IMG/VR virus record: IMGVR_UViG_3300028840_002431
Span: 186,001 to 250,000 of that record
Reading direction: 5' to 3' (one strand)
DNA: 64,000 bases
This document shows, piece after piece, positions 1 through 64,000 of the stretch. The first letter of the stretch is position 1; each line of letters opens with the position of its first letter. The notes under the pieces are model-generated. The model had not been told where the DNA came from and searched no databases. It was given only the letters and a program-made list of their open reading frames with translations. The position numbers were made by a program, and so were the translations under genes.

Positions 1-100
1 AACAGGCACGCTCGCCGGACTCGTCCTTGCCGTGGAAGGGGAAGTCGTGGGAGCGGACCGTGTCACCAACTTTGATTTCGTTATTTCCGTTGTTGTTCAT
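1..100 (-). CDS. hypothetical protein, partial (runs off window start)
   Basis: ATG at 100 lies 7 nt after the class A motif; MNNNGNNEIKVGDTVRSHDF... open to window edge. Confidence 0.7.
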   Translation of the reverse strand, partial: MNNNGNNEIKVGDTVRSHDFPFHGKDESGERAC

Positions 101-107
101 ATACGGT

Positions 108-134
108 CTACCCCCATGGTCAGGTGAATCTAAA
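108..134 (-). promoter_or_regulatory. class A promoter-like motif TTTAGA-N17-GTAG
   Basis: motif repeated with the same spacing at >12 sites. Confidence 0.7.
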
Positions 135-136
135 GT

Positions 137-607
137 TTAAATTGCCGCTTCCGTGAGTTTTCTGAACTCTCCCATCCAGGAGCGGTCCAGCCGACGGCGC
201 TTCTTCTGGACCGTGTGAGGCTCACCGTCCTCGTCGATCTCGGTCTTGAAAATCGGATTCGCCTCACGCCATGCGGTTTGGGAAGCCACGAACTCAGCCT
301 TGTTCTGTTTGGCTTGGGCCACGAGGGCGTCGAAGTCCACGTCGGGAACCTTGCCTGTGTCCAGCCAAGCGTGGATCAGGTAAAAGAAGCGGTCCCGTGG
401 CTCGAACTCGTAGTCCGACTTCTTGTAGAACTTGACGCTGTTGACGGCGTGGCCGCCCGCAGTCGGCTCCATGCTGATCCGGCCAAGCTGGACACCCTCG
501 TGCTGGACGAATATTCTCACCCAGCCGCGACCGGCCCGGACCGGTTTAAACCGGTACTCCGGAAAGGCAGACTCTAACGCGGTTTTGAAGGTTTCGATTG
601 TCGTCAT
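137..607 (-). CDS. hypothetical protein
   Basis: 156 aa ORF packed against upstream ORF. Confidence 0.75.
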   Translation of the reverse strand: MTTIETFKTALESAFPEYRFKPVRAGRGWVRIFVQHEGVQLGRISMEPTAGGHAVNSVKFYKKSDYEFEPRDRFFYLIHAWLDTGKVPDVDFDALVAQAKQNKAEFVASQTAWREANPIFKTEIDEDGEPHTVQKKRRRLDRSWMGEFRKLTEAAI

Positions 608-608
608 G

Positions 609-1043
609 TTATCGCCCCTGGTAGGAGTAGGCTTCGCCCTCGCTCACCCTGCGGCCCATCTCGCGCTCCAACTCACGAAGCTTTCGGTTCAGGGAGGCAG
701 CCCGTTTGCGCACCTGAGCGGGCGGCAGTTCGCCGTCGCAACTGAGGTTTTCCGGACTCAGGCAGCAATAGACGCTCAGGATGTCGTCCATGATTTCCGC
801 TTCGGAACGCTTCGGCTTGGGAGCCTCCGGAGCGGGAGCCGACGACCCGTTGGCCGGGCGGCACAGGCTCTTGGCCACCTTCCATTCGGTGCCGATCGCG
901 TAGTCCTTCTGGGTGCCCCTGGACTCGTCCTGACGCACCTTCACGGTCTTGCGGTTGACCTTGACCACCGTGCCGTGGGTTTGCTCACCGTTGGGCCGCC
1001 CGAAGACGACCTTCATGCCTTTGTGGAATTCTTGTGTCATCAT
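609..1043 (-). CDS. hypothetical protein (SH3-like N-terminus possible)
   Basis: 144 aa; ATG 7 nt after class A motif. Confidence 0.8.
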   Translation of the reverse strand: MMTQEFHKGMKVVFGRPNGEQTHGTVVKVNRKTVKVRQDESRGTQKDYAIGTEWKVAKSLCRPANGSSAPAPEAPKPKRSEAEIMDDILSVYCCLSPENLSCDGELPPAQVRKRAASLNRKLRELEREMGRRVSEGEAYSYQGR

Positions 1044-1050
1044 ACCCGGT

Positions 1051-1077
1051 CTACCCCTCAGGCCGGGCCAATCTAAA
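1051..1077 (-). promoter_or_regulatory. class A promoter-like motif
   Basis: TTTAGA-N17-GTAG-N7-ATG. Confidence 0.7.
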
Positions 1078-1099
1078 ACTTAAATTCAGGAATTTAACC

Positions 1100-1126
1100 T
1101 TTGAATTCACCCTTCCCTGGCAGTAG
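1100..1126 (+). promoter_or_regulatory. class A promoter-like variant (divergent)
   Basis: TTTGAA-N17-GTAG followed by SD AAGGAG and ATG 1146. Confidence 0.55.
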
Positions 1127-1145
1127 TCCAGGAAAGGAGACAATC

Positions 1146-1610
1146 ATGCACGAATCGATAATTGACCCCACCTTCGGCATTTCGAGTGCGGCCAGAGCCG
1201 TAATGGCTCTTCTGGACATCCACCCCCTCAACGTCGTGGACGAAGGCCCGGACGAAAAGGACGTGCGTTTCACGACCTACACGTTCTACCATGGCCGCGA
1301 GAAGGGCATCACCGTCCTCGTGGGCTTCGCGTGCCACAAGAAGGTCCTCGTGGTGTCGTTCGGTGAGTGCGCGAGTAGCGACTCCATCTACCTGGACTCC
1401 TGGACGACCAACATGTCGGTGTACGATCCGCCGACGTGGAGAGACCGGCCCGACGAAGCGGAAGACGAGAGATATACGAGCCGCAACCCTCAGAAAGTGG
1501 CGGACAAGGCCATAACCAAGATGCGGGCCTTCTACAAGGAGTTCAAGCGGTTCAAGCGGGCCAAAGCCAAGACGCGGGCCAAGAGGGCAGAAAATCGTAG
1601 GGCGGCGTAA
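1146..1610 (+). CDS. hypothetical protein
   Basis: AAGGAG SD before ATG 1146. Confidence 0.75.
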   Translation: MHESIIDPTFGISSAARAVMALLDIHPLNVVDEGPDEKDVRFTTYTFYHGREKGITVLVGFACHKKVLVVSFGECASSDSIYLDSWTTNMSVYDPPTWRDRPDEAEDERYTSRNPQKVADKAITKMRAFYKEFKRFKRAKAKTRAKRAENRRAA

Positions 1611-1656
1611 AAAAGTTTTTAGGTTCCGGTCGCCCGTCTGTAAGGGGCGTAAGAGG

Positions 1657-1856
1657 TCTTTGACAAGTCGGTTGTTTGACAGGGGCGTAGCTTAAGGACA
1701 AGCACGGAAAAGCCCGGCTTGGGGCGTACGACCCGAGACGAGAAGTTCACATTAGGCCAATGTGGACGCCGTGTTTGAAAGCGCTCAGCTAATACCTGAG
1801 AGATTTCGGTAGCGCGTAAGCAATCCCGTCCGCCCCTGTGAGACAACCGGCAAAGA
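1657..1856 (+). ncRNA. candidate structured ncRNA or leader RNA, ~200 nt
   Basis: nested helices 1667-75/1843-51, 1679-87/1831-39, 1690-94/1817-21, 1701-07/1769-75, 1718-23/1732-37, 1745-53/1759-67, 1781-85/1811-15; class A-like motif at 1618-1643 upstream. Confidence 0.6.
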
Positions 1857-1862
1857 AACCAA

Positions 1863-2168
1863 ATGAAATACTCCACAAGATTGGCAAACGAACTCAGGGT
1901 GGCCTTGTTTGACCGGGATGACCAGTCGTTCAAAGACAAAGGGGACCCGGTCTTCTACAGGCCCAAGGATGGTCGCCTGACGGAAGCAAAAGAGACATGG
2001 GCGATCCACGGTGTCTGCCTCGAATGCCACCGGCTCAGTCTCAGCGTTGCCCGTTGCGCCGATTGCGGCACTGCTTATGCCGAAGACGACTTACAGGGCG
2101 TAAAGGCCGAACGGATGGTCGCCGCCCAACTGTTCACCGCCGCGAGAATCATACGGGAGAGCCGATGA
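1863..2168 (+). CDS. hypothetical Zn-binding protein
   Basis: CLEC...CADC. Confidence 0.65.
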   Translation: MKYSTRLANELRVALFDRDDQSFKDKGDPVFYRPKDGRLTEAKETWAIHGVCLECHRLSLSVARCADCGTAYAEDDLQGVKAERMVAAQLFTAARIIRESR

Positions 2169-2587
2169 TCTGCCAGCGCTCCGGGTATTGCTGTATCACG
2201 ATGCCGGTCGTGGTCATCGTTCCGACAAGCAAGCATGGGGAATGGATGCCGCCCCCGCAACCAAGCTACCGGGCATACTTCAAGGACGGAAGCGTCCGGT
2301 GTCCGAACCTGATATTCGACGGGCCGGAAGCCTCTTGCAACGTCCATGACGAACCCTGGTACAAACACACCCCGTGCTTCACCTACGGCAACCCGGACCT
2401 GGACCCGGATTTCATCCCCAAGATCGGGCGGCCGTGCCCCGTGGGTCAGGCCGTTCTCAAGAAGTTCGGGAGTCTGGTCGGGCTGTACGGGGACCCGAAA
2501 GACGAAGGCGTGAGGTTGATACGCGAACTCAAACCGGAAGAGGTCGAGCCGTTCCTACTGGGAAGGCTCACGGGACACGTCTGGTGA
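2165..2587 (+). CDS. cysteine-cluster (YkgJ-like) protein
   Basis: MICQRSGYCC...CPNL...CNVH...PC; ATGA overlap with previous stop. Confidence 0.55.
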   Translation: MICQRSGYCCITMPVVVIVPTSKHGEWMPPPQPSYRAYFKDGSVRCPNLIFDGPEASCNVHDEPWYKHTPCFTYGNPDLDPDFIPKIGRPCPVGQAVLKKFGSLVGLYGDPKDEGVRLIRELKPEEVEPFLLGRLTGHVW

Positions 2588-2597
2588 AGGAGACAGG

Positions 2598-2699
2598 ATG
2601 GCTCTCGTAAGGTATTGCCCAAACTGCCACCGGCAAGAGATGATCATGGTCAAAGACGGCTGGTCTTGTAGGTGTTGCGGCCACTTCGAGGCGGACTAA
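2598..2699 (+). CDS. small zinc-ribbon protein (33 aa)
   Basis: SD AAGGAG; CPNC...CRCCG. Confidence 0.55.
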   Translation: MALVRYCPNCHRQEMIMVKDGWSCRCCGHFEAD

Positions 2700-3379
2700 C
2701 CGCGCTGGTATAACGCTTGCAGCCTGTCCTGGTCGTCCGACTTTTGTGGGACCCCAAACCGTCCATCACCTATTCGAGGGCCGTGTACCCAACGGGGGTC
2801 TGTGGTTTTGACCAACTTGGCCTGATCGTCTTTAACATACCTGTCGATGAATTTTCGCATCTTTGGAGAAAGCCGGACACCATATGCGTACCCGAACTTG
2901 CTACCGCCGCGCCACGGCAGCACCAACACAAAGTAGGGCTTCGTCTTGGCAGGTAAGATGTAAGATTGATCAGATTTCTCGGTAACGAATCCAGAGCCTT
3001 TGGCGGCGTTTACCTTACGAGCCAACTCGTGGAATCGCTTACCGTGTTCGAGGGGCTTCAATCCCATGCGAACCATGGTCGCCGTCTGCTCATCGTAGTC
3101 GAGCACGGCTTCCGCGTGATGCACCATCTCGTGGGCCACCACACGCTCCAGGGTCTCCTCGTCTTCGAAAATGCCCGCCTGGAGTTCCATCAGGTTTTGT
3201 TTCCCAAGCTTCCAAGTCAAACGCCCCAACCACTTAGCGCCCAGGTTGTCTCTGACGACGATCTTAGGTGTGCTGTCAACACCCAGTATGCGGGCATACT
3301 TGTCGGCCAATTTGTGGGCCAGGGACACCTTCTTGGAATCCACTCGACCCCAGATTCGTCGATCATAGGTGTAGCCCAT
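2696..3379 (-). CDS. SprT-like zinc metalloprotease
   Basis: VAHEMVHH (HExxH) and downstream HGKRF typical of SprT. Confidence 0.75.
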   Translation of the reverse strand: MGYTYDRRIWGRVDSKKVSLAHKLADKYARILGVDSTPKIVVRDNLGAKWLGRLTWKLGKQNLMELQAGIFEDEETLERVVAHEMVHHAEAVLDYDEQTATMVRMGLKPLEHGKRFHELARKVNAAKGSGFVTEKSDQSYILPAKTKPYFVLVLPWRGGSKFGYAYGVRLSPKMRKFIDRYVKDDQAKLVKTTDPRWVHGPRIGDGRFGVPQKSDDQDRLQALYQRG

Positions 3380-3441
3380 ACCCCACACCGGGTATAAAAT
3401 CGTCCTCACACTGTGATCCTTTGATAAATCGCGAGAGTGAC

Positions 3442-4131
3442 ATGAAATATAGCTACGACCGACGAAAGACGGCTTCTCCCAGTTCCATTCTAAGGGTCAT
3501 TGTCAAGAATGCCTTGGATGGCCGTAAGCTCAGCAAGCTCATAGAAGCGTACCGAGAGGCTCTGGAAGAAGACTTTGAAGAAGAGCACGGGCACGGCTAT
3601 GAGGGTTACGGCACCGCCGAGGCGCAACGGTGGTACGAGAAAGTTCTCGACTATGTGTTCGACGCCCGTAAGAAAGAGAAGGAACTCCAAGACGCCTACG
3701 TGAGAGCCTTTCTCAGAACCAAACGGGGAGCGCCTAAGAGTCAGGCCAAAGAGAATTTCGACGAGGTCGAAGACTTCCCTTACTCTGACAAGATTCCGGT
3801 ACCCGCACTGGTTATCGCGGTTATCGGAGAGGCCCTTGGAGAACGCGACGCTCAGGCGGCCATGGACCTCGAAGCTCATGCGCGACAACGAATGGAAGGT
3901 GTGAGGGATCTCGTGGTGAAGTCACGAGGAGGCCCGGACTATGCCTCCGGAGGGCAGTACGGACCTTGGGGGCTTGCTGTTGTGAACGGCAAGCATGTCA
4001 GGTGGACCTACGCGGACGACGGCGGCGGCAACTGGGTGTTTGATGTTGTCGTTTCATCCCCCGCGCACGGCAAGCTTGATTCTAGAGAAGAGCAGCAACT
4101 AGAGAAGGCGGTCGAAAAAGCGCTCCGTTAA
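3442..4131 (+). CDS. hypothetical protein
   Basis: starts MKYSYDRRKTAS. Confidence 0.75.
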   Translation: MKYSYDRRKTASPSSILRVIVKNALDGRKLSKLIEAYREALEEDFEEEHGHGYEGYGTAEAQRWYEKVLDYVFDARKKEKELQDAYVRAFLRTKRGAPKSQAKENFDEVEDFPYSDKIPVPALVIAVIGEALGERDAQAAMDLEAHARQRMEGVRDLVVKSRGGPDYASGGQYGPWGLAVVNGKHVRWTYADDGGGNWVFDVVVSSPAHGKLDSREEQQLEKAVEKALR

Positions 4132-4544
4132 TCGATCGTAACCTCGAACGAGGATTCGACCATCCAGCGTCTACCGCAGTTCCTACAATGGTATTCGCGC
4201 CGACAGCGTTCTTTCGTAGGGTAAGAGACTCGACTCCATACCTCCTCGTCTGAACACTTGCCACACCTGTCCATACTCTTCTCCGCGCCTAAGGGCACAT
4301 ACTCCCAATCATCGGGAATGTCCCCAGGCAAGTGACCGGGCCGGAAGCCGCCCAGCGCCGCTTCAAGTCTACGGGTCAGACTAAGAGTGACACCGTGCAT
4401 ACTGTTGAGCGAGTCCGTCCGGCTGGCCGCGATTTGGAGTAAGGTCTTCAAGTCGGATTTGGAAACGACAACTTCAATCCCCTCAACCGAGTCCAACAAC
4501 TCTTGAAGCCGGTGCTCTATCTCCGTAATCCCAAGACTACTCAT
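4128..4544 (-). CDS. hypothetical protein with C-terminal zinc ribbon
   Basis: CGKC...CRNCG; SD GAGG before ATG 4544. Confidence 0.65.
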   Translation of the reverse strand: MSSLGITEIEHRLQELLDSVEGIEVVVSKSDLKTLLQIAASRTDSLNSMHGVTLSLTRRLEAALGGFRPGHLPGDIPDDWEYVPLGAEKSMDRCGKCSDEEVWSRVSYPTKERCRREYHCRNCGRRWMVESSFEVTID

Positions 4545-4545
4545 A

Positions 4546-5532
4546 CTAACCTCTGAGATCTTTTGGCATGATGGCTTTCTTGCCATCGAACAACCGTCTG
4601 GACCAAAGGCCGCTCGCCCTGGCAGCGGACCGTGTCCGCTGGTATCTCCCGTACTTGATATCGTCGTCCCAGCGGCCGTACTTACTCGTCCCCAAACCCC
4701 GGATAAGCCGTCTGGCCCATGTGTCTCCTGGATTCGCGTCCTTGTGCTTGAAGGTCTTGGCCAGGACATTGTTGGCGACGGAAGGAGCGTTCACACTGTG
4801 GGATTGATACATGCACATGGCCAGATCCTGTTCCTCTGACCAATCCGAAACTCTGAGGGCCGTCACGTCCCTTGGGTAAAAAGCTTCAACAGTGATCCAG
4901 TCGTTGGCGTACACATTGACCCGACGACGCTTCGTCCTTTTCACCAGATGCTCTTTTCCATACTCGACTTGAGCCTTCCAAGAGGCCGAGTGAGCGAGCA
5001 AGTCGTGGAACAACAAGGCCCAGTACCGGGCCTCCTCTTTCTGGAACTTCGTGGTTGGCTTCCCACGCCTTGGGGTGAACTCGTCACGTATGGCATGGCC
5101 GTTGACCGGTGCCCCGGAGTCGTAAAGTCGCAGAACACCATCTTGAGCCAGATACCAGTTCGTGGCGCTGAAAGCGTTCCACAGGTTCTCTCTGAGTTGG
5201 ACAAACCTGGAGACACGCTCTCCTGGAATCAACTCCAACCGCCTCAAGAGCTTCCACAGGGTCCCCTGGTCATCGAGGTTGTTACCGTCGTCGGGTTTGG
5301 ATAGTTCCTTTGGGTAGACGGCCACGTGCTGGTCAAGTCCGATCGTCATCCCGGTGCCGTCGTAGGCCATGACAGAACCAAACCGAGCGCCGGTCTCGAC
5401 TTTTGCGGTCAACCAGAAGGCTCTATCAACGTGATAGTTTGCCCTGTCTCCAGTGGGAGGCGCGAACTCCTCCGTACCCTTGATCATCGGTCCGGCGTAT
5501 CCCTTGTAGGTTTTCCATTGTATATTCGGCAT
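4546..5532 (-). CDS. hypothetical protein, possible lysozyme-like fold
   Basis: ATG 5532 lies 8 nt after class B motif; VETG...YDGTGMTIGLDQ resembles lysozyme-superfamily E...GxxQ. Confidence 0.5.
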   Translation of the reverse strand: MPNIQWKTYKGYAGPMIKGTEEFAPPTGDRANYHVDRAFWLTAKVETGARFGSVMAYDGTGMTIGLDQHVAVYPKELSKPDDGNNLDDQGTLWKLLRRLELIPGERVSRFVQLRENLWNAFSATNWYLAQDGVLRLYDSGAPVNGHAIRDEFTPRRGKPTTKFQKEEARYWALLFHDLLAHSASWKAQVEYGKEHLVKRTKRRRVNVYANDWITVEAFYPRDVTALRVSDWSEEQDLAMCMYQSHSVNAPSVANNVLAKTFKHKDANPGDTWARRLIRGLGTSKYGRWDDDIKYGRYQRTRSAARASGLWSRRLFDGKKAIMPKDLRG

Positions 5533-5539
5533 CCTTCTG

Positions 5540-5548
5540 ATTACACCG
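5540..5548 (-). promoter_or_regulatory. class B promoter-like motif CGGTGTAA
   Basis: recurrent motif, 8 nt before ATG. Confidence 0.6.
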
Positions 5549-5592
5549 ATTGACCATTTTGTTTGAATGAATTGCACCTGTAGGAGGGATAA

Positions 5593-5766
5593 ATGGCGGC
5601 AAAACGTAGGGGAAGACCCCGAAAGAAACTCAGCTTGGAAGACCTTGAAGAGAACACCCCGGAATCTGGCTCGCTTTTCGATTCCGAGGCTCCGGAAGAA
5701 GACGTGATCCATGACAATTTCGTGGCCGAAGAAGTCATGCGGGAGCTTGGAATACCGGCCAAGTAA
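5593..5766 (+). CDS. small AT-hook protein (57 aa)
   Basis: SD AGGAGG; MAAKRRGRPRKK followed by an acidic tail; below ORF-track length cutoff. Confidence 0.7.
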   Translation: MAAKRRGRPRKKLSLEDLEENTPESGSLFDSEAPEEDVIHDNFVAEEVMRELGIPAK

Positions 5767-5812
5767 CCATTTGTAGATCGCGTTATTATAACACCCTATT
5801 GTAGGGGGATGT

Positions 5813-6478
5813 ATGCCAGAGAAATCTGACCCACCGCGACCGTCTATCGAAACCAAAGCCATGATGAAAGCTCGCCATGCGGCCGAGCTTCAGATGGGAG
5901 GTTTTGACACCAAGGTCAGGAAATACGGGGCTTGGGCCGGGGCGATAACTGCGATCATTGGTTTGTTCATTCTGATCGGGACCCAGGTCTGGCCGTGGAT
6001 GGTCCAGTTCGGTGTCAAAGCCCAGTTGGACGCCCTTCGTAAGAACACGGAGGCCGTGGAAGCCCTGACGACAGCCCAGACAGAAACGCACAACCTCCTG
6101 ATCGCAGCAATCAGAGCCTCTGATGAACAGGCGGCGGAGGATGACCTAAGGGCGCAAGGGCTACACGACGCCCTCCAAGCGTTGAAGATGGAAGTCCGAC
6201 TCCGACACGGGGTGTTAGATATCAACGAGTTAGGCTCTCTGACGCTCAGCACCGGCTCTTCTGGCGCAGGAGGCGGTGTAAGTCGAACGCCAGCGTCCAG
6301 GCCAAGAAGGTTGTCAGCCTCTCAACGGCTTCGAGCCGTGACGCAACAGGCCGACACGAAAATAGCAAAAGCCAAGGCGGACCCGACAGCGGACTTCGGT
6401 GAAGACGTGAAGGCCAAACTCAAGACGATACCCAAGGATAGAAAGAAGAAGGATTCGTCAAAGGCGATGGCCTTCTAG
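5813..6478 (+). CDS. membrane-anchored coiled-coil protein
   Basis: hydrophobic segment AWAGAITAIIGLFILIG followed by helical region. Confidence 0.65.
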   Translation: MPEKSDPPRPSIETKAMMKARHAAELQMGGFDTKVRKYGAWAGAITAIIGLFILIGTQVWPWMVQFGVKAQLDALRKNTEAVEALTTAQTETHNLLIAAIRASDEQAAEDDLRAQGLHDALQALKMEVRLRHGVLDINELGSLTLSTGSSGAGGGVSRTPASRPRRLSASQRLRAVTQQADTKIAKAKADPTADFGEDVKAKLKTIPKDRKKKDSSKAMAF

Positions 6479-7278
6479 TCCATCAGGTAGTCTCGCACGT
6501 CCGTAAAGAAGTTCCAGACGAACCACTTGTTCCCGGCGTCCTTGATAGCCTCTTCAATGGTGCCTTCTTCTGGCATCCACATGCCGCTATGGAAACGGCG
6601 GAGAATCTTATCGACCTCTTCCGACGCCTTCTTTGCTTCTTTCTCTTCTTTCAGTAGGGCGTGAGGGTCCTTCTTTTTGAGAAAGCCCTCCATGATCTTG
6701 ACGACCTGTTTGAGGGGTCGTTCGAGCTTGTTCTTCCAGGGGATGTCGTCTTCGCTGGCATCTAACACTTTCGTGTAGCGATCTATGATCTCGTTTGCCC
6801 ACTTGACGTACTTCCGGATGTCGAGGCTCTTGTAGTCCTCTTCGCTGGGAAGAGCGTATGAAAATGACTCCTCGTAGTCACGCTCCTCCGCCCTCTTGAG
6901 ACCCAAGAGAGGGTTCTTTGTTACAGCGTTGTATTCTTTCTTCCCCATGCCGACGATGTGGGCGACAAGGTCGTCTAAACTATCGTCGCCAATCCAGACC
7001 TCAGACTCTTGTATGATCGGGAGAAGCTTGTCATAGACAGTGCTCGTCAGTTCGGTGTACCTGTTCTGAAGAGCTTCGGCTTGGTCCGGCGAGAGTTTCT
7101 TCATCAACGCCTTCTTGATAGCCTTAAAGTCTTTGGTTTTCTTTCCCCACCCGAAAGGCTCTGTAATCTTCCAGAACTCCGCTTCTGACATCGTGGCGGC
7201 TGTCTTGCGGGACGCTTTTTTATACTTGTAAACAACTCCGAGAGCACGAACCATTTTGGCCTCCGTTAGCCTTGCCAT
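6475..7278 (-). CDS. hypothetical protein, DUF4240-like N-terminal domain
   Basis: MSEAEFWKI...GDDSLDDLVAHIVGMGKKEY pattern. Confidence 0.55.
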   Translation of the reverse strand: MARLTEAKMVRALGVVYKYKKASRKTAATMSEAEFWKITEPFGWGKKTKDFKAIKKALMKKLSPDQAEALQNRYTELTSTVYDKLLPIIQESEVWIGDDSLDDLVAHIVGMGKKEYNAVTKNPLLGLKRAEERDYEESFSYALPSEEDYKSLDIRKYVKWANEIIDRYTKVLDASEDDIPWKNKLERPLKQVVKIMEGFLKKKDPHALLKEEKEAKKASEEVDKILRRFHSGMWMPEEGTIEEAIKDAGNKWFVWNFFTDVRDYLMD

Positions 7279-7290
7279 AACACAAGAAGC

Positions 7291-8295
7291 TTACCAGGAC
7301 ATCCGAGCGGGATTCTTACGTCCGGTGGACCCTTCGGGGTATTGAATCTTCCCTTTCCAGCCGGGCCAGAAGGGTGCCCAGTGGTCAAGGCCATCCCACA
7401 GGTACATGTCCTCGTCGTAGTTCCCGGAGAACGCCTTGCTTTCCATCTTACTGGCTTCTGACCCTTTGACGTACCCACCGGAGGTCTTGAGACCCATGTG
7501 CTCAAGGATATCGTCCGAGGCCCAGTCAGCGATGATATCGTCTCTTGAGATAGGGCCGGGATAGTTCTGTTCCAGTTTGTAGGGCTTTCCGTAGAACGTC
7601 TGGTAAATGATGTAGGCCCCGCTCGCCGCCGCTTTGAGGGCTTTCGCTATCTTCTTACCGTCACGGGCGCTTTTCAGGGCCTTCTCCGCCTTCTGGACCT
7701 TCTCAAACGCCTTGCGGAGACGGGACATCGTCTTGTCGCGGTTGGTTGTGTAACGCTCCATCCGCTTCTGCCGGACAACGTCGGCCCGTTCTCTCTTCTT
7801 GGCCTCTTCTTCTTCGACGGTCTTGGTCTTGGCTGGTTTCCAGTCACGAACCAGCTTCTCGTAATGCTTCAACAACCGTTCGGCTTGTTTGAGGTCCCCC
7901 TCGATCCTGTTCTCCACGGCCCTGTGAACATGCTCCCAGTCGTCATCACCTTTTTGGACCACCCGTTCCTTACTGTAAGATCGCGGCCCTTTGAGAGTTA
8001 TCTCCGTGGCCTTAGCGTGCTCACGTAACCTGTTTTTCAGAGAATCAACTTCATGGTTGTATTGGTTCACCCCGAGTTCGGCCGTCTTGGGGCTGACTTC
8101 GTAGGGTTCATGGTGGGTTCCGGGGCAGCTTCCCTCGATGTAACCATACCCCGGCCGCCTGTAACCGTGATGGGCCAGTTTTCCACGAGGGCATTTGACT
8201 GATTGCCCACAGTAGGCACAGGTCCCGATATGCCGGGTTTTCGTAGCCATGGCCTCAAGATACCGGCCGACGATGTTCCGAGAGACGAGCATCAC
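7291..8295 (-). CDS. hypothetical protein with N-terminal Zn-binding motif
   Basis: GTCAYCG...LAHHGY...CPG; 334 aa. Confidence 0.75.
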   Translation of the reverse strand: MMLVSRNIVGRYLEAMATKTRHIGTCAYCGQSVKCPRGKLAHHGYRRPGYGYIEGSCPGTHHEPYEVSPKTAELGVNQYNHEVDSLKNRLREHAKATEITLKGPRSYSKERVVQKGDDDWEHVHRAVENRIEGDLKQAERLLKHYEKLVRDWKPAKTKTVEEEEAKKRERADVVRQKRMERYTTNRDKTMSRLRKAFEKVQKAEKALKSARDGKKIAKALKAAASGAYIIYQTFYGKPYKLEQNYPGPISRDDIIADWASDDILEHMGLKTSGGYVKGSEASKMESKAFSGNYDEDMYLWDGLDHWAPFWPGWKGKIQYPEGSTGRKNPARMSW

Positions 8296-8340
8296 CTAGG
8301 CGTCCTGAAAGGTAATTTATGGTTCAACCAGGGAGCTTTC

Positions 8341-8350
8341 CGGTGTAATA
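8341..8350 (+). promoter_or_regulatory. class B promoter-like motif
   Basis: CGGTGTAATA; GTG 8357 is 8 nt after GTAA; heads the + strand cluster. Confidence 0.6.
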
Positions 8351-8356
8351 TATCGA

Positions 8357-8563
8357 GTGTCCGATCCGTTCATGCACAATTTCAAGCTCATAAAACTCCA
8401 GAAGGCTCTGCGGGATATCGAGGCTCACATCCCTGACGGTTGGAAGTGGGAGATAACATTCTGGCGGGATGACGGGGAACGCTGGAAGGTCAACCCACGC
8501 GGGTGTTATCAGGAGAGCCGTGCCGCCGTCAATGTCAAGATAACAGACCTTGGGAGTGTGTGA
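8357..8563 (+). CDS. hypothetical protein
   Basis: 68 aa, coupled to next ORF. Confidence 0.55.
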   Translation: MSDPFMHNFKLIKLQKALRDIEAHIPDGWKWEITFWRDDGERWKVNPRGCYQESRAAVNVKITDLGSV

Positions 8564-8958
8564 TGTCCATTCTAATCTTCGACGAGCAAATCTATCTCGA
8601 CACGTGTAATGGTTGGACCTGCGAACGTCTGGTAGAGCTTGGGCCTTACAAGCTCAAGTTTGTCCTTCAGTGTGGTGTAGACTGTGACGTTCGGAAACAA
8701 CAACCTATGGCCACCGCCGTTGAGTTAGTCAACGGCGTTCGTCACGTGCTCCATGAGTTCCAAATGAAACCCCTGCCAGCGGACAGTCGCCCCGAGAGTC
8801 GTTACTTCGAGACGGACTTTCTACGCCTTCTCAAAATCATGTCATGGCGTTTGGACGTGGACATAGACCCCACCTCTCTTCCGGGCATCAAGACCGTCAT
8901 TTGGCAGACCAACGCCGACGATGACATGACTCTCTTCGACTGTGTGAAGGATGGGTAA
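8563..8958 (+). CDS. hypothetical protein
   Basis: TGATG coupling; ends MTLFDCVKDG. Confidence 0.7.
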   Translation: MSILIFDEQIYLDTCNGWTCERLVELGPYKLKFVLQCGVDCDVRKQQPMATAVELVNGVRHVLHEFQMKPLPADSRPESRYFETDFLRLLKIMSWRLDVDIDPTSLPGIKTVIWQTNADDDMTLFDCVKDG

Positions 8959-9250
8959 GGTGTACGAGGAAAAAAAGCCCCCGCCACTAAACCTCTATGA
9001 TTGCATCAGAGATGTGAGAATCGAGCGCAACGAATGGTACCAAGCATATTCGAACTGGAACAAGAAGATCCGGTTCACCCTGACAAAGAGTAACCTCCTT
9101 TACTGCGTGATGGACGACAATCCAAAGACGCGAAAGGCGATCCAGGTTACTTCGTTCAACTTCAACTCAGGTACGGTCGTTTTCACGGGAACGGACCTGG
9201 AATACTACGGAGAAAGAGACTACACGTTCAAAAATGTGGAGCTTTTATAG
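8951..9250 (+). CDS. hypothetical protein
   Basis: overlapping start; PLNLYDCIRD. Confidence 0.7.
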   Translation: MGKVYEEKKPPPLNLYDCIRDVRIERNEWYQAYSNWNKKIRFTLTKSNLLYCVMDDNPKTRKAIQVTSFNFNSGTVVFTGTDLEYYGERDYTFKNVELL

Positions 9251-9258
9251 GAGGAGTT

Positions 9259-10026
9259 ATGTACGCAATAGGATATATGCCGGACAGCGACTATCCGGAT
9301 GAGCGAGACAAAGACGCGAAAGACATTCTAACCGCCGATACACACGATTCGGCCACCCTGTCTCATTGGGTTGTTGAAGTGTTGAATCAACGGAATCTAG
9401 GCTCATGCGTTGCCAACGCTGGCTTCCAGGCCATCCGTATGTCTCAGCGCTGTCAGAACGTGGCCGTAATCCCTCCTCTGGGTTCCCGCCTGTTCGGGTA
9501 TTATAACCCCCGGACGTACCACGACGCCGAAGACGACGACAACGGCACCTACATCCGGTTCTTCTTCAAGGCTCTCAACAAGTTCGGCTTCTGTCCCGAG
9601 AGCAAGTACCCCTACTATACCGACAAGTTTGCCGACAAGCCGGACCACGGTATCTATCGGGCGGCCATCGATCAGAAGGACCCGACGGACTATTACCGAA
9701 TCCGTGGGACCGGAGATGACCGGATCGAAGCTATCAAGAAGGCCATAACACAGGGGCACCCGGTTGTTTTCGGTACCACTGTGACGGGCAAGTTCTGTCG
9801 AGGTGACGCGGACGGTATCATCCCAAGGCCGACCGGAGGGTATCGAGGCGGTCACGCCATGGTGGTCGAAGGCTTCAACGATGCCGAAGAGTATTGCGTC
9901 ATACTTAATAGCTGGGGCAGCGGCTTTGGTGACGGTGGTCGGTGTAAGTTCAGTTACGACTACATGACCTGGAGTCGGACAAGTGACCTTTGGGTGGTCC
10001 GTTCGGCTCCGAGCTACTCCGAGTAA
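9259..10026 (+). CDS. papain-like C1 family cysteine peptidase
   Basis: NQRNLGSCVANA (Q, catalytic C), GGHAM (H), NSWG (N); SD AGGAGG. Confidence 0.9.
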   Translation: MYAIGYMPDSDYPDERDKDAKDILTADTHDSATLSHWVVEVLNQRNLGSCVANAGFQAIRMSQRCQNVAVIPPLGSRLFGYYNPRTYHDAEDDDNGTYIRFFFKALNKFGFCPESKYPYYTDKFADKPDHGIYRAAIDQKDPTDYYRIRGTGDDRIEAIKKAITQGHPVVFGTTVTGKFCRGDADGIIPRPTGGYRGGHAMVVEGFNDAEEYCVILNSWGSGFGDGGRCKFSYDYMTWSRTSDLWVVRSAPSYSE

Positions 10027-10030
10027 TATA

Positions 10031-10369
10031 ATGGTTGGTCCCTGGAATTCCGGCGAGAGAGTAGGTGCAGTGTCCCACGCTGACGATGAGACGTTGTACC
10101 TGTTCGGCTACGGGGTGTATGAAGGAGACTTCACTCCTCCGGAGTACGCGGACGGAGGCCCTGCCGGGTGGTTAGCGATGGGGATGAGAAAATTCGGGGA
10201 GAACTGGACCAACCCGCGTATACGTCTGGACAACGGAGATGTTGTCTGGGGTTGTGAATGCTGGTGGGCCGACGAAGAAAAAGTCAAACGAATAATCAGA
10301 GGCAGAAACGTAGTAATGGTGAGCATCAAGGAGGCGAGAGAAGAATGGGCCGAAGAATCTCCACCCTAA
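10031..10369 (+). CDS. hypothetical protein
   Basis: NPRIRLDNGDVVWGCECWW. Confidence 0.7.
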   Translation: MVGPWNSGERVGAVSHADDETLYLFGYGVYEGDFTPPEYADGGPAGWLAMGMRKFGENWTNPRIRLDNGDVVWGCECWWADEEKVKRIIRGRNVVMVSIKEAREEWAEESPP

Positions 10370-10641
10370 CATTATTGGCGGTCTTGTTTGTTTCTGGCTG
10401 CCCTCAAATCATACCCGACCCCAAGGACCCGGATGATCCGCCGCCTCCCGCTCCCGTTTGCGACAGAGCGTGTGACCACTACCGCTCCATGGAGTGTGAA
10501 GAGGGAGAGCCAACGCCGGAAGGCCGCCCGTGCGAGGAGGTTTGTAACAATCTCATGGACTCTGAGGTCCCCGGTATGCAGGAATACTACGAGTGTGTCT
10601 TAACCAAGGATACTTGCCCGGCCACCAAAGAGTGTGACTGA
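10345..10641 (+). CDS. cysteine-rich putative lipoprotein
   Basis: signal peptide with lipobox-like VSGC, Pro linker, multiple Cys. Confidence 0.7.
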   Translation: MGRRISTLTLLAVLFVSGCPQIIPDPKDPDDPPPPAPVCDRACDHYRSMECEEGEPTPEGRPCEEVCNNLMDSEVPGMQEYYECVLTKDTCPATKECD

Positions 10642-10844
10642 TGAAGAAGATCTATATCCTATCCCACGAAGAGGTCGTGGCGGCTTTGAAGAAGTATATC
10701 CACATGACCCTGGAGTTGCGGCCAGAGGATATAGATCAACTTGAGATATTCGCTAACGTTGGCAAAGGAATGGAACAGTTAGCCACTACCGGGAGTATCG
10801 AGGTAAAGGTGAGTGAACGAGTAAAGCTGGGAGCGAACTCGTGA
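10641..10844 (+). CDS. hypothetical protein
   Basis: coupled ORF. Confidence 0.6.
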   Translation: MKKIYILSHEEVVAALKKYIHMTLELRPEDIDQLEIFANVGKGMEQLATTGSIEVKVSERVKLGANS

Positions 10845-11218
10845 TGTCGAGAAAAGGTTTCACACTAATCGAGGGGATGATCGTCGCTGCTATCCTAATG
10901 ATAATAGCAACCCTTTGTGTCCCGCTCTTCATCCACGCAAAGTTGGAAAGCAAGAACGGCACTTTCCAATGCACTCTCACAGACAACTCGCGGGTAGAGG
11001 GGGAGTTTCACAAAGCTACTCTTAAGGGCGACGTGTGGACCATTGTTGATCGTAAGGGAAAGACCACCAAGCTGCCTCCCAAGTCTGTGTGTACCGTCAA
11101 AAGAGATAGCCTGGACGGTTTGTCAGAAGTTGCCCAGGAGGAAACTGAGGAGAAGGCCGAAGATCAGACGGTAGAAGACGATGACGATGAGTTCGGGAGT
11201 CAAGATGACGAGTTTTAG
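10841..11218 (+). CDS. type IV prepilin-like protein
   Basis: RKG|FTLIE class III signal followed by hydrophobic helix; acidic tail. Confidence 0.75.
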   Translation: MMSRKGFTLIEGMIVAAILMIIATLCVPLFIHAKLESKNGTFQCTLTDNSRVEGEFHKATLKGDVWTIVDRKGKTTKLPPKSVCTVKRDSLDGLSEVAQEETEEKAEDQTVEDDDDEFGSQDDEF

Positions 11219-11263
11219 GAGCCAGATCACTACCACGCGGGTAGCGCCCGCAGGAGGTGATCA

Positions 11264-11530
11264 GTGGCTCATTACAAGAGACGTAAGCGCCGTAAGGGCG
11301 GAATCAAGGGTTGTTGCGGCATGTGTATGTTGCAAACAACCGACGGACGTAGAAACGGCCGAGTGTTAACTTGGCAGGAGAAAAGGGCCGTCTTAGACGC
11401 CAAAGACATGTTGGAAGAAGCTCAATCGGCGGGGATAAAGTTCAGCGCACGAGAAGAGAGACTCCGCAACGGCTATGGAGGCGGTGGAAGGTCGATAATA
11501 AGAACTCGATGGTGGAAGCGTAAGCGATGA
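11264..11530 (+). CDS. small basic hypothetical protein
   Basis: SD AGGAGGT before GTG; CCGMC. Confidence 0.65.
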   Translation: MAHYKRRKRRKGGIKGCCGMCMLQTTDGRRNGRVLTWQEKRAVLDAKDMLEEAQSAGIKFSAREERLRNGYGGGGRSIIRTRWWKRKR

Positions 11531-12306
11531 AATACACGACGATCAGTGAAGACTCATGGTTCGGAGCGCACGGGTGGACGCACACCCGGCTCATATACTG
11601 GGAAGGCCACGAGCTACGGTTCAATTTTTATTGTGGTATCCAGGGTTATTCCACACCGTCTGCCGTAGTGACGCGGGGTATCGACGGGGCATTGTGCGTC
11701 GAGTTGGGGCCGGGGGATTTGAACATCGAACCACAAGATCAACACGATGGTCCCGGTCATAATTATTTTGAAGCGGACATGGCCAAGCTGTGCCAAGCCC
11801 TGGAAAAGAAGTTTGGCGTTAGTGAAGAGGCGAAACTCAATCGTCCGCTCAACCTCTTCGATTGCGTCAAAGATCCGGAGGCGTCGGCTGGTGTCCCAGC
11901 AGGGGTCACGTTAATAGCCAGGGAACGGCAACGGCACTTTGAAAAGGGGTATGACGCTGCTTGTGACGATCGGCGTGAGGATGGTTCCTTGGCACAAGCG
12001 GCTGTTTGTTACGCTACTTACTTCCCTTTGTATGTTAGGGATGGGGACGCTTTCAATTTCGTGGACCCGTGGCCGGACAATTGGCCAGCGTCAAAGGACA
12101 AGAGAAGGCAACGCGCCGACCCTTATGAAGACTCTATCCCCAATCCACGCTCCGTGGCGGTGGAAGACCGAATCAACTTGTTGGTAGAGTCTGGCGCTCT
12201 GATCGCTGCCGAAATTGACCGGCTAACCCGGATGCACGAAGCCGAGATGGCACGTCAGAAAGAAGCAGAACAGCGTCTTATCGAGGATAACGACATACCG
12301 TTCTAG
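11527..12306 (+). CDS. two-domain hypothetical protein
   Basis: IARERQR...LAQAAVCY...GALIAAEIDRL resembles a recurrent phage domain; ends DNDIPF. Confidence 0.75.
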   Translation: MKYTTISEDSWFGAHGWTHTRLIYWEGHELRFNFYCGIQGYSTPSAVVTRGIDGALCVELGPGDLNIEPQDQHDGPGHNYFEADMAKLCQALEKKFGVSEEAKLNRPLNLFDCVKDPEASAGVPAGVTLIARERQRHFEKGYDAACDDRREDGSLAQAAVCYATYFPLYVRDGDAFNFVDPWPDNWPASKDKRRQRADPYEDSIPNPRSVAVEDRINLLVESGALIAAEIDRLTRMHEAEMARQKEAEQRLIEDNDIPF

Positions 12307-12606
12307 ATGCTCATGAGTGAGATGAATCGCAGACAGTTCCTGAGAAAGTTCCTCCCGGTTGTGGGTGTCGCTGCCGTGGCTCCGACCATCCTGATTCCGG
12401 AGCGCAAAGTAAGACGCTATTGGGACATGGGAGCGGCGTACCAAAAACACGATCTCAATGAGGCCAAGCGACTCGTCGAGGAGGCAAAGGCCGTGGCGCG
12501 TGCTGAGATGGAGTTTTCGTTCAACGATGCAACCGGACTTTGGACCGCTGGCTGGAAAATGAAAGACACCATCGCTTTTGTGGCGGCCCAGTCCCAAGAC
12601 ATGTAA
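12307..12606 (+). CDS. protein with twin-arginine-like signal
   Basis: MNRRQFL plus hydrophobic stretch. Confidence 0.6.
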   Translation: MLMSEMNRRQFLRKFLPVVGVAAVAPTILIPERKVRRYWDMGAAYQKHDLNEAKRLVEEAKAVARAEMEFSFNDATGLWTAGWKMKDTIAFVAAQSQDM

Positions 12607-12618
12607 AACGGAGAGAGT

Positions 12619-13533
12619 GTGACGGGTATTATCGTAGTAGGGACAGGCCGTTGCGGCTCCACGCTCATCTCTGACTTGATGAACGCTCATCCCGCCGTTC
12701 TGTCGATCTCCGAGTTTTTCTCCATGGCCGGGTTCGGGTTGTTCCGGCTGCCGTCCGTGGATGGTCCGACCCTCTGGAAGAAGTGCTGCCACATGCCGGA
12801 ACAGGCCAAGGACATCCTCCGTGGACCGCCCATCGAGGAGATACTGGCTGACGTATCACAGGAGATTCCCGACGCCCTGGACCTGATTACGATACCGCAC
12901 CTGAGCCAGGGGTCCCGGCTGTCCATTGGAACGGTCCGTGAGCGCTTCAAAATGGCCATAGAGGCGCGTCCGAAAGGACCGGCCCACGAGCATTTCCAAC
13001 CGGTGTTCGAGGCCCTGAGTAAGGATCTAGGGGCGTCCTGGTGGGTTGAGAGGTCGGGCGGCTCCCTGGAGTTCGTCAACGAGCTTCGACGAGCTTTCCC
13101 GGATGTACGTTTTGTTCACATCTACCGAAACGGGCCGGATACCGCTGTCTCCCTGGCCAAGCATCCGTACTTCCGGGTCCGGATCGCCTACCGGATATTG
13201 AGTCGGCCGTGGCCAGCGCAGAAGATCATGGACATGGACATACCACTGGTCGCGTTCGGCCGGTACTGGGCCAACCAAATCGTTCATGGCGTGAAGGCCC
13301 TGGAAGGTGCCCCGGTCCACCACGTTCAATACGAGAAGCTGGTCAGCGACACGGAAACCGAGATCGATCGGATGTTTGAGTTCATGGAGGTTCCCGTGGA
13401 TCAGGCGTACATCGAGGCCGCCCAGGAGTTGGTCCAGCCGCCCAAGGAACGAGAAATTGACGGCCGCGAACTCCGTCACCTGGAAGCGGCTTGTGAGTTG
13501 GGCACCAAGGCCATCGATGCTTTGACGGTGTAA
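12619..13533 (+). CDS. PAPS-dependent sulfotransferase
   Basis: GTGRCGST 5'-PSB loop, RNGPDTAVS 3'-PB motif, YEKLV. Confidence 0.85.
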   Translation: MTGIIVVGTGRCGSTLISDLMNAHPAVLSISEFFSMAGFGLFRLPSVDGPTLWKKCCHMPEQAKDILRGPPIEEILADVSQEIPDALDLITIPHLSQGSRLSIGTVRERFKMAIEARPKGPAHEHFQPVFEALSKDLGASWWVERSGGSLEFVNELRRAFPDVRFVHIYRNGPDTAVSLAKHPYFRVRIAYRILSRPWPAQKIMDMDIPLVAFGRYWANQIVHGVKALEGAPVHHVQYEKLVSDTETEIDRMFEFMEVPVDQAYIEAAQELVQPPKEREIDGRELRHLEAACELGTKAIDALTV

Positions 13534-13535
13534 TA
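13526..13535 (+). promoter_or_regulatory. class B promoter-like motif
   Basis: CGGTGTAATA overlapping the sulfotransferase stop. Confidence 0.5.
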
Positions 13536-13702
13536 TGTCAAAGCAGACCTTCTGGCCCCCGGTTTACTGCCCAAATGTAGTTGCCAGATGCCTGACTATT
13601 TCAGACTGGGTCGGGGTGTTGTCTCGATCACGGCCCACTGCCCCGGATGCAACAGCAAAGTGAAGATATCTAAGAAACAACCAAACCCAATTACGGTAGA
13701 CA

Positions 13703-14281
13703 ATGGCTGAACCCTTGTTTCTGAATTGGCAGTTCTACCAGGAGTGCCAGCTTGTAACGGCGATCAACGCGGCCTTCTTTCTAGGTGAACCGTTGGTCGA
13801 GCAAGGGACCCCCGAATATGAAAGGCTTGTGGACTTCGTTCACGCGAGGAACGGGGCCGCCATCTCCATTGAAAAGGCCCACGAGTACCTCAAAATCAAG
13901 AGGACTCCCTTGTGTAAGAAAGCCGGTTTCACTTGGGAGTTGATGAAACAAAAGATCGACGAAGGGCACCCTGTAGAACTACTTGTCCAAGGTCCCAAGT
14001 ACGGCCGCCATAGTGTTCTGGCCGTCGAGTGCCGCAAAGAAGCCTACGAGTTAGGCGAAGATCCAGCCAAGCTCGTGAAGATAGCTAACTTCGGGCTTGT
14101 GGCCAACAAATACGGGCTGATTAAATACTCGAAGCTCAGAGCGTACATGCGTTTCCTTGACAAGGTCCGGCCCGTCGCGTGGTATTTCTACAAAGACCCT
14201 CTTCACATAAGGCGGCCAAGACTCCAAGGCGAACCGGAGGTACCGTTTGTCGCTGTTGTCCACGGAAAGATCAATGCCTAA
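13703..14281 (+). CDS. hypothetical protein, possible C39-like peptidase fold
   Basis: QFYQECQL...HSVL...IAN. Confidence 0.5.
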   Translation: MAEPLFLNWQFYQECQLVTAINAAFFLGEPLVEQGTPEYERLVDFVHARNGAAISIEKAHEYLKIKRTPLCKKAGFTWELMKQKIDEGHPVELLVQGPKYGRHSVLAVECRKEAYELGEDPAKLVKIANFGLVANKYGLIKYSKLRAYMRFLDKVRPVAWYFYKDPLHIRRPRLQGEPEVPFVAVVHGKINA

Positions 14282-14558
14282 CTTCAAGTCCGACGGCACC
14301 CCGTTTGACGACGATACTCCGTTCGGGACCAAGAACGTTCTCAGAAGACCGCTTCTTACGCCGACTTGCGTTATGTGTGAACAAGAGAAAGAGGATGGGA
14401 AAAGAGAAGACGCAAAGCTGGCGGTAGCCCGTTATTACTCCAACACCTGGGTTGCCACCGTTTGCGAAGAGCACGATGGAGCGTTGTCCAAGAAGCTCAC
14501 TGACAACGGTTGGACGATAGATCGACATGAAGAAGCACCGCCCCACGAGCAGTCATGA
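14274..14558 (+). CDS. hypothetical Zn-binding protein
   Basis: CVMC...CEEH. Confidence 0.65.
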   Translation: MPNFKSDGTPFDDDTPFGTKNVLRRPLLTPTCVMCEQEKEDGKREDAKLAVARYYSNTWVATVCEEHDGALSKKLTDNGWTIDRHEEAPPHEQS

Positions 14559-14842
14559 AATTCTGGGTTAACGCCAAGGTCCAATGCGAGGCTCAGGAGG
14601 TTCTTGCGATTCCATGCGAAGAAGAACAAACAGTACGTCTCCTCTGTCGGGCCAGACACATGGGAAAGGTTGATCCCCTGTCGTTATATTCGTCCCAGAT
14701 CGGGGTAATAGATTTGGAGCACAGCCAGTGGGAGGGCGAGGGTTGGGCGGCTCACAGCCAGGACCGGAAGCCCCCACGCTTCTTTTGTCCAGCACACGCG
14801 GAAGCCGGGGTAGAGCGTCTCAAACAGGTCGGTGACAAGTGA
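14555..14842 (+). CDS. hypothetical protein
   Basis: ATGA coupling. Confidence 0.6.
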   Translation: MKFWVNAKVQCEAQEVLAIPCEEEQTVRLLCRARHMGKVDPLSLYSSQIGVIDLEHSQWEGEGWAAHSQDRKPPRFFCPAHAEAGVERLKQVGDK

Positions 14843-15024
14843 GTGGAAGAAACAAGGCTCGCCATATCCAACGAGAGTTAGGTTGGCGTTACACGAAAGC
14901 TCTACGGTTCGTACGAACCTATTCGAAAGAGGCCCTGGATATGGCCCTTGAAGACGGGATCACGGTCAAGGAGGCTTTACTCCTAATGGCGCGAGAGCAA
15001 GACGAGGCCGAGAATGGATCATAG
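14839..15024 (+). CDS. hypothetical protein
   Basis: coupled ORF. Confidence 0.6.
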   Translation: MSGRNKARHIQRELGWRYTKALRFVRTYSKEALDMALEDGITVKEALLLMAREQDEAENGS

Positions 15025-15460
15025 GTACTGGCAGCGAGAGTCGCTGAAAAAACCGAACCGGCTGACCGTTGAAATCAACGACGAGCCTTGGAAGCCGGTC
15101 GAAGGCAAACACCCTGGTAAAGCTGTTTGCCTACTTCTTGGGTGTCAGGTTTTTGCACGGGCGGAAACGGCCGAGAGGATTGACTACAGCGATTTGCTGG
15201 ACAAGACGCCCCCGAAACCAAAGGTGGGTGTCGCCTATATCGAAACCAAAGCCACGCTCCACCACATCCCCAAAAACCGGCTCACGATACTGAGGTGCGA
15301 TCGCTGCAAGGCAGAGTGGTACGAGATAGAGCCGATAAGAGACGAGCCTCCCATCGAGTACTCCAAGTGGTTGGAGATACCCGTGAGAGGCAGAGTTGTC
15401 CTCCCGGCCGAACCGAAGCCGGAAGGACAAACAACTCTCTGGGACGAGCTAAAAGGCTAG
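15014..15460 (+). CDS. hypothetical protein
   Basis: CDRC; ends QTTLWDELKG. Confidence 0.7.
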   Translation: MDHRYWQRESLKKPNRLTVEINDEPWKPVEGKHPGKAVCLLLGCQVFARAETAERIDYSDLLDKTPPKPKVGVAYIETKATLHHIPKNRLTILRCDRCKAEWYEIEPIRDEPPIEYSKWLEIPVRGRVVLPAEPKPEGQTTLWDELKG

Positions 15461-16338
15461 TTGTTGACGGCCGCGTCCGCCACGAACTTGGCTGCCTTGT
15501 CTTGCAGGTCCTGGTTCTGAGCGAAGCCGCCTTCCAGGATGACTGACACAACGCCATCACCCAGATCAAGCCTGAGCTTGTACGGGTCCGGAGTCCCGTT
15601 CGCGGGACTCGCTGCCACGGGCGCTGCCTTTCGCGGAGCCGCCTTCTTCTTGGCCGCCTTCTTCTTACTGGTCTTTCGAGACGCGGGCGGTGCCGCTTCG
15701 GCGTCCTTCTTCGAGGTCTTCGGGAGGTTGTGGTAGGTCAGAAGCATAGCCTCAGTAACCCGGAACCGGTTGCCGCCCTGGACCCTGATCTTCGAGGCGT
15801 TGCCCTTCTCTACTGCCTTCACCCGGATGTTACCGATTCGAGACCGGCACTGAGTGGGAGTACGCTTGAGACCGAAACGGGCTACAAGAGCCTTGGCGAT
15901 CTCCTTGTAGTGCTTCCCTTCGTTGTACATCCTGGCCATGAAACGATCGTGCTCGACGGTCCACTTCTTGCCGTTCTTACCCCTCTTCTTCTTTCTGGGT
16001 TTTTTCTTGGTCGGAGCGGCCTTGGTTTTGGTCGGCTCCGGAGTCGCAGACACAGGCGTCTTCTTCTTGCCGTGGAACGCCCTCAACTCCTTCTTGGAAA
16101 TCGGCTTGCGACCGGTCTCCGGGTCGGCCTTGGTTTTCTTGGCGGCGGGGAACAGCTTCTCGACGCCCTGACGGATTCGAGTCATTCGGGAAAGGCATTT
16201 GATCGGCGTCCGCTTGGTGCCGAACTTCTTGTTAAGTTTCTTCGAGATCTCTTCGTGAGAGGCCCCGGAGTTGTATAAATCGACGAGCGCTAGGTCGTGG
16301 TATACGGTCCAGGTCTCGCCTCTGCTCTTTTTAGGCAT
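15457..16338 (-). CDS. lysine-rich DNA-binding protein with two Myb/SANT-like HTH repeats
   Basis: two repeats WTxxHD...Y..G....EI...L...FG.KRTP..C.SR; K/A/P-rich linkers; SD GGAG. Confidence 0.75.
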   Translation of the reverse strand: MPKKSRGETWTVYHDLALVDLYNSGASHEEISKKLNKKFGTKRTPIKCLSRMTRIRQGVEKLFPAAKKTKADPETGRKPISKKELRAFHGKKKTPVSATPEPTKTKAAPTKKKPRKKKRGKNGKKWTVEHDRFMARMYNEGKHYKEIAKALVARFGLKRTPTQCRSRIGNIRVKAVEKGNASKIRVQGGNRFRVTEAMLLTYHNLPKTSKKDAEAAPPASRKTSKKKAAKKKAAPRKAAPVAASPANGTPDPYKLRLDLGDGVVSVILEGGFAQNQDLQDKAAKFVADAAVNN

Positions 16339-16383
16339 ATTTCATCTCCATTTCATGATTGATCAAAAATCGATCGAGTCATA

Positions 16384-16410
16384 TACTACACCGGTCGCCA
16401 GCCGGTGTAA
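16384..16410. promoter_or_regulatory. back-to-back class B motifs at a divergent gene junction
   Basis: TACTACACCGG (16384-94) and CCGGTGTAA (16402-10). Confidence 0.6.
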
Positions 16411-16460
16411 ATAAGGAAAATGACAATGTTATTCTAAGGGTGTTAGAAAGGCTGTAAGTC

Positions 16461-17021
16461 GTGGAAATCTTTGGACATGATTGTAGCCCTAGCGATTTCG
16501 AGCCTGGGAAAATACATCAGATTAGCAAGCGGAAGATACTGTTTAGTGCAGAGATGACGCCCGCTGTTGTAATGTACAATCCTAAATACCCTCATAACGT
16601 AGGTGCGGCAGTAAGGGCGGCATCGTGCTTTGGTGCCAAGGTAATCATTTTCAGTGGCGACCGGTTGGGGGTGTTAGATAACCCCAAGGTGCGGATACCT
16701 CGCGAGGAGCGGATGAAGGGCTACTTCGACGTGACCATCATAAACGACGACTACCCGTTTAATCGCTTCCCTAAAGAGGTGACGCCGGTCGCGGTAGAAG
16801 TCCGACAGAACTCCGAATTGCTCCCGCATTTCGAGCACCCCGAAAACCCGGTTTACGTATTCGGACCGGAGGACGGGTCGCTGCCCCAGAATGCGTTGAC
16901 GCATTGCCACCGATTTCTACGGATTCCGTCGAAACATTGCCTCAGTTTGGGCAATGCCGTGAATATCGTGCTGTATGACCGGATGGTCAAAAACGGTATC
17001 GAGAATTTCGGTGTAACATGA
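16461..17021 (+). CDS. SpoU/TrmH-family (SPOUT) RNA 2'-O-methyltransferase
   Basis: PKYPHNVGAAVRAASCFG, VFGPEDGSL, IPSKHCLSLGNAVNIVLYD. Confidence 0.85.
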   Translation: MEIFGHDCSPSDFEPGKIHQISKRKILFSAEMTPAVVMYNPKYPHNVGAAVRAASCFGAKVIIFSGDRLGVLDNPKVRIPREERMKGYFDVTIINDDYPFNRFPKEVTPVAVEVRQNSELLPHFEHPENPVYVFGPEDGSLPQNALTHCHRFLRIPSKHCLSLGNAVNIVLYDRMVKNGIENFGVT

Positions 17022-17275
17022 TATACGTCCGAATCGAGATATGGCCCCTTGGGAGTCAAGACCACAAGCGAGTTCTAGGAGAAGCCTACATTTCTAACAC
17101 CGGGAAGGGCACCGAACAAAAAGGCGACTACGAATACAAACTGTCCAAGAAGAAAGGATTCGGACCCCAAGGCGGCAACATTTGGAGAAAAGGGTTCATC
17201 CACAACTTCCCCCGAAAACGGCTAGGACCGTGGGACTTATTACGGCGCGTGGTTGAGGCAGCGCGAGAGAGGTAG
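17018..17275 (+). CDS. hypothetical protein
   Basis: coupled ORF. Confidence 0.7.
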   Translation: MIYVRIEIWPLGSQDHKRVLGEAYISNTGKGTEQKGDYEYKLSKKKGFGPQGGNIWRKGFIHNFPRKRLGPWDLLRRVVEAARER

Positions 17276-17278
17276 ACA

Positions 17279-17614
17279 ATGGCTATATTCATAAAGCTAG
17301 GCGTGCTCTTTGTGGTGCTCGTTGCATCACTCATAGTCATAACGCAAATAATCATCCCCAGCTTCAAGGGACAAGAGACTTGGCCAGCCACAAGGCGAAA
17401 GAAGAAGGTCAAGAGCCTTGAAGAGATTAAGGATCAAATCGATGACGTTGAAGCTGGGTTGCACCTCCACCAACACAAAGTGGAGTTGCACGAAAAGCAA
17501 CGGCAGTTGGCAGAGTTGGAACGCGAACTAGCCGATAGAGAAGAAGAGTCAGAAACAACAGATGAACAAGAAGAAGAAACAAATCCAAACCCAGATGTAG
17601 ATGAAAGGATATAA
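17279..17614 (+). CDS. membrane-anchored coiled-coil protein
   Basis: N-terminal TM helix, directly upstream of the SPFH gene. Confidence 0.7.
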   Translation: MAIFIKLGVLFVVLVASLIVITQIIIPSFKGQETWPATRRKKKVKSLEEIKDQIDDVEAGLHLHQHKVELHEKQRQLAELERELADREEESETTDEQEEETNPNPDVDERI

Positions 17615-17617
17615 CAA

Positions 17618-18868
17618 ATGCCTGGAAGAATTCCTTGGAAAGCCATCGTTGGCATAGTCGGCCTCATTATTGCGGCCGTCGTCGTCGGAAACATGTTCAC
17701 CTACGTGGACGCGGGTGAATACGTCGTTAAACAGACAATCGGAGGTCAGCTATCCGTGTTCGAGACGCCCGGCTTCAAGTGGCAAGGACTGGCTAAGGTC
17801 ACTCCTTACCCGAAAGCCACCCAGTTCGATTTCGACATGGAGATGAAGCAACAGGACGACGCCAAAGAGTACGAAGACACGAGCCGCTGTCTGCCCATCC
17901 GGTTCAACGATCAAGGCCGTGCTCGTATATGCGGGACCTTGCGTGTGGACGTGCCGGGAGGGAAGCAGTTGATCAAACTGCACGAACAATTCGGCAGCAT
18001 AAGATCCATCATGTCCGGACTGGTTGCACCCGCCATTGCCAAGGCCACGTACCAGACCGGGCCTCTCATGTCCTCCCGCGAGTCGGCGTCGGAAAAGAGG
18101 GGCGACCTACAAGACCACATCGTCAATCAGGCGAAAGTGGGCTTCTACAAGAAAGTTACCAAAGAGGTGAAGGTGGAAGACCCCAGCGCTCCGATGTCGA
18201 AGGACCCGAATACCGGAGAGTTGAAGGTGGCTATGAAGTTGGTCAAGATCTCCGAGCCTGTGTTGGGTAAAGACGGTACTCCGGTAATCCAGGAAAAGTC
18301 GGCCCTGGCCAAGTTCGGCATCAGTTTCTACAACTTTGCCATTAAGCGGATCGCCTATTCCAAGTCGGTTCAAGACCAGATCGAGAAACAGCGTGAGCGA
18401 GAGGTCGCCATTCAGACCGCTATCGCACAGGCCAAGAAAGCTGAACAGGACGCCAAGACCGCAAAGGCAAACGAGGAGGCCGATGTAGCCAAGAAACGCG
18501 CCGAGATGCAGGTTGACAAGATCGAAGCTGTGACCCAGGCCGAGAAAACCAGAGACGTTGCCGCTCTCAACCTGGAGAAGGCCGAGTTGGACGCGAAAGC
18601 GGTCATAGCTACCGGTAAGGCGGAAGCGGAAGCTCGTCGTTTGAAGATGCAAGCTGACGGTGCGTTGAACCAGAAGCTAGAGGCATGGATCAAGGTCAGC
18701 GAGTTTTACGCTCAAGCGCTGGCTCAAGCCAAGCCCGGAGCACTTGTCCCGAATCTGATGATGTGCGGCGGCGAGGGCGGCAAGGGTAAAGGCGGGGCCA
18801 ACGACCTCGTACAGCTATTGACGGCTCAGACCGCACGGCAACTGAGCGTCGATACCCAACCCAAGTAA
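17618..18868 (+). CDS. SPFH/band-7 family membrane protein
   Basis: N-terminal TM, YVDAGEYVV, Ala/Glu-rich coiled coil, AEAEA...ADGAL..KL. Confidence 0.8.
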   Translation: MPGRIPWKAIVGIVGLIIAAVVVGNMFTYVDAGEYVVKQTIGGQLSVFETPGFKWQGLAKVTPYPKATQFDFDMEMKQQDDAKEYEDTSRCLPIRFNDQGRARICGTLRVDVPGGKQLIKLHEQFGSIRSIMSGLVAPAIAKATYQTGPLMSSRESASEKRGDLQDHIVNQAKVGFYKKVTKEVKVEDPSAPMSKDPNTGELKVAMKLVKISEPVLGKDGTPVIQEKSALAKFGISFYNFAIKRIAYSKSVQDQIEKQREREVAIQTAIAQAKKAEQDAKTAKANEEADVAKKRAEMQVDKIEAVTQAEKTRDVAALNLEKAELDAKAVIATGKAEAEARRLKMQADGALNQKLEAWIKVSEFYAQALAQAKPGALVPNLMMCGGEGGKGKGGANDLVQLLTAQTARQLSVDTQPK

Positions 18869-26236: not shown

Positions 26237-26272
26237 GGACCGGCTCCCACGGGTAGGGGGTCGGTCCTTTTT
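26237..26272 (+). terminator. intrinsic terminator
   Basis: GGACCGGCTCCC/GGGGGTCGGTCC stem plus T run at a convergent junction. Confidence 0.8.
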
Positions 26273-27803
26273 AATTCCGGGCGCGGAGAAGTTCTTTGAA
26301 CCGCTCTTGTTTCTCTTCGCGTTCGTGGGGAGGTAGTCTCTTGAAGTACGGGCTACTTTGGAACCACTTTTTGATGGCGTCACGTTGCGTCTTCCACGGC
26401 TCCGCTGCCTCGTAGCGGCTTACCTCTTCTTGTAACGCCGAATCCATCTTTTCTTCGTGCTCTTTCCCTGGCACGTTGATCCCAGCCGCTTCTACCCCTT
26501 TGGCAAATTCCTTCACGGCCTTACGCCACTTGGCTGGCTCTTTCCTTCGGAGAGCACGGAAGAAATCCGTATCCGTGATCCACGTGTCGAAGCTCTTGCG
26601 AGCTTCACCATGCTTACGCACATGGCGGACGAACCTTTCAATCTCGTCAGCCAGTCTTGTGTAAAACTCCTCTTCCCTGAGGGCGTGCGGCTTTCTACCT
26701 CTTGCTGGTGGTTTGACCTCGGTAAGCTCCGCTGCCGGGGTTCCGGCTTCGCTCTTCAAACCCATGAGTTCGGTGAAAACATCTTGACCCATGTGTTGTA
26801 GCTCGTGCCGTAGAGTTCGTAAGGTTTCGGCCACGGCTTCCCGGAACTTCTTCACCCAGTACCTATGGGCGAACCCCATGGTCGATAAGCTCCCTATCGT
26901 CCTTACGTCCACCCGTAGCTCCCTTTTGAATTGCCACCACGTCCCTACGGATTTTTCGTACGGCTTGAAATTCAGAACGACCTTTATCTCTTGCCAGCCT
27001 TTGACCTTCAAGGCCGTGGCGATAATCCGGTCGGTAGCTTTTATCGGCGGCTCCCCTTCTTCGTAGTGCCGCTTGATGTCGCGCAAGTACTTCCACCCAC
27101 GGAGATCAACGGGGAACGATCGCTGTGCCCGCGCCCTGTACGCCTTGGCTGTTGGGGTGTACTTCTTACACTCCCGTTCGAGTAGCAATAGCTCAACGAT
27201 CTGGGCATCCAACTTCGCTGGTTCTTGTTCGCCACCGGGTGTGACCCCCTCGAAGAAGGACAACTTCCGCTCGATTCGTTTCCTAACGTAGTCGGCCACT
27301 TCTTCGGCGGTCCCTGTCTGTCCAGGTGCCCCGTAGTTGATCAGAAAGTTGAGTTGTTTGCCCCCGCTTCTGGGTGTCTCGCCTACCTCGTAGACAGGTT
27401 CGTAGTCTGGTTCCGGCTTCAAGGGCGGATGGACGTAGACCTGTGCCCTTGGCCGCTTGGGGTCGTACCACGTGTCCTTCTTTCGCCGCACGCCGATATA
27501 CTTCACACGACCGTACCTTCTCGCGTACATCGGGTATTTGATCGTCTTGCCGGACGGAAGCCTCTTGATATCCCGTTCGACAGAAGCCAGCGCTCCCTCC
27601 ATCTCCTTGATTTGTCGATCCACACTGCTCTCGGTGGCACGGAGTTCGTCTAGCTGTTTCTCAACACGTGCCAGGACGTGACCGGCGTAGATCTTGGTGA
27701 ACCAATCACCGATCTCTTCCAGCATGGCCGGGGGAGCCTCGAAAACCCCGGCTTGCCTGTGTTGTGTCATGTAGCGAAACGCTACTCGGTGAGACAGATC
27801 CAT
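26271..27803 (-). CDS. HExxH zincin-motif protein (paralog A)
   Basis: LRHELQH...LREEEFY; N-terminal SHRVAFRY. Confidence 0.75.
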   Translation of the reverse strand: MDLSHRVAFRYMTQHRQAGVFEAPPAMLEEIGDWFTKIYAGHVLARVEKQLDELRATESSVDRQIKEMEGALASVERDIKRLPSGKTIKYPMYARRYGRVKYIGVRRKKDTWYDPKRPRAQVYVHPPLKPEPDYEPVYEVGETPRSGGKQLNFLINYGAPGQTGTAEEVADYVRKRIERKLSFFEGVTPGGEQEPAKLDAQIVELLLLERECKKYTPTAKAYRARAQRSFPVDLRGWKYLRDIKRHYEEGEPPIKATDRIIATALKVKGWQEIKVVLNFKPYEKSVGTWWQFKRELRVDVRTIGSLSTMGFAHRYWVKKFREAVAETLRTLRHELQHMGQDVFTELMGLKSEAGTPAAELTEVKPPARGRKPHALREEEFYTRLADEIERFVRHVRKHGEARKSFDTWITDTDFFRALRRKEPAKWRKAVKEFAKGVEAAGINVPGKEHEEKMDSALQEEVSRYEAAEPWKTQRDAIKKWFQSSPYFKRLPPHEREEKQERFKELLRARN

Positions 27804-27804
27804 A

Positions 27805-28974
27805 TCACTTTCCGGGTATCCTGATTCCAGCGTCTTCTAACCCTTTTACAAATTCCTTAACGGCTTTGCGCCATTTGGCTGGCTCGTGTTTACGGAGTTC
27901 CCCGAAGAACTCGCCCTCTATCCAGTTGTCGAACATTTCCCGCAGATCCGGGTCGTCGAATCTTTTCAGCCATGTCATGAAGTCGTCAACCGCGTCGGCA
28001 ATCTGAGGGTAGAACTCCTCTTCTCGAAGCTCCCATTGCTTCCGTTCTCGTGACGGCGCGGTCAGCTTCTGGGCGGGTACCCCGGCTTTACCGCCTAACG
28101 AGAGTAAGCCGCCAAGCACATCCTGACCGACGTGTTGTAACTCGTGGCGTAATGTCCGTAAGGTTTCCCCAAGCCCTTCTTCAAAGTCTTCCCCCGACCA
28201 GCCGTGGCGTTGAGCGTCCACGGTAAGCTCCTTTTTCCACCACGTCCAGTCGCCCGAACTCTTTGCACGCGCCTGGAAGTTGAGGACGACCGTAATCTTA
28301 TCCCACTCGTCCTCTTTGAGCCATTTCTTGAGAGCGCTGGGTCCGAACGATTTACCCGGATTAATCTTTTCAAAGCCTCGTTCAAGCCTGTCCAGATAGC
28401 GCCAGCCTGTGAGATCGACGTGAAACACCTTCTTTGCCTTCGACTTGTATCTCTTGGCGCGTGAGGTGTATTTCTGACACTCTTTTTTGAAACTCTCAGC
28501 CGCCGCGATTTCGTCTTTCGCGTCCTCGACCTCTTCTTTCTCCACTTCTTTCAACCCTCTTTTCACTAGGCTCCGGACCTTCGGTACCACTTTTGCTCTC
28601 GGTAACAGGGTCTTGCTATAGACAATCCGGTCCTCTCCCTGGCCGATCTGGTAGGCGTCTCCCTTCCGACGAATGGCAAGGGTCTCCCAGCCGCCGTAGT
28701 GCCAGATTTCATAGCGTAAGGTCTTCTTGTCGGGTAGGGCCTTGATGTCGGCGGCCAGCGAACCAAGAATGGCCTTGTGTTTCTCGGCGGACTCCCGTCC
28801 TCGTTCGAGCCAGCGGTGCCGCTTCTCCAGGTCGGCCTCGATCTTCGCCAGTACGTTGCCAGCGTACAGTTGCTGGACCCACTCACTGATGGTTTTCACC
28901 ATGGCCGGGGGAGCCTGGAAAGTTCCGGCCCGCTTCTCCGTGTAGCGGGCGACCACTCGGTGTGACAGGTTCAT
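27805..28974 (-). CDS. HExxH zincin-motif protein (paralog B)
   Basis: start MNLSHRVVARY inferred from similarity to paralog A; LRHELQH...LREEEFY. Confidence 0.75.
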   Translation of the reverse strand: MNLSHRVVARYTEKRAGTFQAPPAMVKTISEWVQQLYAGNVLAKIEADLEKRHRWLERGRESAEKHKAILGSLAADIKALPDKKTLRYEIWHYGGWETLAIRRKGDAYQIGQGEDRIVYSKTLLPRAKVVPKVRSLVKRGLKEVEKEEVEDAKDEIAAAESFKKECQKYTSRAKRYKSKAKKVFHVDLTGWRYLDRLERGFEKINPGKSFGPSALKKWLKEDEWDKITVVLNFQARAKSSGDWTWWKKELTVDAQRHGWSGEDFEEGLGETLRTLRHELQHVGQDVLGGLLSLGGKAGVPAQKLTAPSRERKQWELREEEFYPQIADAVDDFMTWLKRFDDPDLREMFDNWIEGEFFGELRKHEPAKWRKAVKEFVKGLEDAGIRIPGK

Positions 28975-29012
28975 CACCAGAGCGTTAGGATAAGAGGAGT
29001 AGAGAGACACCC

Positions 29013-29516
29013 TCAGTAGGAGTAGAGGGCGTCCAGGGCCTTCTTGTGGGCCACTCTGTAGTGAGCGTCGGAGCACTTCTGACAGTACAGGCCGGGCTTG
29101 CCCTTGATCCGGCGAAACCGCTTGGAGGTCTTGATCTGTTTCTTGCCGCACTTGGCGCAGATTCGCTTCGTGGAGAGAGCCTCGATCGGCTCGGTTCCGG
29201 CCTCTCCCGGCCTCTGTACGGCCCCGATGTAGAGATAACCGTAAGAAGCGTTGGTGCAAGCTTCCAGGCGGTATACGCCCTCTTCGAACACCAGGACGGT
29301 GTCGGCGTCCGACGTGGACAGGGAAACGTCCTGGACCTCTTCTCGGAGCCAGGGTAGCGCCCGCTTGTTGATCCAGTCGAAGAAGCGCTCGTCGCCGCCC
29401 TCACCGGACTGACGGTTGAACACCAAGTCGATGTAATAGTCCCGGCTGGAACCCTGATAGATCGCCCGCGCTCCCCAGTGTGCCACCTTCTCGCCTTCGA
29501 TGGGTCTTCCAAACAT
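29013..29516 (-). CDS. hypothetical protein with C-terminal Zn finger
   Basis: NASYGYLYIGA; CAKC...CQKC; SD GGAGG. Confidence 0.75.
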   Translation of the reverse strand: MFGRPIEGEKVAHWGARAIYQGSSRDYYIDLVFNRQSGEGGDERFFDWINKRALPWLREEVQDVSLSTSDADTVLVFEEGVYRLEACTNASYGYLYIGAVQRPGEAGTEPIEALSTKRICAKCGKKQIKTSKRFRRIKGKPGLYCQKCSDAHYRVAHKKALDALYSY

Positions 29517-29541
29517 GTTTCGCTCCCTCCTTATACCCGGC

Positions 29542-29568
29542 CTACCGGCAAGCCTGACTGAATCTAAG
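29542..29568 (-). promoter_or_regulatory. class A promoter-like motif
   Basis: CTTAGA-N17-GTAG. Confidence 0.65.
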
Positions 29569-29833
29569 ATTTATTTTTCGCCTCCGGTACGTCGTTGATG
29601 TCCACTTCGGACCAGTAACCTCCTGGACCGGCCCAACAGACGCTCGGGTTCTGACACTCAGAATCGCCGGGCCGGAAGGCACCACTGAGAAGATGAGCAA
29701 CCTTTACGCGGTAGGTCTTCCCGGCAGGTTTAGGTTCCCGGCCCACGGTTCTGACCATCACCCCTTTCTTGATCGTGACCATCTGTCCGGGCTTGATCGG
29801 AAGAGTCCGTTTGTCGTGGAAGCCCTCGAACAT
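29564..29833 (-). CDS. hypothetical protein
   Basis: SD GGAGG; ends KNKS inside the next motif. Confidence 0.7.
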   Translation of the reverse strand: MFEGFHDKRTLPIKPGQMVTIKKGVMVRTVGREPKPAGKTYRVKVAHLLSGAFRPGDSECQNPSVCWAGPGGYWSEVDINDVPEAKNKS

Positions 29834-30066
29834 TATGGAACCTCCTGGGCCTCGTAAGCGCCCGGTAGAATCTCGATTGGCGGCATCCCCCGCTCCTTGC
29901 GGACCTCGTTGCCACGCTCCACACAGTCCCGGCAGATCCCCTCCCTCTTGCCGTTCGGGTCCGGCTTCCCGTGAGCGTTCACTCGGACTGACGGGACCAG
30001 TTCAGGGTTGAATGAGAAAGGGTTGCCGCACACGATACACGGGGCCATCACGAACATGTAGGACAT
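29833..30066 (-). CDS. hypothetical Zn-binding protein
   Basis: CIVC...CRDC. Confidence 0.7.
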   Translation of the reverse strand: MSYMFVMAPCIVCGNPFSFNPELVPSVRVNAHGKPDPNGKREGICRDCVERGNEVRKERGMPPIEILPGAYEAQEVP

Positions 30067-30209
30067 TAGAGCACCTGTTCTTCCATCAGCCGACGGAGCT
30101 TATCCTTGGCCCTCTTGAGCCGACGATCCTTCATCGGGCCGCCCTTCTTGGCAATGGCCGCCTCGACGTGAGGATTGCGCCTCTTCGGCTCTTTTCGTGG
30201 CTTGGGCAT
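30066..30209 (-). CDS. small basic protein (47 aa)
   Basis: ATG 7 nt after class A motif; MPKPRKEPKRRNPHV... Confidence 0.65.
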   Translation of the reverse strand: MPKPRKEPKRRNPHVEAAIAKKGGPMKDRRLKRAKDKLRRLMEEQVL

Positions 30210-30216
30210 ACCCTTA

Positions 30217-30243
30217 CTACGCATGAGCCTAGCGTAATCTAAA
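30217..30243 (-). promoter_or_regulatory. class A promoter-like motif
   Basis: TTTAGA-N17-GTAG-N7-ATG. Confidence 0.7.
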
Positions 30244-30258
30244 TCTTAAATTGTGCCG

Positions 30259-30855
30259 CTACTTCCCTAAGACCATTTCACGGGTGTCGAGGGGTATGAA
30301 CGCCCCCAGGCCCTTTTTGACCAACATCTCGAAGAACTCTTTCACATAAGGGCCGAGATCACTGACTGGCCCGGAGGCCAACCAACCGGCCTGTGGGAAG
30401 TTGATTTCGTCAGAAGGCCGGTCGCGCAAGAGCAAACCGTTCAGGTGGTTGGCTGCCTGGGGCGAGAGATCCAACTTGATACGCTTGGGGTGATCGTCGT
30501 CCTTAGGCGGCGGCCGACGCAGCTTAGACCGCCACTGTTGACCGCCCCTGTCGTATTCATCGGCCGGGCCGATCCAGATGCTGGGCTTACCGTCCATAAA
30601 GCTCCAGCGTGTGGGGTCCAGGACACGACCGTCGTCGAGAACAACCCAACCGTGCTGAATGAATGGGTGTCCTTTGCGAGAACCCCAGTACCCCTTCTTA
30701 CTGACAGGGCCTAGGTAGTGACCGTAGGCAACCGTTCCCGTCTTCAAGAGCTTCTGAGCCGCCGTGGCAACCGCATAACAGTTACCGTGCCACTTCTCGG
30801 GAGGGGCCTTGAGTGCTTTGGCCACCTGCTTAATCGTGAGATTTTCGGGTTTCAT
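30259..30855 (-). CDS. hypothetical protein, possible transglutaminase/papain-like triad
   Basis: GNCY...HGWV...DPT; SD GAGG. Confidence 0.6.
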   Translation of the reverse strand: MKPENLTIKQVAKALKAPPEKWHGNCYAVATAAQKLLKTGTVAYGHYLGPVSKKGYWGSRKGHPFIQHGWVVLDDGRVLDPTRWSFMDGKPSIWIGPADEYDRGGQQWRSKLRRPPPKDDDHPKRIKLDLSPQAANHLNGLLLRDRPSDEINFPQAGWLASGPVSDLGPYVKEFFEMLVKKGLGAFIPLDTREMVLGK

Positions 30856-31052
30856 TTCCACACCTCTCTCAGCACGAGGAGCCAAGAAGCGAACAAGGCC
30901 AGTAAAGCGATTTCCCTGGTGTCTGCGTCGTTTAGCCACACCAGAACGAACAGGAGGGCCACGGTCCCGCCAATCTTCGCCGCCCAGTTCACCAGTTGCC
31001 AAGGGCTTTCGCCCGCGTCCCGTTTAATCCACCTTTTCCATGGACCGCTCAT
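30852..31052 (-). CDS. small membrane protein
   Basis: two hydrophobic segments. Confidence 0.6.
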   Translation of the reverse strand: MSGPWKRWIKRDAGESPWQLVNWAAKIGGTVALLFVLVWLNDADTREIALLALFASWLLVLREVWK

Positions 31053-31252
31053 GTCCCCGTGTCTCCACTCACAATCTTACGAGCGTGTCGCATGAGATCG
31101 CTGAGCCGCTTGCGGGCAGAGACGATGTAGCCTTCTGAGTTGAAGAGTAAGAACTTGCCCGCGTTGCTGCCGACCCCGGTCTCGATCACATGGCCAGTCT
31201 TCTTGTGGCGGATGCTGACGGTCCACCCTTCCCAATCTGGATGCTTAGCCAC
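31049..31252 (-). CDS. hypothetical protein
   Basis: GTG start with SD GGAGG. Confidence 0.55.
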   Translation of the reverse strand: MAKHPDWEGWTVSIRHKKTGHVIETGVGSNAGKFLLFNSEGYIVSARKRLSDLMRHARKIVSGDTGT

Positions 31253-31505
31253 CTTTTGCCTCCGTGACTGTGACCGTCCCTTCCGGAAGGTCGCCAAACA
31301 TGGTCTTGATCCAGGACTCAGCGTAACCCCTCTGGGTCTCGACAGAGAAGATGGGAGGGTACATTCCCGGCTCACCCTTCGACATCTTGGGGAAGGGTGA
31401 CGGACACGACTTGTCCAACTCGAACGTGATCCGGTCTGCCCCGGAGCGCTGTCGGAGAATGTGAATCTTGACTACCTGGAAGCCGCCGATGGTGAGTTCG
31501 AACAT
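31245..31505 (-). CDS. hypothetical protein
   Basis: TAATG coupling to the ligase ORF. Confidence 0.65.
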   Translation of the reverse strand: MFELTIGGFQVVKIHILRQRSGADRITFELDKSCPSPFPKMSKGEPGMYPPIFSVETQRGYAESWIKTMFGDLPEGTVTVTEAKGG

Positions 31506-32050
31506 TACCCCTCCGGAAAACGATACTTGAACTGACTCGAAACCTTGGTTGTGGAACGCGGCCCCCAGAAGTTGGTTGCCTGTAAATTCTTCCAGACGAT
31601 CCCTTCCAGCATGGGATCGTCGGCTTGTTCCAGGAACCGTTTGTAGTCGGTAGCCGGGAACGACTCGACACACGAAACCGTGTACCCAAGACGGCACACC
31701 GGTTCGCTGAGAGAGCCTTCCAAGTGATGTAGACGTGGGCCGTAGTGGGTCTTGAAAACACGCTCACCGGCCAGAAGAGCATAGTCCCATACGAAAATCC
31801 GACCGTCCCTGAGCAGTTCACCATCACCGAACCAGGGGTGGGCCAGCGGGAGTTCGGAGAGCCAGTCCCACTCGGGTAGAAACCACTCGCGCTTCTCCCG
31901 GCTAAAGAGTCGAACCTTGCCGTTGCAGTCGATCTCGATCCGCTTCCCGTTCCACTTCGGTTGTAGGACCCAGTTTTTCAGGTCCCCAAGCTCTGGGATC
32001 AACTTCTCGATGTTGAAAATCTCGATCGGTTTGTTAGGGAAAAAGAACAT
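31505..32050 (-). CDS. minimal ATP-dependent ligase-like nucleotidyltransferase
   Basis: motif I QPKWNGKR, III DGEL, IIIa VWD, IV EGIVWK, V QFKYR; no OB domain. Confidence 0.75.
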   Translation of the reverse strand: MFFFPNKPIEIFNIEKLIPELGDLKNWVLQPKWNGKRIEIDCNGKVRLFSREKREWFLPEWDWLSELPLAHPWFGDGELLRDGRIFVWDYALLAGERVFKTHYGPRLHHLEGSLSEPVCRLGYTVSCVESFPATDYKRFLEQADDPMLEGIVWKNLQATNFWGPRSTTKVSSQFKYRFPEG

Positions 32051-32058
32051 TACCTCTT

Positions 32059-32085
32059 CTACAGTTGAGGGTGGCGAAATCTAAA
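32059..32085 (-). promoter_or_regulatory. class A promoter-like motif
   Basis: TTTAGA-N17-GTAG-N8-ATG. Confidence 0.7.
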
Positions 32086-32407
32086 TCTCGTAAATCGCGG
32101 AGTACCAACAGGTACACTGTTCGGCGTACAGACCGGCCGGTCGGAGAGCGTCGTTCATCTCCTCGACTAGGGTGTATTGCTCGTAGTCCCAACTGAAAAA
32201 CGGGGCCACGTCACCGCCGTCGTGAACCACGACCAGCTTCGACTCCCGGCCGTATTTTTCACCCCGGTCGGTCCATTCCTCCGGGCTGTAGAAAGCCTTG
32301 CAGCCGCCCGTGTCGGTTCTCCTATGCTTGCGGAGAACCTCCATGACGATCTCGTGGGCCTTGTTGCCCTTCTCGCTGAGTCCTTCCGGTCTTTCCAATG
32401 TGGCCAT
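32081..32407 (-). CDS. hypothetical protein
   Basis: SD AGGAGG. Confidence 0.75.
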   Translation of the reverse strand: MATLERPEGLSEKGNKAHEIVMEVLRKHRRTDTGGCKAFYSPEEWTDRGEKYGRESKLVVVHDGGDVAPFFSWDYEQYTLVEEMNDALRPAGLYAEQCTCWYSAIYEI

Positions 32408-32427
32408 TTCTTTGCCTCCTACCTGGA

Positions 32428-32454
32428 TTACAGATAGACGGCCGCTAACCTAAA
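32428..32454 (-). promoter_or_regulatory. class A promoter-like motif
   Basis: TTTAGG-N17-GTAA. Confidence 0.6.
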
Positions 32455-32456
32455 AC

Positions 32457-32786
32457 TTAAATTCGATGCTCACCCGTGGCACGAAGGTTCTCGACGATGC
32501 CTTCAAGCTCGTCCAAGATCTCGGCCATCCGGTCCATCCGGTCCTTGTGTTGTTCTGTGGCCTTCTCGAAGCCAAGGGGGCCGGGAAAGAACTCGTTACC
32601 GTCGGCTGTGGCCGCCCCTCCCTCAGGGTAGTCTTGAGGCTCTGGGGCGTTCTTTCGCAGTGCCTGATAACCGGTGAAACACGCCTCATAGGCATCGTAG
32701 AAACGTTTGTAGAGGACCTTGGGTTGCGTCCCTTTGGGGTTGAACTTCGGAACGAGCACGCGCTTTTTTGCTTCGTCTACGGGCAT
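32457..32786 (-). CDS. hypothetical protein
   Basis: coupled ORF. Confidence 0.7.
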   Translation of the reverse strand: MPVDEAKKRVLVPKFNPKGTQPKVLYKRFYDAYEACFTGYQALRKNAPEPQDYPEGGAATADGNEFFPGPLGFEKATEQHKDRMDRMAEILDELEGIVENLRATGEHRI

Positions 32787-32998
32787 TATCCTATTCCCCT
32801 CTTGATCAGTTCTTCGATGAAGGTTCGGGCGGGCACGTGGTCCGGCTCACCGCAGCGGCAGCACTTCTTACACTCCTCGCAGGACCGGCAAACCGTCCCG
32901 GCTTGCTTGTACGTTCGGCCGCAACCAGGGCACGTGATGTACTCTTTGGGGACACGGTACTCTTCGTCCAGGTTGTGTTCTCTGGTGTCGCGGTCCAT
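32786..32998 (-). CDS. Cys-rich Zn-binding protein
   Basis: CPGC...CRSCEECKKCCRC. Confidence 0.65.
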   Translation of the reverse strand: MDRDTREHNLDEEYRVPKEYITCPGCGRTYKQAGTVCRSCEECKKCCRCGEPDHVPARTFIEELIKRGIG

Positions 32999-33178
32999 TT
33001 ATCCCGCCGCCCGGCGTTTGACCTTCTCCGCGATCTCCCGCTTGGCCATCTCGTCGCGGAGAGGGCTTTCCAGGATCTTGAACGCTCTCTCCGTGGCCGC
33101 GTAGGGGTCGTAGTCGGCGTTGATAACCAGAGCGACGGCTATGTTTTCCGCTCGTTGGTCTATGTCATCGATCTTCAT
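32999..33178 (-). CDS. hypothetical protein
   Basis: coupled ORF. Confidence 0.6.
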   Translation of the reverse strand: MKIDDIDQRAENIAVALVINADYDPYAATERAFKILESPLRDEMAKREIAEKVKRRAAG

Positions 33179-33402
33179 ACGTCTATCTCCCGTCCAGCCT
33201 CGGTCAACTTCCACCGAAAGGTCGGTCCCGGCGCTCGCGTCTTGCGGTCGATGTGCTCCTGAAAGACGAGGCCCCGCTTCATCAGGGAAGCCATGATTCG
33301 ATTGGTCTCAGAATAAGTGCCCCACGTCCCTATGAAATAACCGTCTTTGTGGCCTTTCATGTGACGGATGACAGCCTTCTGGTTGGTGCCCAGTCTCATC
33401 AC
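33175..33402 (-). CDS. winged-helix-like protein
   Basis: SLMKRGLV...WKLTEAGRE. Confidence 0.6.
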   Translation of the reverse strand: MMRLGTNQKAVIRHMKGHKDGYFIGTWGTYSETNRIMASLMKRGLVFQEHIDRKTRAPGPTFRWKLTEAGREIDV

Positions 33403-33689
33403 AACTCCAGTAGTAGCTCTTCGTATGCCTTCTGGACCTTCAGGAACTCCTCGTGAGATCCGCCCTGGTCCGGGTGAGCCTTGAACGCCGCACGCCTGAA
33501 CGCTGCCTTCAATTCAGGGCCGGTCGGCGTGGCGCTGAGTCCCAAGATCCGAAGATTCTCGGAGACGGTTGTGTCTTCGAGAGCCAGCTTGGCCAGCTTC
33601 TTGGCTTTGCGCGACCACTCGGAAGCCGACCCGAAGCCCTCTTCGGACGGGTCGTAGGTTGGGTAGTCTTCGGGTCTCGGGAATGCCAT
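33399..33689 (-). CDS. J-domain (DnaJ-like) protein
   Basis: ILGL...ELKAAFRRAAFKAHPDQGGS.EEF..V..AYE.L. Confidence 0.85.
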   Translation of the reverse strand: MAFPRPEDYPTYDPSEEGFGSASEWSRKAKKLAKLALEDTTVSENLRILGLSATPTGPELKAAFRRAAFKAHPDQGGSHEEFLKVQKAYEELLLEL

Positions 33690-33871
33690 TACTTGGACTC
33701 TTTCGCCATGGCGACCTCTGCGTCGCCAGTCCACTCACAGTTGCCCAGAAGCGAGCACTCGCGGCACGCCTTTTGGAGCGAGCCGTCTCGGTTTGACACC
33801 CTGATCCAGGGTTTGTATGCCTTGCAGTGCTTGGCTGTCTCGGTAACGATCTTGTCGTCGTTGATAGTCAT
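33689..33871 (-). CDS. hypothetical Cys-rich protein
   Basis: CRECSLLGNC. Confidence 0.55.
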   Translation of the reverse strand: MTINDDKIVTETAKHCKAYKPWIRVSNRDGSLQKACRECSLLGNCEWTGDAEVAMAKESK

Positions 33872-33883
33872 GGTCAGCGGCTC

Positions 33884-34162
33884 TCAGCGGCTCTTGTTCA
33901 GGGCTTGCTCACCCGGCGAACCCAACTGGCGAAGGGCGGGGAGCATGGCGGTGAGGTGCTTACAGCGACGGTGGCGAATCCAGCCCATGCACGAACACTC
34001 CCACTGACCGTGGGTAGAACCACCGGTTGCGCGTTGGGCGACCGTGTAGAGCCGGTTGCTGGTACCGGACTTGATGTGCATCCGGTTGATGTGGGTCCTG
34101 TTGTCCGGAAGCGTCTCGGTCCCGAACTCTTCTGCGATTTGTTTGATGATTGCGTGTGCCAT
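33884..34162 (-). CDS. SWIM zinc-finger protein
   Basis: WECSC...CKH; ATG 7 nt after class A motif. Confidence 0.8.
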   Translation of the reverse strand: MAHAIIKQIAEEFGTETLPDNRTHINRMHIKSGTSNRLYTVAQRATGGSTHGQWECSCMGWIRHRRCKHLTAMLPALRQLGSPGEQALNKSR

Positions 34163-34169
34163 ACCCGGT

Positions 34170-34196
34170 CTACTCCTGTGCTCTGGTGAATCTAAA
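34170..34196 (-). promoter_or_regulatory. class A promoter-like motif
   Basis: TTTAGA-N17-GTAG-N7-ATG. Confidence 0.7.
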
Positions 34197-34512
34197 GATT
34201 ATTTTCGTTTGGCTTCCAGAGGTCCAGGGCCTTCCGGACCTTCTCGTTGACCTTCCGCCATGCCCCGGTTGTAGGGAGTCCGCCTCGCCATTCCGTCACG
34301 GCCCTGAAGACGACCTTCATCTGACCTTCTGACAGCCGGACTCGGACGATTTCGGGGTTCCCGGCCGTGTATGCCTTTCGAACCTTCCGGAGCGTGTTCT
34401 CCCGAACGATGGCCAAGTCCTTGTCGAGCGTTTGTGTCCACGTGAGCGCCCGAAGAACCAACTCGGCCTGGGTCCGGGTGAACTCTAACTCGAATGTCTT
34501 TCTGGGTCGCAT
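34192..34512 (-). CDS. hypothetical protein
   Basis: two loosely repeated halves. Confidence 0.65.
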   Translation of the reverse strand: MRPRKTFELEFTRTQAELVLRALTWTQTLDKDLAIVRENTLRKVRKAYTAGNPEIVRVRLSEGQMKVVFRAVTEWRGGLPTTGAWRKVNEKVRKALDLWKPNENNL

Positions 34513-34620
34513 GGTGTTAGCTGCCGCTGATCTTGGTTCGGAGTGCAGTTCCCGGAGTCCAGCGGCAAACCCCGTATCGGCCGTCTCTTACGCTGCACAC
34601 AGTTAGAGACGGAGCGAAAG

Positions 34621-34833
34621 TCATCGTCGCCACCTGGGATCAGGCCAGAGGTCGATCTCGAAGATGTCGGCCAGATTCAACATGGCTTCCCGCTCACCGT
34701 AGGCGACCGCCTCATCCGTGTCGCCGGAAAGCTGAGCCGTCCCGTTATCCGGGTCGAAGTCGTACTTGTCTTGGATCGCGTCCAGGCGTTTCTGGAGAGT
34801 TTCTTTGAGCGTATATTTTGAGAATCGTGCCAT
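34621..34833 (-). CDS. hypothetical protein
   Basis: TAATG coupling (MARFSKY). Confidence 0.6.
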   Translation of the reverse strand: MARFSKYTLKETLQKRLDAIQDKYDFDPDNGTAQLSGDTDEAVAYGEREAMLNLADIFEIDLWPDPRWRR

Positions 34834-35234
34834 TATCCCATGTACTCCCAATCGTCGGGGTGAGAGAATACGTTCCAGGTGCAATCGCACGTGAACTGAT
34901 ACTCTTGTCCGAAGTCCAGGTCCCTGGCCTTCATCCGCGTGCTGTGCTCCTTCCCACAGTTCTCGCACTTGCCCTTGACCAGCCACTCACCTTCCGGATC
35001 GTAAGCCGTTCCGTCGTTTTCCCTGACCACGAAGTACGAGATCAGCTTGATCCGGCGAGTCTCGATCCTGATCTCCCATCCGGCATCCGCGATCAGCACC
35101 TCCCGGCATCCCAGCGCCCTTTCGGTTGCCGCCGTGGACTTGATCATGGACAGGTGCGCCTTCTCGATTTCGTCCTTGCTGAGAGACAACTTCTCCGCGA
35201 ATATGGTCTCGTTCGATCTGATATTCAGTTTCAT
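34833..35234 (-). CDS. hypothetical protein with Zn ribbon
   Basis: CENC...CDC. Confidence 0.65.
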   Translation of the reverse strand: MKLNIRSNETIFAEKLSLSKDEIEKAHLSMIKSTAATERALGCREVLIADAGWEIRIETRRIKLISYFVVRENDGTAYDPEGEWLVKGKCENCGKEHSTRMKARDLDFGQEYQFTCDCTWNVFSHPDDWEYMG

Positions 35235-35440
35235 CGCTCCGCCTTCCAGCGCTCCAAGGCCGTCTCTTCGGCCTTCTCGCGCTCCAAAGTAAACACGTGG
35301 TACCGCGTCTTGCACTGACTGGGGCGGCCGATGTAGACGTAGAACCCGGCCGGGTTCCCCAAACTGGTTCTGGGGCGGCTCTTGATGACGACCTTTTCCC
35401 CGCCCACCGTGGTCGTCCTTTGCTTTATCACCGTGCCCAT
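35231..35440 (-). CDS. hypothetical protein
   Basis: ATG 7 nt after class A motif. Confidence 0.7.
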   Translation of the reverse strand: MGTVIKQRTTTVGGEKVVIKSRPRTSLGNPAGFYVYIGRPSQCKTRYHVFTLEREKAEETALERWKAER

Positions 35441-35447
35441 ACTCGAC

Positions 35448-35474
35448 CTACAGGCAGCGAGGGTCGGATCTAAA
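35448..35474 (-). promoter_or_regulatory. class A promoter-like motif
   Basis: TTTAGA-N17-GTAG-N7-ATG. Confidence 0.7.
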
Positions 35475-35991
35475 GATTAAATTGCCGGGCTGTGATAACC
35501 CTGTTCCTACACTCAACCACCTTGAAATACTTACTGATTTCGGGGACATAGGAGGCCAATTTGCGGTTCCCCTGCCAGCCTTTGGTGGTCACGCGGCCGA
35601 CACCAGATCGGTCTCCCTCGTGGACCTGGAAGTAGGCGGTCCCGTCGGCACCCACGGCATTTGCCGCCCGTCGGATGGTCATAGCCCGGTCGGCCTTGGA
35701 CCGGATAGTGTTCAAGACGTTTGCCACGGTCGCCGTGGCGGCTTGCCCGTCGCGGATCGCCCTGGCGGCTTTCTGGTTGTGTTTGTGGCTCCGATTGAAC
35801 GGGTCCCAGACAACGTTGGTGACATCCCGCTCGCGGAGAAAGTCGGTCGCATCCTCGTAAGGTCCGCCGCCGATGTCGGCGTTGACGGTGCCGGGCACGA
35901 AATCAACTTTCTTGTGGAGAGCCGGAACCTGATGAAGGGCTGTGTTGGCGCTCGTGATGGCTTGAGGTTTGATGTCCCAGAGTCTGTTCAT
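35470..35991 (-). CDS. class I SAM-dependent methyltransferase-like protein
   Basis: DIGGG, WDPFN, NVLNTI, YFQVHEG. Confidence 0.65.
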   Translation of the reverse strand: MNRLWDIKPQAITSANTALHQVPALHKKVDFVPGTVNADIGGGPYEDATDFLRERDVTNVVWDPFNRSHKHNQKAARAIRDGQAATATVANVLNTIRSKADRAMTIRRAANAVGADGTAYFQVHEGDRSGVGRVTTKGWQGNRKLASYVPEISKYFKVVECRNRVITARQFNL

Positions 35992-36377
35992 GACCTCTTG
36001 CTGTTGTTCGGATTGCGCGGGTCAAGCTCCCAGTGGCACCTGGGAGGGTCGTGCGCCTTTACCTTGTCCATTGCTTTCTTAGACGCTTCGGCGGCTTCGG
36101 CGGCGGCGATCATGTCCTTGACGATCTCACGCCAATTCTTGTTTGTACGAACTATCGCCAGGATCTTGCAATCCCACGGCCAACGGCGGTTCGTGCGCGG
36201 GTTCTTCCGCCGACCGTCCAACGCTTCGCTGGTTCGCAAGAGGATACCGAGTTGATACTCCACCCCGGAGGATCTGAGTTTCTTGACGATGCAGTATCGC
36301 CCTTTCCGCCAAACGAGTTTGGTCTTGGCCCAACCAGAACATTCAAACCCGTGCTTTTTGGAGAACTCCATATACAT
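35988..36377 (-). CDS. hypothetical protein
   Basis: coupled ORF. Confidence 0.65.
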   Translation of the reverse strand: MYMEFSKKHGFECSGWAKTKLVWRKGRYCIVKKLRSSGVEYQLGILLRTSEALDGRRKNPRTNRRWPWDCKILAIVRTNKNWREIVKDMIAAAEAAEASKKAMDKVKAHDPPRCHWELDPRNPNNSKRS

Positions 36378-36964
36378 TAGCGATGGTCCCTCTCTTCTTT
36401 CTCCTCGCGGGTTGCCTTGCAGTGCTTACACCTGATCTTCTTGGCCTTCCCGTGCGGCTCGAACACGCAATACTTGTTCTTCCGGTGCCGGTGAGAGTTC
36501 TCGCCGTACATGAGTTCGTCACACTCGTAGTATTTCTTGTAGAGGTATCTCGCGGGTACCCAAAAAGAGCCTCTCCAGGTTTTAACGTGGTAGGCCGCGT
36601 CTTGATCTTCTTTCACTTCGATTATCTCGCCAGTAGCAAGGCCGTAAACGTCATTGTTGCGGTTGGCGACCTTATCCAGGCTGACGAGTACGAAATCGCC
36701 TTTGATGTACGTCTCCGACTTGCGTTCTTCGGGGCGCGTATCGATGCGTTCTCCCGCCTCCGTTAGGACGTATTGGTACGACGCGAGCCGGTTGCTCTTT
36801 GGCGTTGGCACCTTCTTGAGGAGACCCTTCTTGGCAAGACTTTCGCACAGCCTCTCCGACGAGGATGTGTTGGCCCATTCGAACCCACAGTGTTGGTGCC
36901 AGCGCTTCCAGCGGGACTCTTGAATCCATCTGAGCCAGGAGAGTTGGTTCTTACCCAGTTTCAT
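36377..36964 (-). CDS. winged-helix-like plus SH3-like protein
   Basis: MKLGKNQ...SLAKKGLL...YVLTEAGE resembles the 33175 ORF. Confidence 0.65.
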   Translation of the reverse strand: MKLGKNQLSWLRWIQESRWKRWHQHCGFEWANTSSSERLCESLAKKGLLKKVPTPKSNRLASYQYVLTEAGERIDTRPEERKSETYIKGDFVLVSLDKVANRNNDVYGLATGEIIEVKEDQDAAYHVKTWRGSFWVPARYLYKKYYECDELMYGENSHRHRKNKYCVFEPHGKAKKIRCKHCKATREEKEERDHR

Positions 36965-37167
36965 GACGTACCGTGGAGCATTCGCCGTATCCCTTTGCGG
37001 GTCGGCTTGAACTTCTCGTAGTCGGCCTCTGGGCACGGGCAACTGATGAGGCCCTTCTTCGCGAGAGAGCGTGCCGCTTTAACATCCGGATGCATGTAGT
37101 GTAGAGAAATCTCGCCATGTGTAATGACGGCTGCTATGACCTTGAGTTCTTGCTTGGTGATCTTCAC
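36961..37167 (-). CDS. winged-helix-like protein
   Basis: SLAKKGLI...PTRKG; GTG start with SD GAGG. Confidence 0.55.
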   Translation of the reverse strand: MKITKQELKVIAAVITHGEISLHYMHPDVKAARSLAKKGLISCPCPEADYEKFKPTRKGIRRMLHGTS

Positions 37168-37346
37168 GCGAACCTCGGAGTGTGTTTTGTGATCAGGGCC
37201 TCGCCCATTTGCCAGCGGGCCAAGAAGAGGTGAGCCTTCAAGGAAGCGAGCAAGAACCAGCCGCTGGTGTCGAGTAAAAACCACTCAGGCTCACACCAGA
37301 TCCCCTTGGTCACGTAGACCCGCCATTTCGGTTCGGCTTTAGGCAT
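37164..37346 (-). CDS. hypothetical protein
   Basis: follows class A motif at 37363-37389. Confidence 0.6.
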   Translation of the reverse strand: MPKAEPKWRVYVTKGIWCEPEWFLLDTSGWFLLASLKAHLFLARWQMGEALITKHTPRFA

Positions 37347-37362
37347 ATTGTCCTTACCCTCC

Positions 37363-37389
37363 CTACTACTGACCAGGGCCAGACCTAAG
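37363..37389 (-). promoter_or_regulatory. class A promoter-like motif
   Basis: CTTAGG-N17-GTAG. Confidence 0.6.
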
Positions 37390-37849
37390 ACTTATTTTTG
37401 AGCGCCTCCCCTATGGATACCGTCAGCTTTGATCGGCTCTTCTGCCATTGCTCCCAGAACTCGGTTCCAGGGCCTTTGGCTCGTACTGCCTCGATGACCC
37501 TTTTACAGTTGGCCATGTCCATCATGAACATGTGGGCCTGATCCTTGGTCATGCTCATCACGGCCTGGAGCCAGAGGTAGGCTTCCGGCCGTGTGCAATG
37601 ACCTTGTCGCCAGATTGGATCGAAGGTGTCATGCGCTTTCTTGCGCCAGCCTTGAAGTTCTCGGGTCCGGGGCTTCCCTCTTGGAGAGCCGTCGTAATTG
37701 GCCGGGAGCACGCCCTTGCAGTCCGGGTAATTGGCACAACCATAGAACCACCGTTCGAGCCGCCACGACCAGCGTAGCTCCAGGACGCCCTGACACCCTG
37801 GTTCGGCGCATTGGAGTCCTGCCACTTCTTTTGTCGGTTTCCTAGGCAT
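37385..37849 (-). CDS. zinc-ribbon protein (DUF3268-like)
   Basis: FYGCANYPDC...RKKAHDTFDPIW...AYLWL...H. Confidence 0.75.
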   Translation of the reverse strand: MPRKPTKEVAGLQCAEPGCQGVLELRWSWRLERWFYGCANYPDCKGVLPANYDGSPRGKPRTRELQGWRKKAHDTFDPIWRQGHCTRPEAYLWLQAVMSMTKDQAHMFMMDMANCKRVIEAVRAKGPGTEFWEQWQKSRSKLTVSIGEALKNKS

Positions 37850-38011
37850 GGTTAAAAGTGAGGCCCCCTATCGGAGCGAACCCTGGCCGTGGGGGGGAAC
37901 CGGCCATAGGAACGCGACAGGGGGCCTCGGCCCACCCTTCAACGGGGACGGGTGGGCACATCTTATATGATTCACAGTAAGATTAATCCTACCTCTCCTC
38001 TCGTGCTCTCG

Positions 38012-38461
38012 TCAGGAAATCTCTCCGTCACTGGCCCACTCGACCGCGAACACGACAACGGCCTTGCTGCCGTTGATCTCTTCCGCGATCTTGGTGAACG
38101 AAGCTTGCACGTCGGCGTACGCCTCGTGGTGGTCCGAACCTGAACAGAGGTCGATGGTCTGGCCCGTCTCGATCTCGGCCATGAGTTCCTTGGCCCACTC
38201 TTCCAGGGTTTCCTTGCCCAATTCAGCCGGGTCGAAGTTCTCGACGCAAACGGCCACATTGATGTCTTCGTGGCCCTCGACGACGATGTAGTTGGTACCA
38301 GCGTCATACCCACGAGCACCCCAATACTCGTAAGATCCGATGCCGTCGTTCTCGACGGAGTAATCGACGCGGGCGGTAGAAAGCGCCTCTTCGAGGTCGC
38401 CCAGACCCTCCCAATCGGGGTCATCCATTTCGGGGACTGAAATAAAAATATCTGTTGCCAT
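38012..38461 (-). CDS. acidic hypothetical protein
   Basis: DGIGSYEYWG..GYD; ATG 7 nt after class A motif. Confidence 0.75.
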   Translation of the reverse strand: MATDIFISVPEMDDPDWEGLGDLEEALSTARVDYSVENDGIGSYEYWGARGYDAGTNYIVVEGHEDINVAVCVENFDPAELGKETLEEWAKELMAEIETGQTIDLCSGSDHHEAYADVQASFTKIAEEINGSKAVVVFAVEWASDGEIS

Positions 38462-38468
38462 GACTGTA

Positions 38469-38495
38469 CTACGAATCAGGGGAGTCTAATATAAA
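38469..38495 (-). promoter_or_regulatory. class A promoter-like variant
   Basis: TTTATA-N17-GTAG-N7-ATG. Confidence 0.6.
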
Positions 38496-38795
38496 GATTG
38501 TTTTCAGGGTATTTGACAAATCGTACGGGCCGGGCCATTTTTAATTTGAATTGACGACCTTGGGGTGTATAAGGGTCGTACTAACGGTTGGAGAAATGCC
38601 CAGGACAATCAACATACCAGCACCGATGCTCCCCGGCACCCTTATCTGACCTGTCCATATACGGCGGGTCACAACGGACCCGCCTCGAAAAACGCTTGTT
38701 TTCCTGGTGGGTTATGGAGGAAAACGAGATGTTTAACTGCTTCATTGAACCAGAAGACCCCGGTCATCCGTGCGTGCGAGGCACGGGCCACGTAT

Positions 38796-38872
38796 CGGGG
38801 TAAGGGCTTGATGGTAAGCCGCTTGGTTCGGGACCAAGAGTTCTGCGGGTTCGACTCCCGCTACCCCGACCA
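38796..38872 (+). tRNA. tRNA-Pro(CGG)
   Basis: CGGGGTA/TACCCCG-ACCA; CTTGG-TTCGGGA-CCAAG; non-canonical position 8. Confidence 0.85.
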
Positions 38873-38879
38873 AAGAAAC

Positions 38880-38956
38880 CGGGGAGTAGCTCAGTCTGGC
38901 GGAGCGTCTGCTTTGGGAGCAGAAAGTCGTCGGTTCGAATCCGGCCTCCCCGACCA
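38880..38956 (+). tRNA. tRNA-Pro(TGG)
   Basis: canonical cloverleaf, TCTGC-TTTGGGA-GCAGA, ACCA. Confidence 0.95.
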
Positions 38957-38965
38957 GGAGGACAA

Positions 38966-39094
38966 ATGGCTAAGAAAGCGTGCATGTCCAACGTTCGTGA
39001 TCCAGAGAACCGGAGCAAAAAGGGATGCGTGTGCGGCGGCCACAGCCGGGCCGCACGGAAGAAGAAAAAGAAGTGGACCAGAAAGAAAGCGTGA
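38966..39094 (+). CDS. small basic protein (42 aa)
   Basis: SD AGGAGG; between tRNAs. Confidence 0.55.
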   Translation: MAKKACMSNVRDPENRSKKGCVCGGHSRAARKKKKKWTRKKA

Positions 39095-39168
39095 TGCGGT
39101 GCAAGCGGGGATGCTGACTGGGTTTCATAAGCCCGGTTTATCGAGTTCGACTCTCGGGGCCGCAACCA
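39095..39168 (+). tRNA. tRNA(CAT)-like (Met/Ile2), degenerate D arm
   Basis: loop TTCATAA, T loop TTCGACT, ACCA end. Confidence 0.6.
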
Positions 39169-39174
39169 AGGAAA

Positions 39175-39801
39175 ATGAAATCATACCCAACAATACCGTA
39201 CGAGGTGCTCAAGGGGCTTCCAGTCTACATCTACGATAAGCTGGACGGTTCCAACATCCGTGCGGAATGGAGTAAGAAAAGAGGCTTCTACAAGTTCGGC
39301 TCACGGCGTCGGCTGCTTTCGGACGACTCGTTCATTATCAAAGAGGCAGAAGGGCTGATCCTGGCCCAACGAGAGGCGCTCGAAAGATACGTCGTAGACC
39401 AGTTTCGGTGTGACAGGTGTATATGCTTCTTTGAGTTCTGGGGTCCAAGCTCATTTGCCGGTCTACATAAAGAGGACGAGACGCACGAGACGGCCCTGTT
39501 GGACATCGAGATATATAAAAGAGGCTTCATCGACCAGAAGGCGTACCGGAAACTTCAAGAGAAGCTGGATGTCCCGACGCCCCGGTTTCTAACACACGAG
39601 AAGATGACAGCGGAGATAGAGGAACAAGCCAGGGCCGGTGAACTCGGAAGCTTTGAGGGGATCGTCTGCAAGTCAATAATGACCGACAAATACAAGAAGC
39701 CCCTCCGATTCAAGGTCAAGTCCCGGCAGTGGATCGAGAAAGTCAAAGCCATTCACGCCGGGAACCAAAAGGTTCTGAGAGAACTGTTAGAAGGTCTGTG
39801 A
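39175..39801 (+). CDS. RNA ligase (Rnl2-like nucleotidyltransferase)
   Basis: YDKLDGSNIR (motif I), FFEFWG, EGIVCK, FKVKS. Confidence 0.75.
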   Translation: MKSYPTIPYEVLKGLPVYIYDKLDGSNIRAEWSKKRGFYKFGSRRRLLSDDSFIIKEAEGLILAQREALERYVVDQFRCDRCICFFEFWGPSSFAGLHKEDETHETALLDIEIYKRGFIDQKAYRKLQEKLDVPTPRFLTHEKMTAEIEEQARAGELGSFEGIVCKSIMTDKYKKPLRFKVKSRQWIEKVKAIHAGNQKVLRELLEGL

Positions 39802-40013
39802 TGTTCGAGGAACACGAAATCGACTACCAGATGGATCGGCTCCGGAAAAAGGCCCAGAGCCTGGGAGTAACATTCAGGGAGTATGAATTCGACAGGATGG
39901 CCCAGAAGTTCGGGTTTTGGCAGACGATGGCCTGGACCGACAACATTCTTGACCGATTAAGGACTTTACGACACGGCAACCGGTGTAGTATTGAGAAGGT
40001 GGACCATGTGTAA
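39801..40013 (+). CDS. hypothetical protein
   Basis: TGATG coupling. Confidence 0.55.
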   Translation: MFEEHEIDYQMDRLRKKAQSLGVTFREYEFDRMAQKFGFWQTMAWTDNILDRLRTLRHGNRCSIEKVDHV

Positions 40014-40048
40014 GATATGCAAACGGGTAGCGCCCGTCCAAAAGACAG

Positions 40049-40126
40049 CCGCCCGTAGCTCAATTTGGTTAGAGTCCCCCGCTCATAACGGGGAAGTTGT
40101 TGGTTCGAGTCCAACCGGGCGGACCA
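40049..40126 (+). tRNA. tRNA(CAT), Met or Ile2
   Basis: CCGCCCG/CGGGCGG-ACCA; CCCCG-CTCATAA-CGGGG; class B motif at 39981 upstream. Confidence 0.9.
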
Positions 40127-40219
40127 CAAAGGTCATGGAAGCGAAGAAAGGCACTGTAACAATACACTCAAGCCCAAGTGGGCAAGAGATCCGAATATTC
40201 TCTTCACTGGCAGGGTAAT

Positions 40220-40453
40220 ATGTTCTGGAGAGCTAAACTAAAGTGGGAGAGGTGGAAGCGGGAGAAAGAAATCCGCGAACTTGACGAGAAGATTGAGGCG
40301 TCGAAACGTTGCTATCGTAGTTGGGACGAGGCGTGCCGGGAGAAACGAGCCGAGTACTCTCGCATCCTAAAAGAAAACCCACGACCCGAAATCCACGTCC
40401 ATGTCTCTGGCGGCAGTCGTTACCCCTACGGGTCCTCCCTGTCTGACATTTAA
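40220..40453 (+). CDS. hypothetical protein
   Basis: ORF in + strand cluster. Confidence 0.5.
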   Translation: MFWRAKLKWERWKREKEIRELDEKIEASKRCYRSWDEACREKRAEYSRILKENPRPEIHVHVSGGSRYPYGSSLSDI

Positions 40454-40463
40454 GGAATCGCAT

Positions 40464-40646
40464 ATGACACACGAGGAAATGTTCCAAGCGGCTCTTCGGC
40501 GGCCAAAAAACTATTTCGACCTCTCGGAGGAAAGCCAGTGGGAGATCGACAAGGGTTTAGGCATCCTCGATTGGAGCGGCCCTAAGACGGAAGAAGAGCG
40601 ACGGCAGATATACGAACACCACGGACTACCGTACGAGGAGAAGTAA
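40464..40646 (+). CDS. hypothetical protein
   Basis: SD AAGGA; QWEIDKGLGILDW. Confidence 0.65.
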   Translation: MTHEEMFQAALRRPKNYFDLSEESQWEIDKGLGILDWSGPKTEEERRQIYEHHGLPYEEK

Positions 40647-40647
40647 A

Positions 40648-41721
40648 ATGATCCACACATACTCAGACACGAAAGTTGGCGAATGCTCCAAGCCTACAGG
40701 CGGCGGCAGCGGACACCTCGAAGGGGACGTGTGGGTGAAGGAGTACGTGGAGTATGACGCCAGAGAGACGTTCCTGGCCGACCTGGACGACCGGAAACTC
40801 GTAGACTGGAAAGAGGAGAAGTCAACACAGAGCTTGTTCCACCAGACGGACACCGTCCCGGAGGGAGACGCCTACCACAAGAACTTCTTACTCTACCTGG
40901 AAAAGTGCTGGGCCGACCATCTCGGCGTGGTCGTTACGCCGGACTCCATCTGGTATATGCTGTTGTGCGAACTGGCGGCGCTTGTGAAAGGAAACCCGGA
41001 ACGCTACCGGACGCTATTCACAGAATCGGATGGGAAACAAGACATCATAGTCTTGAGCGGTAGCCTCGTCGAGATGCCCTTGGACGTTCTGGTCGGGAGC
41101 CTGAAAGACTATGTGCCCACGGACACGGAACACTTCTTACCGGAGTTCTCGACCAGCACGGAGAGAAGCCAACACGCCTTCAATGCGGCCTTCTGTGACA
41201 TTTGCAGCCCCTACTACAACTACATGATGTTGTTGTGCGGCTTCCCGTATATCGACGTGAGAGGAACGAAAGAGGACTACGCGACAATAGCAGCCCACTG
41301 GAAGGCGTTGTCGGGTCTGATCGGCACCAACGTCTGGACGGAGAAGGTACAACAGGTTCTGAACGAGATCGTAGCCCACCTCGATTCCCCTGAGTTCTGG
41401 AAGAAGATGTTCTATCTTGAACGCTGTGGGTCCGGGAGCGACGTTGAGGCGTACGGCTGGATCACGAACCTATACAGAGAGCAACCAAGAACGAGGTACC
41501 CCAGCAACTTTTCACCCCACGTTTCGATAGTGAAATACAAGCAACTCGACACCGGGAAAGACTACGAGATGCGAGTGGGCCTGTTTTGCAGCCGCATGGA
41601 AGGTGATTTCCTGGTACCGGATTACGGGTACGTCATACACGAAAAGACGGAACAGAAGACCGTCTTCGGCCCCAGAGAAAGAACTGAAACCAGGAGAGTA
41701 GAGAGAGTCCTAAGAACGTAA
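40648..41721 (+). CDS. DUF4419-like protein
   Basis: H..VVTPDSIW...FSTST...YYNY...CGFP.I...GT.EDY...GWI. Confidence 0.7.
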   Translation: MIHTYSDTKVGECSKPTGGGSGHLEGDVWVKEYVEYDARETFLADLDDRKLVDWKEEKSTQSLFHQTDTVPEGDAYHKNFLLYLEKCWADHLGVVVTPDSIWYMLLCELAALVKGNPERYRTLFTESDGKQDIIVLSGSLVEMPLDVLVGSLKDYVPTDTEHFLPEFSTSTERSQHAFNAAFCDICSPYYNYMMLLCGFPYIDVRGTKEDYATIAAHWKALSGLIGTNVWTEKVQQVLNEIVAHLDSPEFWKKMFYLERCGSGSDVEAYGWITNLYREQPRTRYPSNFSPHVSIVKYKQLDTGKDYEMRVGLFCSRMEGDFLVPDYGYVIHEKTEQKTVFGPRERTETRRVERVLRT

Positions 41722-41731
41722 GAGGTCCGAG

Positions 41732-42646
41732 ATGAAAGGCTTGATCAACGCATTCACCAAGGCAGGGCTTCACCTTGAGGTCCTGGACTCCCCGATTCGT
41801 AACGGCGTCGGGATGGAGAATATCGTTCAGATCGATATCCAGCGGGGAGTGAAGCGGTCCAAACAGCTTCGAGGGGAGTGGTTTCGGATCTATCCCGGCA
41901 AGAACACCACGGTCCAGGTACGGGGTACCGACCGTAAGCTCAAGCAGTTGGTTCTCCTGGTGAAAGAGGATGAGCAAGAGTTCCACGAGAGAGTCCCCAC
42001 CTCCAAGCGTGTGAGGGCACAGAAGGGCTGGCTGGAAAGGATCTTGAGAGAGAACAACCTCAAGAAGAAGGATGTAGTCGAGAAGAGGCAGGACGCAATC
42101 ATCGTACGAAGGTTCACCCCGGCAGATACCCGTTACTTCTTGATGGGAGTGGATGAGAGGCAGCTATTTGTCGCCCAGTTGACGAGTGCCGCCACCTCAG
42201 TTCAGGGCGCTCGGAAGCTCCTGGGAAGGACGGTCCAGTTCGCGGAAGGCAAGCGACGGGGAAGCTCGATCGACCGGCAAGGTGAGTGGTTCTTCTTGGA
42301 GACCAATCAGAAACAAAGGGACACGTTGGACAAGATGCTCAAGAGGAACGAGATCGTTGTCCAGAAGAAACAACCCATCGGGAACCACATGAATCGTGGC
42401 GGCAACCCCCACACAGCCGACGAGCTACTCGTCGTGAACGATATCGACGACAAACTGGCCCACAAACGAGAGTCCGAATCCCGTTTCCCCGTACGAGGAA
42501 AGAAGGTGTTCATCAGAGGCCGCGTTCGCCACCAGGATCATAAGACAGTGGTCTTTCACAATTGGAGAGAGGTTGTCGCCAACAACGAAGGGGCGACCGC
42601 GCAACGTGGCACGACGAGGGCGACCGGCGTCTTTTGGATTGACTGA
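41732..42646 (+). CDS. hypothetical protein
   Basis: 304 aa; RQGEWFF...H...H.DH. Confidence 0.75.
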   Translation: MKGLINAFTKAGLHLEVLDSPIRNGVGMENIVQIDIQRGVKRSKQLRGEWFRIYPGKNTTVQVRGTDRKLKQLVLLVKEDEQEFHERVPTSKRVRAQKGWLERILRENNLKKKDVVEKRQDAIIVRRFTPADTRYFLMGVDERQLFVAQLTSAATSVQGARKLLGRTVQFAEGKRRGSSIDRQGEWFFLETNQKQRDTLDKMLKRNEIVVQKKQPIGNHMNRGGNPHTADELLVVNDIDDKLAHKRESESRFPVRGKKVFIRGRVRHQDHKTVVFHNWREVVANNEGATAQRGTTRATGVFWID

Positions 42647-43029
42647 TGGAGGTTCAACAGGAGTTACCCTTTCAGAAGAAATGCCTATTCTGCGAGGGCG
42701 GGACCCGGCACGAAGAATCTTACCCCTACGAACGATGGTGTGCCGAGTGTTCAGGAACAGGGACCATCGACCCAGACAAATATGAGGAGCACCGGCTCAA
42801 ACGGAAGTTCGGCCATTTCTGGGCCGCCTATTTTCTAACAAACCCCTTTGACCCAAACAGCCTGTGTTACTGTTGTGACAACAAAGCCACTACACGGATA
42901 GAAGCGAACATCTGGGGTACAATACACCAATATGACACGTGCGACGCTTGCGCCGAAAAGTGGGACGGTGTTAGAACGGACGGTCTACCTGAGAGGGAAC
43001 GACGTGAAAATCAAAGAGGTGCTGGCTGA
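42646..43029 (+). CDS. Zn-finger protein
   Basis: CLFCEG...CAECSGTG, CYCC...CDAC. Confidence 0.65.
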   Translation: MEVQQELPFQKKCLFCEGGTRHEESYPYERWCAECSGTGTIDPDKYEEHRLKRKFGHFWAAYFLTNPFDPNSLCYCCDNKATTRIEANIWGTIHQYDTCDACAEKWDGVRTDGLPERERRENQRGAG

Positions 43030-43261
43030 GAACAACCCCGACGCTCTGTTTGCCGATGGATATGATGACGCCCTGGTCGGAATCGCCCGACGTTGCGGAC
43101 AACCTGATTTGGCGGTTTATGACTACAACCTGGGTGTTAAGGTTCTGATGGAGCGCGACGGGATGACCTGGGAAGAGGCGGTTGAGTTCATAGAGTACAA
43201 TACTGTTGGAGCATGGTTCGGACCCAACACCCCTATATGGCTGGTAAGACCCGATGGCTAA
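43004..43261 (+). CDS. hypothetical phage protein
   Basis: ADGYDDALVG...EEAVEFIEYN..GAW.G..TPI pattern. Confidence 0.75.
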   Translation: MKIKEVLAENNPDALFADGYDDALVGIARRCGQPDLAVYDYNLGVKVLMERDGMTWEEAVEFIEYNTVGAWFGPNTPIWLVRPDG

Positions 43262-43520
43262 AGAAGCACAAATGACCGAAGAAGAGGCACGGCAACTTCA
43301 TAAGATCACGACGACCCTAGCCATCATGAAAGAATACGTGGAGGCGGGAGCCACGAACGAGCAGATTGCCCAGCTACAGAGAAGCTTCTACGCCTCAGAG
43401 AACAGTCCGTGGTTGTACGAAGAAGCTCCGAAGCCGAAGAGAAAACCAAAGAGAAAGCCGAAGAAGAGAGAGAAGCCGCTACCGTTGTTCTACCGTTGTC
43501 TCAAGAAGGAGATGTTCTAG
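43254..43520 (+). CDS. hypothetical protein
   Basis: KPKRKPKRKPK repeat. Confidence 0.6.
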   Translation: MAKEAQMTEEEARQLHKITTTLAIMKEYVEAGATNEQIAQLQRSFYASENSPWLYEEAPKPKRKPKRKPKKREKPLPLFYRCLKKEMF

Positions 43521-43594
43521 GGAGTGTCGCCAAGAGGATTGGCCCCGGTTTCCTAAACCGGTCAACGCAGGTTCGAATCCTGTCACTCCCGCCA
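43520..43594 (+). tRNA. tRNA-Arg(CCT)
   Basis: GGGAGTG/CACTCCC-GCCA; CCGGT-TTCCTAA-ACCGG. Confidence 0.9.
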
Positions 43595-43640
43595 AAGGAG
43601 GGTCGGATAGATGCCGTAACACCAAACAGGAGGAAAGAGC

Positions 43641-43850
43641 GTGTATCCGATTCAGATCCACTTAATCGAAGAAGAGGACCAGAGCTATTACTTCGCCTAC
43701 CACCCTGACTTCGGGTCTTCGGCTTGCAGCGCTACCGGCGACACGATCATGGAAGCCATCGAATCTCTGGACAATGTGAGAGAAGACCTCGTCGCATATC
43801 TGAAAGAAGCCGGTAAACCAATCCCTGCGCCCTCCAAGCTCCCGGAGTAA
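43641..43850 (+). CDS. hicB: HicB-like antitoxin domain
   Basis: YFAYHPDF...SATGDTIMEAI...GKPIPAP; SD AGGAGG. Confidence 0.75.
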   Translation: MYPIQIHLIEEEDQSYYFAYHPDFGSSACSATGDTIMEAIESLDNVREDLVAYLKEAGKPIPAPSKLPE

Positions 43851-43853
43851 AAC

Positions 43854-44078
43854 ATGGTCGGCATAATAATATTCGTCGTAGCCGCAGTTCTGCTAACGGT
43901 TTGGACTTCGCCGTGGCACCCTAAAGAATCGCCTATCAGAAAACTCACGCATAATTATCTCGGATGGCATACCGTGAGCAAAGATCAAACCCAATGGCAC
44001 GACGGCGCTTCGTTCCACTGTGTTTGTGATCAATGCGGCAAAGAGGTAATGCAGGACAGCCAGGGAAACTGGTTCTAA
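43854..44078 (+). CDS. membrane-anchored Zn-ribbon protein
   Basis: TM plus CDQCGKEVMQDSQGNWF. Confidence 0.65.
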   Translation: MVGIIIFVVAAVLLTVWTSPWHPKESPIRKLTHNYLGWHTVSKDQTQWHDGASFHCVCDQCGKEVMQDSQGNWF

Positions 44079-44110
44079 CACGGGCCGAGAGCGGTGTAAT
44101 ATATGTAGCC

Positions 44111-44335
44111 ATGCACACCGCTTTCACAAGGCTACTCTGTCTCGTCTTTGGCCATAAGTGGTATTGGTTTTTGGCCAAAGGCGATGACGGAGAACCCGGC
44201 GAGGACAAGTGCTTTCGCTGCGGACTCAGAAGAGACAACCATGACCTGCCATGCCGGTGTGTCACAAGAGGGTGCCGGTGTACGCCCGGTGGTGTAATTA
44301 AATACTACCACCCCGACGAACGGAGCCTTTACTGA
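44111..44335 (+). CDS. small Cys-rich protein (DUF1660-like start)
   Basis: LLCLVFGHKW...CFRCG; class B motif at 44092. Confidence 0.55.
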   Translation: MHTAFTRLLCLVFGHKWYWFLAKGDDGEPGEDKCFRCGLRRDNHDLPCRCVTRGCRCTPGGVIKYYHPDERSLY

Positions 44336-44619
44336 TGGATAGATTCTGTCAATCTTGTGGGTTGGACCCGGTTAAAAACCCGAATCTACCGGCCAGCGCC
44401 CCAACCGAGATGCGAGAACTACATGAGATCCCTATCTTGTTGGGAATCCCCGGAGAGAAAAAGAATCAAATCGGGAGGCTGAAACTGTGTAGCTGGTGTT
44501 GTTCCGGCCTCCGGGAGCATTTCTTGGACCCTTACAAAGAGGAGCACGGCACACGGCTGGGGGTGTTAGAGGGTAAACTCGCAGAGATCAAAGCGGTAAT
44601 TGAGAGGCAAGATGGGTAG
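44335..44619 (+). CDS. hypothetical protein
   Basis: CQSC...CSWC. Confidence 0.6.
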   Translation: MDRFCQSCGLDPVKNPNLPASAPTEMRELHEIPILLGIPGEKKNQIGRLKLCSWCCSGLREHFLDPYKEEHGTRLGVLEGKLAEIKAVIERQDG

Positions 44620-44779
44620 GAAACGTAAGCTCAAGTGGACCGAGTACAGAAAACGTCGGTGCTATTCGATGCACCATTGCGATATCTGCGGGAAGACTAT
44701 CTACAGCGGTGAAGAATATTACGATGGAGGGTACGGGAAGCGTGCCCACATCTCATGTGCAGAGAAGGCCGAGAAGTGA
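44612..44779 (+). CDS. small Zn-finger protein
   Basis: HCDICGKTIYSGEEY...HISC. Confidence 0.6.
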   Translation: MGRKRKLKWTEYRKRRCYSMHHCDICGKTIYSGEEYYDGGYGKRAHISCAEKAEK

Positions 44780-44875
44780 TCTGGTACGAACCGATGCGAC
44801 TCGTTGCTATAGTTTGGCACGGAGGCGTCCCCACGACGACCACGTACGAGACAACCTATCCTGTTTGGTGTTCAG

Positions 44876-45148
44876 ATGACATGCGCCATATGCGAGAGAG
44901 ACCCAGAGAGCCTAGAGAAGCACCACTTCGAGGCGGGTCGGAAGAAAAAAAGCAATGATGGTGTTATGGTTTGCCACCAATGCGGCGACCAACTTCACCT
45001 GATGTTCTCCAACCGGGAGTTGAGAACCAAATACAACACCTTGGAAAGGATACTAGCCAGCCCCAAGATCCAGGGTTACGTTGCGTGGGTGAAGAATCGA
45101 CCGGCCGGGGCGCACTACACTACGAAACGCAAGAAGAAAAGAGGGTGA
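44876..45148 (+). CDS. HNH-like nuclease domain protein
   Basis: CAIC...HH...CHQC...H..FSN.EL. Confidence 0.7.
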   Translation: MTCAICERDPESLEKHHFEAGRKKKSNDGVMVCHQCGDQLHLMFSNRELRTKYNTLERILASPKIQGYVAWVKNRPAGAHYTTKRKKKRG

Positions 45149-45149
45149 T

Positions 45150-45383
45150 GTGGCAGAAAGAAGGGTCTCGGTATCCAACAGCTTCACAGAAGCAGAAGTC
45201 AAAATCCTAACTTTCATCTTCAAGGCTTTGCAGAGAGGCGGCGACCCAAAGATGGCCGTACGCAATCCGGCCTTTGCCAATCTCAGCGCCAAAGTCATCC
45301 GAATGGATCACAAGTTGGAAGAGGCCAAGAAGAAACGGGAAGCCGCTGAGTTGAAACCCGACGAGATACCCAAAGAAGAGTAA
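45150..45383 (+). CDS. hypothetical protein
   Basis: SD GAGG, GTG start. Confidence 0.6.
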   Translation: MAERRVSVSNSFTEAEVKILTFIFKALQRGGDPKMAVRNPAFANLSAKVIRMDHKLEEAKKKREAAELKPDEIPKEE

Positions 45384-45385
45384 CG

Positions 45386-45706
45386 ATGCGTATGAGGGAA
45401 AGCAAAGAGTACAAGGAGTTGATGGCCGCCTTTCACCATCTCTGGACCAAATATACCCACGAAGCCGGATACGATAAACAGGAATGGAAGAGGCTCGGCA
45501 TCGCCGTAGAACGAATGGTCGATAAAGCCAGGGAGAGGGTCTTCGACGAGGCAGACGAGTTCGGCATCACCGAAGAAGACGAAAGACGAGTGCTCCAACT
45601 CCTCAGGCAAGGCCGGGAGTTACGTGAGTCCATGCGTGATGTCACGAGCAAGCTCAGGGGTTCGAGAAAAGGAGAGTCCCTGTGGGACCACCTGAGAGGT
45701 GACTAG
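45386..45706 (+). CDS. hypothetical protein
   Basis: ends SLWDHLRGD. Confidence 0.7.
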   Translation: MRMRESKEYKELMAAFHHLWTKYTHEAGYDKQEWKRLGIAVERMVDKARERVFDEADEFGITEEDERRVLQLLRQGRELRESMRDVTSKLRGSRKGESLWDHLRGD

Positions 45707-45710
45707 ATAG

Positions 45711-46046
45711 ATGATATTAGACAAGCCGGTAAAAGCTCAGTGTACGGTATGCGGGTATTGGGGTCGCTCGAAGAACCCGGAGCGTTACAGGTGTGGGGCC
45801 TGTTATTACTCAGCCTGGGCGGCTGGGGAAAGAAGGAACGCTGCCAGATATAAAAAGCTCGCAGCCAAAGCTCTTGCCAAGGCCAAGGATTGTGAGCAGA
45901 AGGCCAAGGCTTTTATGGACAATCACCCCGACGCCGGGGTACGAGAACCGACTTCAATCTCCGTAGAGCCAGCGCTGGGCGTCGCATCGACGACTACCGA
46001 AGAAGAGGCCGCGAACCCACCACAGGGCGTCGATAACGGCGCATAA
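45711..46046 (+). CDS. hypothetical protein
   Basis: CTVC...CGAC. Confidence 0.55.
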   Translation: MILDKPVKAQCTVCGYWGRSKNPERYRCGACYYSAWAAGERRNAARYKKLAAKALAKAKDCEQKAKAFMDNHPDAGVREPTSISVEPALGVASTTTEEEAANPPQGVDNGA

Positions 46047-46346
46047 CGCAAACGGCAGAATCCATAGCCAATACTCGTACGGGACAACTATGAGCGCTAT
46101 TCCCACCAGGATCTCGACAACCATGACCCCGTAGATCGGCGCGGCCATGATATCGCTTTTGGGGCTGAGCGGCGGCCCGGATGACCAAGCGCAACGAGCA
46201 AAGTAGAATCTCTTCTCGTGGACGTGTGGGTAAGGCCATAAGCCCAGAGGCTTTCGACCAGCCCGCCACGCAAAGAAAAGATGCCCGGCCTCATGGACCG
46301 TGTTCTGGAAGAGCCAAGCGGGGAGGAACATAAGAAGCCACCACAT
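45954..46346 (-). CDS. membrane HExxH protein (M50-like metalloprotease)
   Basis: VHEAGH in hydrophobic context; several TM segments. Confidence 0.6.
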   Translation of the reverse strand: MWWLLMFLPAWLFQNTVHEAGHLFFAWRAGRKPLGLWPYPHVHEKRFYFARCAWSSGPPLSPKSDIMAAPIYGVMVVEILVGIALIVVPYEYWLWILPFALCAVIDALWWVRGLFFGSRRCDAQRWLYGD

Positions 46347-46383
46347 GATAACACCTCGAACATGTGGTTTTACCAGTGGCTTA

Positions 46384-46575
46384 TTACTCTTCGTCTTCCG
46401 CTATAACCTTGGTAATGTAATAATCCGCTATCTTGTTAGCCACGCTCCACAGGGAACCCATATCCACGTGATCGGGAACAAATCCCTCTGGCCATCTTCC
46501 AGTCGTCTGAGCAACACGAAAAGCCTTTATATGTTCCTTGTCGGAGGGGTCAAACCATTGATAAAGAGTCGTCAT
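46384..46575 (-). CDS. hypothetical protein
   Basis: in - strand cluster. Confidence 0.6.
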   Translation of the reverse strand: MTTLYQWFDPSDKEHIKAFRVAQTTGRWPEGFVPDHVDMGSLWSVANKIADYYITKVIAEDEE

Positions 46576-46579
46576 CTGT

Positions 46580-46777
46580 TCATGAGTGCGGTCGGTCCGT
46601 TACCCACCTTTCGTCCTTCTTTGCTTCAACTTTATACCCCTTGCGCCTCATATAGATTAACACCTCTCTGAACGGCTTCCCCATCGTCCAGTTCAAAATC
46701 GGGGCCGACTCAACGACAACGCCGTCCTGAACCACGAGTCCTGCGCAATAGTGGGGCGCTGTGATTCTGACCAACAC
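46580..46777 (-). CDS. hypothetical phage protein
   Basis: APHYCAGL...APIL.W..G. Confidence 0.65.
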   Translation of the reverse strand: MLVRITAPHYCAGLVVQDGVVVESAPILNWTMGKPFREVLIYMRRKGYKVEAKKDERWVTDRPHS

Positions 46778-47227
46778 TCAAAGAAACTCCACATGGACCA
46801 TTATCTGACTGTCGTTCATGTGGTCGATGTGCCACTCAGTGTACTGTTTGTCTAACTCTATTATTTCCTCAACACCAAGTTCCGTCTGAACGTAGACCCA
46901 CAACTTTTGATGCTCGATGGCCCGATGGAATTTACAGTCAGGGCACCTGGATATATCAATGAAGTCCTTGCTCACATCAAGCCTGAGACTCGCGGCCCCG
47001 TCCCCAAAGACCTCCGTGATCTTCTCGAATACTTTCCCGACGAGATGAAGGTGTGAAGGGAAACACCCGAAAAACGCACGCACGTCTTTATCGTCTTTCC
47101 CATTGACCACGAGCTTACGTGCGGGACACGGCAACATCGTATAGTCGCTGCCACAAAGACAACACTCATCCCCGTGGGCCGTACACGGGCAATGGCCCCT
47201 GAGATTTGAATAGAAGGTGTCACTCAT
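46778..47227 (-). CDS. hypothetical protein
   Basis: Cys-rich N-terminus. Confidence 0.6.
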   Translation of the reverse strand: MSDTFYSNLRGHCPCTAHGDECCLCGSDYTMLPCPARKLVVNGKDDKDVRAFFGCFPSHLHLVGKVFEKITEVFGDGAASLRLDVSKDFIDISRCPDCKFHRAIEHQKLWVYVQTELGVEEIIELDKQYTEWHIDHMNDSQIMVHVEFL

Positions 47228-47456
47228 AATCGAAACGTCGTGGTTTTATCTCGGCCAAAGGGTCGCCTCCGTGTACCCCAAGTCTTTCCAGAGCGTTGAC
47301 AGCGCAACGGAAGTCACCCGCGAGGTCTTTTTGGCCCAGCACGTTCTGTATGCTTGAAAGCGCCCGAGACATCTCCAGGAGAACACGCTTACGTCTCCTG
47401 GTCGGAAGGTAGGCCCAACGTGAGCACGGGTCGTTCGAGTTGTATCGTTGTGGCAT
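47220..47456 (-). CDS. hypothetical protein
   Basis: overlapping start/stop. Confidence 0.45.
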   Translation of the reverse strand: MPQRYNSNDPCSRWAYLPTRRRKRVLLEMSRALSSIQNVLGQKDLAGDFRCAVNALERLGVHGGDPLAEIKPRRFDYE

Positions 47457-47529
47457 GTTAAATTGGAAAGAGCCAACTGGTGTCGGTGTCTAACCCGCAC
47501 ATCTCCACGCCTTGCGGCACGATTACCAG

Positions 47530-47784
47530 TCAGCCCTTCTTATCCTTTCTATCAAAAGGTTCTGGGACTTTCCACCCATGTTTATCCTTCATGTGTTTTA
47601 GGTGACTCGTCAGGTCGCTGTGCCTGACGCTTGCTCTCCTACAGTTGTCTCTTTCGCACGGGACCTGAACCACCTGCCCTCGCCACACCGCGAGATGGTG
47701 GCAGTCCAATGGCTTCTTGAGCGGTTTGCATATAGGGCAAATCCATACATCAACACCCCAAGGCGTGTCGGTACAAGTCGGCAT
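47530..47784 (-). CDS. Zn-finger protein
   Basis: CPIC; C..C...HL.H...H. Confidence 0.55.
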   Translation of the reverse strand: MPTCTDTPWGVDVWICPICKPLKKPLDCHHLAVWRGQVVQVPCERDNCRRASVRHSDLTSHLKHMKDKHGWKVPEPFDRKDKKG

Positions 47785-47787
47785 TCA

Positions 47788-48408
47788 TCAGGCACCATCT
47801 CTCACGTAATCGAAATACGACCGCATGGGAGCCGCACACTTCGAGCATCGTATTTGGGAACCGGAAGACGACTCCACGGTCATTGTGGACAGATGGTCAC
47901 ACCCGTCTCTGAAAGCGGATGTGTGGAAACGTATATCCTTTTCTGTCGCAACGGCGACAAACCCGTTCGGATGCAAGACCTTGAACTTATTGTCGGCCGC
48001 GTCCACGAACAGCATGGCTCTCTCCGTCGCGGGAGGTCTAACGGTTTTGGTTTCGAGCTTCACAATCTCTTCTAGTTCCGCCGCGAGATCACACGCAGAC
48101 ACCGTGAGACCGAAGCCGTTAACACTTCGAACTTGCAGAGAAAGGACGGCTCCATAGCTCACCCAAGGAGTAATATGAATCGTGCGACGAACAACGTTGG
48201 TTCCCAAGTCTTCGTGAACCCTGTTGGTGCAATCTAACACCTGACCGTTGAGCGACACGCGATCCTCTACTACAGCGGCATTGGTGGGAAAAGTCGCGTT
48301 TGAGTGAACGGTGTACCGCCCTGGCTGTGGAACGGTGAGGTCGATCACGTCGATCCACACACTCGACGATGTCGAAAACGGCACCGCTCCGATCACTTGC
48401 CACTGCAT
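47788..48408 (-). CDS. hypothetical protein
   Basis: ATG 9 nt after class B motif. Confidence 0.65.
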   Translation of the reverse strand: MQWQVIGAVPFSTSSSVWIDVIDLTVPQPGRYTVHSNATFPTNAAVVEDRVSLNGQVLDCTNRVHEDLGTNVVRRTIHITPWVSYGAVLSLQVRSVNGFGLTVSACDLAAELEEIVKLETKTVRPPATERAMLFVDAADNKFKVLHPNGFVAVATEKDIRFHTSAFRDGCDHLSTMTVESSSGSQIRCSKCAAPMRSYFDYVRDGA

Positions 48409-48416
48409 CCTTTACA

Positions 48417-48439
48417 ATTACACCGCTTTTCGGTGTAAT
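48417..48439. promoter_or_regulatory. palindromic back-to-back class B motifs
   Basis: ATTACACCG-CTTTT-CGGTGTAAT between divergent ATGs 48408 and 48447. Confidence 0.7.
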
Positions 48440-48446
48440 TCTAGCT

Positions 48447-48881
48447 ATGATTATCAACCTCCTAGGCCCACACGCGATCTTACACCCGTACGCGGACCGG
48501 GAAAGGGACACGTTCAGCGTCTTGACCTACGACACGCGGAAAGACGGGCTAACTTCACTCTTTAACGGTCTGGTGTACGAAGAGGTCGGAGGCTCCCACA
48601 AACACATCCTCCAAGACGATCTCTGTATGGTTTGTGACGGCGTCTTGAGAACAGTGGTGCCCGTCCAGACGAGCAAGGTGTTCAAATGCGGGCACGTCTG
48701 GATAGACCCGGCTCTCAAAGGCGAGCCAGAGAAAGAACGCCAACGCATTTCAACCATCAAATTGCAGGATGGGATGCTGGTCGTTCAGGACGACAAGAAC
48801 ATCGTACTGGCCGACTTGTCTCTCGATATCGAGCTACATAACCCCGAACTCCAAACTCTGTGGGACCACCTGAAACTCTAG
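48447..48881 (+). CDS. hypothetical protein
   Basis: ATG 8 nt after class B motif; ends QTLWDHLKL. Confidence 0.7.
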   Translation: MIINLLGPHAILHPYADRERDTFSVLTYDTRKDGLTSLFNGLVYEEVGGSHKHILQDDLCMVCDGVLRTVVPVQTSKVFKCGHVWIDPALKGEPEKERQRISTIKLQDGMLVVQDDKNIVLADLSLDIELHNPELQTLWDHLKL

Positions 48882-48966
48882 GGATTACCGCGAGTTAGAA
48901 ATTTCTAACACCCGGTTCTTACGTAGAGTGGGGGTCCGGTGTAATACTAGGGTACCGGAGATCCTT

Positions 48967-49386
48967 ATGCCTCGAAAACGCAAGACTGTACACATACTTG
49001 CCCGTCTGGAACAGGTTGGAGATCCCGACGATGGGATGCGGTCGGTCAAAACCGGCTGTACAGACGGCCACGGCAATACCAAAATCGCGGTGCTTAGCGA
49101 CGAAAACGTCCTGGGTGTCGATGAGGAGTGGACCGAAGAGTGGCCCACGAAGCCGGGCGACTATCTGTTCTACGGCGACTACGTCTCTCTTAAGGAGAGG
49201 TCGTTCTGGCCTCGCTTTCACATCTGCCACGTCGGTAAAAGCGGCGACGGTAAAGTGATGCGGGACGCGGGAGGCCAATTCTTATACAAGAGCGAGGCTT
49301 ACGGCGTCTTCAAACCCCTCGTCACACAACCTGTGCCCGATCTTCCAAACCTAAGAAAGAAAAAGGAGGCCAAAGATGGCCAGTAA
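48967..49386 (+). CDS. hypothetical protein
   Basis: class B motif 48937-46; WTEEWPTKPG.Y.FYG. Confidence 0.7.
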   Translation: MPRKRKTVHILARLEQVGDPDDGMRSVKTGCTDGHGNTKIAVLSDENVLGVDEEWTEEWPTKPGDYLFYGDYVSLKERSFWPRFHICHVGKSGDGKVMRDAGGQFLYKSEAYGVFKPLVTQPVPDLPNLRKKKEAKDGQ

Positions 49387-49690
49387 CGACACTTCTGTGG
49401 GCCAAGCCCTTTTCACTCTCGCTTTCGCCCTGTTTCTCATTTTCTTCGTCCCATGTCGCGGATGTATGGTTGACGATGAAGCGCCAGTAAAGGCGGTGTT
49501 GAAGACACACGGTTTCTCGAACTACCAGATCCACGACAAGGACTGGTTCGTTGTCGGCTTCCGTGGTTGTCAGGCCGACGAAGCCGCCAAGTTCGAGGTC
49601 ACGGCCACCAACCCAAGCGGCAAAAAAGTCGATTTCCTGGTGTGTACCGGCTGGCCTTTCAAGGGCGGCACCATCCGTTCGGACTGGTGA
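49376..49690 (+). CDS. putative lipoprotein/membrane protein
   Basis: SD AAGGAGG; TM; GC...F.ATNP.G..V...VC.G..KG.TIR. Confidence 0.7.
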   Translation: MASNDTSVGQALFTLAFALFLIFFVPCRGCMVDDEAPVKAVLKTHGFSNYQIHDKDWFVVGFRGCQADEAAKFEVTATNPSGKKVDFLVCTGWPFKGGTIRSDW

Positions 49691-49693
49691 TCC

Positions 49694-50737
49694 ATGATCT
49701 TTCTAACCCTACTGATCTTCCCGGTCCTGGTGGCCCTCGTGCTTTTCTTTGTCGGGAAGCACACCATCACGCTGAAAGAGTTTTTGATCCACATAGCCGC
49801 GCAGGTTCTCGTGGCCGGGGCGTCCGTCGGCATCATTTATTGGATGGACACCTCTGACACAGAAATCTGGAACGGCCGGATCACCAACAAGAGAAAGGTC
49901 CAGGTCCCCTGTTCGCACAGTTACCAGTGCAACTGTCGCCCCTCGTGCTCCGGGAGCGGTAAGAACCGCACCTGTACAACCGTGTGTGACACCTGTTACC
50001 GGCATCTTTTCGACTTCGACTGGCGGCTTTACCTGAGCACCAACGAGACTATCAACATCCGTCGGGTGAATGAACAGGGCACCCGCGAACCACCACGATT
50101 CACGAGAGCCAAGATCGGAGAGCCGACCTCAACTGCCCACAGTTACACGAACTATATCAAGGGTTCGTCGGACTCCCTCTTCAAGAAACACGGGCTTGTC
50201 GAGCAATTCAAAGGCGCGTTTCCTCCCTACCCTGGCAGCATTTACGACTACCACCGGTTGGACCGCGCCATAGGCGTACCCAAGGATTGGAGTCTGGCCC
50301 TGTCGGAACTCAACGCGGATCTTGGGGCCATCAAACAGGTCAACATCATATTCATCGCCACGACCCAGAAAGACTCCATGTTCGGGGAGGCCCTGGAACA
50401 GAAGTGGCTCGGAGGTAAGAAGAACGACGTGGTAGCTATCGTCGGCACCTCTGGGAAGACGATCAAGTGGGCATATGTTATCGCATGGACCGACAAGGAA
50501 CTCTTCAAGGTCTCGCTGCGAGATGCTCTCATGGAAGTGGGGGAACTGGACAAAGATAAAGTGATGAAGGCTATTCGGACCAACGTATCCAAACACTATG
50601 TCCGAAAGCCCATGGCAGATTTCGAATACTTGAGGGCATCAATCACCCCGTCGGTGTTGCAATGGGTGATCGCCATGCTGATAGGACTCGTCATCTCAGG
50701 GATACTAGGCTTCGTGTTCTGGAAACACGACATTTAA
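49694..50737 (+). CDS. multi-pass membrane protein with Cys-rich loop
   Basis: two N-terminal TMs, CSHSYQCNC...CDTCY, W.GGKKND, C-terminal TM. Confidence 0.75.
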   Translation: MIFLTLLIFPVLVALVLFFVGKHTITLKEFLIHIAAQVLVAGASVGIIYWMDTSDTEIWNGRITNKRKVQVPCSHSYQCNCRPSCSGSGKNRTCTTVCDTCYRHLFDFDWRLYLSTNETINIRRVNEQGTREPPRFTRAKIGEPTSTAHSYTNYIKGSSDSLFKKHGLVEQFKGAFPPYPGSIYDYHRLDRAIGVPKDWSLALSELNADLGAIKQVNIIFIATTQKDSMFGEALEQKWLGGKKNDVVAIVGTSGKTIKWAYVIAWTDKELFKVSLRDALMEVGELDKDKVMKAIRTNVSKHYVRKPMADFEYLRASITPSVLQWVIAMLIGLVISGILGFVFWKHDI

Positions 50738-50750
50738 CGGAGGTTACACA

Positions 50751-51308
50751 ATGAGCCGTGGAGCAATCATAGGCATAGGCGTTTTGTCCGTCATCGTTCT
50801 GTTTATCGTCATCGTCATCGCGTCGGTCATCGGAACGAACAACAGTTGCGTCGCTCAGGAAAAGGCCCTGGTCGCGCAATACGAGCAGAACAAGAACAAC
50901 TACGACAACATGTGGAAGAAGTTCAGGGAGGCGGCTGGCGTCACGAAGATGTACGCCGATGATTTGAAAAAGATCTACGACTCCGCCATTACCAAACGGT
51001 ACGGGGACGAAGGTTCCAAAGCCATGTTCCAATGGCTCAAGGAGCACAACCCCAACTTCGACTCCAAGTTGTATACTCAACTCCAACGGCTCATCGAGTC
51101 GGGCCGCAACTCCTTCGAGGCAAACCAGAAGATGCTCCTGGACAAGAAGCGGGTATACGAGACAGACCTGGATATCTTTCCCAACGGTGCCATCGCAAGA
51201 GCGTTAGGTTTCCCGAAGATCGACCTGGACAAGTACGGGATTGTTACATCCGACGAGACCGAATCGGCCTTCGAGACAAAGAAGAGCGGCCCAATCGAGT
51301 TACGATAG
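50751..51308 (+). CDS. membrane-anchored LemA-like protein
   Basis: TM plus helical domain, Y...LDIFPNGAIA..LGF. Confidence 0.65.
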   Translation: MSRGAIIGIGVLSVIVLFIVIVIASVIGTNNSCVAQEKALVAQYEQNKNNYDNMWKKFREAAGVTKMYADDLKKIYDSAITKRYGDEGSKAMFQWLKEHNPNFDSKLYTQLQRLIESGRNSFEANQKMLLDKKRVYETDLDIFPNGAIARALGFPKIDLDKYGIVTSDETESAFETKKSGPIELR

Positions 51309-51334
51309 ATTCTCTTTTCACGGTGTAGTATAAG

Positions 51335-51365
51335 AGGCCGGTCCCGCTGCCAGGGGCCGGTCTTT
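51335..51365 (+). terminator. hairpin, possible terminator
   Basis: AGGCCGGTCCC/GGGGCCGGTCT plus short T run; class B motif at 51321 directly upstream. Confidence 0.45.
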
Positions 51366-51480
51366 GTGTATGCATTGATGGTGAAAGAATTCAATGCTTT
51401 CCGTACCTTCTGATTATAACAGTTGCAGGGGTACTTATCGGATTACACTAGGAGAGGTACCTGTAAGATCGAGGAATTAT

Positions 51481-51942
51481 ATGACTCCAGAGGAACTAGC
51501 GACTAACGCGGAGACACAAAGGCATATTGATGTCGTCCGAAAATTCTTACGAGTCGTGGCCGTCATGCTTCTGGAACGTGGCGAAAAACACGATAGGTCC
51601 AAACTCGAACCGCCTGAGTTAGAAGGGTTCACGGAGTTTACACCCAAGCTCGCGGAATCGACGTACGGCAGTGACGAGTACAAAGGCTTCTTAGAGTCCA
51701 TGAAACCGACTCTCGACCATCATTACGGCCACAACCGCCACCACCCGGAGCACTTCCCCGATGGGATAGAGGGTATGAATCTGGTAGACATAGTCGAGAT
51801 GTTCTGCGACTGGAAGGCCGCCACGCTTCGTCACAATGACGGCAACATACTCCACAGCATCGGGGAGAACACCAAGAGGTTCCACATCAGCCCGCAACTG
51901 GCTGAAATCTTCAAGAACACCGCAGAGCTATTTGAAGAGTAG
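51481..51942 (+). CDS. HD-like protein (DUF5662-like)
   Basis: HDRSK...HHYGHNRHHPEH...EMFCDW.A. Confidence 0.75.
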   Translation: MTPEELATNAETQRHIDVVRKFLRVVAVMLLERGEKHDRSKLEPPELEGFTEFTPKLAESTYGSDEYKGFLESMKPTLDHHYGHNRHHPEHFPDGIEGMNLVDIVEMFCDWKAATLRHNDGNILHSIGENTKRFHISPQLAEIFKNTAELFEE

Positions 51943-52397
51943 TGCCCGACTTCGAGTTCACACCTGACCAACTCAAGGCCCTGGAAGCCCTGGACTGGCT
52001 CTACAGCGAAGACCACCGCCGGACCGGTCGGACCACGGTGCTGGCCTTCAACTTTCTTCGCCGTATCGTTTTAGAAAGTAGATTCGAAAGACACCGCCCC
52101 GGCGATGGTTGGATCACTGTCCACGACCACTACCCAAGCTGGGAGTCGGTAGAACACATGGCGAGTGTTATTATGCATATGGCCGCACGCGCCGGAATAG
52201 ACTCGGGGGCGATTGAGGTAAAACGACTGGGGCTGAGTGTGCAAATGAGGATGCGAGGCGATTATGTTCCAACGATCGAAGAGTTATGCAGCCTTGCCGA
52301 GTTAGGCGAGGTCACTTCTATACCAACGGAGCACGAGCTAGAGCCAGACCCGGAAGATACGGCTAATCTCTGGGATCACCTCACAGACCCTCAGTAG
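51942..52397 (+). CDS. hypothetical protein
   Basis: RRTGRTT degenerate P-loop-like; ends NLWDHLTDPQ. Confidence 0.65.
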   Translation: MPDFEFTPDQLKALEALDWLYSEDHRRTGRTTVLAFNFLRRIVLESRFERHRPGDGWITVHDHYPSWESVEHMASVIMHMAARAGIDSGAIEVKRLGLSVQMRMRGDYVPTIEELCSLAELGEVTSIPTEHELEPDPEDTANLWDHLTDPQ

Positions 52398-52842
52398 GGT
52401 CCCGGCGATCGTAAGACTCTGACGCGAGCTTGTGCTTCTCCAAGGCTTTTCTCAGCACGTCTTTCTGTCTCGCGCTCAGAGGTTGGCCCTTCTTGATCTG
52501 CTTTCCTATACTCTTCAAGAAGTTACGCATCCAGCCGTCATCTTTCGCAGCGTTGTAAAGCTTACGGAGGCGTTCCAGGAATTCCTCCCGTTTCTCGACG
52601 AGCTTACGCCGCTTCGAGTCGTCGAAAAGAACATCCCCGTGTCTACGTTTGATGTCTTCCAGGACGGCGCTTTGCTTCGGGCTGGGACCCCAGGAATCCA
52701 CGTCCTGGTGGTCAACCTGACGCCGAACGCTCTCCACGAACTTGGCACCTCTTTCGTCACCAAGCTCCCGGAGAGCTTCGACCATGTCTCCTAACTGAGT
52801 TAGGTACAGCTTGTATTCGCGGATGTATTCGTCTCTGCTCAC
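52381..52842 (-). CDS. hypothetical protein with two helical repeats
   Basis: FVESV..Q...SPKQ and FLKSI..Q...SARQ. Confidence 0.7.
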   Translation of the reverse strand: MSRDEYIREYKLYLTQLGDMVEALRELGDERGAKFVESVRRQVDHQDVDSWGPSPKQSAVLEDIKRRHGDVLFDDSKRRKLVEKREEFLERLRKLYNAAKDDGWMRNFLKSIGKQIKKGQPLSARQKDVLRKALEKHKLASESYDRRDPTEGL

Positions 52843-53045
52843 GCAAGAAGCTTTCTAACACCCAGCTTGATCAGAGCGTCCGCGTCCGCCGCGTTGAATC
52901 CAGAGTCGATCAGGTGTTTACGAACACCGTTGCGCCGGGCGACTAACATGGCCGCCACAGCGTTCTGAACACGAACCGTGACTTTCCCACCGGCTCTCTG
53001 AACGATTACGGCCGGTGCTGGTGCCTTTGGTTTAGCTGTTGCCAT
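52839..53045 (-). CDS. small basic protein
   Basis: SD AGGAGG. Confidence 0.7.
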   Translation of the reverse strand: MATAKPKAPAPAVIVQRAGGKVTVRVQNAVAAMLVARRNGVRKHLIDSGFNAADADALIKLGVRKLLA

Positions 53046-53087
53046 TTGGAGTCCTCCTATACCCTTGACGGTTTGTTTAGGAGAATC

Positions 53088-53393
53088 TCAATGCCGCGTC
53101 CACTTCCCATCCTCATACAAATACACCACATTTCTTTCCCGGAGATGGACGTGGTCCCAGAAGCCCTCAGGAGCCTCAATTGCCATTTCCCGGAGTTGCT
53201 TCTGTAGATGCTGGGTGTGTAGGCTGTCCTGTTCACTGGGGTGGAATAGGGTGGTCCACACGACATCGCTCTCGTCTTCCGGAGCGTCCAGGTCGAGCAC
53301 GGTCAAAAAATAATGCTTCAACGGATGGTCCCACCCGGCCATAACGGAGGCCCGCTTCCCGTTGTGCTTACAATCGAATACGACCTGACTCAT
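53088..53393 (-). CDS. hypothetical protein
   Basis: GWDHPL..YFLTV; ATGA coupling. Confidence 0.65.
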   Translation of the reverse strand: MSQVVFDCKHNGKRASVMAGWDHPLKHYFLTVLDLDAPEDESDVVWTTLFHPSEQDSLHTQHLQKQLREMAIEAPEGFWDHVHLRERNVVYLYEDGKWTRH

Positions 53394-53824
53394 TTCTTTT
53401 TCTTGCCCTTGAGAAGGTAGCCGTAACAGTGCCAGGGGTAGCCCGTCGCAACATTGACCCCGACGATGATATGTCTGAGTTCGACGACCTCCCCATGGAA
53501 CGCCGCCAGATATTCCTGGAACCAGCGGCCGGTGCCCTTCTCGGCTTTTTCGTCCGCCGTCTTGCGGGCAGCTTTGGCCTTTTCGTAGTCCCACTGCTCG
53601 ATACGATCGGAGTAGTTGTAATGAAGTCCGGCTTGCTTCGCGCCGAAAATCGTTACGTCTTTCCCGCTTGAGAACCGTGAGTCGGTGTAGTGTGGGTACA
53701 AGTCCGGGAGTTGAGTGTCGAGGTTCGTTGTCGCGAATCGTGGCATTCTGTGACCATCCATTCTGACATACGGGTTGTCCCAGAATACTTCGTCGTCGTA
53801 GTAACCATCATACTTTGGCATCAC
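53390..53824 (-). CDS. hypothetical protein
   Basis: YSDRIEQWD...NVATGYP. Confidence 0.7.
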   Translation of the reverse strand: MMPKYDGYYDDEVFWDNPYVRMDGHRMPRFATTNLDTQLPDLYPHYTDSRFSSGKDVTIFGAKQAGLHYNYSDRIEQWDYEKAKAARKTADEKAEKGTGRWFQEYLAAFHGEVVELRHIIVGVNVATGYPWHCYGYLLKGKKKK

Positions 53825-54774
53825 TCACTCCGATCTTTCGGGTCCACATATTTCACCTTGAGGATATCGTATAGCTCGACCTCGAACTCTCCGCCGATAC
53901 GCTCCTCTTCGACCATGTCGCCTTTGCTGGCGTTCGGTCCCTTGAAGAAGCCATACTCGTTGACCAGGATTCCCCGACTCTTGGCGATTCCTCGAAGCCG
54001 TATATTATGGGCCTTGCTGCCGGTGAAGTAGCAGAGTGCCGCGCCCCAACACAGCGGGTCCACAATCAACAGATCGACGTTGACAATGAAGTTGCCTTGG
54101 TAACGCAAAGTGATCTTCTTGTCCCCGGCCGACTGGATTTCACCGAAGCGAGCGGCCACCGACCTGACCTGAGCCATGGCCTTGGGGTTGTCGAGCGACA
54201 GGAGGATGTCAACGTCCTTCACCGTCTCCGACTCCCGACGGAAGGAACCGGCCGGGCTGCACCGATACACACCGTCGATGGCTTTCAATTGCTTTACCAT
54301 CTTCTCGACGAATGGTTTCACCACCTCACGCGGTAGGCGGCCCTGTTTCATCTGTTCGAGGCCGATCTTGGCTCGCTCCAGGAGGTCCGGATCGTCGCCG
54401 GTTGCCTCCAAGAGAACGATGAGTTCTTCCACACTCTCCACACCATGGAGACGGGCAATATTGAAGGCCGACACCGGGCCGACTCCGGGAATAGCTTGTA
54501 GAGCAAACGCCCCCGGAGGAAACTGCTTTTCCAGTTCCTCGATCCGCTTGCACGTGCCGGTTTCCAGGATCTGGTGGATGGTTTCGGCCGTGCTCTTGCC
54601 GATTCCCTCGACTTCCAGGAGGTTGATAGACCCGGCGTGCTCAGGCATATCGCGGACCACACCAGCGACTTTTTCGTACGTCCTGGCCCGCCACTGGTCC
54701 TTTGCGACGCGATAAAGCTTCCCGATATAGGCGAGCTTCTCGGCCAGTTCCTGGTTCGTGGTGGGCACGTACAT
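53821..54774 (-). CDS. polX: family X DNA polymerase (no PHP domain)
   Basis: HhH GIGKSTA and IPGVGP, AGSFRR, DVD, VDL, YFTGSKAHN, NEYG. Confidence 0.9.
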   Translation of the reverse strand: MYVPTTNQELAEKLAYIGKLYRVAKDQWRARTYEKVAGVVRDMPEHAGSINLLEVEGIGKSTAETIHQILETGTCKRIEELEKQFPPGAFALQAIPGVGPVSAFNIARLHGVESVEELIVLLEATGDDPDLLERAKIGLEQMKQGRLPREVVKPFVEKMVKQLKAIDGVYRCSPAGSFRRESETVKDVDILLSLDNPKAMAQVRSVAARFGEIQSAGDKKITLRYQGNFIVNVDLLIVDPLCWGAALCYFTGSKAHNIRLRGIAKSRGILVNEYGFFKGPNASKGDMVEEERIGGEFEVELYDILKVKYVDPKDRSE

Positions 54775-54781
54775 ACCTACA

Positions 54782-54808
54782 CTACGAATCAGCGGGGCTG
54801 ACCCTAAA
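54782..54808 (-). promoter_or_regulatory. class A promoter-like motif
   Basis: TTTAGG-N17-GTAG-N7-ATG. Confidence 0.65.
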
Positions 54809-54836
54809 GATTAAAAATACGGTATCAACCTAGATA

Positions 54837-55703
54837 CTACTCCAACTGGTCGTGAGCGTCGGAGAAGCCAAGGTCGATCAAAGCCGCGTTCTTTCGCGGA
54901 GAGAAGTCCAGGCTGCTACCTATATCGCTCTGGGCCTCTACGAGCTTAACCGTGACCTCCTTCTTCCCTTCTGGAGCCTTCCCGGCCCTGACCAACTCGT
55001 TGATCAACTCCGTCTTCCGGATATCGTCCCGGTGGATCTCGTTCATTATGATGTCGAGCACACGCGGGATTTGATCGAGCACCTTGAGACCCGGCTTGGG
55101 TTCGAACGTGACCTTGGGCGGCTGGCAGGTGACGACGTACACCTCCGTCGCTCCCATCTCGATAGCTGTCCGAAGAGGGGTGATGTTACGAAGGCCGCCG
55201 TCGCTCCACGGGATGCCGTAAATCATGATCGGGTGGAAGAAGATCGGGAAACTGGAAGAAGCCAACACTCCTTCAACGATGTCGTCATCGCTCTCACCCC
55301 ACGACCGGTTTTCGCCGGTACACAACGATGTCCCGATGACCTTGAGCTTCTTGCCGGACCCGGCAATCAGGTTGGCGTCCAGGTTATCCTGGAGAAACTT
55401 CCGGACAGGAGACGAGTCGTAGACGCTCTCTTTCCACAAGACAGGCAGGTACCACAACAGGCCGTGGTACCACTTCTTGTAGATATCAGGTGTGTCGATG
55501 CTCTTCCAAAGATCGATGAGCCGGTGGCTCGCGTCAATCTCCTCGCCCTTCTTGAATTGAGCAATGTACGAGGAGTTGATTGCGCCCACGGAAGTCCCGC
55601 AGAGAATGTCCGGTTGTAAACCGAGAACGGAGAACAGATACTTGATCGCCCCGGCTTCGTAAGCGCCGTTAGCGCCGCCTCCCGATAAAACCAATGCTTT
55701 CAT
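54837..55703 (-). CDS. patatin-like phospholipase
   Basis: LSGGGANG, GTSVG (catalytic Ser), DGG. Confidence 0.9.
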   Translation of the reverse strand: MKALVLSGGGANGAYEAGAIKYLFSVLGLQPDILCGTSVGAINSSYIAQFKKGEEIDASHRLIDLWKSIDTPDIYKKWYHGLLWYLPVLWKESVYDSSPVRKFLQDNLDANLIAGSGKKLKVIGTSLCTGENRSWGESDDDIVEGVLASSSFPIFFHPIMIYGIPWSDGGLRNITPLRTAIEMGATEVYVVTCQPPKVTFEPKPGLKVLDQIPRVLDIIMNEIHRDDIRKTELINELVRAGKAPEGKKEVTVKLVEAQSDIGSSLDFSPRKNAALIDLGFSDAHDQLE

Positions 55704-55762
55704 GTTACACTCCAGGCCATGGCGCGAACGCCGTTTACCTGGGGTAACTATAAGAACATCAC

Positions 55763-56356
55763 CTACGGCAGCACGAACTTGAGGATATCGCCGCGTTTGT
55801 TCACGGCGTAAACCCCTCTTTTCTTTAGCAGATCCCAGACAAGTTCCGCATGTTCGGTGTCTCTCGGACAGCCGTTGAGGCTCTTAACAATGGCTTTGTC
55901 GAATTCGTGAGCCTTGGCGGTGCTTTGAGTGTCCAGGAATGTGCCTCCCAAGGCTCTACGCCATTCGTTGCCGGATATGTTCAGATCACTGGCGTCGAGA
56001 ACGCCCTTGCCATTGAAGTGCTCTCGCATCATGTCCACTTCGGGGGCAAACAACTCACCAAGACGTTGATGGACCCAGTAGTATTCTGGCTCCAAGAACT
56101 CGCCCTTTAACTCTCTGTGGTCGTCTATCCTTTTGCCCGCCATGAACTTGGTTCCCCCGTTGGGGGAGACGACCGCTTCTTCTCCAACCATGTCGTCCGT
56201 TGCCTTGATGGGTCTGCCCGTTCCTACGAACACGGCCCTCCTAACAACATACCGGCGAGCCATCTTGGGCGGCCAGAATTGCGTCCCGTCCACGACCGTG
56301 TCTGAGGTCGTAGTGGTGCGAACCAACGCCAAAACCCCCTCCCAGTTAGAGAGCAT
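55763..56356 (-). CDS. hypothetical protein
   Basis: long ORF; start uncertain. Confidence 0.6.
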   Translation of the reverse strand: MLSNWEGVLALVRTTTTSDTVVDGTQFWPPKMARRYVVRRAVFVGTGRPIKATDDMVGEEAVVSPNGGTKFMAGKRIDDHRELKGEFLEPEYYWVHQRLGELFAPEVDMMREHFNGKGVLDASDLNISGNEWRRALGGTFLDTQSTAKAHEFDKAIVKSLNGCPRDTEHAELVWDLLKKRGVYAVNKRGDILKFVLP

Positions 56357-56420
56357 CACCCCTTCCGGAAAGATGATCGACTCGTGGGAAAGGTTTGGTA
56401 AGAAGGTTCCTTCTCTATTA

Positions 56421-57068
56421 CTATTCTCCAAAGCCCTTTGGCTCATAACAGCGTACGTCCCGTCCCCTGACTACACCACTAGACGATTGGATCTTCCCCT
56501 GCCTTCGTAGTGTTTCCAGAGTACCCTTAATCAAAGAAAGTTGTTGCCGCGTAGAGAGTGCTTTGAATGCAGGGGCGTGCTCTCGCGGAAGTTCCCCGCC
56601 CTCCAAAAAGAAGCCCCGAATATACCCCGCCGTAATACAAGGCTCTTTCCTGAACACCCCTTTCTTGTATTTGCTGTAGATGTCTTCGATGAACGCCAGG
56701 ATGCCTTCTTTCATCCAGCCGCGAAGAGCCTTATCGGTAAGTTTACGCTGCTCTTTCAGTCGTTCGCTGTGGACACGAGCGAGGCCCCTATCCAACTTGC
56801 CGCGATCCAGACTGAACTCGAAGCCGTTCCTCTCCTCTATAACACCATCAACATCGTCGCCCAGTTTGTCGATGTCGGAGCCAGACAGCCGTTCGACCTC
56901 TCTCTGGATCTCACTGAGGTTCTCGACCGGCATCTTTTTCTCGTAGAGGCTCAGTCGGTGTCCGATGAGGACAGAGATGTAGGCTTTGTCCCCTTCAACC
57001 GAAATAGCTGTTTCCGGTCGAAGGGACGCCGTCTTGTACCGTTGGACAACTCTCTCAGCTTCGATCAT
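56421..57068 (-). CDS. hypothetical protein with N-terminal RVVQRY motif
   Basis: 215 aa; SD GAGG. Confidence 0.7.
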   Translation of the reverse strand: MIEAERVVQRYKTASLRPETAISVEGDKAYISVLIGHRLSLYEKKMPVENLSEIQREVERLSGSDIDKLGDDVDGVIEERNGFEFSLDRGKLDRGLARVHSERLKEQRKLTDKALRGWMKEGILAFIEDIYSKYKKGVFRKEPCITAGYIRGFFLEGGELPREHAPAFKALSTRQQLSLIKGTLETLRRQGKIQSSSGVVRGRDVRCYEPKGFGE

Positions 57069-57100
57069 CGCCGCCTCTACGTTACAACTTCGATAGATAG

Positions 57101-58177
57101 TTATTCGGCGGCCGAGTTGGTGTCCATCTTAACGGTCCGTGCCAGGATCTTGGCCTCTTCCGGCCCTTTCCAGTAAGGCTCGATTTGAATAAGCTTTCGG
57201 AGCGAGCGGCCCGGACCGTAAGGTTGGAACTTCCAGTGGCCTCGTACCAGGAACCTAACAGTCGGGCTTTTCCGTGTACCGCGCCCCTCGACGTAGTCCA
57301 CGAGTGCCTGACGGCAGTTGATCTTGGTCGGGCGTCCGATCACAAACGTCTGGATTTCCGGTAGCTCAGAGGTCTTAGTCTTAGGCTTGCCGTTGGTGCG
57401 CCGACCTTTCTTCTTACGGCCGGGCTTTTGCTTGCGGTAGTTGTCAGGATCGGACATGGCAACGCACATCGAGATAACAAGCCGTCCGACAAGATTGAGG
57501 ACACGGTCGTCTCGTGAGTCGGTCTTGAATCCGAAGTCCCAGTTGCCCGCACCACAAACCTTCGCAGTTGTCAGTTCCTCAGGTTTCAGACCGTGCCGCC
57601 ACAGTTGGAGACCGTGCTCCGTCATGGCTACGACGTTCAACGTGTCAAAATCATGACGCTCAGCCCGCATCACATGGACGTATACCTTACGTATGCCGTG
57701 GAGAACGTCTTCTGCGTCTGTGATGGAGAGCAAGCCTTCCGGCATCTCCAAAAGAAACGCCTTCCATGGGAACACAATCTTATCGACCATGTCCCGGCCA
57801 ACGTCGGTGGCCATTAGAAGACTGGCGTACTTGCTGTCGAACACGACTCGCGGGCAGCCTTGATCAACCCAGCGGCCCGCCCAGAGCATCATGCACTGTT
57901 CGTTCGGAATCTGGAGTTGCACCTTGAGAATGTCCGAACCAACCAGGGTGTCGGAGGTAACAGCGCGAATCAGCCTTTCCAGAGCTTCGTCGTCCGTGGA
58001 GCCGCCGTCGTAGGTATACTCGTGCAGCTTCCGGCCATAAGCCATCATTTCTTCGTTCGAGAGATTGGGGTTGAAATTCGCGGCTTCTTGGATACGCCCC
58101 AGGAGATTGTAAGCCGCCTTGGCTCGCCTCCTATCGCCATCGGGGATGACCCGATGTTTAGTTGAGCGTTTTGGCAT
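57101..58177 (-). CDS. hypothetical phage protein
   Basis: C-terminal VRGHW..QPYGPG...RK.I.I.PYWKG. Confidence 0.75.
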   Translation of the reverse strand: MPKRSTKHRVIPDGDRRRAKAAYNLLGRIQEAANFNPNLSNEEMMAYGRKLHEYTYDGGSTDDEALERLIRAVTSDTLVGSDILKVQLQIPNEQCMMLWAGRWVDQGCPRVVFDSKYASLLMATDVGRDMVDKIVFPWKAFLLEMPEGLLSITDAEDVLHGIRKVYVHVMRAERHDFDTLNVVAMTEHGLQLWRHGLKPEELTTAKVCGAGNWDFGFKTDSRDDRVLNLVGRLVISMCVAMSDPDNYRKQKPGRKKKGRRTNGKPKTKTSELPEIQTFVIGRPTKINCRQALVDYVEGRGTRKSPTVRFLVRGHWKFQPYGPGRSLRKLIQIEPYWKGPEEAKILARTVKMDTNSAAE

Positions 58178-58442
58178 CTTCCCCGCCAAAGATCTGGTCG
58201 TAGTTATCGCGGTATTGCTTCGAGGCGACCTGAGGCGGCCCCTTTGCCTTGTAGAGGGACGTGATGCTCAAGACCGATGCGTCCCCTCCGGGTTCCAGAC
58301 GGACCATTTCCATACCCGGAATCAACGCCTGTCCTTGGACCATCGGCGTGACGAGCGCCTCCTTCTCTCCCTCGTCATTCACACGTGTCCCGACGAGGCC
58401 GCCCTCTTCCGTCATGCCTTTGATATGGAATTCGTCTTTCAT
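58158..58442 (-). CDS. hypothetical protein
   Basis: ends YRDNYDQIFG; class B motif 58483-90 upstream. Confidence 0.7.
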   Translation of the reverse strand: MKDEFHIKGMTEEGGLVGTRVNDEGEKEALVTPMVQGQALIPGMEMVRLEPGGDASVLSITSLYKAKGPPQVASKQYRDNYDQIFGGEDAKTLN

Positions 58443-58482
58443 ATTATTACCGACGCTCTCAGTCAGAGACTTCTGACAAGTG

Positions 58483-58941
58483 TTACACCGATTTGTCCGG
58501 TATCAGTTCGTAAGGTTTATACGGGAGGATCACGTTGCCGGGTATTATTCTGACCCCATAACTCTCGGCACGGGTCTTGGTTCGCATCTTCCTCGACACC
58601 ACAATCCCTTCTCTCGACATGCCCGTCCCCCTCACACGGACCGGTGTCCCTTTCTTGATGAGGTCCGGGTCCGGGTTGAACTTGGGGCCGAAAACCTCGA
58701 CGGCCCCGTTAATCCCACGTACCAAGTCGTGGTAGGTTCGCGAGGTGTCATACTCCCATACCAGTTTTCCCCGGCGCTCCACCTCGATTTTGAGGCCCTT
58801 GCGCCCACGACCCTCGATTCGGTAACGGCATCCACGTGGGTGTCTGTCTGTGCTGGATTTGCTTTTCCTGACGGACACCTGATAACCGGCGTCCATGGCT
58901 TCGATGGCTTTGCCCAGATCGTGGAGGGTGCGTATGTGCAT
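58483..58941 (-). CDS. hypothetical protein
   Basis: ATG 7 nt after class A motif. Confidence 0.7.
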   Translation of the reverse strand: MHIRTLHDLGKAIEAMDAGYQVSVRKSKSSTDRHPRGCRYRIEGRGRKGLKIEVERRGKLVWEYDTSRTYHDLVRGINGAVEVFGPKFNPDPDLIKKGTPVRVRGTGMSREGIVVSRKMRTKTRAESYGVRIIPGNVILPYKPYELIPDKSV

Positions 58942-58948
58942 ACCCCTC

Positions 58949-58975
58949 CTACCGCTTGGGTTGCCGTAATCTAAG
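58949..58975 (-). promoter_or_regulatory. class A promoter-like motif
   Basis: CTTAGA-N17-GTAG-N7-ATG. Confidence 0.65.
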
Positions 58976-59201
58976 ACTTATTTTGGGACCGCCAGTAGTC
59001 GGCATCTTTACGGACCGGTAACTCCCAGGCATCGACCCTGATATTGGCCAACTGGTCAGATGTCAGGGTCCGGAGAATTTCACGTTGTTCTTCTGGGAGA
59101 CGCTCGATTAGCTGGCCCGGCTTGGGGAACCGACGGCGATCGAACAGACAACACCCGGCCACAACAGTGTCGAGTAATATGCTTTCCGGCGTCTTTTTCA
59201 T
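58971..59201 (-). CDS. hypothetical protein
   Basis: SD GAGG; ends QNKS inside the next motif. Confidence 0.55.
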   Translation of the reverse strand: MKKTPESILLDTVVAGCCLFDRRRFPKPGQLIERLPEEQREILRTLTSDQLANIRVDAWELPVRKDADYWRSQNKS

Positions 59202-59306
59202 TTAGGTTCCCTCTCGCTCGCGGGTAAGCCCAAGGTAATGCCGCAATTTCCGAAAGCAACTTTGGAATTTTGGAGGCTCGTGTGTAACCCTTGAACACAG
59301 GATAAC

Positions 59307-59639
59307 ATGAAGCTCAGCGAAATCGACGAACAAACCTTCACGGAGTTGGACGATGCTTGTGGCGCAGTCCTAAGCGAACTCCGTGCCTATTGCCTGATCA
59401 ACGAATGCGAAGCGGTCCTCACCGTCCGAACGTGTTTGGAAGACTTGCCCAAAGGCGAGATGAAGCTGTACCTCCAAATCGTGAGTGATGGAGATACCGT
59501 GGACTACGCTGTCGCCAAAGTTCGCGGGTCCATCCAGAGAATCGGGTGGAACATCTATCTGGCCGACACGCTGGAAAGTGCCAGAAGCTATGTCGGCCGG
59601 GCAAACGAAAGAATGGCGATCGTCGAGAGGGCGAACTGA
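59307..59639 (+). CDS. hypothetical protein
   Basis: TTTGGA-N17-GTAA (59261-87) upstream. Confidence 0.65.
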   Translation: MKLSEIDEQTFTELDDACGAVLSELRAYCLINECEAVLTVRTCLEDLPKGEMKLYLQIVSDGDTVDYAVAKVRGSIQRIGWNIYLADTLESARSYVGRANERMAIVERAN

Positions 59640-60142
59640 TGAAAGCTCGCAAGTGGACGCTCTGCTTTCGCAAGTGCATCATGGGTTGGCTTCTCGTGTC
59701 TGCCCGCCCAGCCCATGGACGCACCCTCAAAGGCGTGGCTATCCCCAGGCACGTGCTCGATTTCGCGGAAGCCGACGAACGCGGTTTCGTGCGAGACAAA
59801 GAGACCGGTAAGATAATCAGCGGTTTGGTCAACGATGCCTACGAGGGCAAGACGGTCCAGGAGATCGACGACCCCGCCAAGCCGCAAGAAGAGCCGCCCC
59901 GTCTCGACTGGGACGCCAGCGAAACGAAGTACATCGGGTCCGAAGAGGACGGGGTTTACTACGGTGCTGTGGAGAAAAACGGCAAGTGGTGGGCCATGGC
60001 GACCGTGGACAGCGACTCCGGAGGCTTCACCGACTCTCTCCTGGCTGAACTGGGAACGTCTCAGGAGACTGCTCTTCAAGCCGCCAGAGAAGTGGCAGAG
60101 GAGTGGTGTGCCTCAAACGAGGTGCTGGTCGAGTTCTCTTAG
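59639..60142 (+). CDS. hypothetical protein
   Basis: TGATG coupling. Confidence 0.65.
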   Translation: MKARKWTLCFRKCIMGWLLVSARPAHGRTLKGVAIPRHVLDFAEADERGFVRDKETGKIISGLVNDAYEGKTVQEIDDPAKPQEEPPRLDWDASETKYIGSEEDGVYYGAVEKNGKWWAMATVDSDSGGFTDSLLAELGTSQETALQAAREVAEEWCASNEVLVEFS

Positions 60143-61023
60143 ACCGACGCCAGAAGCTTCTTCAACTGCTTTGTGTCGGACATGAGATCCGAGGTCCAGT
60201 CCGCAACCGCCGAGAACGCCTTCTTCACAGCGCCCCAGAGCTTGTCCCAGGTGCGTACGAGCATGTTCCAGATGTCCACGCCTTGCTTGTCCGTGGCGAT
60301 CTTGGGGTTGCTCATCTCCTCTTCGAAGCGGGCAAGCGCTCTCTTGGCCTGAGCCAGAACCTCTTTCTTGGCTAGGTCGTTGCTCGCCTGATGCAAAAGC
60401 ATCTGGAACTGCTTCTCGAAGTCGATGACCGGGGCTTCGACCTCTTCGTGCTTCTCGATGGTGTTCGAAAGCTCTTCGACGGCCTTTCTGGCCTTGACGA
60501 TTTCCTTGCCAGCCATGTTGAGGTCTTTACGAGCACTCTCCAGCCACTTCTCACGCCGCTTGTCCTTGGACCCGCGTGCTATGGCGTCCTCGTGCTTCTT
60601 GATCCTCTCTTCCGCGTCTTCGATGGTCCGCTCCAGATGCTCGATCTCAAGCTGCCACTCCGCCGCCGTCTTCTGCGTATCGTTGATCAGATTCTGACTT
60701 CGGAGATATTCCTTGATCCAGTCCTCGATCTCGTCGCCGGACTTGACCTGGAAAGCTCCATACTGTGCCCGAACGTCAGGCCCGGCCGGTAGCTCGTGAC
60801 CCAGTTTCTTACACTTGTTCTGCCAGTATTTAACAGCCCCTCCGTAACTGAATTTGGGACCCATTTTCTCGACCACGTATTTCCAGGCCAGCAAGACCTT
60901 TGGGTCCAGTACCCCCTCGTCAACCATTTGGAGGATATGCTTGTACTGAGCCGGAATGCGGTAACGATCGTCGGCTTCCAGAAAACGGCGGGCGACACGG
61001 TAGATAAGAGTAGAGGTTTCCAT
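60139..61023 (-). CDS. coiled-coil protein with N-terminal RVARRF motif
   Basis: 294 aa, heptad-rich. Confidence 0.75.
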   Translation of the reverse strand: METSTLIYRVARRFLEADDRYRIPAQYKHILQMVDEGVLDPKVLLAWKYVVEKMGPKFSYGGAVKYWQNKCKKLGHELPAGPDVRAQYGAFQVKSGDEIEDWIKEYLRSQNLINDTQKTAAEWQLEIEHLERTIEDAEERIKKHEDAIARGSKDKRREKWLESARKDLNMAGKEIVKARKAVEELSNTIEKHEEVEAPVIDFEKQFQMLLHQASNDLAKKEVLAQAKRALARFEEEMSNPKIATDKQGVDIWNMLVRTWDKLWGAVKKAFSAVADWTSDLMSDTKQLKKLLASV

Positions 61024-61054
61024 ACCCCGCTCGTTTTATGAAACGAAAACCGAT

Positions 61055-61081
61055 TTTAGGTTTAACGGATTCCGTGTGTAG
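61055..61081 (+). promoter_or_regulatory. class A promoter-like motif
   Basis: TTTAGG-N17-GTAG-N7-ATG (61089). Confidence 0.65.
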
Positions 61082-61088
61082 TGGAGGT

Positions 61089-61379
61089 ATGGATAATAGT
61101 ACCCCCAAACCGGGCGACGTTATCTACGTCCCCTCAAGCTGGTATGTGTATCGAGGCCGGGACGATTTCCATGGAGGTAAGGCCACCGTCTCCGAAGTCA
61201 AAAAGGAGAGCTACGGCACCTTCGTCTCCATCGAATCCCGGCCGGGCCACGGGTATAACTGGGACATCCTGAAAGACAAACAGGAGAAGCTCGCCACCGA
61301 ATATGGCGATACGTGGGCGCACCCGGACCCGGACTACCACCCCGATGTAAACGACGACAACGCCGATTGGAGGCCGTGA
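61089..61379 (+). CDS. hypothetical protein
   Basis: start reassigned from motif spacing. Confidence 0.7.
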   Translation: MDNSTPKPGDVIYVPSSWYVYRGRDDFHGGKATVSEVKKESYGTFVSIESRPGHGYNWDILKDKQEKLATEYGDTWAHPDPDYHPDVNDDNADWRP

Positions 61380-61771
61380 TGAAATTGAAGTACGTTGGCA
61401 CGCGCACCAAAAAAGGGTGCGAAATAATTGTACGAGAAGAGGACAGCGGCCACGAGTGGCCGCTTCCACCCAGACTGGATCTTTACAACCACAGTCCGAC
61501 AGGCTTCGAGTGGGGCTACCACGGCTCCGGACCGGCCCAGACGGCTCTGGCTATCCTGGCCTCGCACCTCAAGAAAGAGGAACACCGGCCAGCCGTAATG
61601 AGCGCCCTGGGGATGCTCAGCCCTCCCGACGCCGAGACCATGGGCATGGACACCCACGAGTATCTCGCCGTCTGTTACCACCAGCCGTTCAAGGCTCTCG
61701 CCATCGCGGGTCTGGATGAGGACCAATGGGAACTGACAGAGGACGAGATCGCCCGTCTCATCAAGCGTTAA
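61379..61771 (+). CDS. DUF6166-like protein
   Basis: NHSPTGFEWGYHGSGPAQTALAIL. Confidence 0.75.
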   Translation: MKLKYVGTRTKKGCEIIVREEDSGHEWPLPPRLDLYNHSPTGFEWGYHGSGPAQTALAILASHLKKEEHRPAVMSALGMLSPPDAETMGMDTHEYLAVCYHQPFKALAIAGLDEDQWELTEDEIARLIKR

Positions 61772-61808
61772 ATCGTCGGGTGTAATCTTTCGATGCTAAG
61801 TGGTTTAC

Positions 61809-64000: not shown

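What the first reader, a model, noticed from the sequence alone, without database searches (positions are those of the whole stretch)
98..61091. Recurrent promoter-like motif (Y)TTAG(R)-N17-GTA(R) with ATG usually 7 nt downstream: apparent leaderless regulon
Seen with exact 17-nt spacing on - at 108-134, 1051-77, 29542-68, 30217-43, 32059-85, 32428-54, 34170-96, 35448-74, 37363-89, 38469-95, 54782-808 and 58949-75, and on + at 1100-26, 59261-87 and 61055-81 (some with variant first boxes). Copies with 16-nt spacing lie at 1618 and 23543. At nine sites ATG follows GTAG after exactly 7 nt (8 nt at one more), where +1 is expected; the other gene-linked sites have a short SD leader. The boxes differ from the sigma70 consensus. 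Inference: these are early promoters read by a phage or alternative sigma factor, producing leaderless mRNAs.
Basis: partly seen in the sequence, partly recalled or inferred. Interest (0 to 1): 0.65.

Follow-up and report, generated by a model that had tools for sequence, protein, structure and literature searches.

The report
Leaderless promoter set of huge phage
The repeated motif is real: it is a two-box, sigma-type promoter of an uncultivated 416-kb phage, placed so that transcripts should begin at the start codon. The whole phage clade shares this design, but each lineage has its own upstream box.

Summary

- **Genome.** The window is bases 186001-250000 of a 416.5-kb phage genome from sediment and seawater metagenomes.
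- **Motif.** TTAG-N18-GTAR occurs 14 times in the window, against 1.4 expected. A position-weight scan finds 42 sites genome-wide, with consensus AAAWTAA-nyy-TTAGRTT-N15-GTAG-nnnRGG-T-A. Nearly all are intergenic and point at the next gene.
- **Leaderless design.** At 24 of 42 sites an ATG that opens an ORF sits exactly at the predicted +1. At most others a Shine-Dalgarno sequence starts at +1 to +3. One site precedes a tRNA cluster, so the motif is a transcription signal.
- **Second class.** About 117 intergenic sites carry cGGTGTA(A/G)tAtA with no -35 box. They share the GTA core and also put start codons 12-13 nt downstream.
- **Relatives.** Related phages keep the geometry at orthologous genes but have other -35 boxes: TAGAGTT, TTGAATT, CTTAAS.
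- **Polymerase.** No phage RNA polymerase was found, and consensus sigma-70 promoters are not enriched.
- **Candidate factor.** The clade encodes a divergent sigma-like protein with a nearly invariant putative -10-reading helix and a variable C-terminal helix-turn-helix. It also encodes two proteins with tandem sigma region-4 domains.

Unproven: there are no RNA data, the host is unknown, and "early" timing and the identity of the factor are inferences.

The parts
98..133 (-). Class-1 promoter: box TTAGATT 127-133, GTAG 108-111, predicted +1 = A of ATG at 100. The gene runs off the left end of the window (genome 185669-186100, 143 aa).
1041..1076 (-). Class-1 promoter, leaderless: box 1070-1076, GTAG 1051-1054, ATG at 1043. 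Serves gene 609-1043 (144 aa, weak ProQ-C-like match).
1101..1148 (+). Divergent partner with variant box TTGAATT: GTAG 1123-1126, predicted +1 near 1134, where AAGGAG starts. ATG at 1146; gene 1146-1610.
1619..1651 (+). Class-1 site with spacing one base shorter (TTAGGTT-N14-GTAA). No ORF starts within about 200 nt, so the product is unknown.
23328..23363 (-). Class-1 promoter with box TTATATT, leaderless ATG at 23330; gene 23094-23330 (78 aa).
23544..23576 (+). Class-1 site (TTAGGTT-N14-GTAG) with predicted start about 35 nt before the tRNA cluster at 23611-24612. This shows the motif acts in transcription, not translation.
29514..29567 (-). Class-1 promoter: predicted +1 at 29534, followed at once by AAGGAGG. 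ATG at 29516; gene 29013-29516.
30207..30242 (-). Class-1 promoter, leaderless ATG at 30209; ORF 30066-30209 (47 aa).
32048..32084 (-). Class-1 promoter with a 1-nt leader (GGTAATG), ATG at 32050. Gene 31505-32050 (181 aa; short match to the ATP-dependent DNA ligase domain).
32405..32453 (-). Class-1 promoter: predicted +1 at 32420, where AGGAGG starts. ATG at 32407; gene 32081-32407.
34160..34195 (-). Best-scoring class-1 promoter (44.8 bits), leaderless ATG at 34162; ORF 33884-34162 (92 aa).
35438..35473 (-). Class-1 promoter, leaderless ATG at 35440; ORF 35231-35440 (69 aa).
37344..37388 (-). Class-1 promoter with a short AAGGA leader, ATG at 37346; ORF 37164-37346.
38459..38494 (-). Class-1 promoter with box TTATATT, leaderless CATG at 38461; gene 38012-38461. 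On the other strand at about 38547-38575 lies a divergent TTGAATT-N14-GTAT site ahead of the tRNA cluster at 38796-39168.
54772..54807 (-). Class-1 promoter, leaderless ATG at 54774. Gene 53821-54774 (317 aa, DNA polymerase beta/X-like).
58939..58974 (-). Class-1 promoter, leaderless ATG at 58941; gene 58483-58941.
59202..59287 (+).
61056..61091 (+). Class-1 promoter, leaderless ATG at 61089; ORF 61089-61379 (96 aa).
48406..48449 (.). Divergent pair of class-2 (-10-only) sites. GGTGTAA on the minus strand puts ATG 48408 at offset 13 (gene 47788-48408). GGTGTAA on the plus strand puts ATG 48447 at offset 12 (gene 48447-48881).
8342..8359 (+). Class-2 site ccGGTGTAAtatat with a GTG start at offset 12 (gene 8357-8563).
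61779..61802 (+). Class-2-like site GGGTGTAAt, 18 nt before the GTG start of gene 61800-62915.

Best explanation
The motif is a class of bipartite, sigma-70-family-type promoters of a roughly 416-kb phage.

**Proposed mechanism (inferred).** Bacterial core RNA polymerase, carrying a phage-encoded sigma-like factor, binds four elements:
- an A/T-rich tract at about -45 to -38;
- a -35-like box, TTAGRTT or the variant TTGAATT, at -33 to -27;
- a short -10-like core, (G)GTAG, at -11 to -8;
- a G-rich discriminator, RGG.

It then starts at the A of a conserved T-A step. In most units that A is the A of the start codon, so the mRNA has no leader. In the rest, the leader begins with the Shine-Dalgarno sequence.

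**Wider system.** The class sits beside a larger -10-only class, cGGTGTA(A/G)tAtA, that uses the same GTA core and the same leaderless placement.

**Candidate factor.** The 319-aa sigma-like protein (genome 100998-101957, minus strand) is the best candidate. Its nearly invariant helix would read the clade-wide GTA core. Its variable C-terminal helix-turn-helix, or the paralogous region-4 protein at 139823-140356, would read the lineage-specific -35 box.

**Shown versus inferred.** Shown: the motif, its placement, its conservation pattern, and the presence of the factors. Inferred: the start site, the factor assignment, and the timing (probably early or middle).
For: **Motif**
- It is enriched in the window and genome-wide.
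- Column counts show four conserved blocks, including GG-T-A at the predicted start.

**Leaderless placement**
- 24 of 42 sites have an ORF-opening ATG exactly at the predicted +1.
- Others have AGGAGG or AAGGAG starting at +1 to +3, and one precedes a tRNA cluster.

**Position**
- Sites are intergenic and co-oriented with the downstream gene.

**Class 2**
- GGTGTA is the most enriched intergenic hexamer among those with at least 25 intergenic copies. It has 126 intergenic copies, about 30 expected from base composition (my estimate).
- Start codons peak at offsets 12-13 from the G of GTA.

**Relatives**
- GGTGTA is the top or a leading intergenic-enriched hexamer in the three related genomes tested this way, and in this one.
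- Each genome has its own box at the same spacing from GTA, and almost none of the other genomes' boxes.
- Orthologous genes such as LigA and the Pol X-like gene keep the geometry while the box changes.
- 38-65% of box-bearing sites in four genomes have an ORF-opening ATG 10-13 nt (mostly 11-12) from the G of GTA.

**Polymerase**
- No beta, beta-prime or T7-like RNA polymerase domain was found here. No beta-prime catalytic domain was found in this genome or in three relatives, two of them complete.
- Consensus sigma-70 promoters are not enriched: 23 against 27-44 in shuffles.

**Sigma-like protein**
- It has 56 homologs. JGI names two of them sigma-24 family, and one of those carries PF04542.
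- The predicted structure has mean pLDDT 84.
- Its best structural matches are sigma domain 2 of ECF sigmas, sigma-28, sigma-K, sigma-70 and T4 gp55, at Z 5.5-7.7.
- The top Foldseek hit is chain F of the gp79-dependent RNA polymerase open complex; gp79 is a phiEco32 factor according to PMC8948821. I take chain F to be the phage sigma, which I did not verify (E = 0.8).
- Invariant residues cluster in helix 186-216. The C-terminal helix 301-313 has none.

**Region-4 proteins**
- Two proteins carry tandem Sigma70_r4 domains.
Against: - There are no transcript data, so the start site is inferred only from geometry and gene starts.
- The -10 core lacks the T at -7 that sigma-70-family factors normally need. 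It also sits about 2 nt nearer the start than is canonical.
- The sigma-like assignment is weak. Pfam gives E = 0.04, the profile search of solved structures found nothing, Foldseek E is 0.8 or worse, and the structural Z-scores are below 8.
- If the phage sigma reads every promoter, something else must express or deliver it first. Its own gene has a roughly 100-nt leader and a TTGACG-N17-GTAGTCC upstream element that a host sigma could read.
- The recognition helices of the conserved region-4 protein are identical in two phages whose boxes differ.
- The paralog of that protein occurs in only two of the six genomes.
- The genome is only 87% complete by CheckV, so a divergent polymerase could have been missed.
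Confidence: 0.5

Rival explanations
1. These are host-read early promoters. The host's primary sigma holoenzyme reads both boxes unaided, as with T4 early promoters. Box differences between phages reflect different hosts.
For: - The architecture matches a sigma-70 promoter: an UP-like tract, a -35 box, 17-bp spacing to TAG, and a GGG discriminator.
- The variant TTGAATT, and the consensus of relative G002, are 4/6 matches to TTGACA.
- Promoters are dense in front of small ORFs of unknown function, which is typical of early regions.
- The relatives range from 44% to 59% GC, so their hosts may differ.
- No other promoter class is available to start infection.
Against: - By general knowledge, -35 recognition by primary sigma region 4.2 and the need for T at -7 are conserved across bacteria.
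- TTAGATT, TAGAGTT and CTTAAS are unlikely primary-sigma -35 consensus sequences.
- The boxes differ between phages whose terminases are 83% identical.
- The -10 region GTAG-nnn has T at the -7 position in only 3 of 42 sites.
Confidence: 0.2
2. This is sigma appropriation by an activator. The host primary sigma reads the GTA/TAnnnT -10. Class 2 would then be extended -10 promoters that are active first. A phage DNA-binding protein would read the -35-position box and recruit polymerase to the weak -10 of class 1, as MotA/AsiA do at T4 middle promoters. The candidate is the tandem region-4 paralog at genome 139823-140356.
For: - The class-1 -10 is weak (TAG only), while class 2 has TAATAT, a good TAnnnT.
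- The paralog's gene is itself preceded by a class-2 site.
- The paralog occurs in the two genomes with the most unusual boxes. It is only 46% identical between them, in line with their boxes differing.
- The relative that lacks the paralog uses TTGAATT.
Against: - Relative G004 has its own box (CTTAAS) but no paralog in the 400 kb read.
- No AsiA homolog was found.
- The spacing from box to -10 is that of a -35 element (17 bp), not that of a MotA box (about 12 bp, from memory).
- The association rests on only two genomes.
Confidence: 0.2
3. An unrecognised phage-encoded RNA polymerase reads the motif. It would be highly divergent, possibly virion-borne, like the enzymes of phiKZ, N4 or crAss-like phages.
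For: - Several very large proteins (890-1974 aa) have no family match or only weak tail-like matches.
- The motif is not sigma-70-like at the -10.
- The genome is 87% complete.
Against: - No polymerase domains were found here, and no beta-prime catalytic domain in this genome or in three relatives, two of them complete.
- Known single-subunit or non-canonical phage polymerases use short contiguous promoters. They do not use two boxes with a variable 15-nt spacer and an upstream A-tract (general knowledge).
Confidence: 0.05
4. The sites are not promoters. They could be operators of a repressor, or a mobile or recombination repeat that happens to lie upstream of genes.
For: The 7-bp box could be a protein-binding site of any kind.
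Against: - The distance to start codons is fixed to the nucleotide, and the initiation context is conserved.
- Sites match the orientation of the downstream gene and also serve tRNA genes.
- The geometry is conserved at orthologous genes while the box sequence changes.
- The spacers are not conserved and are not generally palindromic.
Confidence: 0.03

Closest known systems
Promoters of phage-encoded sigma factors: phiEco32 gp36 (tAATGTAtA, single element) and phage 7-11 gp47 (GTAAtg-N16-aCTA), from PMC8948821
   Same: - A phage sigma redirects host core polymerase to non-sigma-70 motifs.
- The single-element class has a TGTA core with the start 6-9 bp downstream, which resembles class 2 here (GGTGTAAtAt, start about 5-6 nt after the element).
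- Related phages use different motifs matched to diverged sigmas.
- The best Foldseek hit of the sigma-like protein is chain F of the gp79-dependent open complex, which I take to be the phiEco32 sigma (not verified; E = 0.8, not significant).
   Different: - No sequence homology to those sigmas was shown.
- Here there are about 40 plus 100 sites in a 416-kb genome, with both a bipartite and a -10-only class sharing one core.
- The leaderless placement is not described for those phages: the term does not occur in PMC8948821.
T4 transcription programme: early sigma-70 promoters with UP-like tracts, MotA/AsiA middle promoters, gp55/gp33 late -10-only promoters (general knowledge)
   Same: - Several promoter classes share a -10-like core.
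- There is a -10-only class and a sigma domain-2-like phage protein. T4 gp55 is among the structural matches at Z 6.3.
- The early region is dense with promoters and small ORFs.
   Different: - No AsiA was found, and MotA was not searched for.
- The box spacing is that of a -35 element, not of a MotA box.
- T4 mRNAs have leaders.
- The motifs are unrelated in sequence.
Leaderless mRNAs in Actinobacteria, Deinococcus-Thermus and their phages, for example Thermus phage P23-45 with -35-less extended -10 middle/late promoters (recalled from memory, not checked here)
   Same: - A TAnnnT-type -10 lies a few bases upstream of an ATG that is also the start site.
- There is a -35-independent extended -10 class beside a -35-dependent one.
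   Different: - The host is unknown.
- Class 1 lacks T at -7.
- The extension GGTG abuts the TA directly, rather than following the TGn pattern.
- The -35 boxes are lineage-specific.

Membership tests
Bacterial sigma-70-family (bipartite) promoter | Two conserved elements about 17 bp apart, placed about -35 and -10 from the start | tested here: met
   TTAGAT-N17-TAG has fixed spacing in 36 of 42 sites and varies by 1 nt in the rest. The box lies at -33 to -27 and GTAG at -11 to -8 relative to the inferred start.
Bacterial sigma-70-family (bipartite) promoter | A -10 hexamer of TAnnnT type (A at -11, T at -7) | tested here: not met
   In class 1, T-A is invariant, but the -7 position is T in only 3 of 42 sites. 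Class 2 (GTAAtAt) does fit TAnnnT, with T in 41% of sites.
Bacterial sigma-70-family (bipartite) promoter | Transcription starts 5-9 nt downstream of the -10 element | not testable with these tools
   No RNA run holds this DNA. The start is inferred from ATG and Shine-Dalgarno placement.
Leaderless mRNA | The 5' end of the transcript coincides with the A of the start codon (0-5 nt leader, no Shine-Dalgarno sequence) | tested here: inconclusive
   Sequence only. 24 of 42 class-1 sites and 38 class-2 sites have an ORF-opening start codon at the predicted +1. 5' ends were not measured.
Sigma-70 family protein (the 319-aa candidate) | Sigma domain 2 (regions 2.1-2.4) | tested here: inconclusive
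   - Pfam Sigma70_r2 gives E = 0.04, below the cut-off.
- One homolog carries PF04542 and a sigma-24 name from JGI.
- About 25 of the top 50 structural matches are sigma factors or sigma domain 2, at Z 5.2-7.7, with 71-98 residues aligned at 2.6-5.4 A in the domain-only matches.
- The profile search of solved structures was empty.
Sigma-70 family protein (the 319-aa candidate) | Sigma domain 4 helix-turn-helix that reads the -35 element | tested here: inconclusive
   - There is no Pfam region-4 hit.
- The C-terminal helices 273-318 have an HTH-like pattern by eye.
- Whole-length alignments to ECF sigmas, sigma-B and sigma-32 span them, but with poor rmsd.
Sigma-70 family protein (the 319-aa candidate) | Binds core RNA polymerase and confers promoter-specific initiation | not testable with these tools
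   This needs biochemistry.
T4 MotA/AsiA sigma appropriation | AsiA-like anti-sigma, plus an activator box centred at -30 about 12 bp from the -10 | tested here: not met
   There is no AsiA hit. The box-to-TAG distance is 17 bp. MotA families were not searched.

The most novel reading that the evidence does not exclude
A whole clade of roughly 400-kb sediment and aquatic phages runs on its own orthogonal sigma/promoter system. One half is frozen: an invariant -10-reading helix paired with the GTA core. The other half evolves fast: a C-terminal helix-turn-helix, or a region-4 paralog, paired with a lineage-specific -35 box. This would give each lineage a private promoter code. Start codons placed at +1 would make most primary transcripts leaderless. 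That could let phage messages bypass host translational control, or profit from changes to initiation made during infection.
Probability: 0.3. Interest if true: 0.7.

Novelty: new variant of a known kind. Interest (0 to 1): 0.55.

Why it matters
- **Transcription map.** Huge uncultivated phages are known almost only as gene lists. Here the sequence alone yields a near-complete map of transcription units for one of them: about 40 bipartite and about 100 -10-only promoters.
- **Leaderless expression.** Leaderless expression appears to be the rule for the first genes of these units across a clade.
- **Natural specificity experiment.** The pattern of a conserved -10 core with switching -35 boxes at orthologous genes is a natural experiment in promoter-specificity evolution. 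It points to testable sigma/promoter pairs that could serve as orthogonal expression parts.
- **Annotation.** The motif corrects many gene starts. Several ORFs of 47-96 aa begin exactly at the predicted +1.
- **Host prediction.** The design may help predict the host, since leaderless translation is common only in some phyla.

Tried and rejected
- **RNA evidence.** The one run search found only DNA metagenomes from sediment and seawater and no RNA. I did not use read laying, because contigs cannot show 5' ends.
- **Host identity.** The CRISPR repeat of relative G002 gave only single chance hits in bacterial genomes. No host could be named.
- **First reading of the pattern.** TTAG-N17-GTAG gave one chance-level hit.
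- **Distant huge phage LR745208.1.** It has no copies of the motif.
- **Exact-pattern scan of five relatives.** It found nothing because their boxes differ. Reading the genomes showed the analogous motifs.
- **Relatives of the Pol X-like protein.** None were found in viral contigs.
- **Phage polymerase and cofactors.** There were no beta, beta-prime, T7-like or AsiA hits. The T7-like search had no positive control, so it carries little weight.
- **Phage translation factors that might favour leaderless mRNAs.** There was no EF-Tu/IF2-type GTPase and no IF3.
- **Alternative register.** I considered TATG as the -10 hexamer with a start inside the ORF. I rejected it because the Shine-Dalgarno sequences of the leader-bearing variants would then lie upstream of the start.
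- **Conserved region-4 protein as the box reader.** This is unlikely, because its recognition helices are identical in two phages with different boxes.
- **Possible third motif.** CCCAGATGTARAT occurs before some structural genes but has too few copies to judge.
- **Non-coding stretch upstream of the sigma-like gene.** It has no Rfam match.

Full report
**What the window is.** The window is bases 186001-250000 of a single 416,539-bp contig with 55% G+C. IMG/VR holds it as a linear virus record, 87% complete by CheckV. It is a phage. It encodes a large terminase, an NAD-dependent DNA ligase, a family-A DNA polymerase, ribonucleotide reductase, helicases and tail-like giant proteins. The window alone has 10 tRNA genes by ARAGORN (Rfam adds one more). 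The same DNA occurs in sediment and seawater metagenomes, and no RNA run holds it.

**The observation.**
None of 100 shuffles reached 14.
- Aligning all genomic copies shows a longer signal. It runs: an A/T-rich tract (AAAWTAA), two or three pyrimidine-rich bases, TTAGRTT, 15 variable G+C-rich bases, GTAG (often preceded by G or GG), three variable bases, RGG, then T-A.
- A two-block weight matrix finds 42 sites above 14 bits, against 0-3 in shuffled genomes. The matrix was trained on the same genome, so this control is lenient.
- The sites lie between 53 and 321 kb. 18 of them are in or at the edge of the window.
- For 37 of the 42, 15% or less of the stretch from box to predicted start lies in called coding sequence, although about 84% of the genome is called as coding. 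All point toward a downstream gene or RNA gene.

**Why these are promoters for leaderless mRNAs.**
- At 24 of 42 sites the A of the conserved T-A is the A of an ATG that opens an ORF of 47-774 codons. Chance would give less than one.
- At most of the others the same GG-T-A context is kept and the next bases are AGGAGG, AAGGAG or similar, 6-13 nt before the ATG. A few have leaders of 1-3 nt.
- The conserved bases upstream of the ATG therefore cannot be a translation signal.
- One site lies 35 nt before a cluster of tRNA genes at 23611-24612. A TTGAATT variant precedes the second tRNA cluster.
- Divergent back-to-back pairs occur, for example 1043-1076 on the minus strand with 1101-1134 on the plus strand.
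- The alternative register, with TATG as the -10 hexamer, would put the start downstream of the Shine-Dalgarno sequences in the leader-bearing variants. I reject it.
- With +1 at that A, the box lies at -33 to -27, GTAG at -11 to -8, and the A-tract at about -45 to -38. That is where the proximal UP-element subsite lies in E. coli (from memory).
- The spacing TTAGAT-N17-TAG is the canonical one. The whole promoter sits about 2 nt nearer the start than usual, and the T at -7 is absent (3 of 42 sites).

**A larger system.**
- Among hexamers with at least 25 intergenic copies, GGTGTA is the most enriched in intergenic DNA.
- It has 126 intergenic copies, about 30 expected from base composition (my estimate). 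117 of them are not class-1 sites.
- Their consensus is cGGTGTA(A/G)tAtA, with no conserved -35 region.
- Start codons that open ORFs of at least 60 codons peak sharply 12-13 nt after the G of GTA: 38 sites, with about 10 more at 14-16 nt.
- I call this class 2. It is a -10-only class whose TAATAT fits TAnnnT.
- Class-1 sites also prefer G-G-T before GTA.
- Class 2 serves a clamp-loader-like ATPase, helicases, the DNA polymerase, a RecD-like protein, a glycosyltransferase and many small ORFs.
- Class 1 serves small ORFs of unknown function, LigA, a Pol X-like protein, a ligase-like fragment and tRNAs.
- Both classes are rare in the structural block at 320-416 kb and 0-40 kb. That block may use a third, unidentified signal.
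- Consensus sigma-70 promoters are not enriched anywhere: 23 against 27-44 in shuffles.

**Relatives.**
- The terminase finds a clade of huge phages in IMG/VR. I read four of them nearly whole and two partly.
- GGTGTA is the top or a leading intergenic-enriched hexamer in G001 (48% G+C), G002 (44%) and G004 (52%), the three tested this way, as it is here.
- Each of these three relatives, like this phage, has a box at the same distance from GTA, but a different one:
  - this phage: TTAGAT/TTAGGT, 26 copies, plus a few TTGAAT;
  - G001: TAGAGT, 18 copies;
  - G002: TTGAAT, 34 copies;
  - G004: CTTAAC/CTTAAG, 35 copies.
- Each genome has almost none of the other genomes' boxes. G003 and G005 showed no clear box.
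- Orthologous genes keep the geometry while the box changes. LigA has TTAGGTG here, TAGAGAA in G001 and TTGAATC in G002. The Pol X-like gene has TTAGGGT here and TAGAGTT in G001.
- In all four genomes 38-65% of box-bearing sites have an ORF-opening ATG 10-13 nt (mostly 11-12) after the G of GTA.
- The design is therefore clade-wide: the -10 core is conserved and the -35 box is lineage-specific.

**Who reads it.**
- No beta, beta-prime or T7-like polymerase domain was found here. No beta-prime catalytic domain was found in this genome or in three relatives, two of them complete. A bacterial core enzyme is the likely catalyst.
- The genome has three sigma-related genes.
- The first is a 319-aa protein at genome 100998-101957, minus strand.
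  - It has a weak Sigma70_r2 match (E = 0.04).
  - It has 56 homologs, all on phage-like contigs where contig size is known. JGI names two of them sigma-24 family.
  - Its predicted structure (pLDDT 84) has sigma domain 2 as its best structural neighbours: ECF sigmas, sigma-28, sigma-K, sigma-70, T4 gp55. About 80 residues align at about 3 A, at Z 5.5-7.7, with a roughly 110-residue insertion.
  - The best Foldseek row is chain F of the gp79-dependent open complex, which I take to be the phiEco32 sigma (not verified; E = 0.8).
  - These scores are individually weak. The case rests on the consistent family of hits.
  - Invariant residues concentrate in helix 186-216, which is rich in aromatic and basic residues. 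The last helix (301-313), after an HTH-like turn, has no invariant residue and differs between this phage, G001 and G002.
  - This mirrors the conserved GTA core and the changing box.
- The second is a 213-aa protein at 33080-33721 with two Sigma70_r4-like helix-turn-helix units (E = 5e-14).
  - Its recognition helices are identical in this phage and G001, so it cannot explain the box difference.
- The third is a 177-aa paralog at 139823-140356, present only in this phage and G001.
  - It is 46% identical between them and is itself preceded by a class-2 site.
- No AsiA homolog was found.

**Weighing the models.**
- A conserved -10 half with a fast-changing -35 half argues that at least the box is read by a phage protein. 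Primary-sigma region 4.2 is too conserved to explain TTAGATT, TAGAGTT and CTTAAS in phages whose terminases are 63-83% identical.
- I cannot tell whether the -10 half is read by the phage sigma-like protein (my preferred model) or by the host primary sigma with a phage activator at the box.
- The main difficulty for the all-phage-sigma model is bootstrapping. The sigma-like gene has a long leader and an upstream TTGACG-N17-GTAGTCC element, also present in G001. A host sigma might use that element. Alternatively, the factor could arrive with the virion.
- "Early" is plausible for class 1, given dense promoters, small ORFs and no structural genes, but it is unproven.

**Comparison with known systems.**
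- The closest described cases are promoters of phage-encoded sigmas. phiEco32 gp36 uses the single element tAATGTAtA, with the start 6-8 bp downstream. Phage 7-11 gp47 uses the bipartite GTAAtg-N16-aCTA. These related phages have diverged sigmas and different motifs (PMC8948821).
- The T4 programme, with a -10-only late class read by a sigma domain-2-like protein, is a looser parallel.
- Leaderless transcripts are well known in some bacterial phyla and some of their phages. I found no description of a promoter code or leaderless design in huge uncultivated phages.
- The founding paper on huge phages mentions phage sigma-70 and AsiA genes, but no promoters and no leaderless mRNAs (PMC7162821).
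- I therefore rate this a new variant of a known kind. It is real and coherent, and of moderate to good interest. The mechanism still needs biochemistry or 5'-end data.

Noticed in passing
whole genome; in the window e.g. 8342-8359, 44093-44113, 48406-48449, 51322-51330, 61779-61802: A second promoter-like class, cGGTGTA(A/G)tAtA, has no -35 box. It has about 117 intergenic copies, with start codons 12-13 nt after the G of GTA. GGTGTA is also the top or a leading intergenic-enriched hexamer in the three related phages tested this way.
   Followed up: yes
relative G002 (IMG/VR record behind L032), about 189.0-193.6 kb, with further copies near 164-165 kb and 335 kb: A phage-borne CRISPR array has about 45 repeats of roughly 36 nt ending in CTGTAATTGAAAC, with a period of about 71-73 nt. 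The repeat core gave only single chance matches in bacterial genomes, so it gave no clue to the host.
   Followed up: partly
genome 101960-102530 (L001 about 1660-2230, minus strand), upstream of the sigma-like gene: A non-coding stretch of roughly 570 nt starts at a class-2 site and is conserved in G001 and G002. It is followed by an A/T-rich region and a roughly 100-nt leader. It has no Rfam match and may be a structured RNA.
   Followed up: partly
genome 342867, 378145, 378965, 407042, 168102, 203593 (outside the window, except 203593 = window 17593): A recurrent CCCAGATGTA(A/G)AT-like element occurs before some structural-block genes and may be a third (late) promoter motif. There are too few copies to judge.
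   Followed up: partly
window 1619-1860 and genome 153631-155700: Class-1 sites are followed by more than 200 nt (window) or about 2 kb (genome) with no convincing ORF, tRNA or Rfam family. These may be unknown non-coding RNAs.
   Followed up: no
window 23611-24612, 38796-39168, 40049-40126, 43520-43594: ARAGORN finds ten tRNA genes, including two tRNA-Ile(GAT), two tRNA-Met(CAT) and two tRNA-Pro. Rfam adds one more at 23989-24087. Each of the first two clusters has its own upstream promoter-like site.
   Followed up: partly
window 53821-54774 (-), 31505-32050 (-), 17618-18868 (+), 40648-41721 (+): Other gene content includes a DNA polymerase beta/X-like protein, a short ATP-dependent ligase-like protein, an SPFH/band-7 protein and a DUF4419 protein.
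   Followed up: no
genome 4000-4860 and 416016-416539 (the contig ends): Both ends of the contig carry Gly-X-Y-type (collagen-like) triplet-repeat DNA. This repeat may be where the assembly broke, which would fit the 87% completeness estimate.
   Followed up: no
genome 139823-140356 (+) and 33080-33721 (-): Two paralogous proteins each carry two sigma region-4-like helix-turn-helix units and no region 2. I did not find this architecture described.
   Followed up: partly

What the first reader, a model, noticed from the sequence alone, without database searches (positions are those of the whole stretch)
1618..1862. Unassigned ~200-nt multi-branch structured RNA with its own promoter-like motif
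Seen: an intergenic region with at least seven mutually compatible nested helices and a long terminal stem pairing 1657-87 with 1831-56. It starts just after a TTTAGG-N16-GTAA motif and ends 6 nt before ATG 1863, which lacks an obvious SD. I cannot match it to tRNA, tmRNA, SRP, 6S or a known riboswitch. Inference: a new sRNA or a translation-controlling leader.
Basis: partly seen in the sequence, partly recalled or inferred. Interest (0 to 1): 0.6.

Follow-up and report, generated by a model that had tools for sequence, protein, structure and literature searches.

The report
Long folded leader before a phage gene
A 250-base gap in a 416-kb phage genome holds a real phage promoter followed by a 212-base untranslated leader closed by one strong 20-base-pair stem; it is most likely an mRNA leader peculiar to this phage rather than a new RNA gene, and no relatives exist to test it further.

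Summary
The window comes from a 416,539-bp virus record, a huge phage. The region 1611-1862 is non-coding and lies between two + strand genes.

**What holds up**
- The long stem is real: 1667-1687 pairs with 1831-1851, 20 bp, pair probability 0.98.
There are 25 sites against about 4 in shuffles, and 16 have an ATG exactly at the predicted +1.
- That family places the transcript start at A1651.
- There is no Rfam match, no tRNA or tmRNA, and no terminator before ATG 1863. Homologues confirm ATG 1863 as the true start.

**What does not hold up**
- The "multi-branch" interior folds no better than shuffled sequence: z -1.35, and z -0.8 once the 3' arm is removed. Almost all of the signal is one inverted repeat.
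- Covariation cannot be tested. Every other contig carrying the region is identical, and homologous genes in other phages have no such leader.

**Best reading (confidence 0.4)**
This is a lineage-specific insert of about 190 nt in a compact promoter-SD-AUG cassette. Its closing helix loops it out, leaving a 5'-terminal SD-like AAGAGG close to the AUG. That resembles the T4 gene 38/25 split ribosome-binding site, on a much larger scale.

**Rivals**
A processed sRNA, a DNA-level operator array (three GGGGCGTA boxes), or functionless debris.

Interest is modest.

The parts
1619..1625 (+). Upstream promoter element TTAGGTT.
   Evidence: Member of the family TTAGRTT-N12-15-GTAR-N4-7-T|A. There are 25 sites against a mean of 4.05 in 20 shuffles.
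1640..1643 (+). Downstream promoter element GTAA, at -11 to -8 relative to the predicted start.
   Evidence: It sits in the same register (G-11 T-10 A-9) as the other family members.
1651..1651 (+). Predicted transcription start (A following T).
   Evidence: In 16 of 25 family members this A is the A of an ATG that opens an ORF of 60-638 aa, i.e. leaderless. This is an inference by register; the start has not been mapped.
1651..1656 (+). 5'-terminal SD-like AAGAGG.
   Evidence: It binds the anti-SD at -6.5 kcal/mol. Leadered siblings start with AGGAGG, AGGAGA, ATAAGGAGG or AAGGA. The first five bases are mostly unpaired in the ensemble.
1644..1728 (+). Three direct GGGGCGTA boxes at 1644-1651, 1682-1689 and 1721-1728. 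The first spans -7 to +1 of the promoter.
   Evidence: There are only 10 copies on both strands of the 416-kb genome, and 3 of them lie here on one strand within 85 nt. Units 1629-1651 and 1667-1689 are 74% alike over 23 nt.
1657..1661 (+). Weak outer helix, 5' side (UCUUU); pairs with 1852-1856.
   Evidence: Present in the MFE of 1611-1862. Pair probability is 0.53 to 0.007 depending on context.
1667..1687 (+). Closing helix P1, 5' arm.
   Evidence: Inverted repeat I4. 20 bp, two U-G wobbles that favour the + strand, pair probability 0.98-0.99.
1688..1830 (+). Enclosed 143-nt interior. Robust hairpins at 1745-1767 and 1784-1800; the other helices are uncertain.
   Evidence: z -1.35 when folded alone.
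1831..1851 (+). Closing helix P1, 3' arm.
   Evidence: Removing it drops the fold's z-score to -0.82.
1852..1862 (+). A-rich pre-start spacer AAAGAAACCAA. Its first five bases, AAAGA (1852-1856), are the 3' side of the weak outer helix; the 10-mer GGCAAAGAAA spans 1849-1858.
   Evidence: No SD. It is largely unpaired. The 10-mer also precedes the ATG of the sibling promoter at window 32454(-) and occurs only 4 times in the genome.
1863..2168 (+). orf101, a Zn-ribbon protein of unknown function and the first gene of the transcript.
   Evidence: 30 distant homologues whose N-termini align with MKYS. Model pLDDT is 95 with no PDB fold match.
2165..2699 (+). orf140 (2165-2587, Cys-rich, ATGA overlap with orf101) and orf33 (2598-2699, Zn-ribbon). 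Probably the same operon.
   Evidence: ORF layout. orf140 has homologues at 51% identity.

Best explanation
The region is the promoter plus the 212-nt 5' untranslated leader of the orf101-orf140-orf33 transcript of a huge phage. It is not a separate RNA gene.

Transcription is predicted to start at A1651, from a promoter of a phage-wide family. Most members of that family give leaderless mRNAs. The few that have leaders begin with a Shine-Dalgarno tract.

Here the transcript also begins with an SD-like AAGAGG. About 190-200 nt then separate it from the start codon. This intervening piece looks like a lineage-specific insert. Its two ends form a 20-bp helix (1667-1687 with 1831-1851, possibly extended by 1657-1661 with 1852-1856). 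The helix loops the insert out as a closed domain.

That leaves the 5' SD tract and the A-rich AUG region single-stranded and side by side. Across the helix the spacing is 6 nt if the weak outer helix forms, and about 21 nt if only P1 forms. Translation of orf101 would therefore depend on formation of the helix. The long duplex could also be a target for a double-strand RNase.

**Shown:** the promoter family, the non-coding status, the stem, the true start codon, and the absence of a terminator.

**Inferred:** the start site, the SD function, the loop-out effect, and any regulation.
For: **Promoter and start site**
- Promoter family: 25 sites against a mean of 4.05 in shuffles. 16 have ATG exactly at +1, against at most 1 in shuffles.
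- Our site sits in the same register, with a 13-nt spacer that another member also has.
- Our site is the only family member with a long gap (212 nt) before a start codon that homologues confirm. Two other sites (window 9125-, 30242-) show 104 and 143 nt to the first ORF of at least 50 aa and were not checked; 30242- itself has an ATG at +1.
- Leadered siblings begin with AGGAGG, AGGAGA, ATAAGGAGG or AAGGA at +1. Ours begins AAGAGG, at -6.5 kcal/mol against the anti-SD, whereas the 20 nt before ATG 1863 give only -1.7.

**Insert-like layout**
- Both flanks of the structure align with the compact sibling cassette at window 32454(-): the promoter through the SD on the left, and GGCAAAGAAA before the ATG on the right.

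**Structure**
- P1 pair probability is 0.98-0.99. The first five SD bases and the AUG region are largely unpaired.
- Two U-G wobbles in P1, and six in the MFE, favour the + strand.
- No terminator lies between the promoter and the ATG.

**Gene context**
- ATG 1863 is the true start.
- Coding density is about 91%, so a 250-nt gap is unusual.

**Precedent**
- In T4 genes 38 and 25, an intervening hairpin shortens the SD-AUG spacing from 22 to 5 nt and from 27 to 11 nt (PMC3014915).
Against: - No transcript data are available.
- There is no conservation. Seven other contigs carry the region 100% identical, so covariation cannot be assessed.
- The nearest homologues of orf101 (26-48% identity) are translationally coupled to an upstream gene or have at most 100 nt upstream. 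None has a leader.
- The outer helix that would give the 6-nt spacing is unstable, with probability down to 0.007. One MFE pairs the last G's of the SD tract with ACC next to the AUG.
- The A-rich open start region might initiate translation without any SD.
- SD use in this genome is only moderate: 43% of crude gene calls against 24% of random 20-mers.
- The interior shows no excess structure.
- A 200-nt intervening domain is ten times larger than any known split ribosome-binding site.
Confidence: 0.4

Rival explanations
1. Functionless debris. An inverted-repeat-bounded insert (a decayed small mobile element or a local duplication product) sits in the 5' UTR. It is tolerated because it folds on itself and leaves the start region open. 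The stem has no regulatory role.
For: - The flanks match a compact sibling cassette, which is the signature of an insertion.
- The 19-nt terminal inverted repeat carries essentially all of the folding signal.
- Tandem 38-nt units suggest local duplication.
- The element is absent from all homologous loci.
- One such repeat per genome is not far from chance: 0, 0 and 1 in shuffles.
Against: - It is a single copy in the genome.
- No second copy with both arms occurs in 185,579 prokaryote species or in IMG/VR. The only hits are scattered single 18-mers, at about chance level.
- There is no target-site duplication at either candidate boundary (reading).
- Phage genomes this dense rarely keep 200 useless bases.
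Confidence: 0.25
2. DNA-level control region. The three direct GGGGCGTA boxes plus the inverted copy in the 3' arm are binding sites for a phage DNA-binding protein (an operator or iteron array) that controls the promoter. The RNA fold is a by-product of the repeats.
For: - The boxes are extremely clustered: 3 of the 10 genomic copies lie within 85 nt on one strand.
- The first box covers -7 to +1 of the promoter.
- The P1 arms are themselves copies of the ACAGGGGCG unit in opposite orientation.
- Another locus of this genome combines direct repeats with a long inverted repeat.
- The flanking small proteins include Zn-ribbons and a protein with a very basic tail.
Against: - The spacing of 38-39 bp is out of helical phase.
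- Only an 8-mer is shared by all three boxes.
- No DNA-binding domain was recognised in the neighbours.
- The wobble pairs favour an RNA reading on the + strand.
Confidence: 0.18
3. Processed small RNA. The 20-bp stem is cut by a double-strand-specific RNase. This releases a stable RNA of about 185 nt that acts in trans or binds a protein, much as rRNA and some sRNAs are excised from longer transcripts.
For: - It has its own promoter.
- A family member also appears to drive the tRNA array (site at window 23543, tRNA-Ile at 23611).
- The stem spans two helical turns, the usual size of an RNase III substrate (my own knowledge).
- Two robust hairpins lie inside.
Against: - There is no terminator.
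- The phage record has no RNase III gene and the host is unknown.
- The interior is not more structured than chance.
- There are no homologues and no Rfam match.
Confidence: 0.12
4. Invertible DNA switch. The inverted repeats are recombination sites, and the 143-bp segment flips between the promoter and the gene.
For: - Inverted repeats flank a short segment lying between a promoter and a gene.
- A 14-kb inversion variant of this phage exists with one end 1 kb away.
Against: - All eight copies seen (the window plus seven contigs) have the same orientation.
- The record has no tyrosine or serine recombinase.
- The arms have two mismatches.
- No promoter motif was found inside on either strand.
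Confidence: 0.03

Closest known systems
Split ribosome-binding sites of phage T4 genes 38 and 25 (Nivinskas et al. 1999; Malys and Nivinskas 2009; reviewed in PMC3014915)
   Same: The SD lies too far upstream in linear sequence. A folded intervening segment brings it to a working distance from the AUG. Both are phage mRNAs, and both are lineage-restricted features.
   Different: In T4 the intervening hairpin spans about 15-20 nt (22 to 5 nt, 27 to 11 nt); here it spans about 200 nt. Here the SD sits at the very 5' end of the transcript. The short helix needed for close spacing is weak. Nothing has been tested experimentally.
RNase III-sensitive leader of phage lambda gene N, and the T7 early intercistronic RNase III sites
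   Same: A long duplex in a phage leader close to the start codon could change translation or stability when cut.
   Different: Those sites are single irregular hairpins of about 50-80 nt, not a 20-bp helix closing a 143-nt domain. Cleavage here is untested, the host is unknown, and the phage has no RNase III gene.
Small inverted-repeat-bounded insertions in bacterial UTRs, i.e. MITEs such as the Neisseria Correia elements (my own knowledge)
   Same: About 150-200 bp, with terminal inverted repeats of about 20 bp. They are inserted between a promoter and a gene and are co-transcribed into a long hairpin.
   Different: This is a single copy with no family in the genome, in IMG/VR, or in 185,579 prokaryote species. 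It has no target-site duplication.
Riboswitches and other Rfam cis-regulatory leaders
   Same: A position in a 5' UTR, a size of about 200 nt, and a closing helix.
   Different: No Rfam family matches at E<=10. There is no expression platform: no terminator, and the AUG is not sequestered. There is no conserved aptamer because no homologues exist.

Membership tests
Any Rfam 15 family (riboswitches, 6S, SRP, tmRNA, ribozymes, CRISPR repeats, Y RNA and others) | A covariance-model match at or near the gathering score. | tested here: not met
   Nothing in the region at gathering thresholds. At E<=10 the only hit is U6atac at 10.5 bits against a gathering score of 33, which is chance.
tRNA / tmRNA | A cloverleaf or tmRNA architecture found by ARAGORN. 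| tested here: not met
   All 10 tRNAs lie elsewhere (23.6-43.6 kb). Nothing at 1611-1862.
Split (structure-bridged) ribosome-binding site, T4 gene 38/25 type | An SD-like tract upstream at a non-functional linear distance, with no SD next to the AUG. | tested here: met
   AAGAGG at 1651-1656 gives -6.5 kcal/mol. The 20 nt before ATG 1863 give -1.7 kcal/mol.
Split (structure-bridged) ribosome-binding site, T4 gene 38/25 type | A stable intervening structure that brings the SD to about 5-11 nt from the AUG. | tested here: inconclusive
   P1 is very stable (0.98) but leaves 10 + 11 unpaired nt. The outer helix that gives 6 nt has probability 0.007-0.53.
Split (structure-bridged) ribosome-binding site, T4 gene 38/25 type | Translation falls when the structure is destabilised. 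| not testable with these tools
   Needs reporter assays.
Riboswitch | An aptamer conserved across lineages, plus an expression platform (a terminator or a sequestered start). | tested here: not met
   No homologues, no terminator, and the AUG region is mostly unpaired.
Independently terminated sRNA gene | A promoter and an intrinsic terminator delimiting a short transcript. | tested here: not met
   The promoter is present. No stem plus U-tract lies between 1651 and 1863.
MITE / small non-autonomous transposon | Terminal inverted repeats. | tested here: met
   19-nt arms at 1669-1687 and 1831-1849, 89% complementary.
MITE / small non-autonomous transposon | Multiple copies, and a target-site duplication. 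| tested here: not met
   Single copy in the genome. Only chance single-arm hits in the viral and prokaryote collections. No flanking direct repeat.
Invertible promoter/segment (inverton) | Both orientations present in the population, and a site-specific recombinase. | tested here: not met
   One orientation in all eight copies seen, the window plus seven contigs. No Phage_integrase or Resolvase domain in the record. Raw reads could not be examined.
Retron non-coding RNA | An adjacent reverse transcriptase. | tested here: not met
   No RVT_1 anywhere in the record. The neighbours have no such domain.
Y RNA / Ro-associated RNA | A Ro (TROVE) protein partner and an Rfam Y RNA match. | tested here: not met
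   No TROVE domain in the record and no Rfam hit.
Type III toxin-antitoxin repeat RNA | Near-perfect tandem repeats of about 36 nt, followed by a terminator and an endoRNase toxin gene. | tested here: not met
   The units are only 74% alike and were not detected by TRF. The downstream gene is a Zn-ribbon protein.
RNase III processing stem | A duplex of about two helical turns that is cleaved by RNase III. | not testable with these tools
   A 20-bp duplex is predicted. Cleavage is unknown, and the phage has no RNase III gene.

The most novel reading that the evidence does not exclude
The 190-nt domain is a sensor. Binding of a ligand or a phage protein, perhaps at the repeated GGGGCGUA motifs, would decide whether the closing helix forms. 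That in turn would decide whether the 5'-terminal SD and the distant AUG are brought together. This would be a new kind of translational switch that works by long-range SD-AUG bridging, in a phage that otherwise uses mostly leaderless mRNAs.
Probability: 0.07. Interest if true: 0.65.

Novelty: new member of a known kind. Interest (0 to 1): 0.3.

Why it matters
If the loop-out model is right, this would be by far the largest structure known to sit inside a split ribosome-binding site. It would also be a clean, testable example of how an insertion into a compact phage promoter-SD-AUG cassette can be tolerated or put to use.

The firmer by-product is the promoter family itself. It gives predicted transcript starts for about 25 genes of an uncultivated 416-kb phage, and it shows that most of them would be leaderless.

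As an RNA discovery the case is weak. There is one stem, no conservation, and no expression data.

Tried and rejected
**Searches for relatives**
- Synteny through the flanking proteins. orf154 has only identical copies in 5.8 billion proteins. The word search found the same for orf101. Neither has relatives in IMG/VR.
- The full HMMER search then found 30 distant orf101 homologues. In eight contexts examined (six with DNA, two as gene tables) none has a long upstream gap.
- orf140 homologues at 51% identity have an ordinary SD-bearing 124-nt upstream region.
- Seven further contigs carrying the region are 100% identical in it.
- blastn (near and distant modes) against 50,697 phage records found nothing.
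- nhmmer against the relatives and against the phage's own genome found nothing.
- A scan with the P1 arm pattern in IMG/VR and in 185,579 prokaryote genomes gave only single, non-extending 18-mers.
- A triple GGGGCGTA pattern in IMG/VR and metagenomes gave unrelated hits plus one identical contig.
- A structural protein found no related record in IMG/VR or among the phage records.

**Other attempts**
I made no attempt by another route.
- I did not build a covariance model. With only identical sequences, and relatives whose upstream gaps are too short to hold the element, it could not add anything.

**Ideas rejected**
- Coding remnant.
- CRISPR or solitary repeat: the units abut without spacers and there is no Rfam CRISPR hit.
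- Group I intron: no Rfam hit, and its ends would not pair in a 20-bp helix.
- Archaeal bulge-helix-bulge intron: P1 has no 3-nt bulges.
- attP: no integrase.
- Replication origin at this site: no GC-skew feature here.

**Neighbouring proteins**
- The fold of orf101 (pLDDT 95) matched nothing in the PDB. Foldseek gave E above 3 and VIA-align gave Z at most 3.6. The neighbouring proteins therefore gave no functional clue.

**Host and transcription machinery**
- No sigma-70 region 2, TFIIB or RNA polymerase large-subunit domains occur in the record. Which polymerase reads the promoter family, and which host the phage infects, remain unknown.

Full report
**Context**

The window is bases 186,001-250,000 of a single 416,539-bp IMG/VR virus record, 55% G+C, estimated 87% complete. 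It is a huge phage. It carries at least 10 tRNA genes in the window, a ribonucleotide reductase, an NAD-dependent ligase and a RecD-like helicase. Its structural genes have no recognisable families.

The finding lies in a 252-nt gap (1611-1862) between two + strand genes. orf154 runs from 1146 to 1610 and orf101 from 1863 to 2168. orf101 is followed by orf140, with an ATGA overlap, and then by a 33-aa Zn-ribbon ORF.

Yes for the anatomy, but only partly for its significance.

- The gap has no + strand ORF of 20 aa or more. The - strand ORFs overlap the real flanking genes and match no family.
- The long stem is there. 1667-1687 pairs with 1831-1851, giving 20 bp with one G/G mismatch and two U-G wobbles. 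Its mean pair probability is 0.98-0.99 however much downstream sequence is included.
- The whole gap folds better than dinucleotide shuffles: z -3.4 for 1611-1862 and z -5.2 for 1651-1862.
- A 200-nt window starting at 1660 ranks second of 4163 windows of the genome after correction for G+C. I chose the register to fit it.
- The minus strand folds a little worse, at z -3.0. The wobble pairs would be A-C mismatches there.

The signal nevertheless comes from one feature.

- The 143-nt interior alone has z -1.35, and 21 of 200 shuffles fold as well.
- The transcript truncated before the 3' arm has z -0.82.
- Apart from hairpins 1745-1767 (0.98) and 1784-1800 (0.75), the inner helices have probabilities of 0.3-0.5.
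- Inverted repeats of this quality within 320 nt occur three times in the genome, against 0, 0 and 1 in three shuffled genomes.

So the stem is unusual but not overwhelming on its own. Its position in one of the few long non-coding gaps of a genome that is about 91% coding, directly behind a promoter, is what makes it worth interpreting.

**The promoter motif is real**

- The pattern TTAGRTT (one mismatch allowed), 12-15 nt, GTAR, 4-7 nt, T, then A occurs 25 times in the genome. Twenty dinucleotide shuffles gave a mean of 4.05 and a maximum of 10.
- In 16 of the 25 sites the final A is the A of an ATG that opens an ORF of 60-638 aa. Shuffles gave at most 1. These would be leaderless mRNAs.
- Members that have a short leader start it with a purine-rich SD tract: AGGAGG + 7 nt + ATG at window 32454(-), AGGAGA at G000 116761(+), ATAAGGAGG at window 29567(-), and AAGGA at window 37388(-).
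- Another site, found with a looser pattern, lies 68 nt upstream of the first tRNA of the array.

By the same register, our site predicts a start at A1651. Our site is the only family member with a long gap, 212 nt, before a start codon that homologues confirm. Two other sites (window 9125- and 30242-) show 104 and 143 nt to the first ORF of at least 50 aa and were not checked; 30242- has an ATG at +1.

The start codon itself is secure. Thirty distant homologues of orf101 exist, and their N-termini align with its MKYS start.

No sigma factor, TFIIB or RNA polymerase large subunit was detected in the record. Which polymerase reads these promoters is unknown.

**What the leader looks like**

- The predicted transcript begins AAGAGG, which binds the anti-SD at -6.5 kcal/mol. 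The 20 nt before ATG 1863 give only -1.7 kcal/mol.
- Both flanks of the structured part align with the compact sibling cassette at 32454(-). On the left, the match runs from the promoter through the SD tract. On the right, the 10-mer GGCAAAGAAA directly precedes both start codons and occurs only four times in the genome.
- The two downstream proteins are unrelated.
- This is the footprint of an insertion of about 190 nt into a promoter-SD-AUG cassette.
- The insert also contains three direct GGGGCGTA boxes at 1644, 1682 and 1721. These are 3 of only 10 copies on both strands of the genome. The first two lie in 23-nt units that are 74% alike. The 3' arm of the stem is the inverted copy of the second unit.
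- No terminator follows the stem.

**Comparative evidence**

There is none, which is the main weakness.

- Seven other contigs from related samples carry the region, and it is 100% identical in all of them. They show at most 4 differences in 6.5 kb around it.
- orf154 has no relatives at all.
- orf101 homologues (26-48% identity) are translationally coupled to the preceding gene or have at most 100 nt upstream.
- orf140 homologues have an ordinary short upstream region with an SD.
- nhmmer finds nothing in those loci or elsewhere in the genome, and blastn finds nothing in 50,697 phage records.
- A scan for the stem arms across IMG/VR and 185,579 prokaryote species gave only scattered single 18-mers that do not extend. 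That number is about what chance predicts.

Covariation therefore cannot be assessed, and the element is specific to one phage species. I did not try another route.

**Most likely mechanism**

The region is a cis-acting 5' leader. The stem loops out the insert as a closed domain. The 5'-terminal SD tract and the A-rich, mostly unpaired start region then lie next to each other. They are 6 nt apart across the helix if the weak outer helix 1657-1661/1852-1856 forms, and about 21 nt apart if only P1 forms.

This is the logic of the split ribosome-binding sites of T4 genes 38 and 25. There, an intervening hairpin shortens the SD-AUG spacing from 22 to 5 nt and from 27 to 11 nt, and mutations that destabilise the hairpin reduce translation (PMC3014915). 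The scale here is about ten times larger.

I give this 0.4. That the RNA is part of the orf101 mRNA rather than a separate gene I hold more firmly, at about 0.65.

Points against the specific mechanism:
- the outer helix is unstable;
- one MFE pairs the last G's of the SD tract;
- only about 43% of crude gene calls in this genome have an SD;
- the open A-rich start region might suffice by itself.

**Rivals**

- *Tolerated debris (0.25).* It fits the insertion footprint and the lack of interior structure. It is weakened by the lack of any element family and by the density of the genome.
- *DNA-level operator array built from the GGGGCGTA boxes (0.18).* It is supported by their extreme clustering and by the first box covering -7 to +1 of the promoter. 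No DNA-binding domain is recognisable nearby. The orf101 fold (pLDDT 95) matches nothing known.
- *sRNA excised at the 20-bp stem (0.12).* It lacks a terminator, a phage RNase III gene and interior structure.
- *Invertible segment (0.03).* It lacks a recombinase and any flipped copy.
- *Retron, Y RNA, type III antitoxin RNA, CRISPR-like repeats, introns and attP.* Each fails a defining feature.

**Verdict**

The coordinates and the stem are right. The leader reading is favoured over the sRNA reading. The claim of an elaborate multi-branch RNA is not supported beyond one long-range helix and two hairpins.

It belongs to no known family and has no relatives, so it cannot be called a new RNA family. 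It is best filed as an orphan structured 5' leader, possibly an unusually large split ribosome-binding site. Interest is 0.3.

Noticed in passing
Genome-wide. In the window: 133(-), 1076(-), 1619(+), 23363(-), 23543(+), 29567(-), 30242(-), 32084(-), 32453(-), 34195(-), 35473(-), 37388(-), 54807(-), 58974(-), 61056(+): A phage promoter family, TTAGRTT-N12-15-GTAR-N4-7-T|A, often preceded by AAAATAA or AATTTAA. There are 25 sites against about 4 expected, and 16 have the start-codon ATG exactly at +1. Much of this phage's transcription in the 182-247 kb region would therefore give leaderless mRNAs. No sigma, TFIIB or RNA polymerase gene was found in the record.
   Followed up: partly
Outside the window: G000:C1:137770-138250 (locus L171, about 770-1250): A non-coding stretch of about 480 nt with 8 direct copies of a 15-18-nt motif (ATCATGGRCGTGAAG core). 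These flank a 140-nt element closed by a 26-nt inverted repeat. It is the best-folding 200-nt window of the whole genome (z -5.0). There is no Rfam match. It lies where the cumulative GC skew stops falling (about 140 kb), so it may be a replication origin.
   Followed up: partly
Window 632-695, and G000 172560-186695; loci L002 and L004: Contigs from two other samples join G000 172560 (inverted) to window 695, through 75 unique nt and an inverted copy of 632-695. This is a 14-kb inversion variant of the phage. It changes the C-terminus of the protein encoded at 609-1043(-), from 144 aa to 139 aa.
   Followed up: partly
Window 1863-2168: orf101 belongs to a small family of phage proteins of about 100 aa, with 30 members at E<=1e-3. 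They share an invariant G-x-C-x2-C...C-x2-C Zn-ribbon and the motif TWAxHGVCL. The AlphaFold model is very confident (pLDDT 95) but matches no solved fold: Foldseek E above 3, VIA-align Z at most 3.6.
   Followed up: yes
Window 609-1043(-): The divergently placed 144-aa protein gives a weak, sub-threshold match to the phage ProQ C-terminal-like domain (PF24203, E 0.0017, 19.4 bits against a cut-off of 27). If real, it would be an RNA-binding fold next to the leader.
   Followed up: no
Window 23611-24612, 38796-40126, 43520-43594: Ten tRNA genes by ARAGORN (eight by Rfam) lie in three groups. They include two tRNA-Ile(GAU), two tRNA-Pro and two CAU-anticodon tRNAs. A promoter-family site lies at 23543, just upstream of the first group.
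   Followed up: no
Window about 18860-19060 and 44060-44260; G000 9384-9677: Other strongly folding + strand windows have GC-corrected z of about -3.1. The only other 19-nt inverted repeat within 320 nt in the genome lies at G000 9384-9677. None was examined.
   Followed up: no
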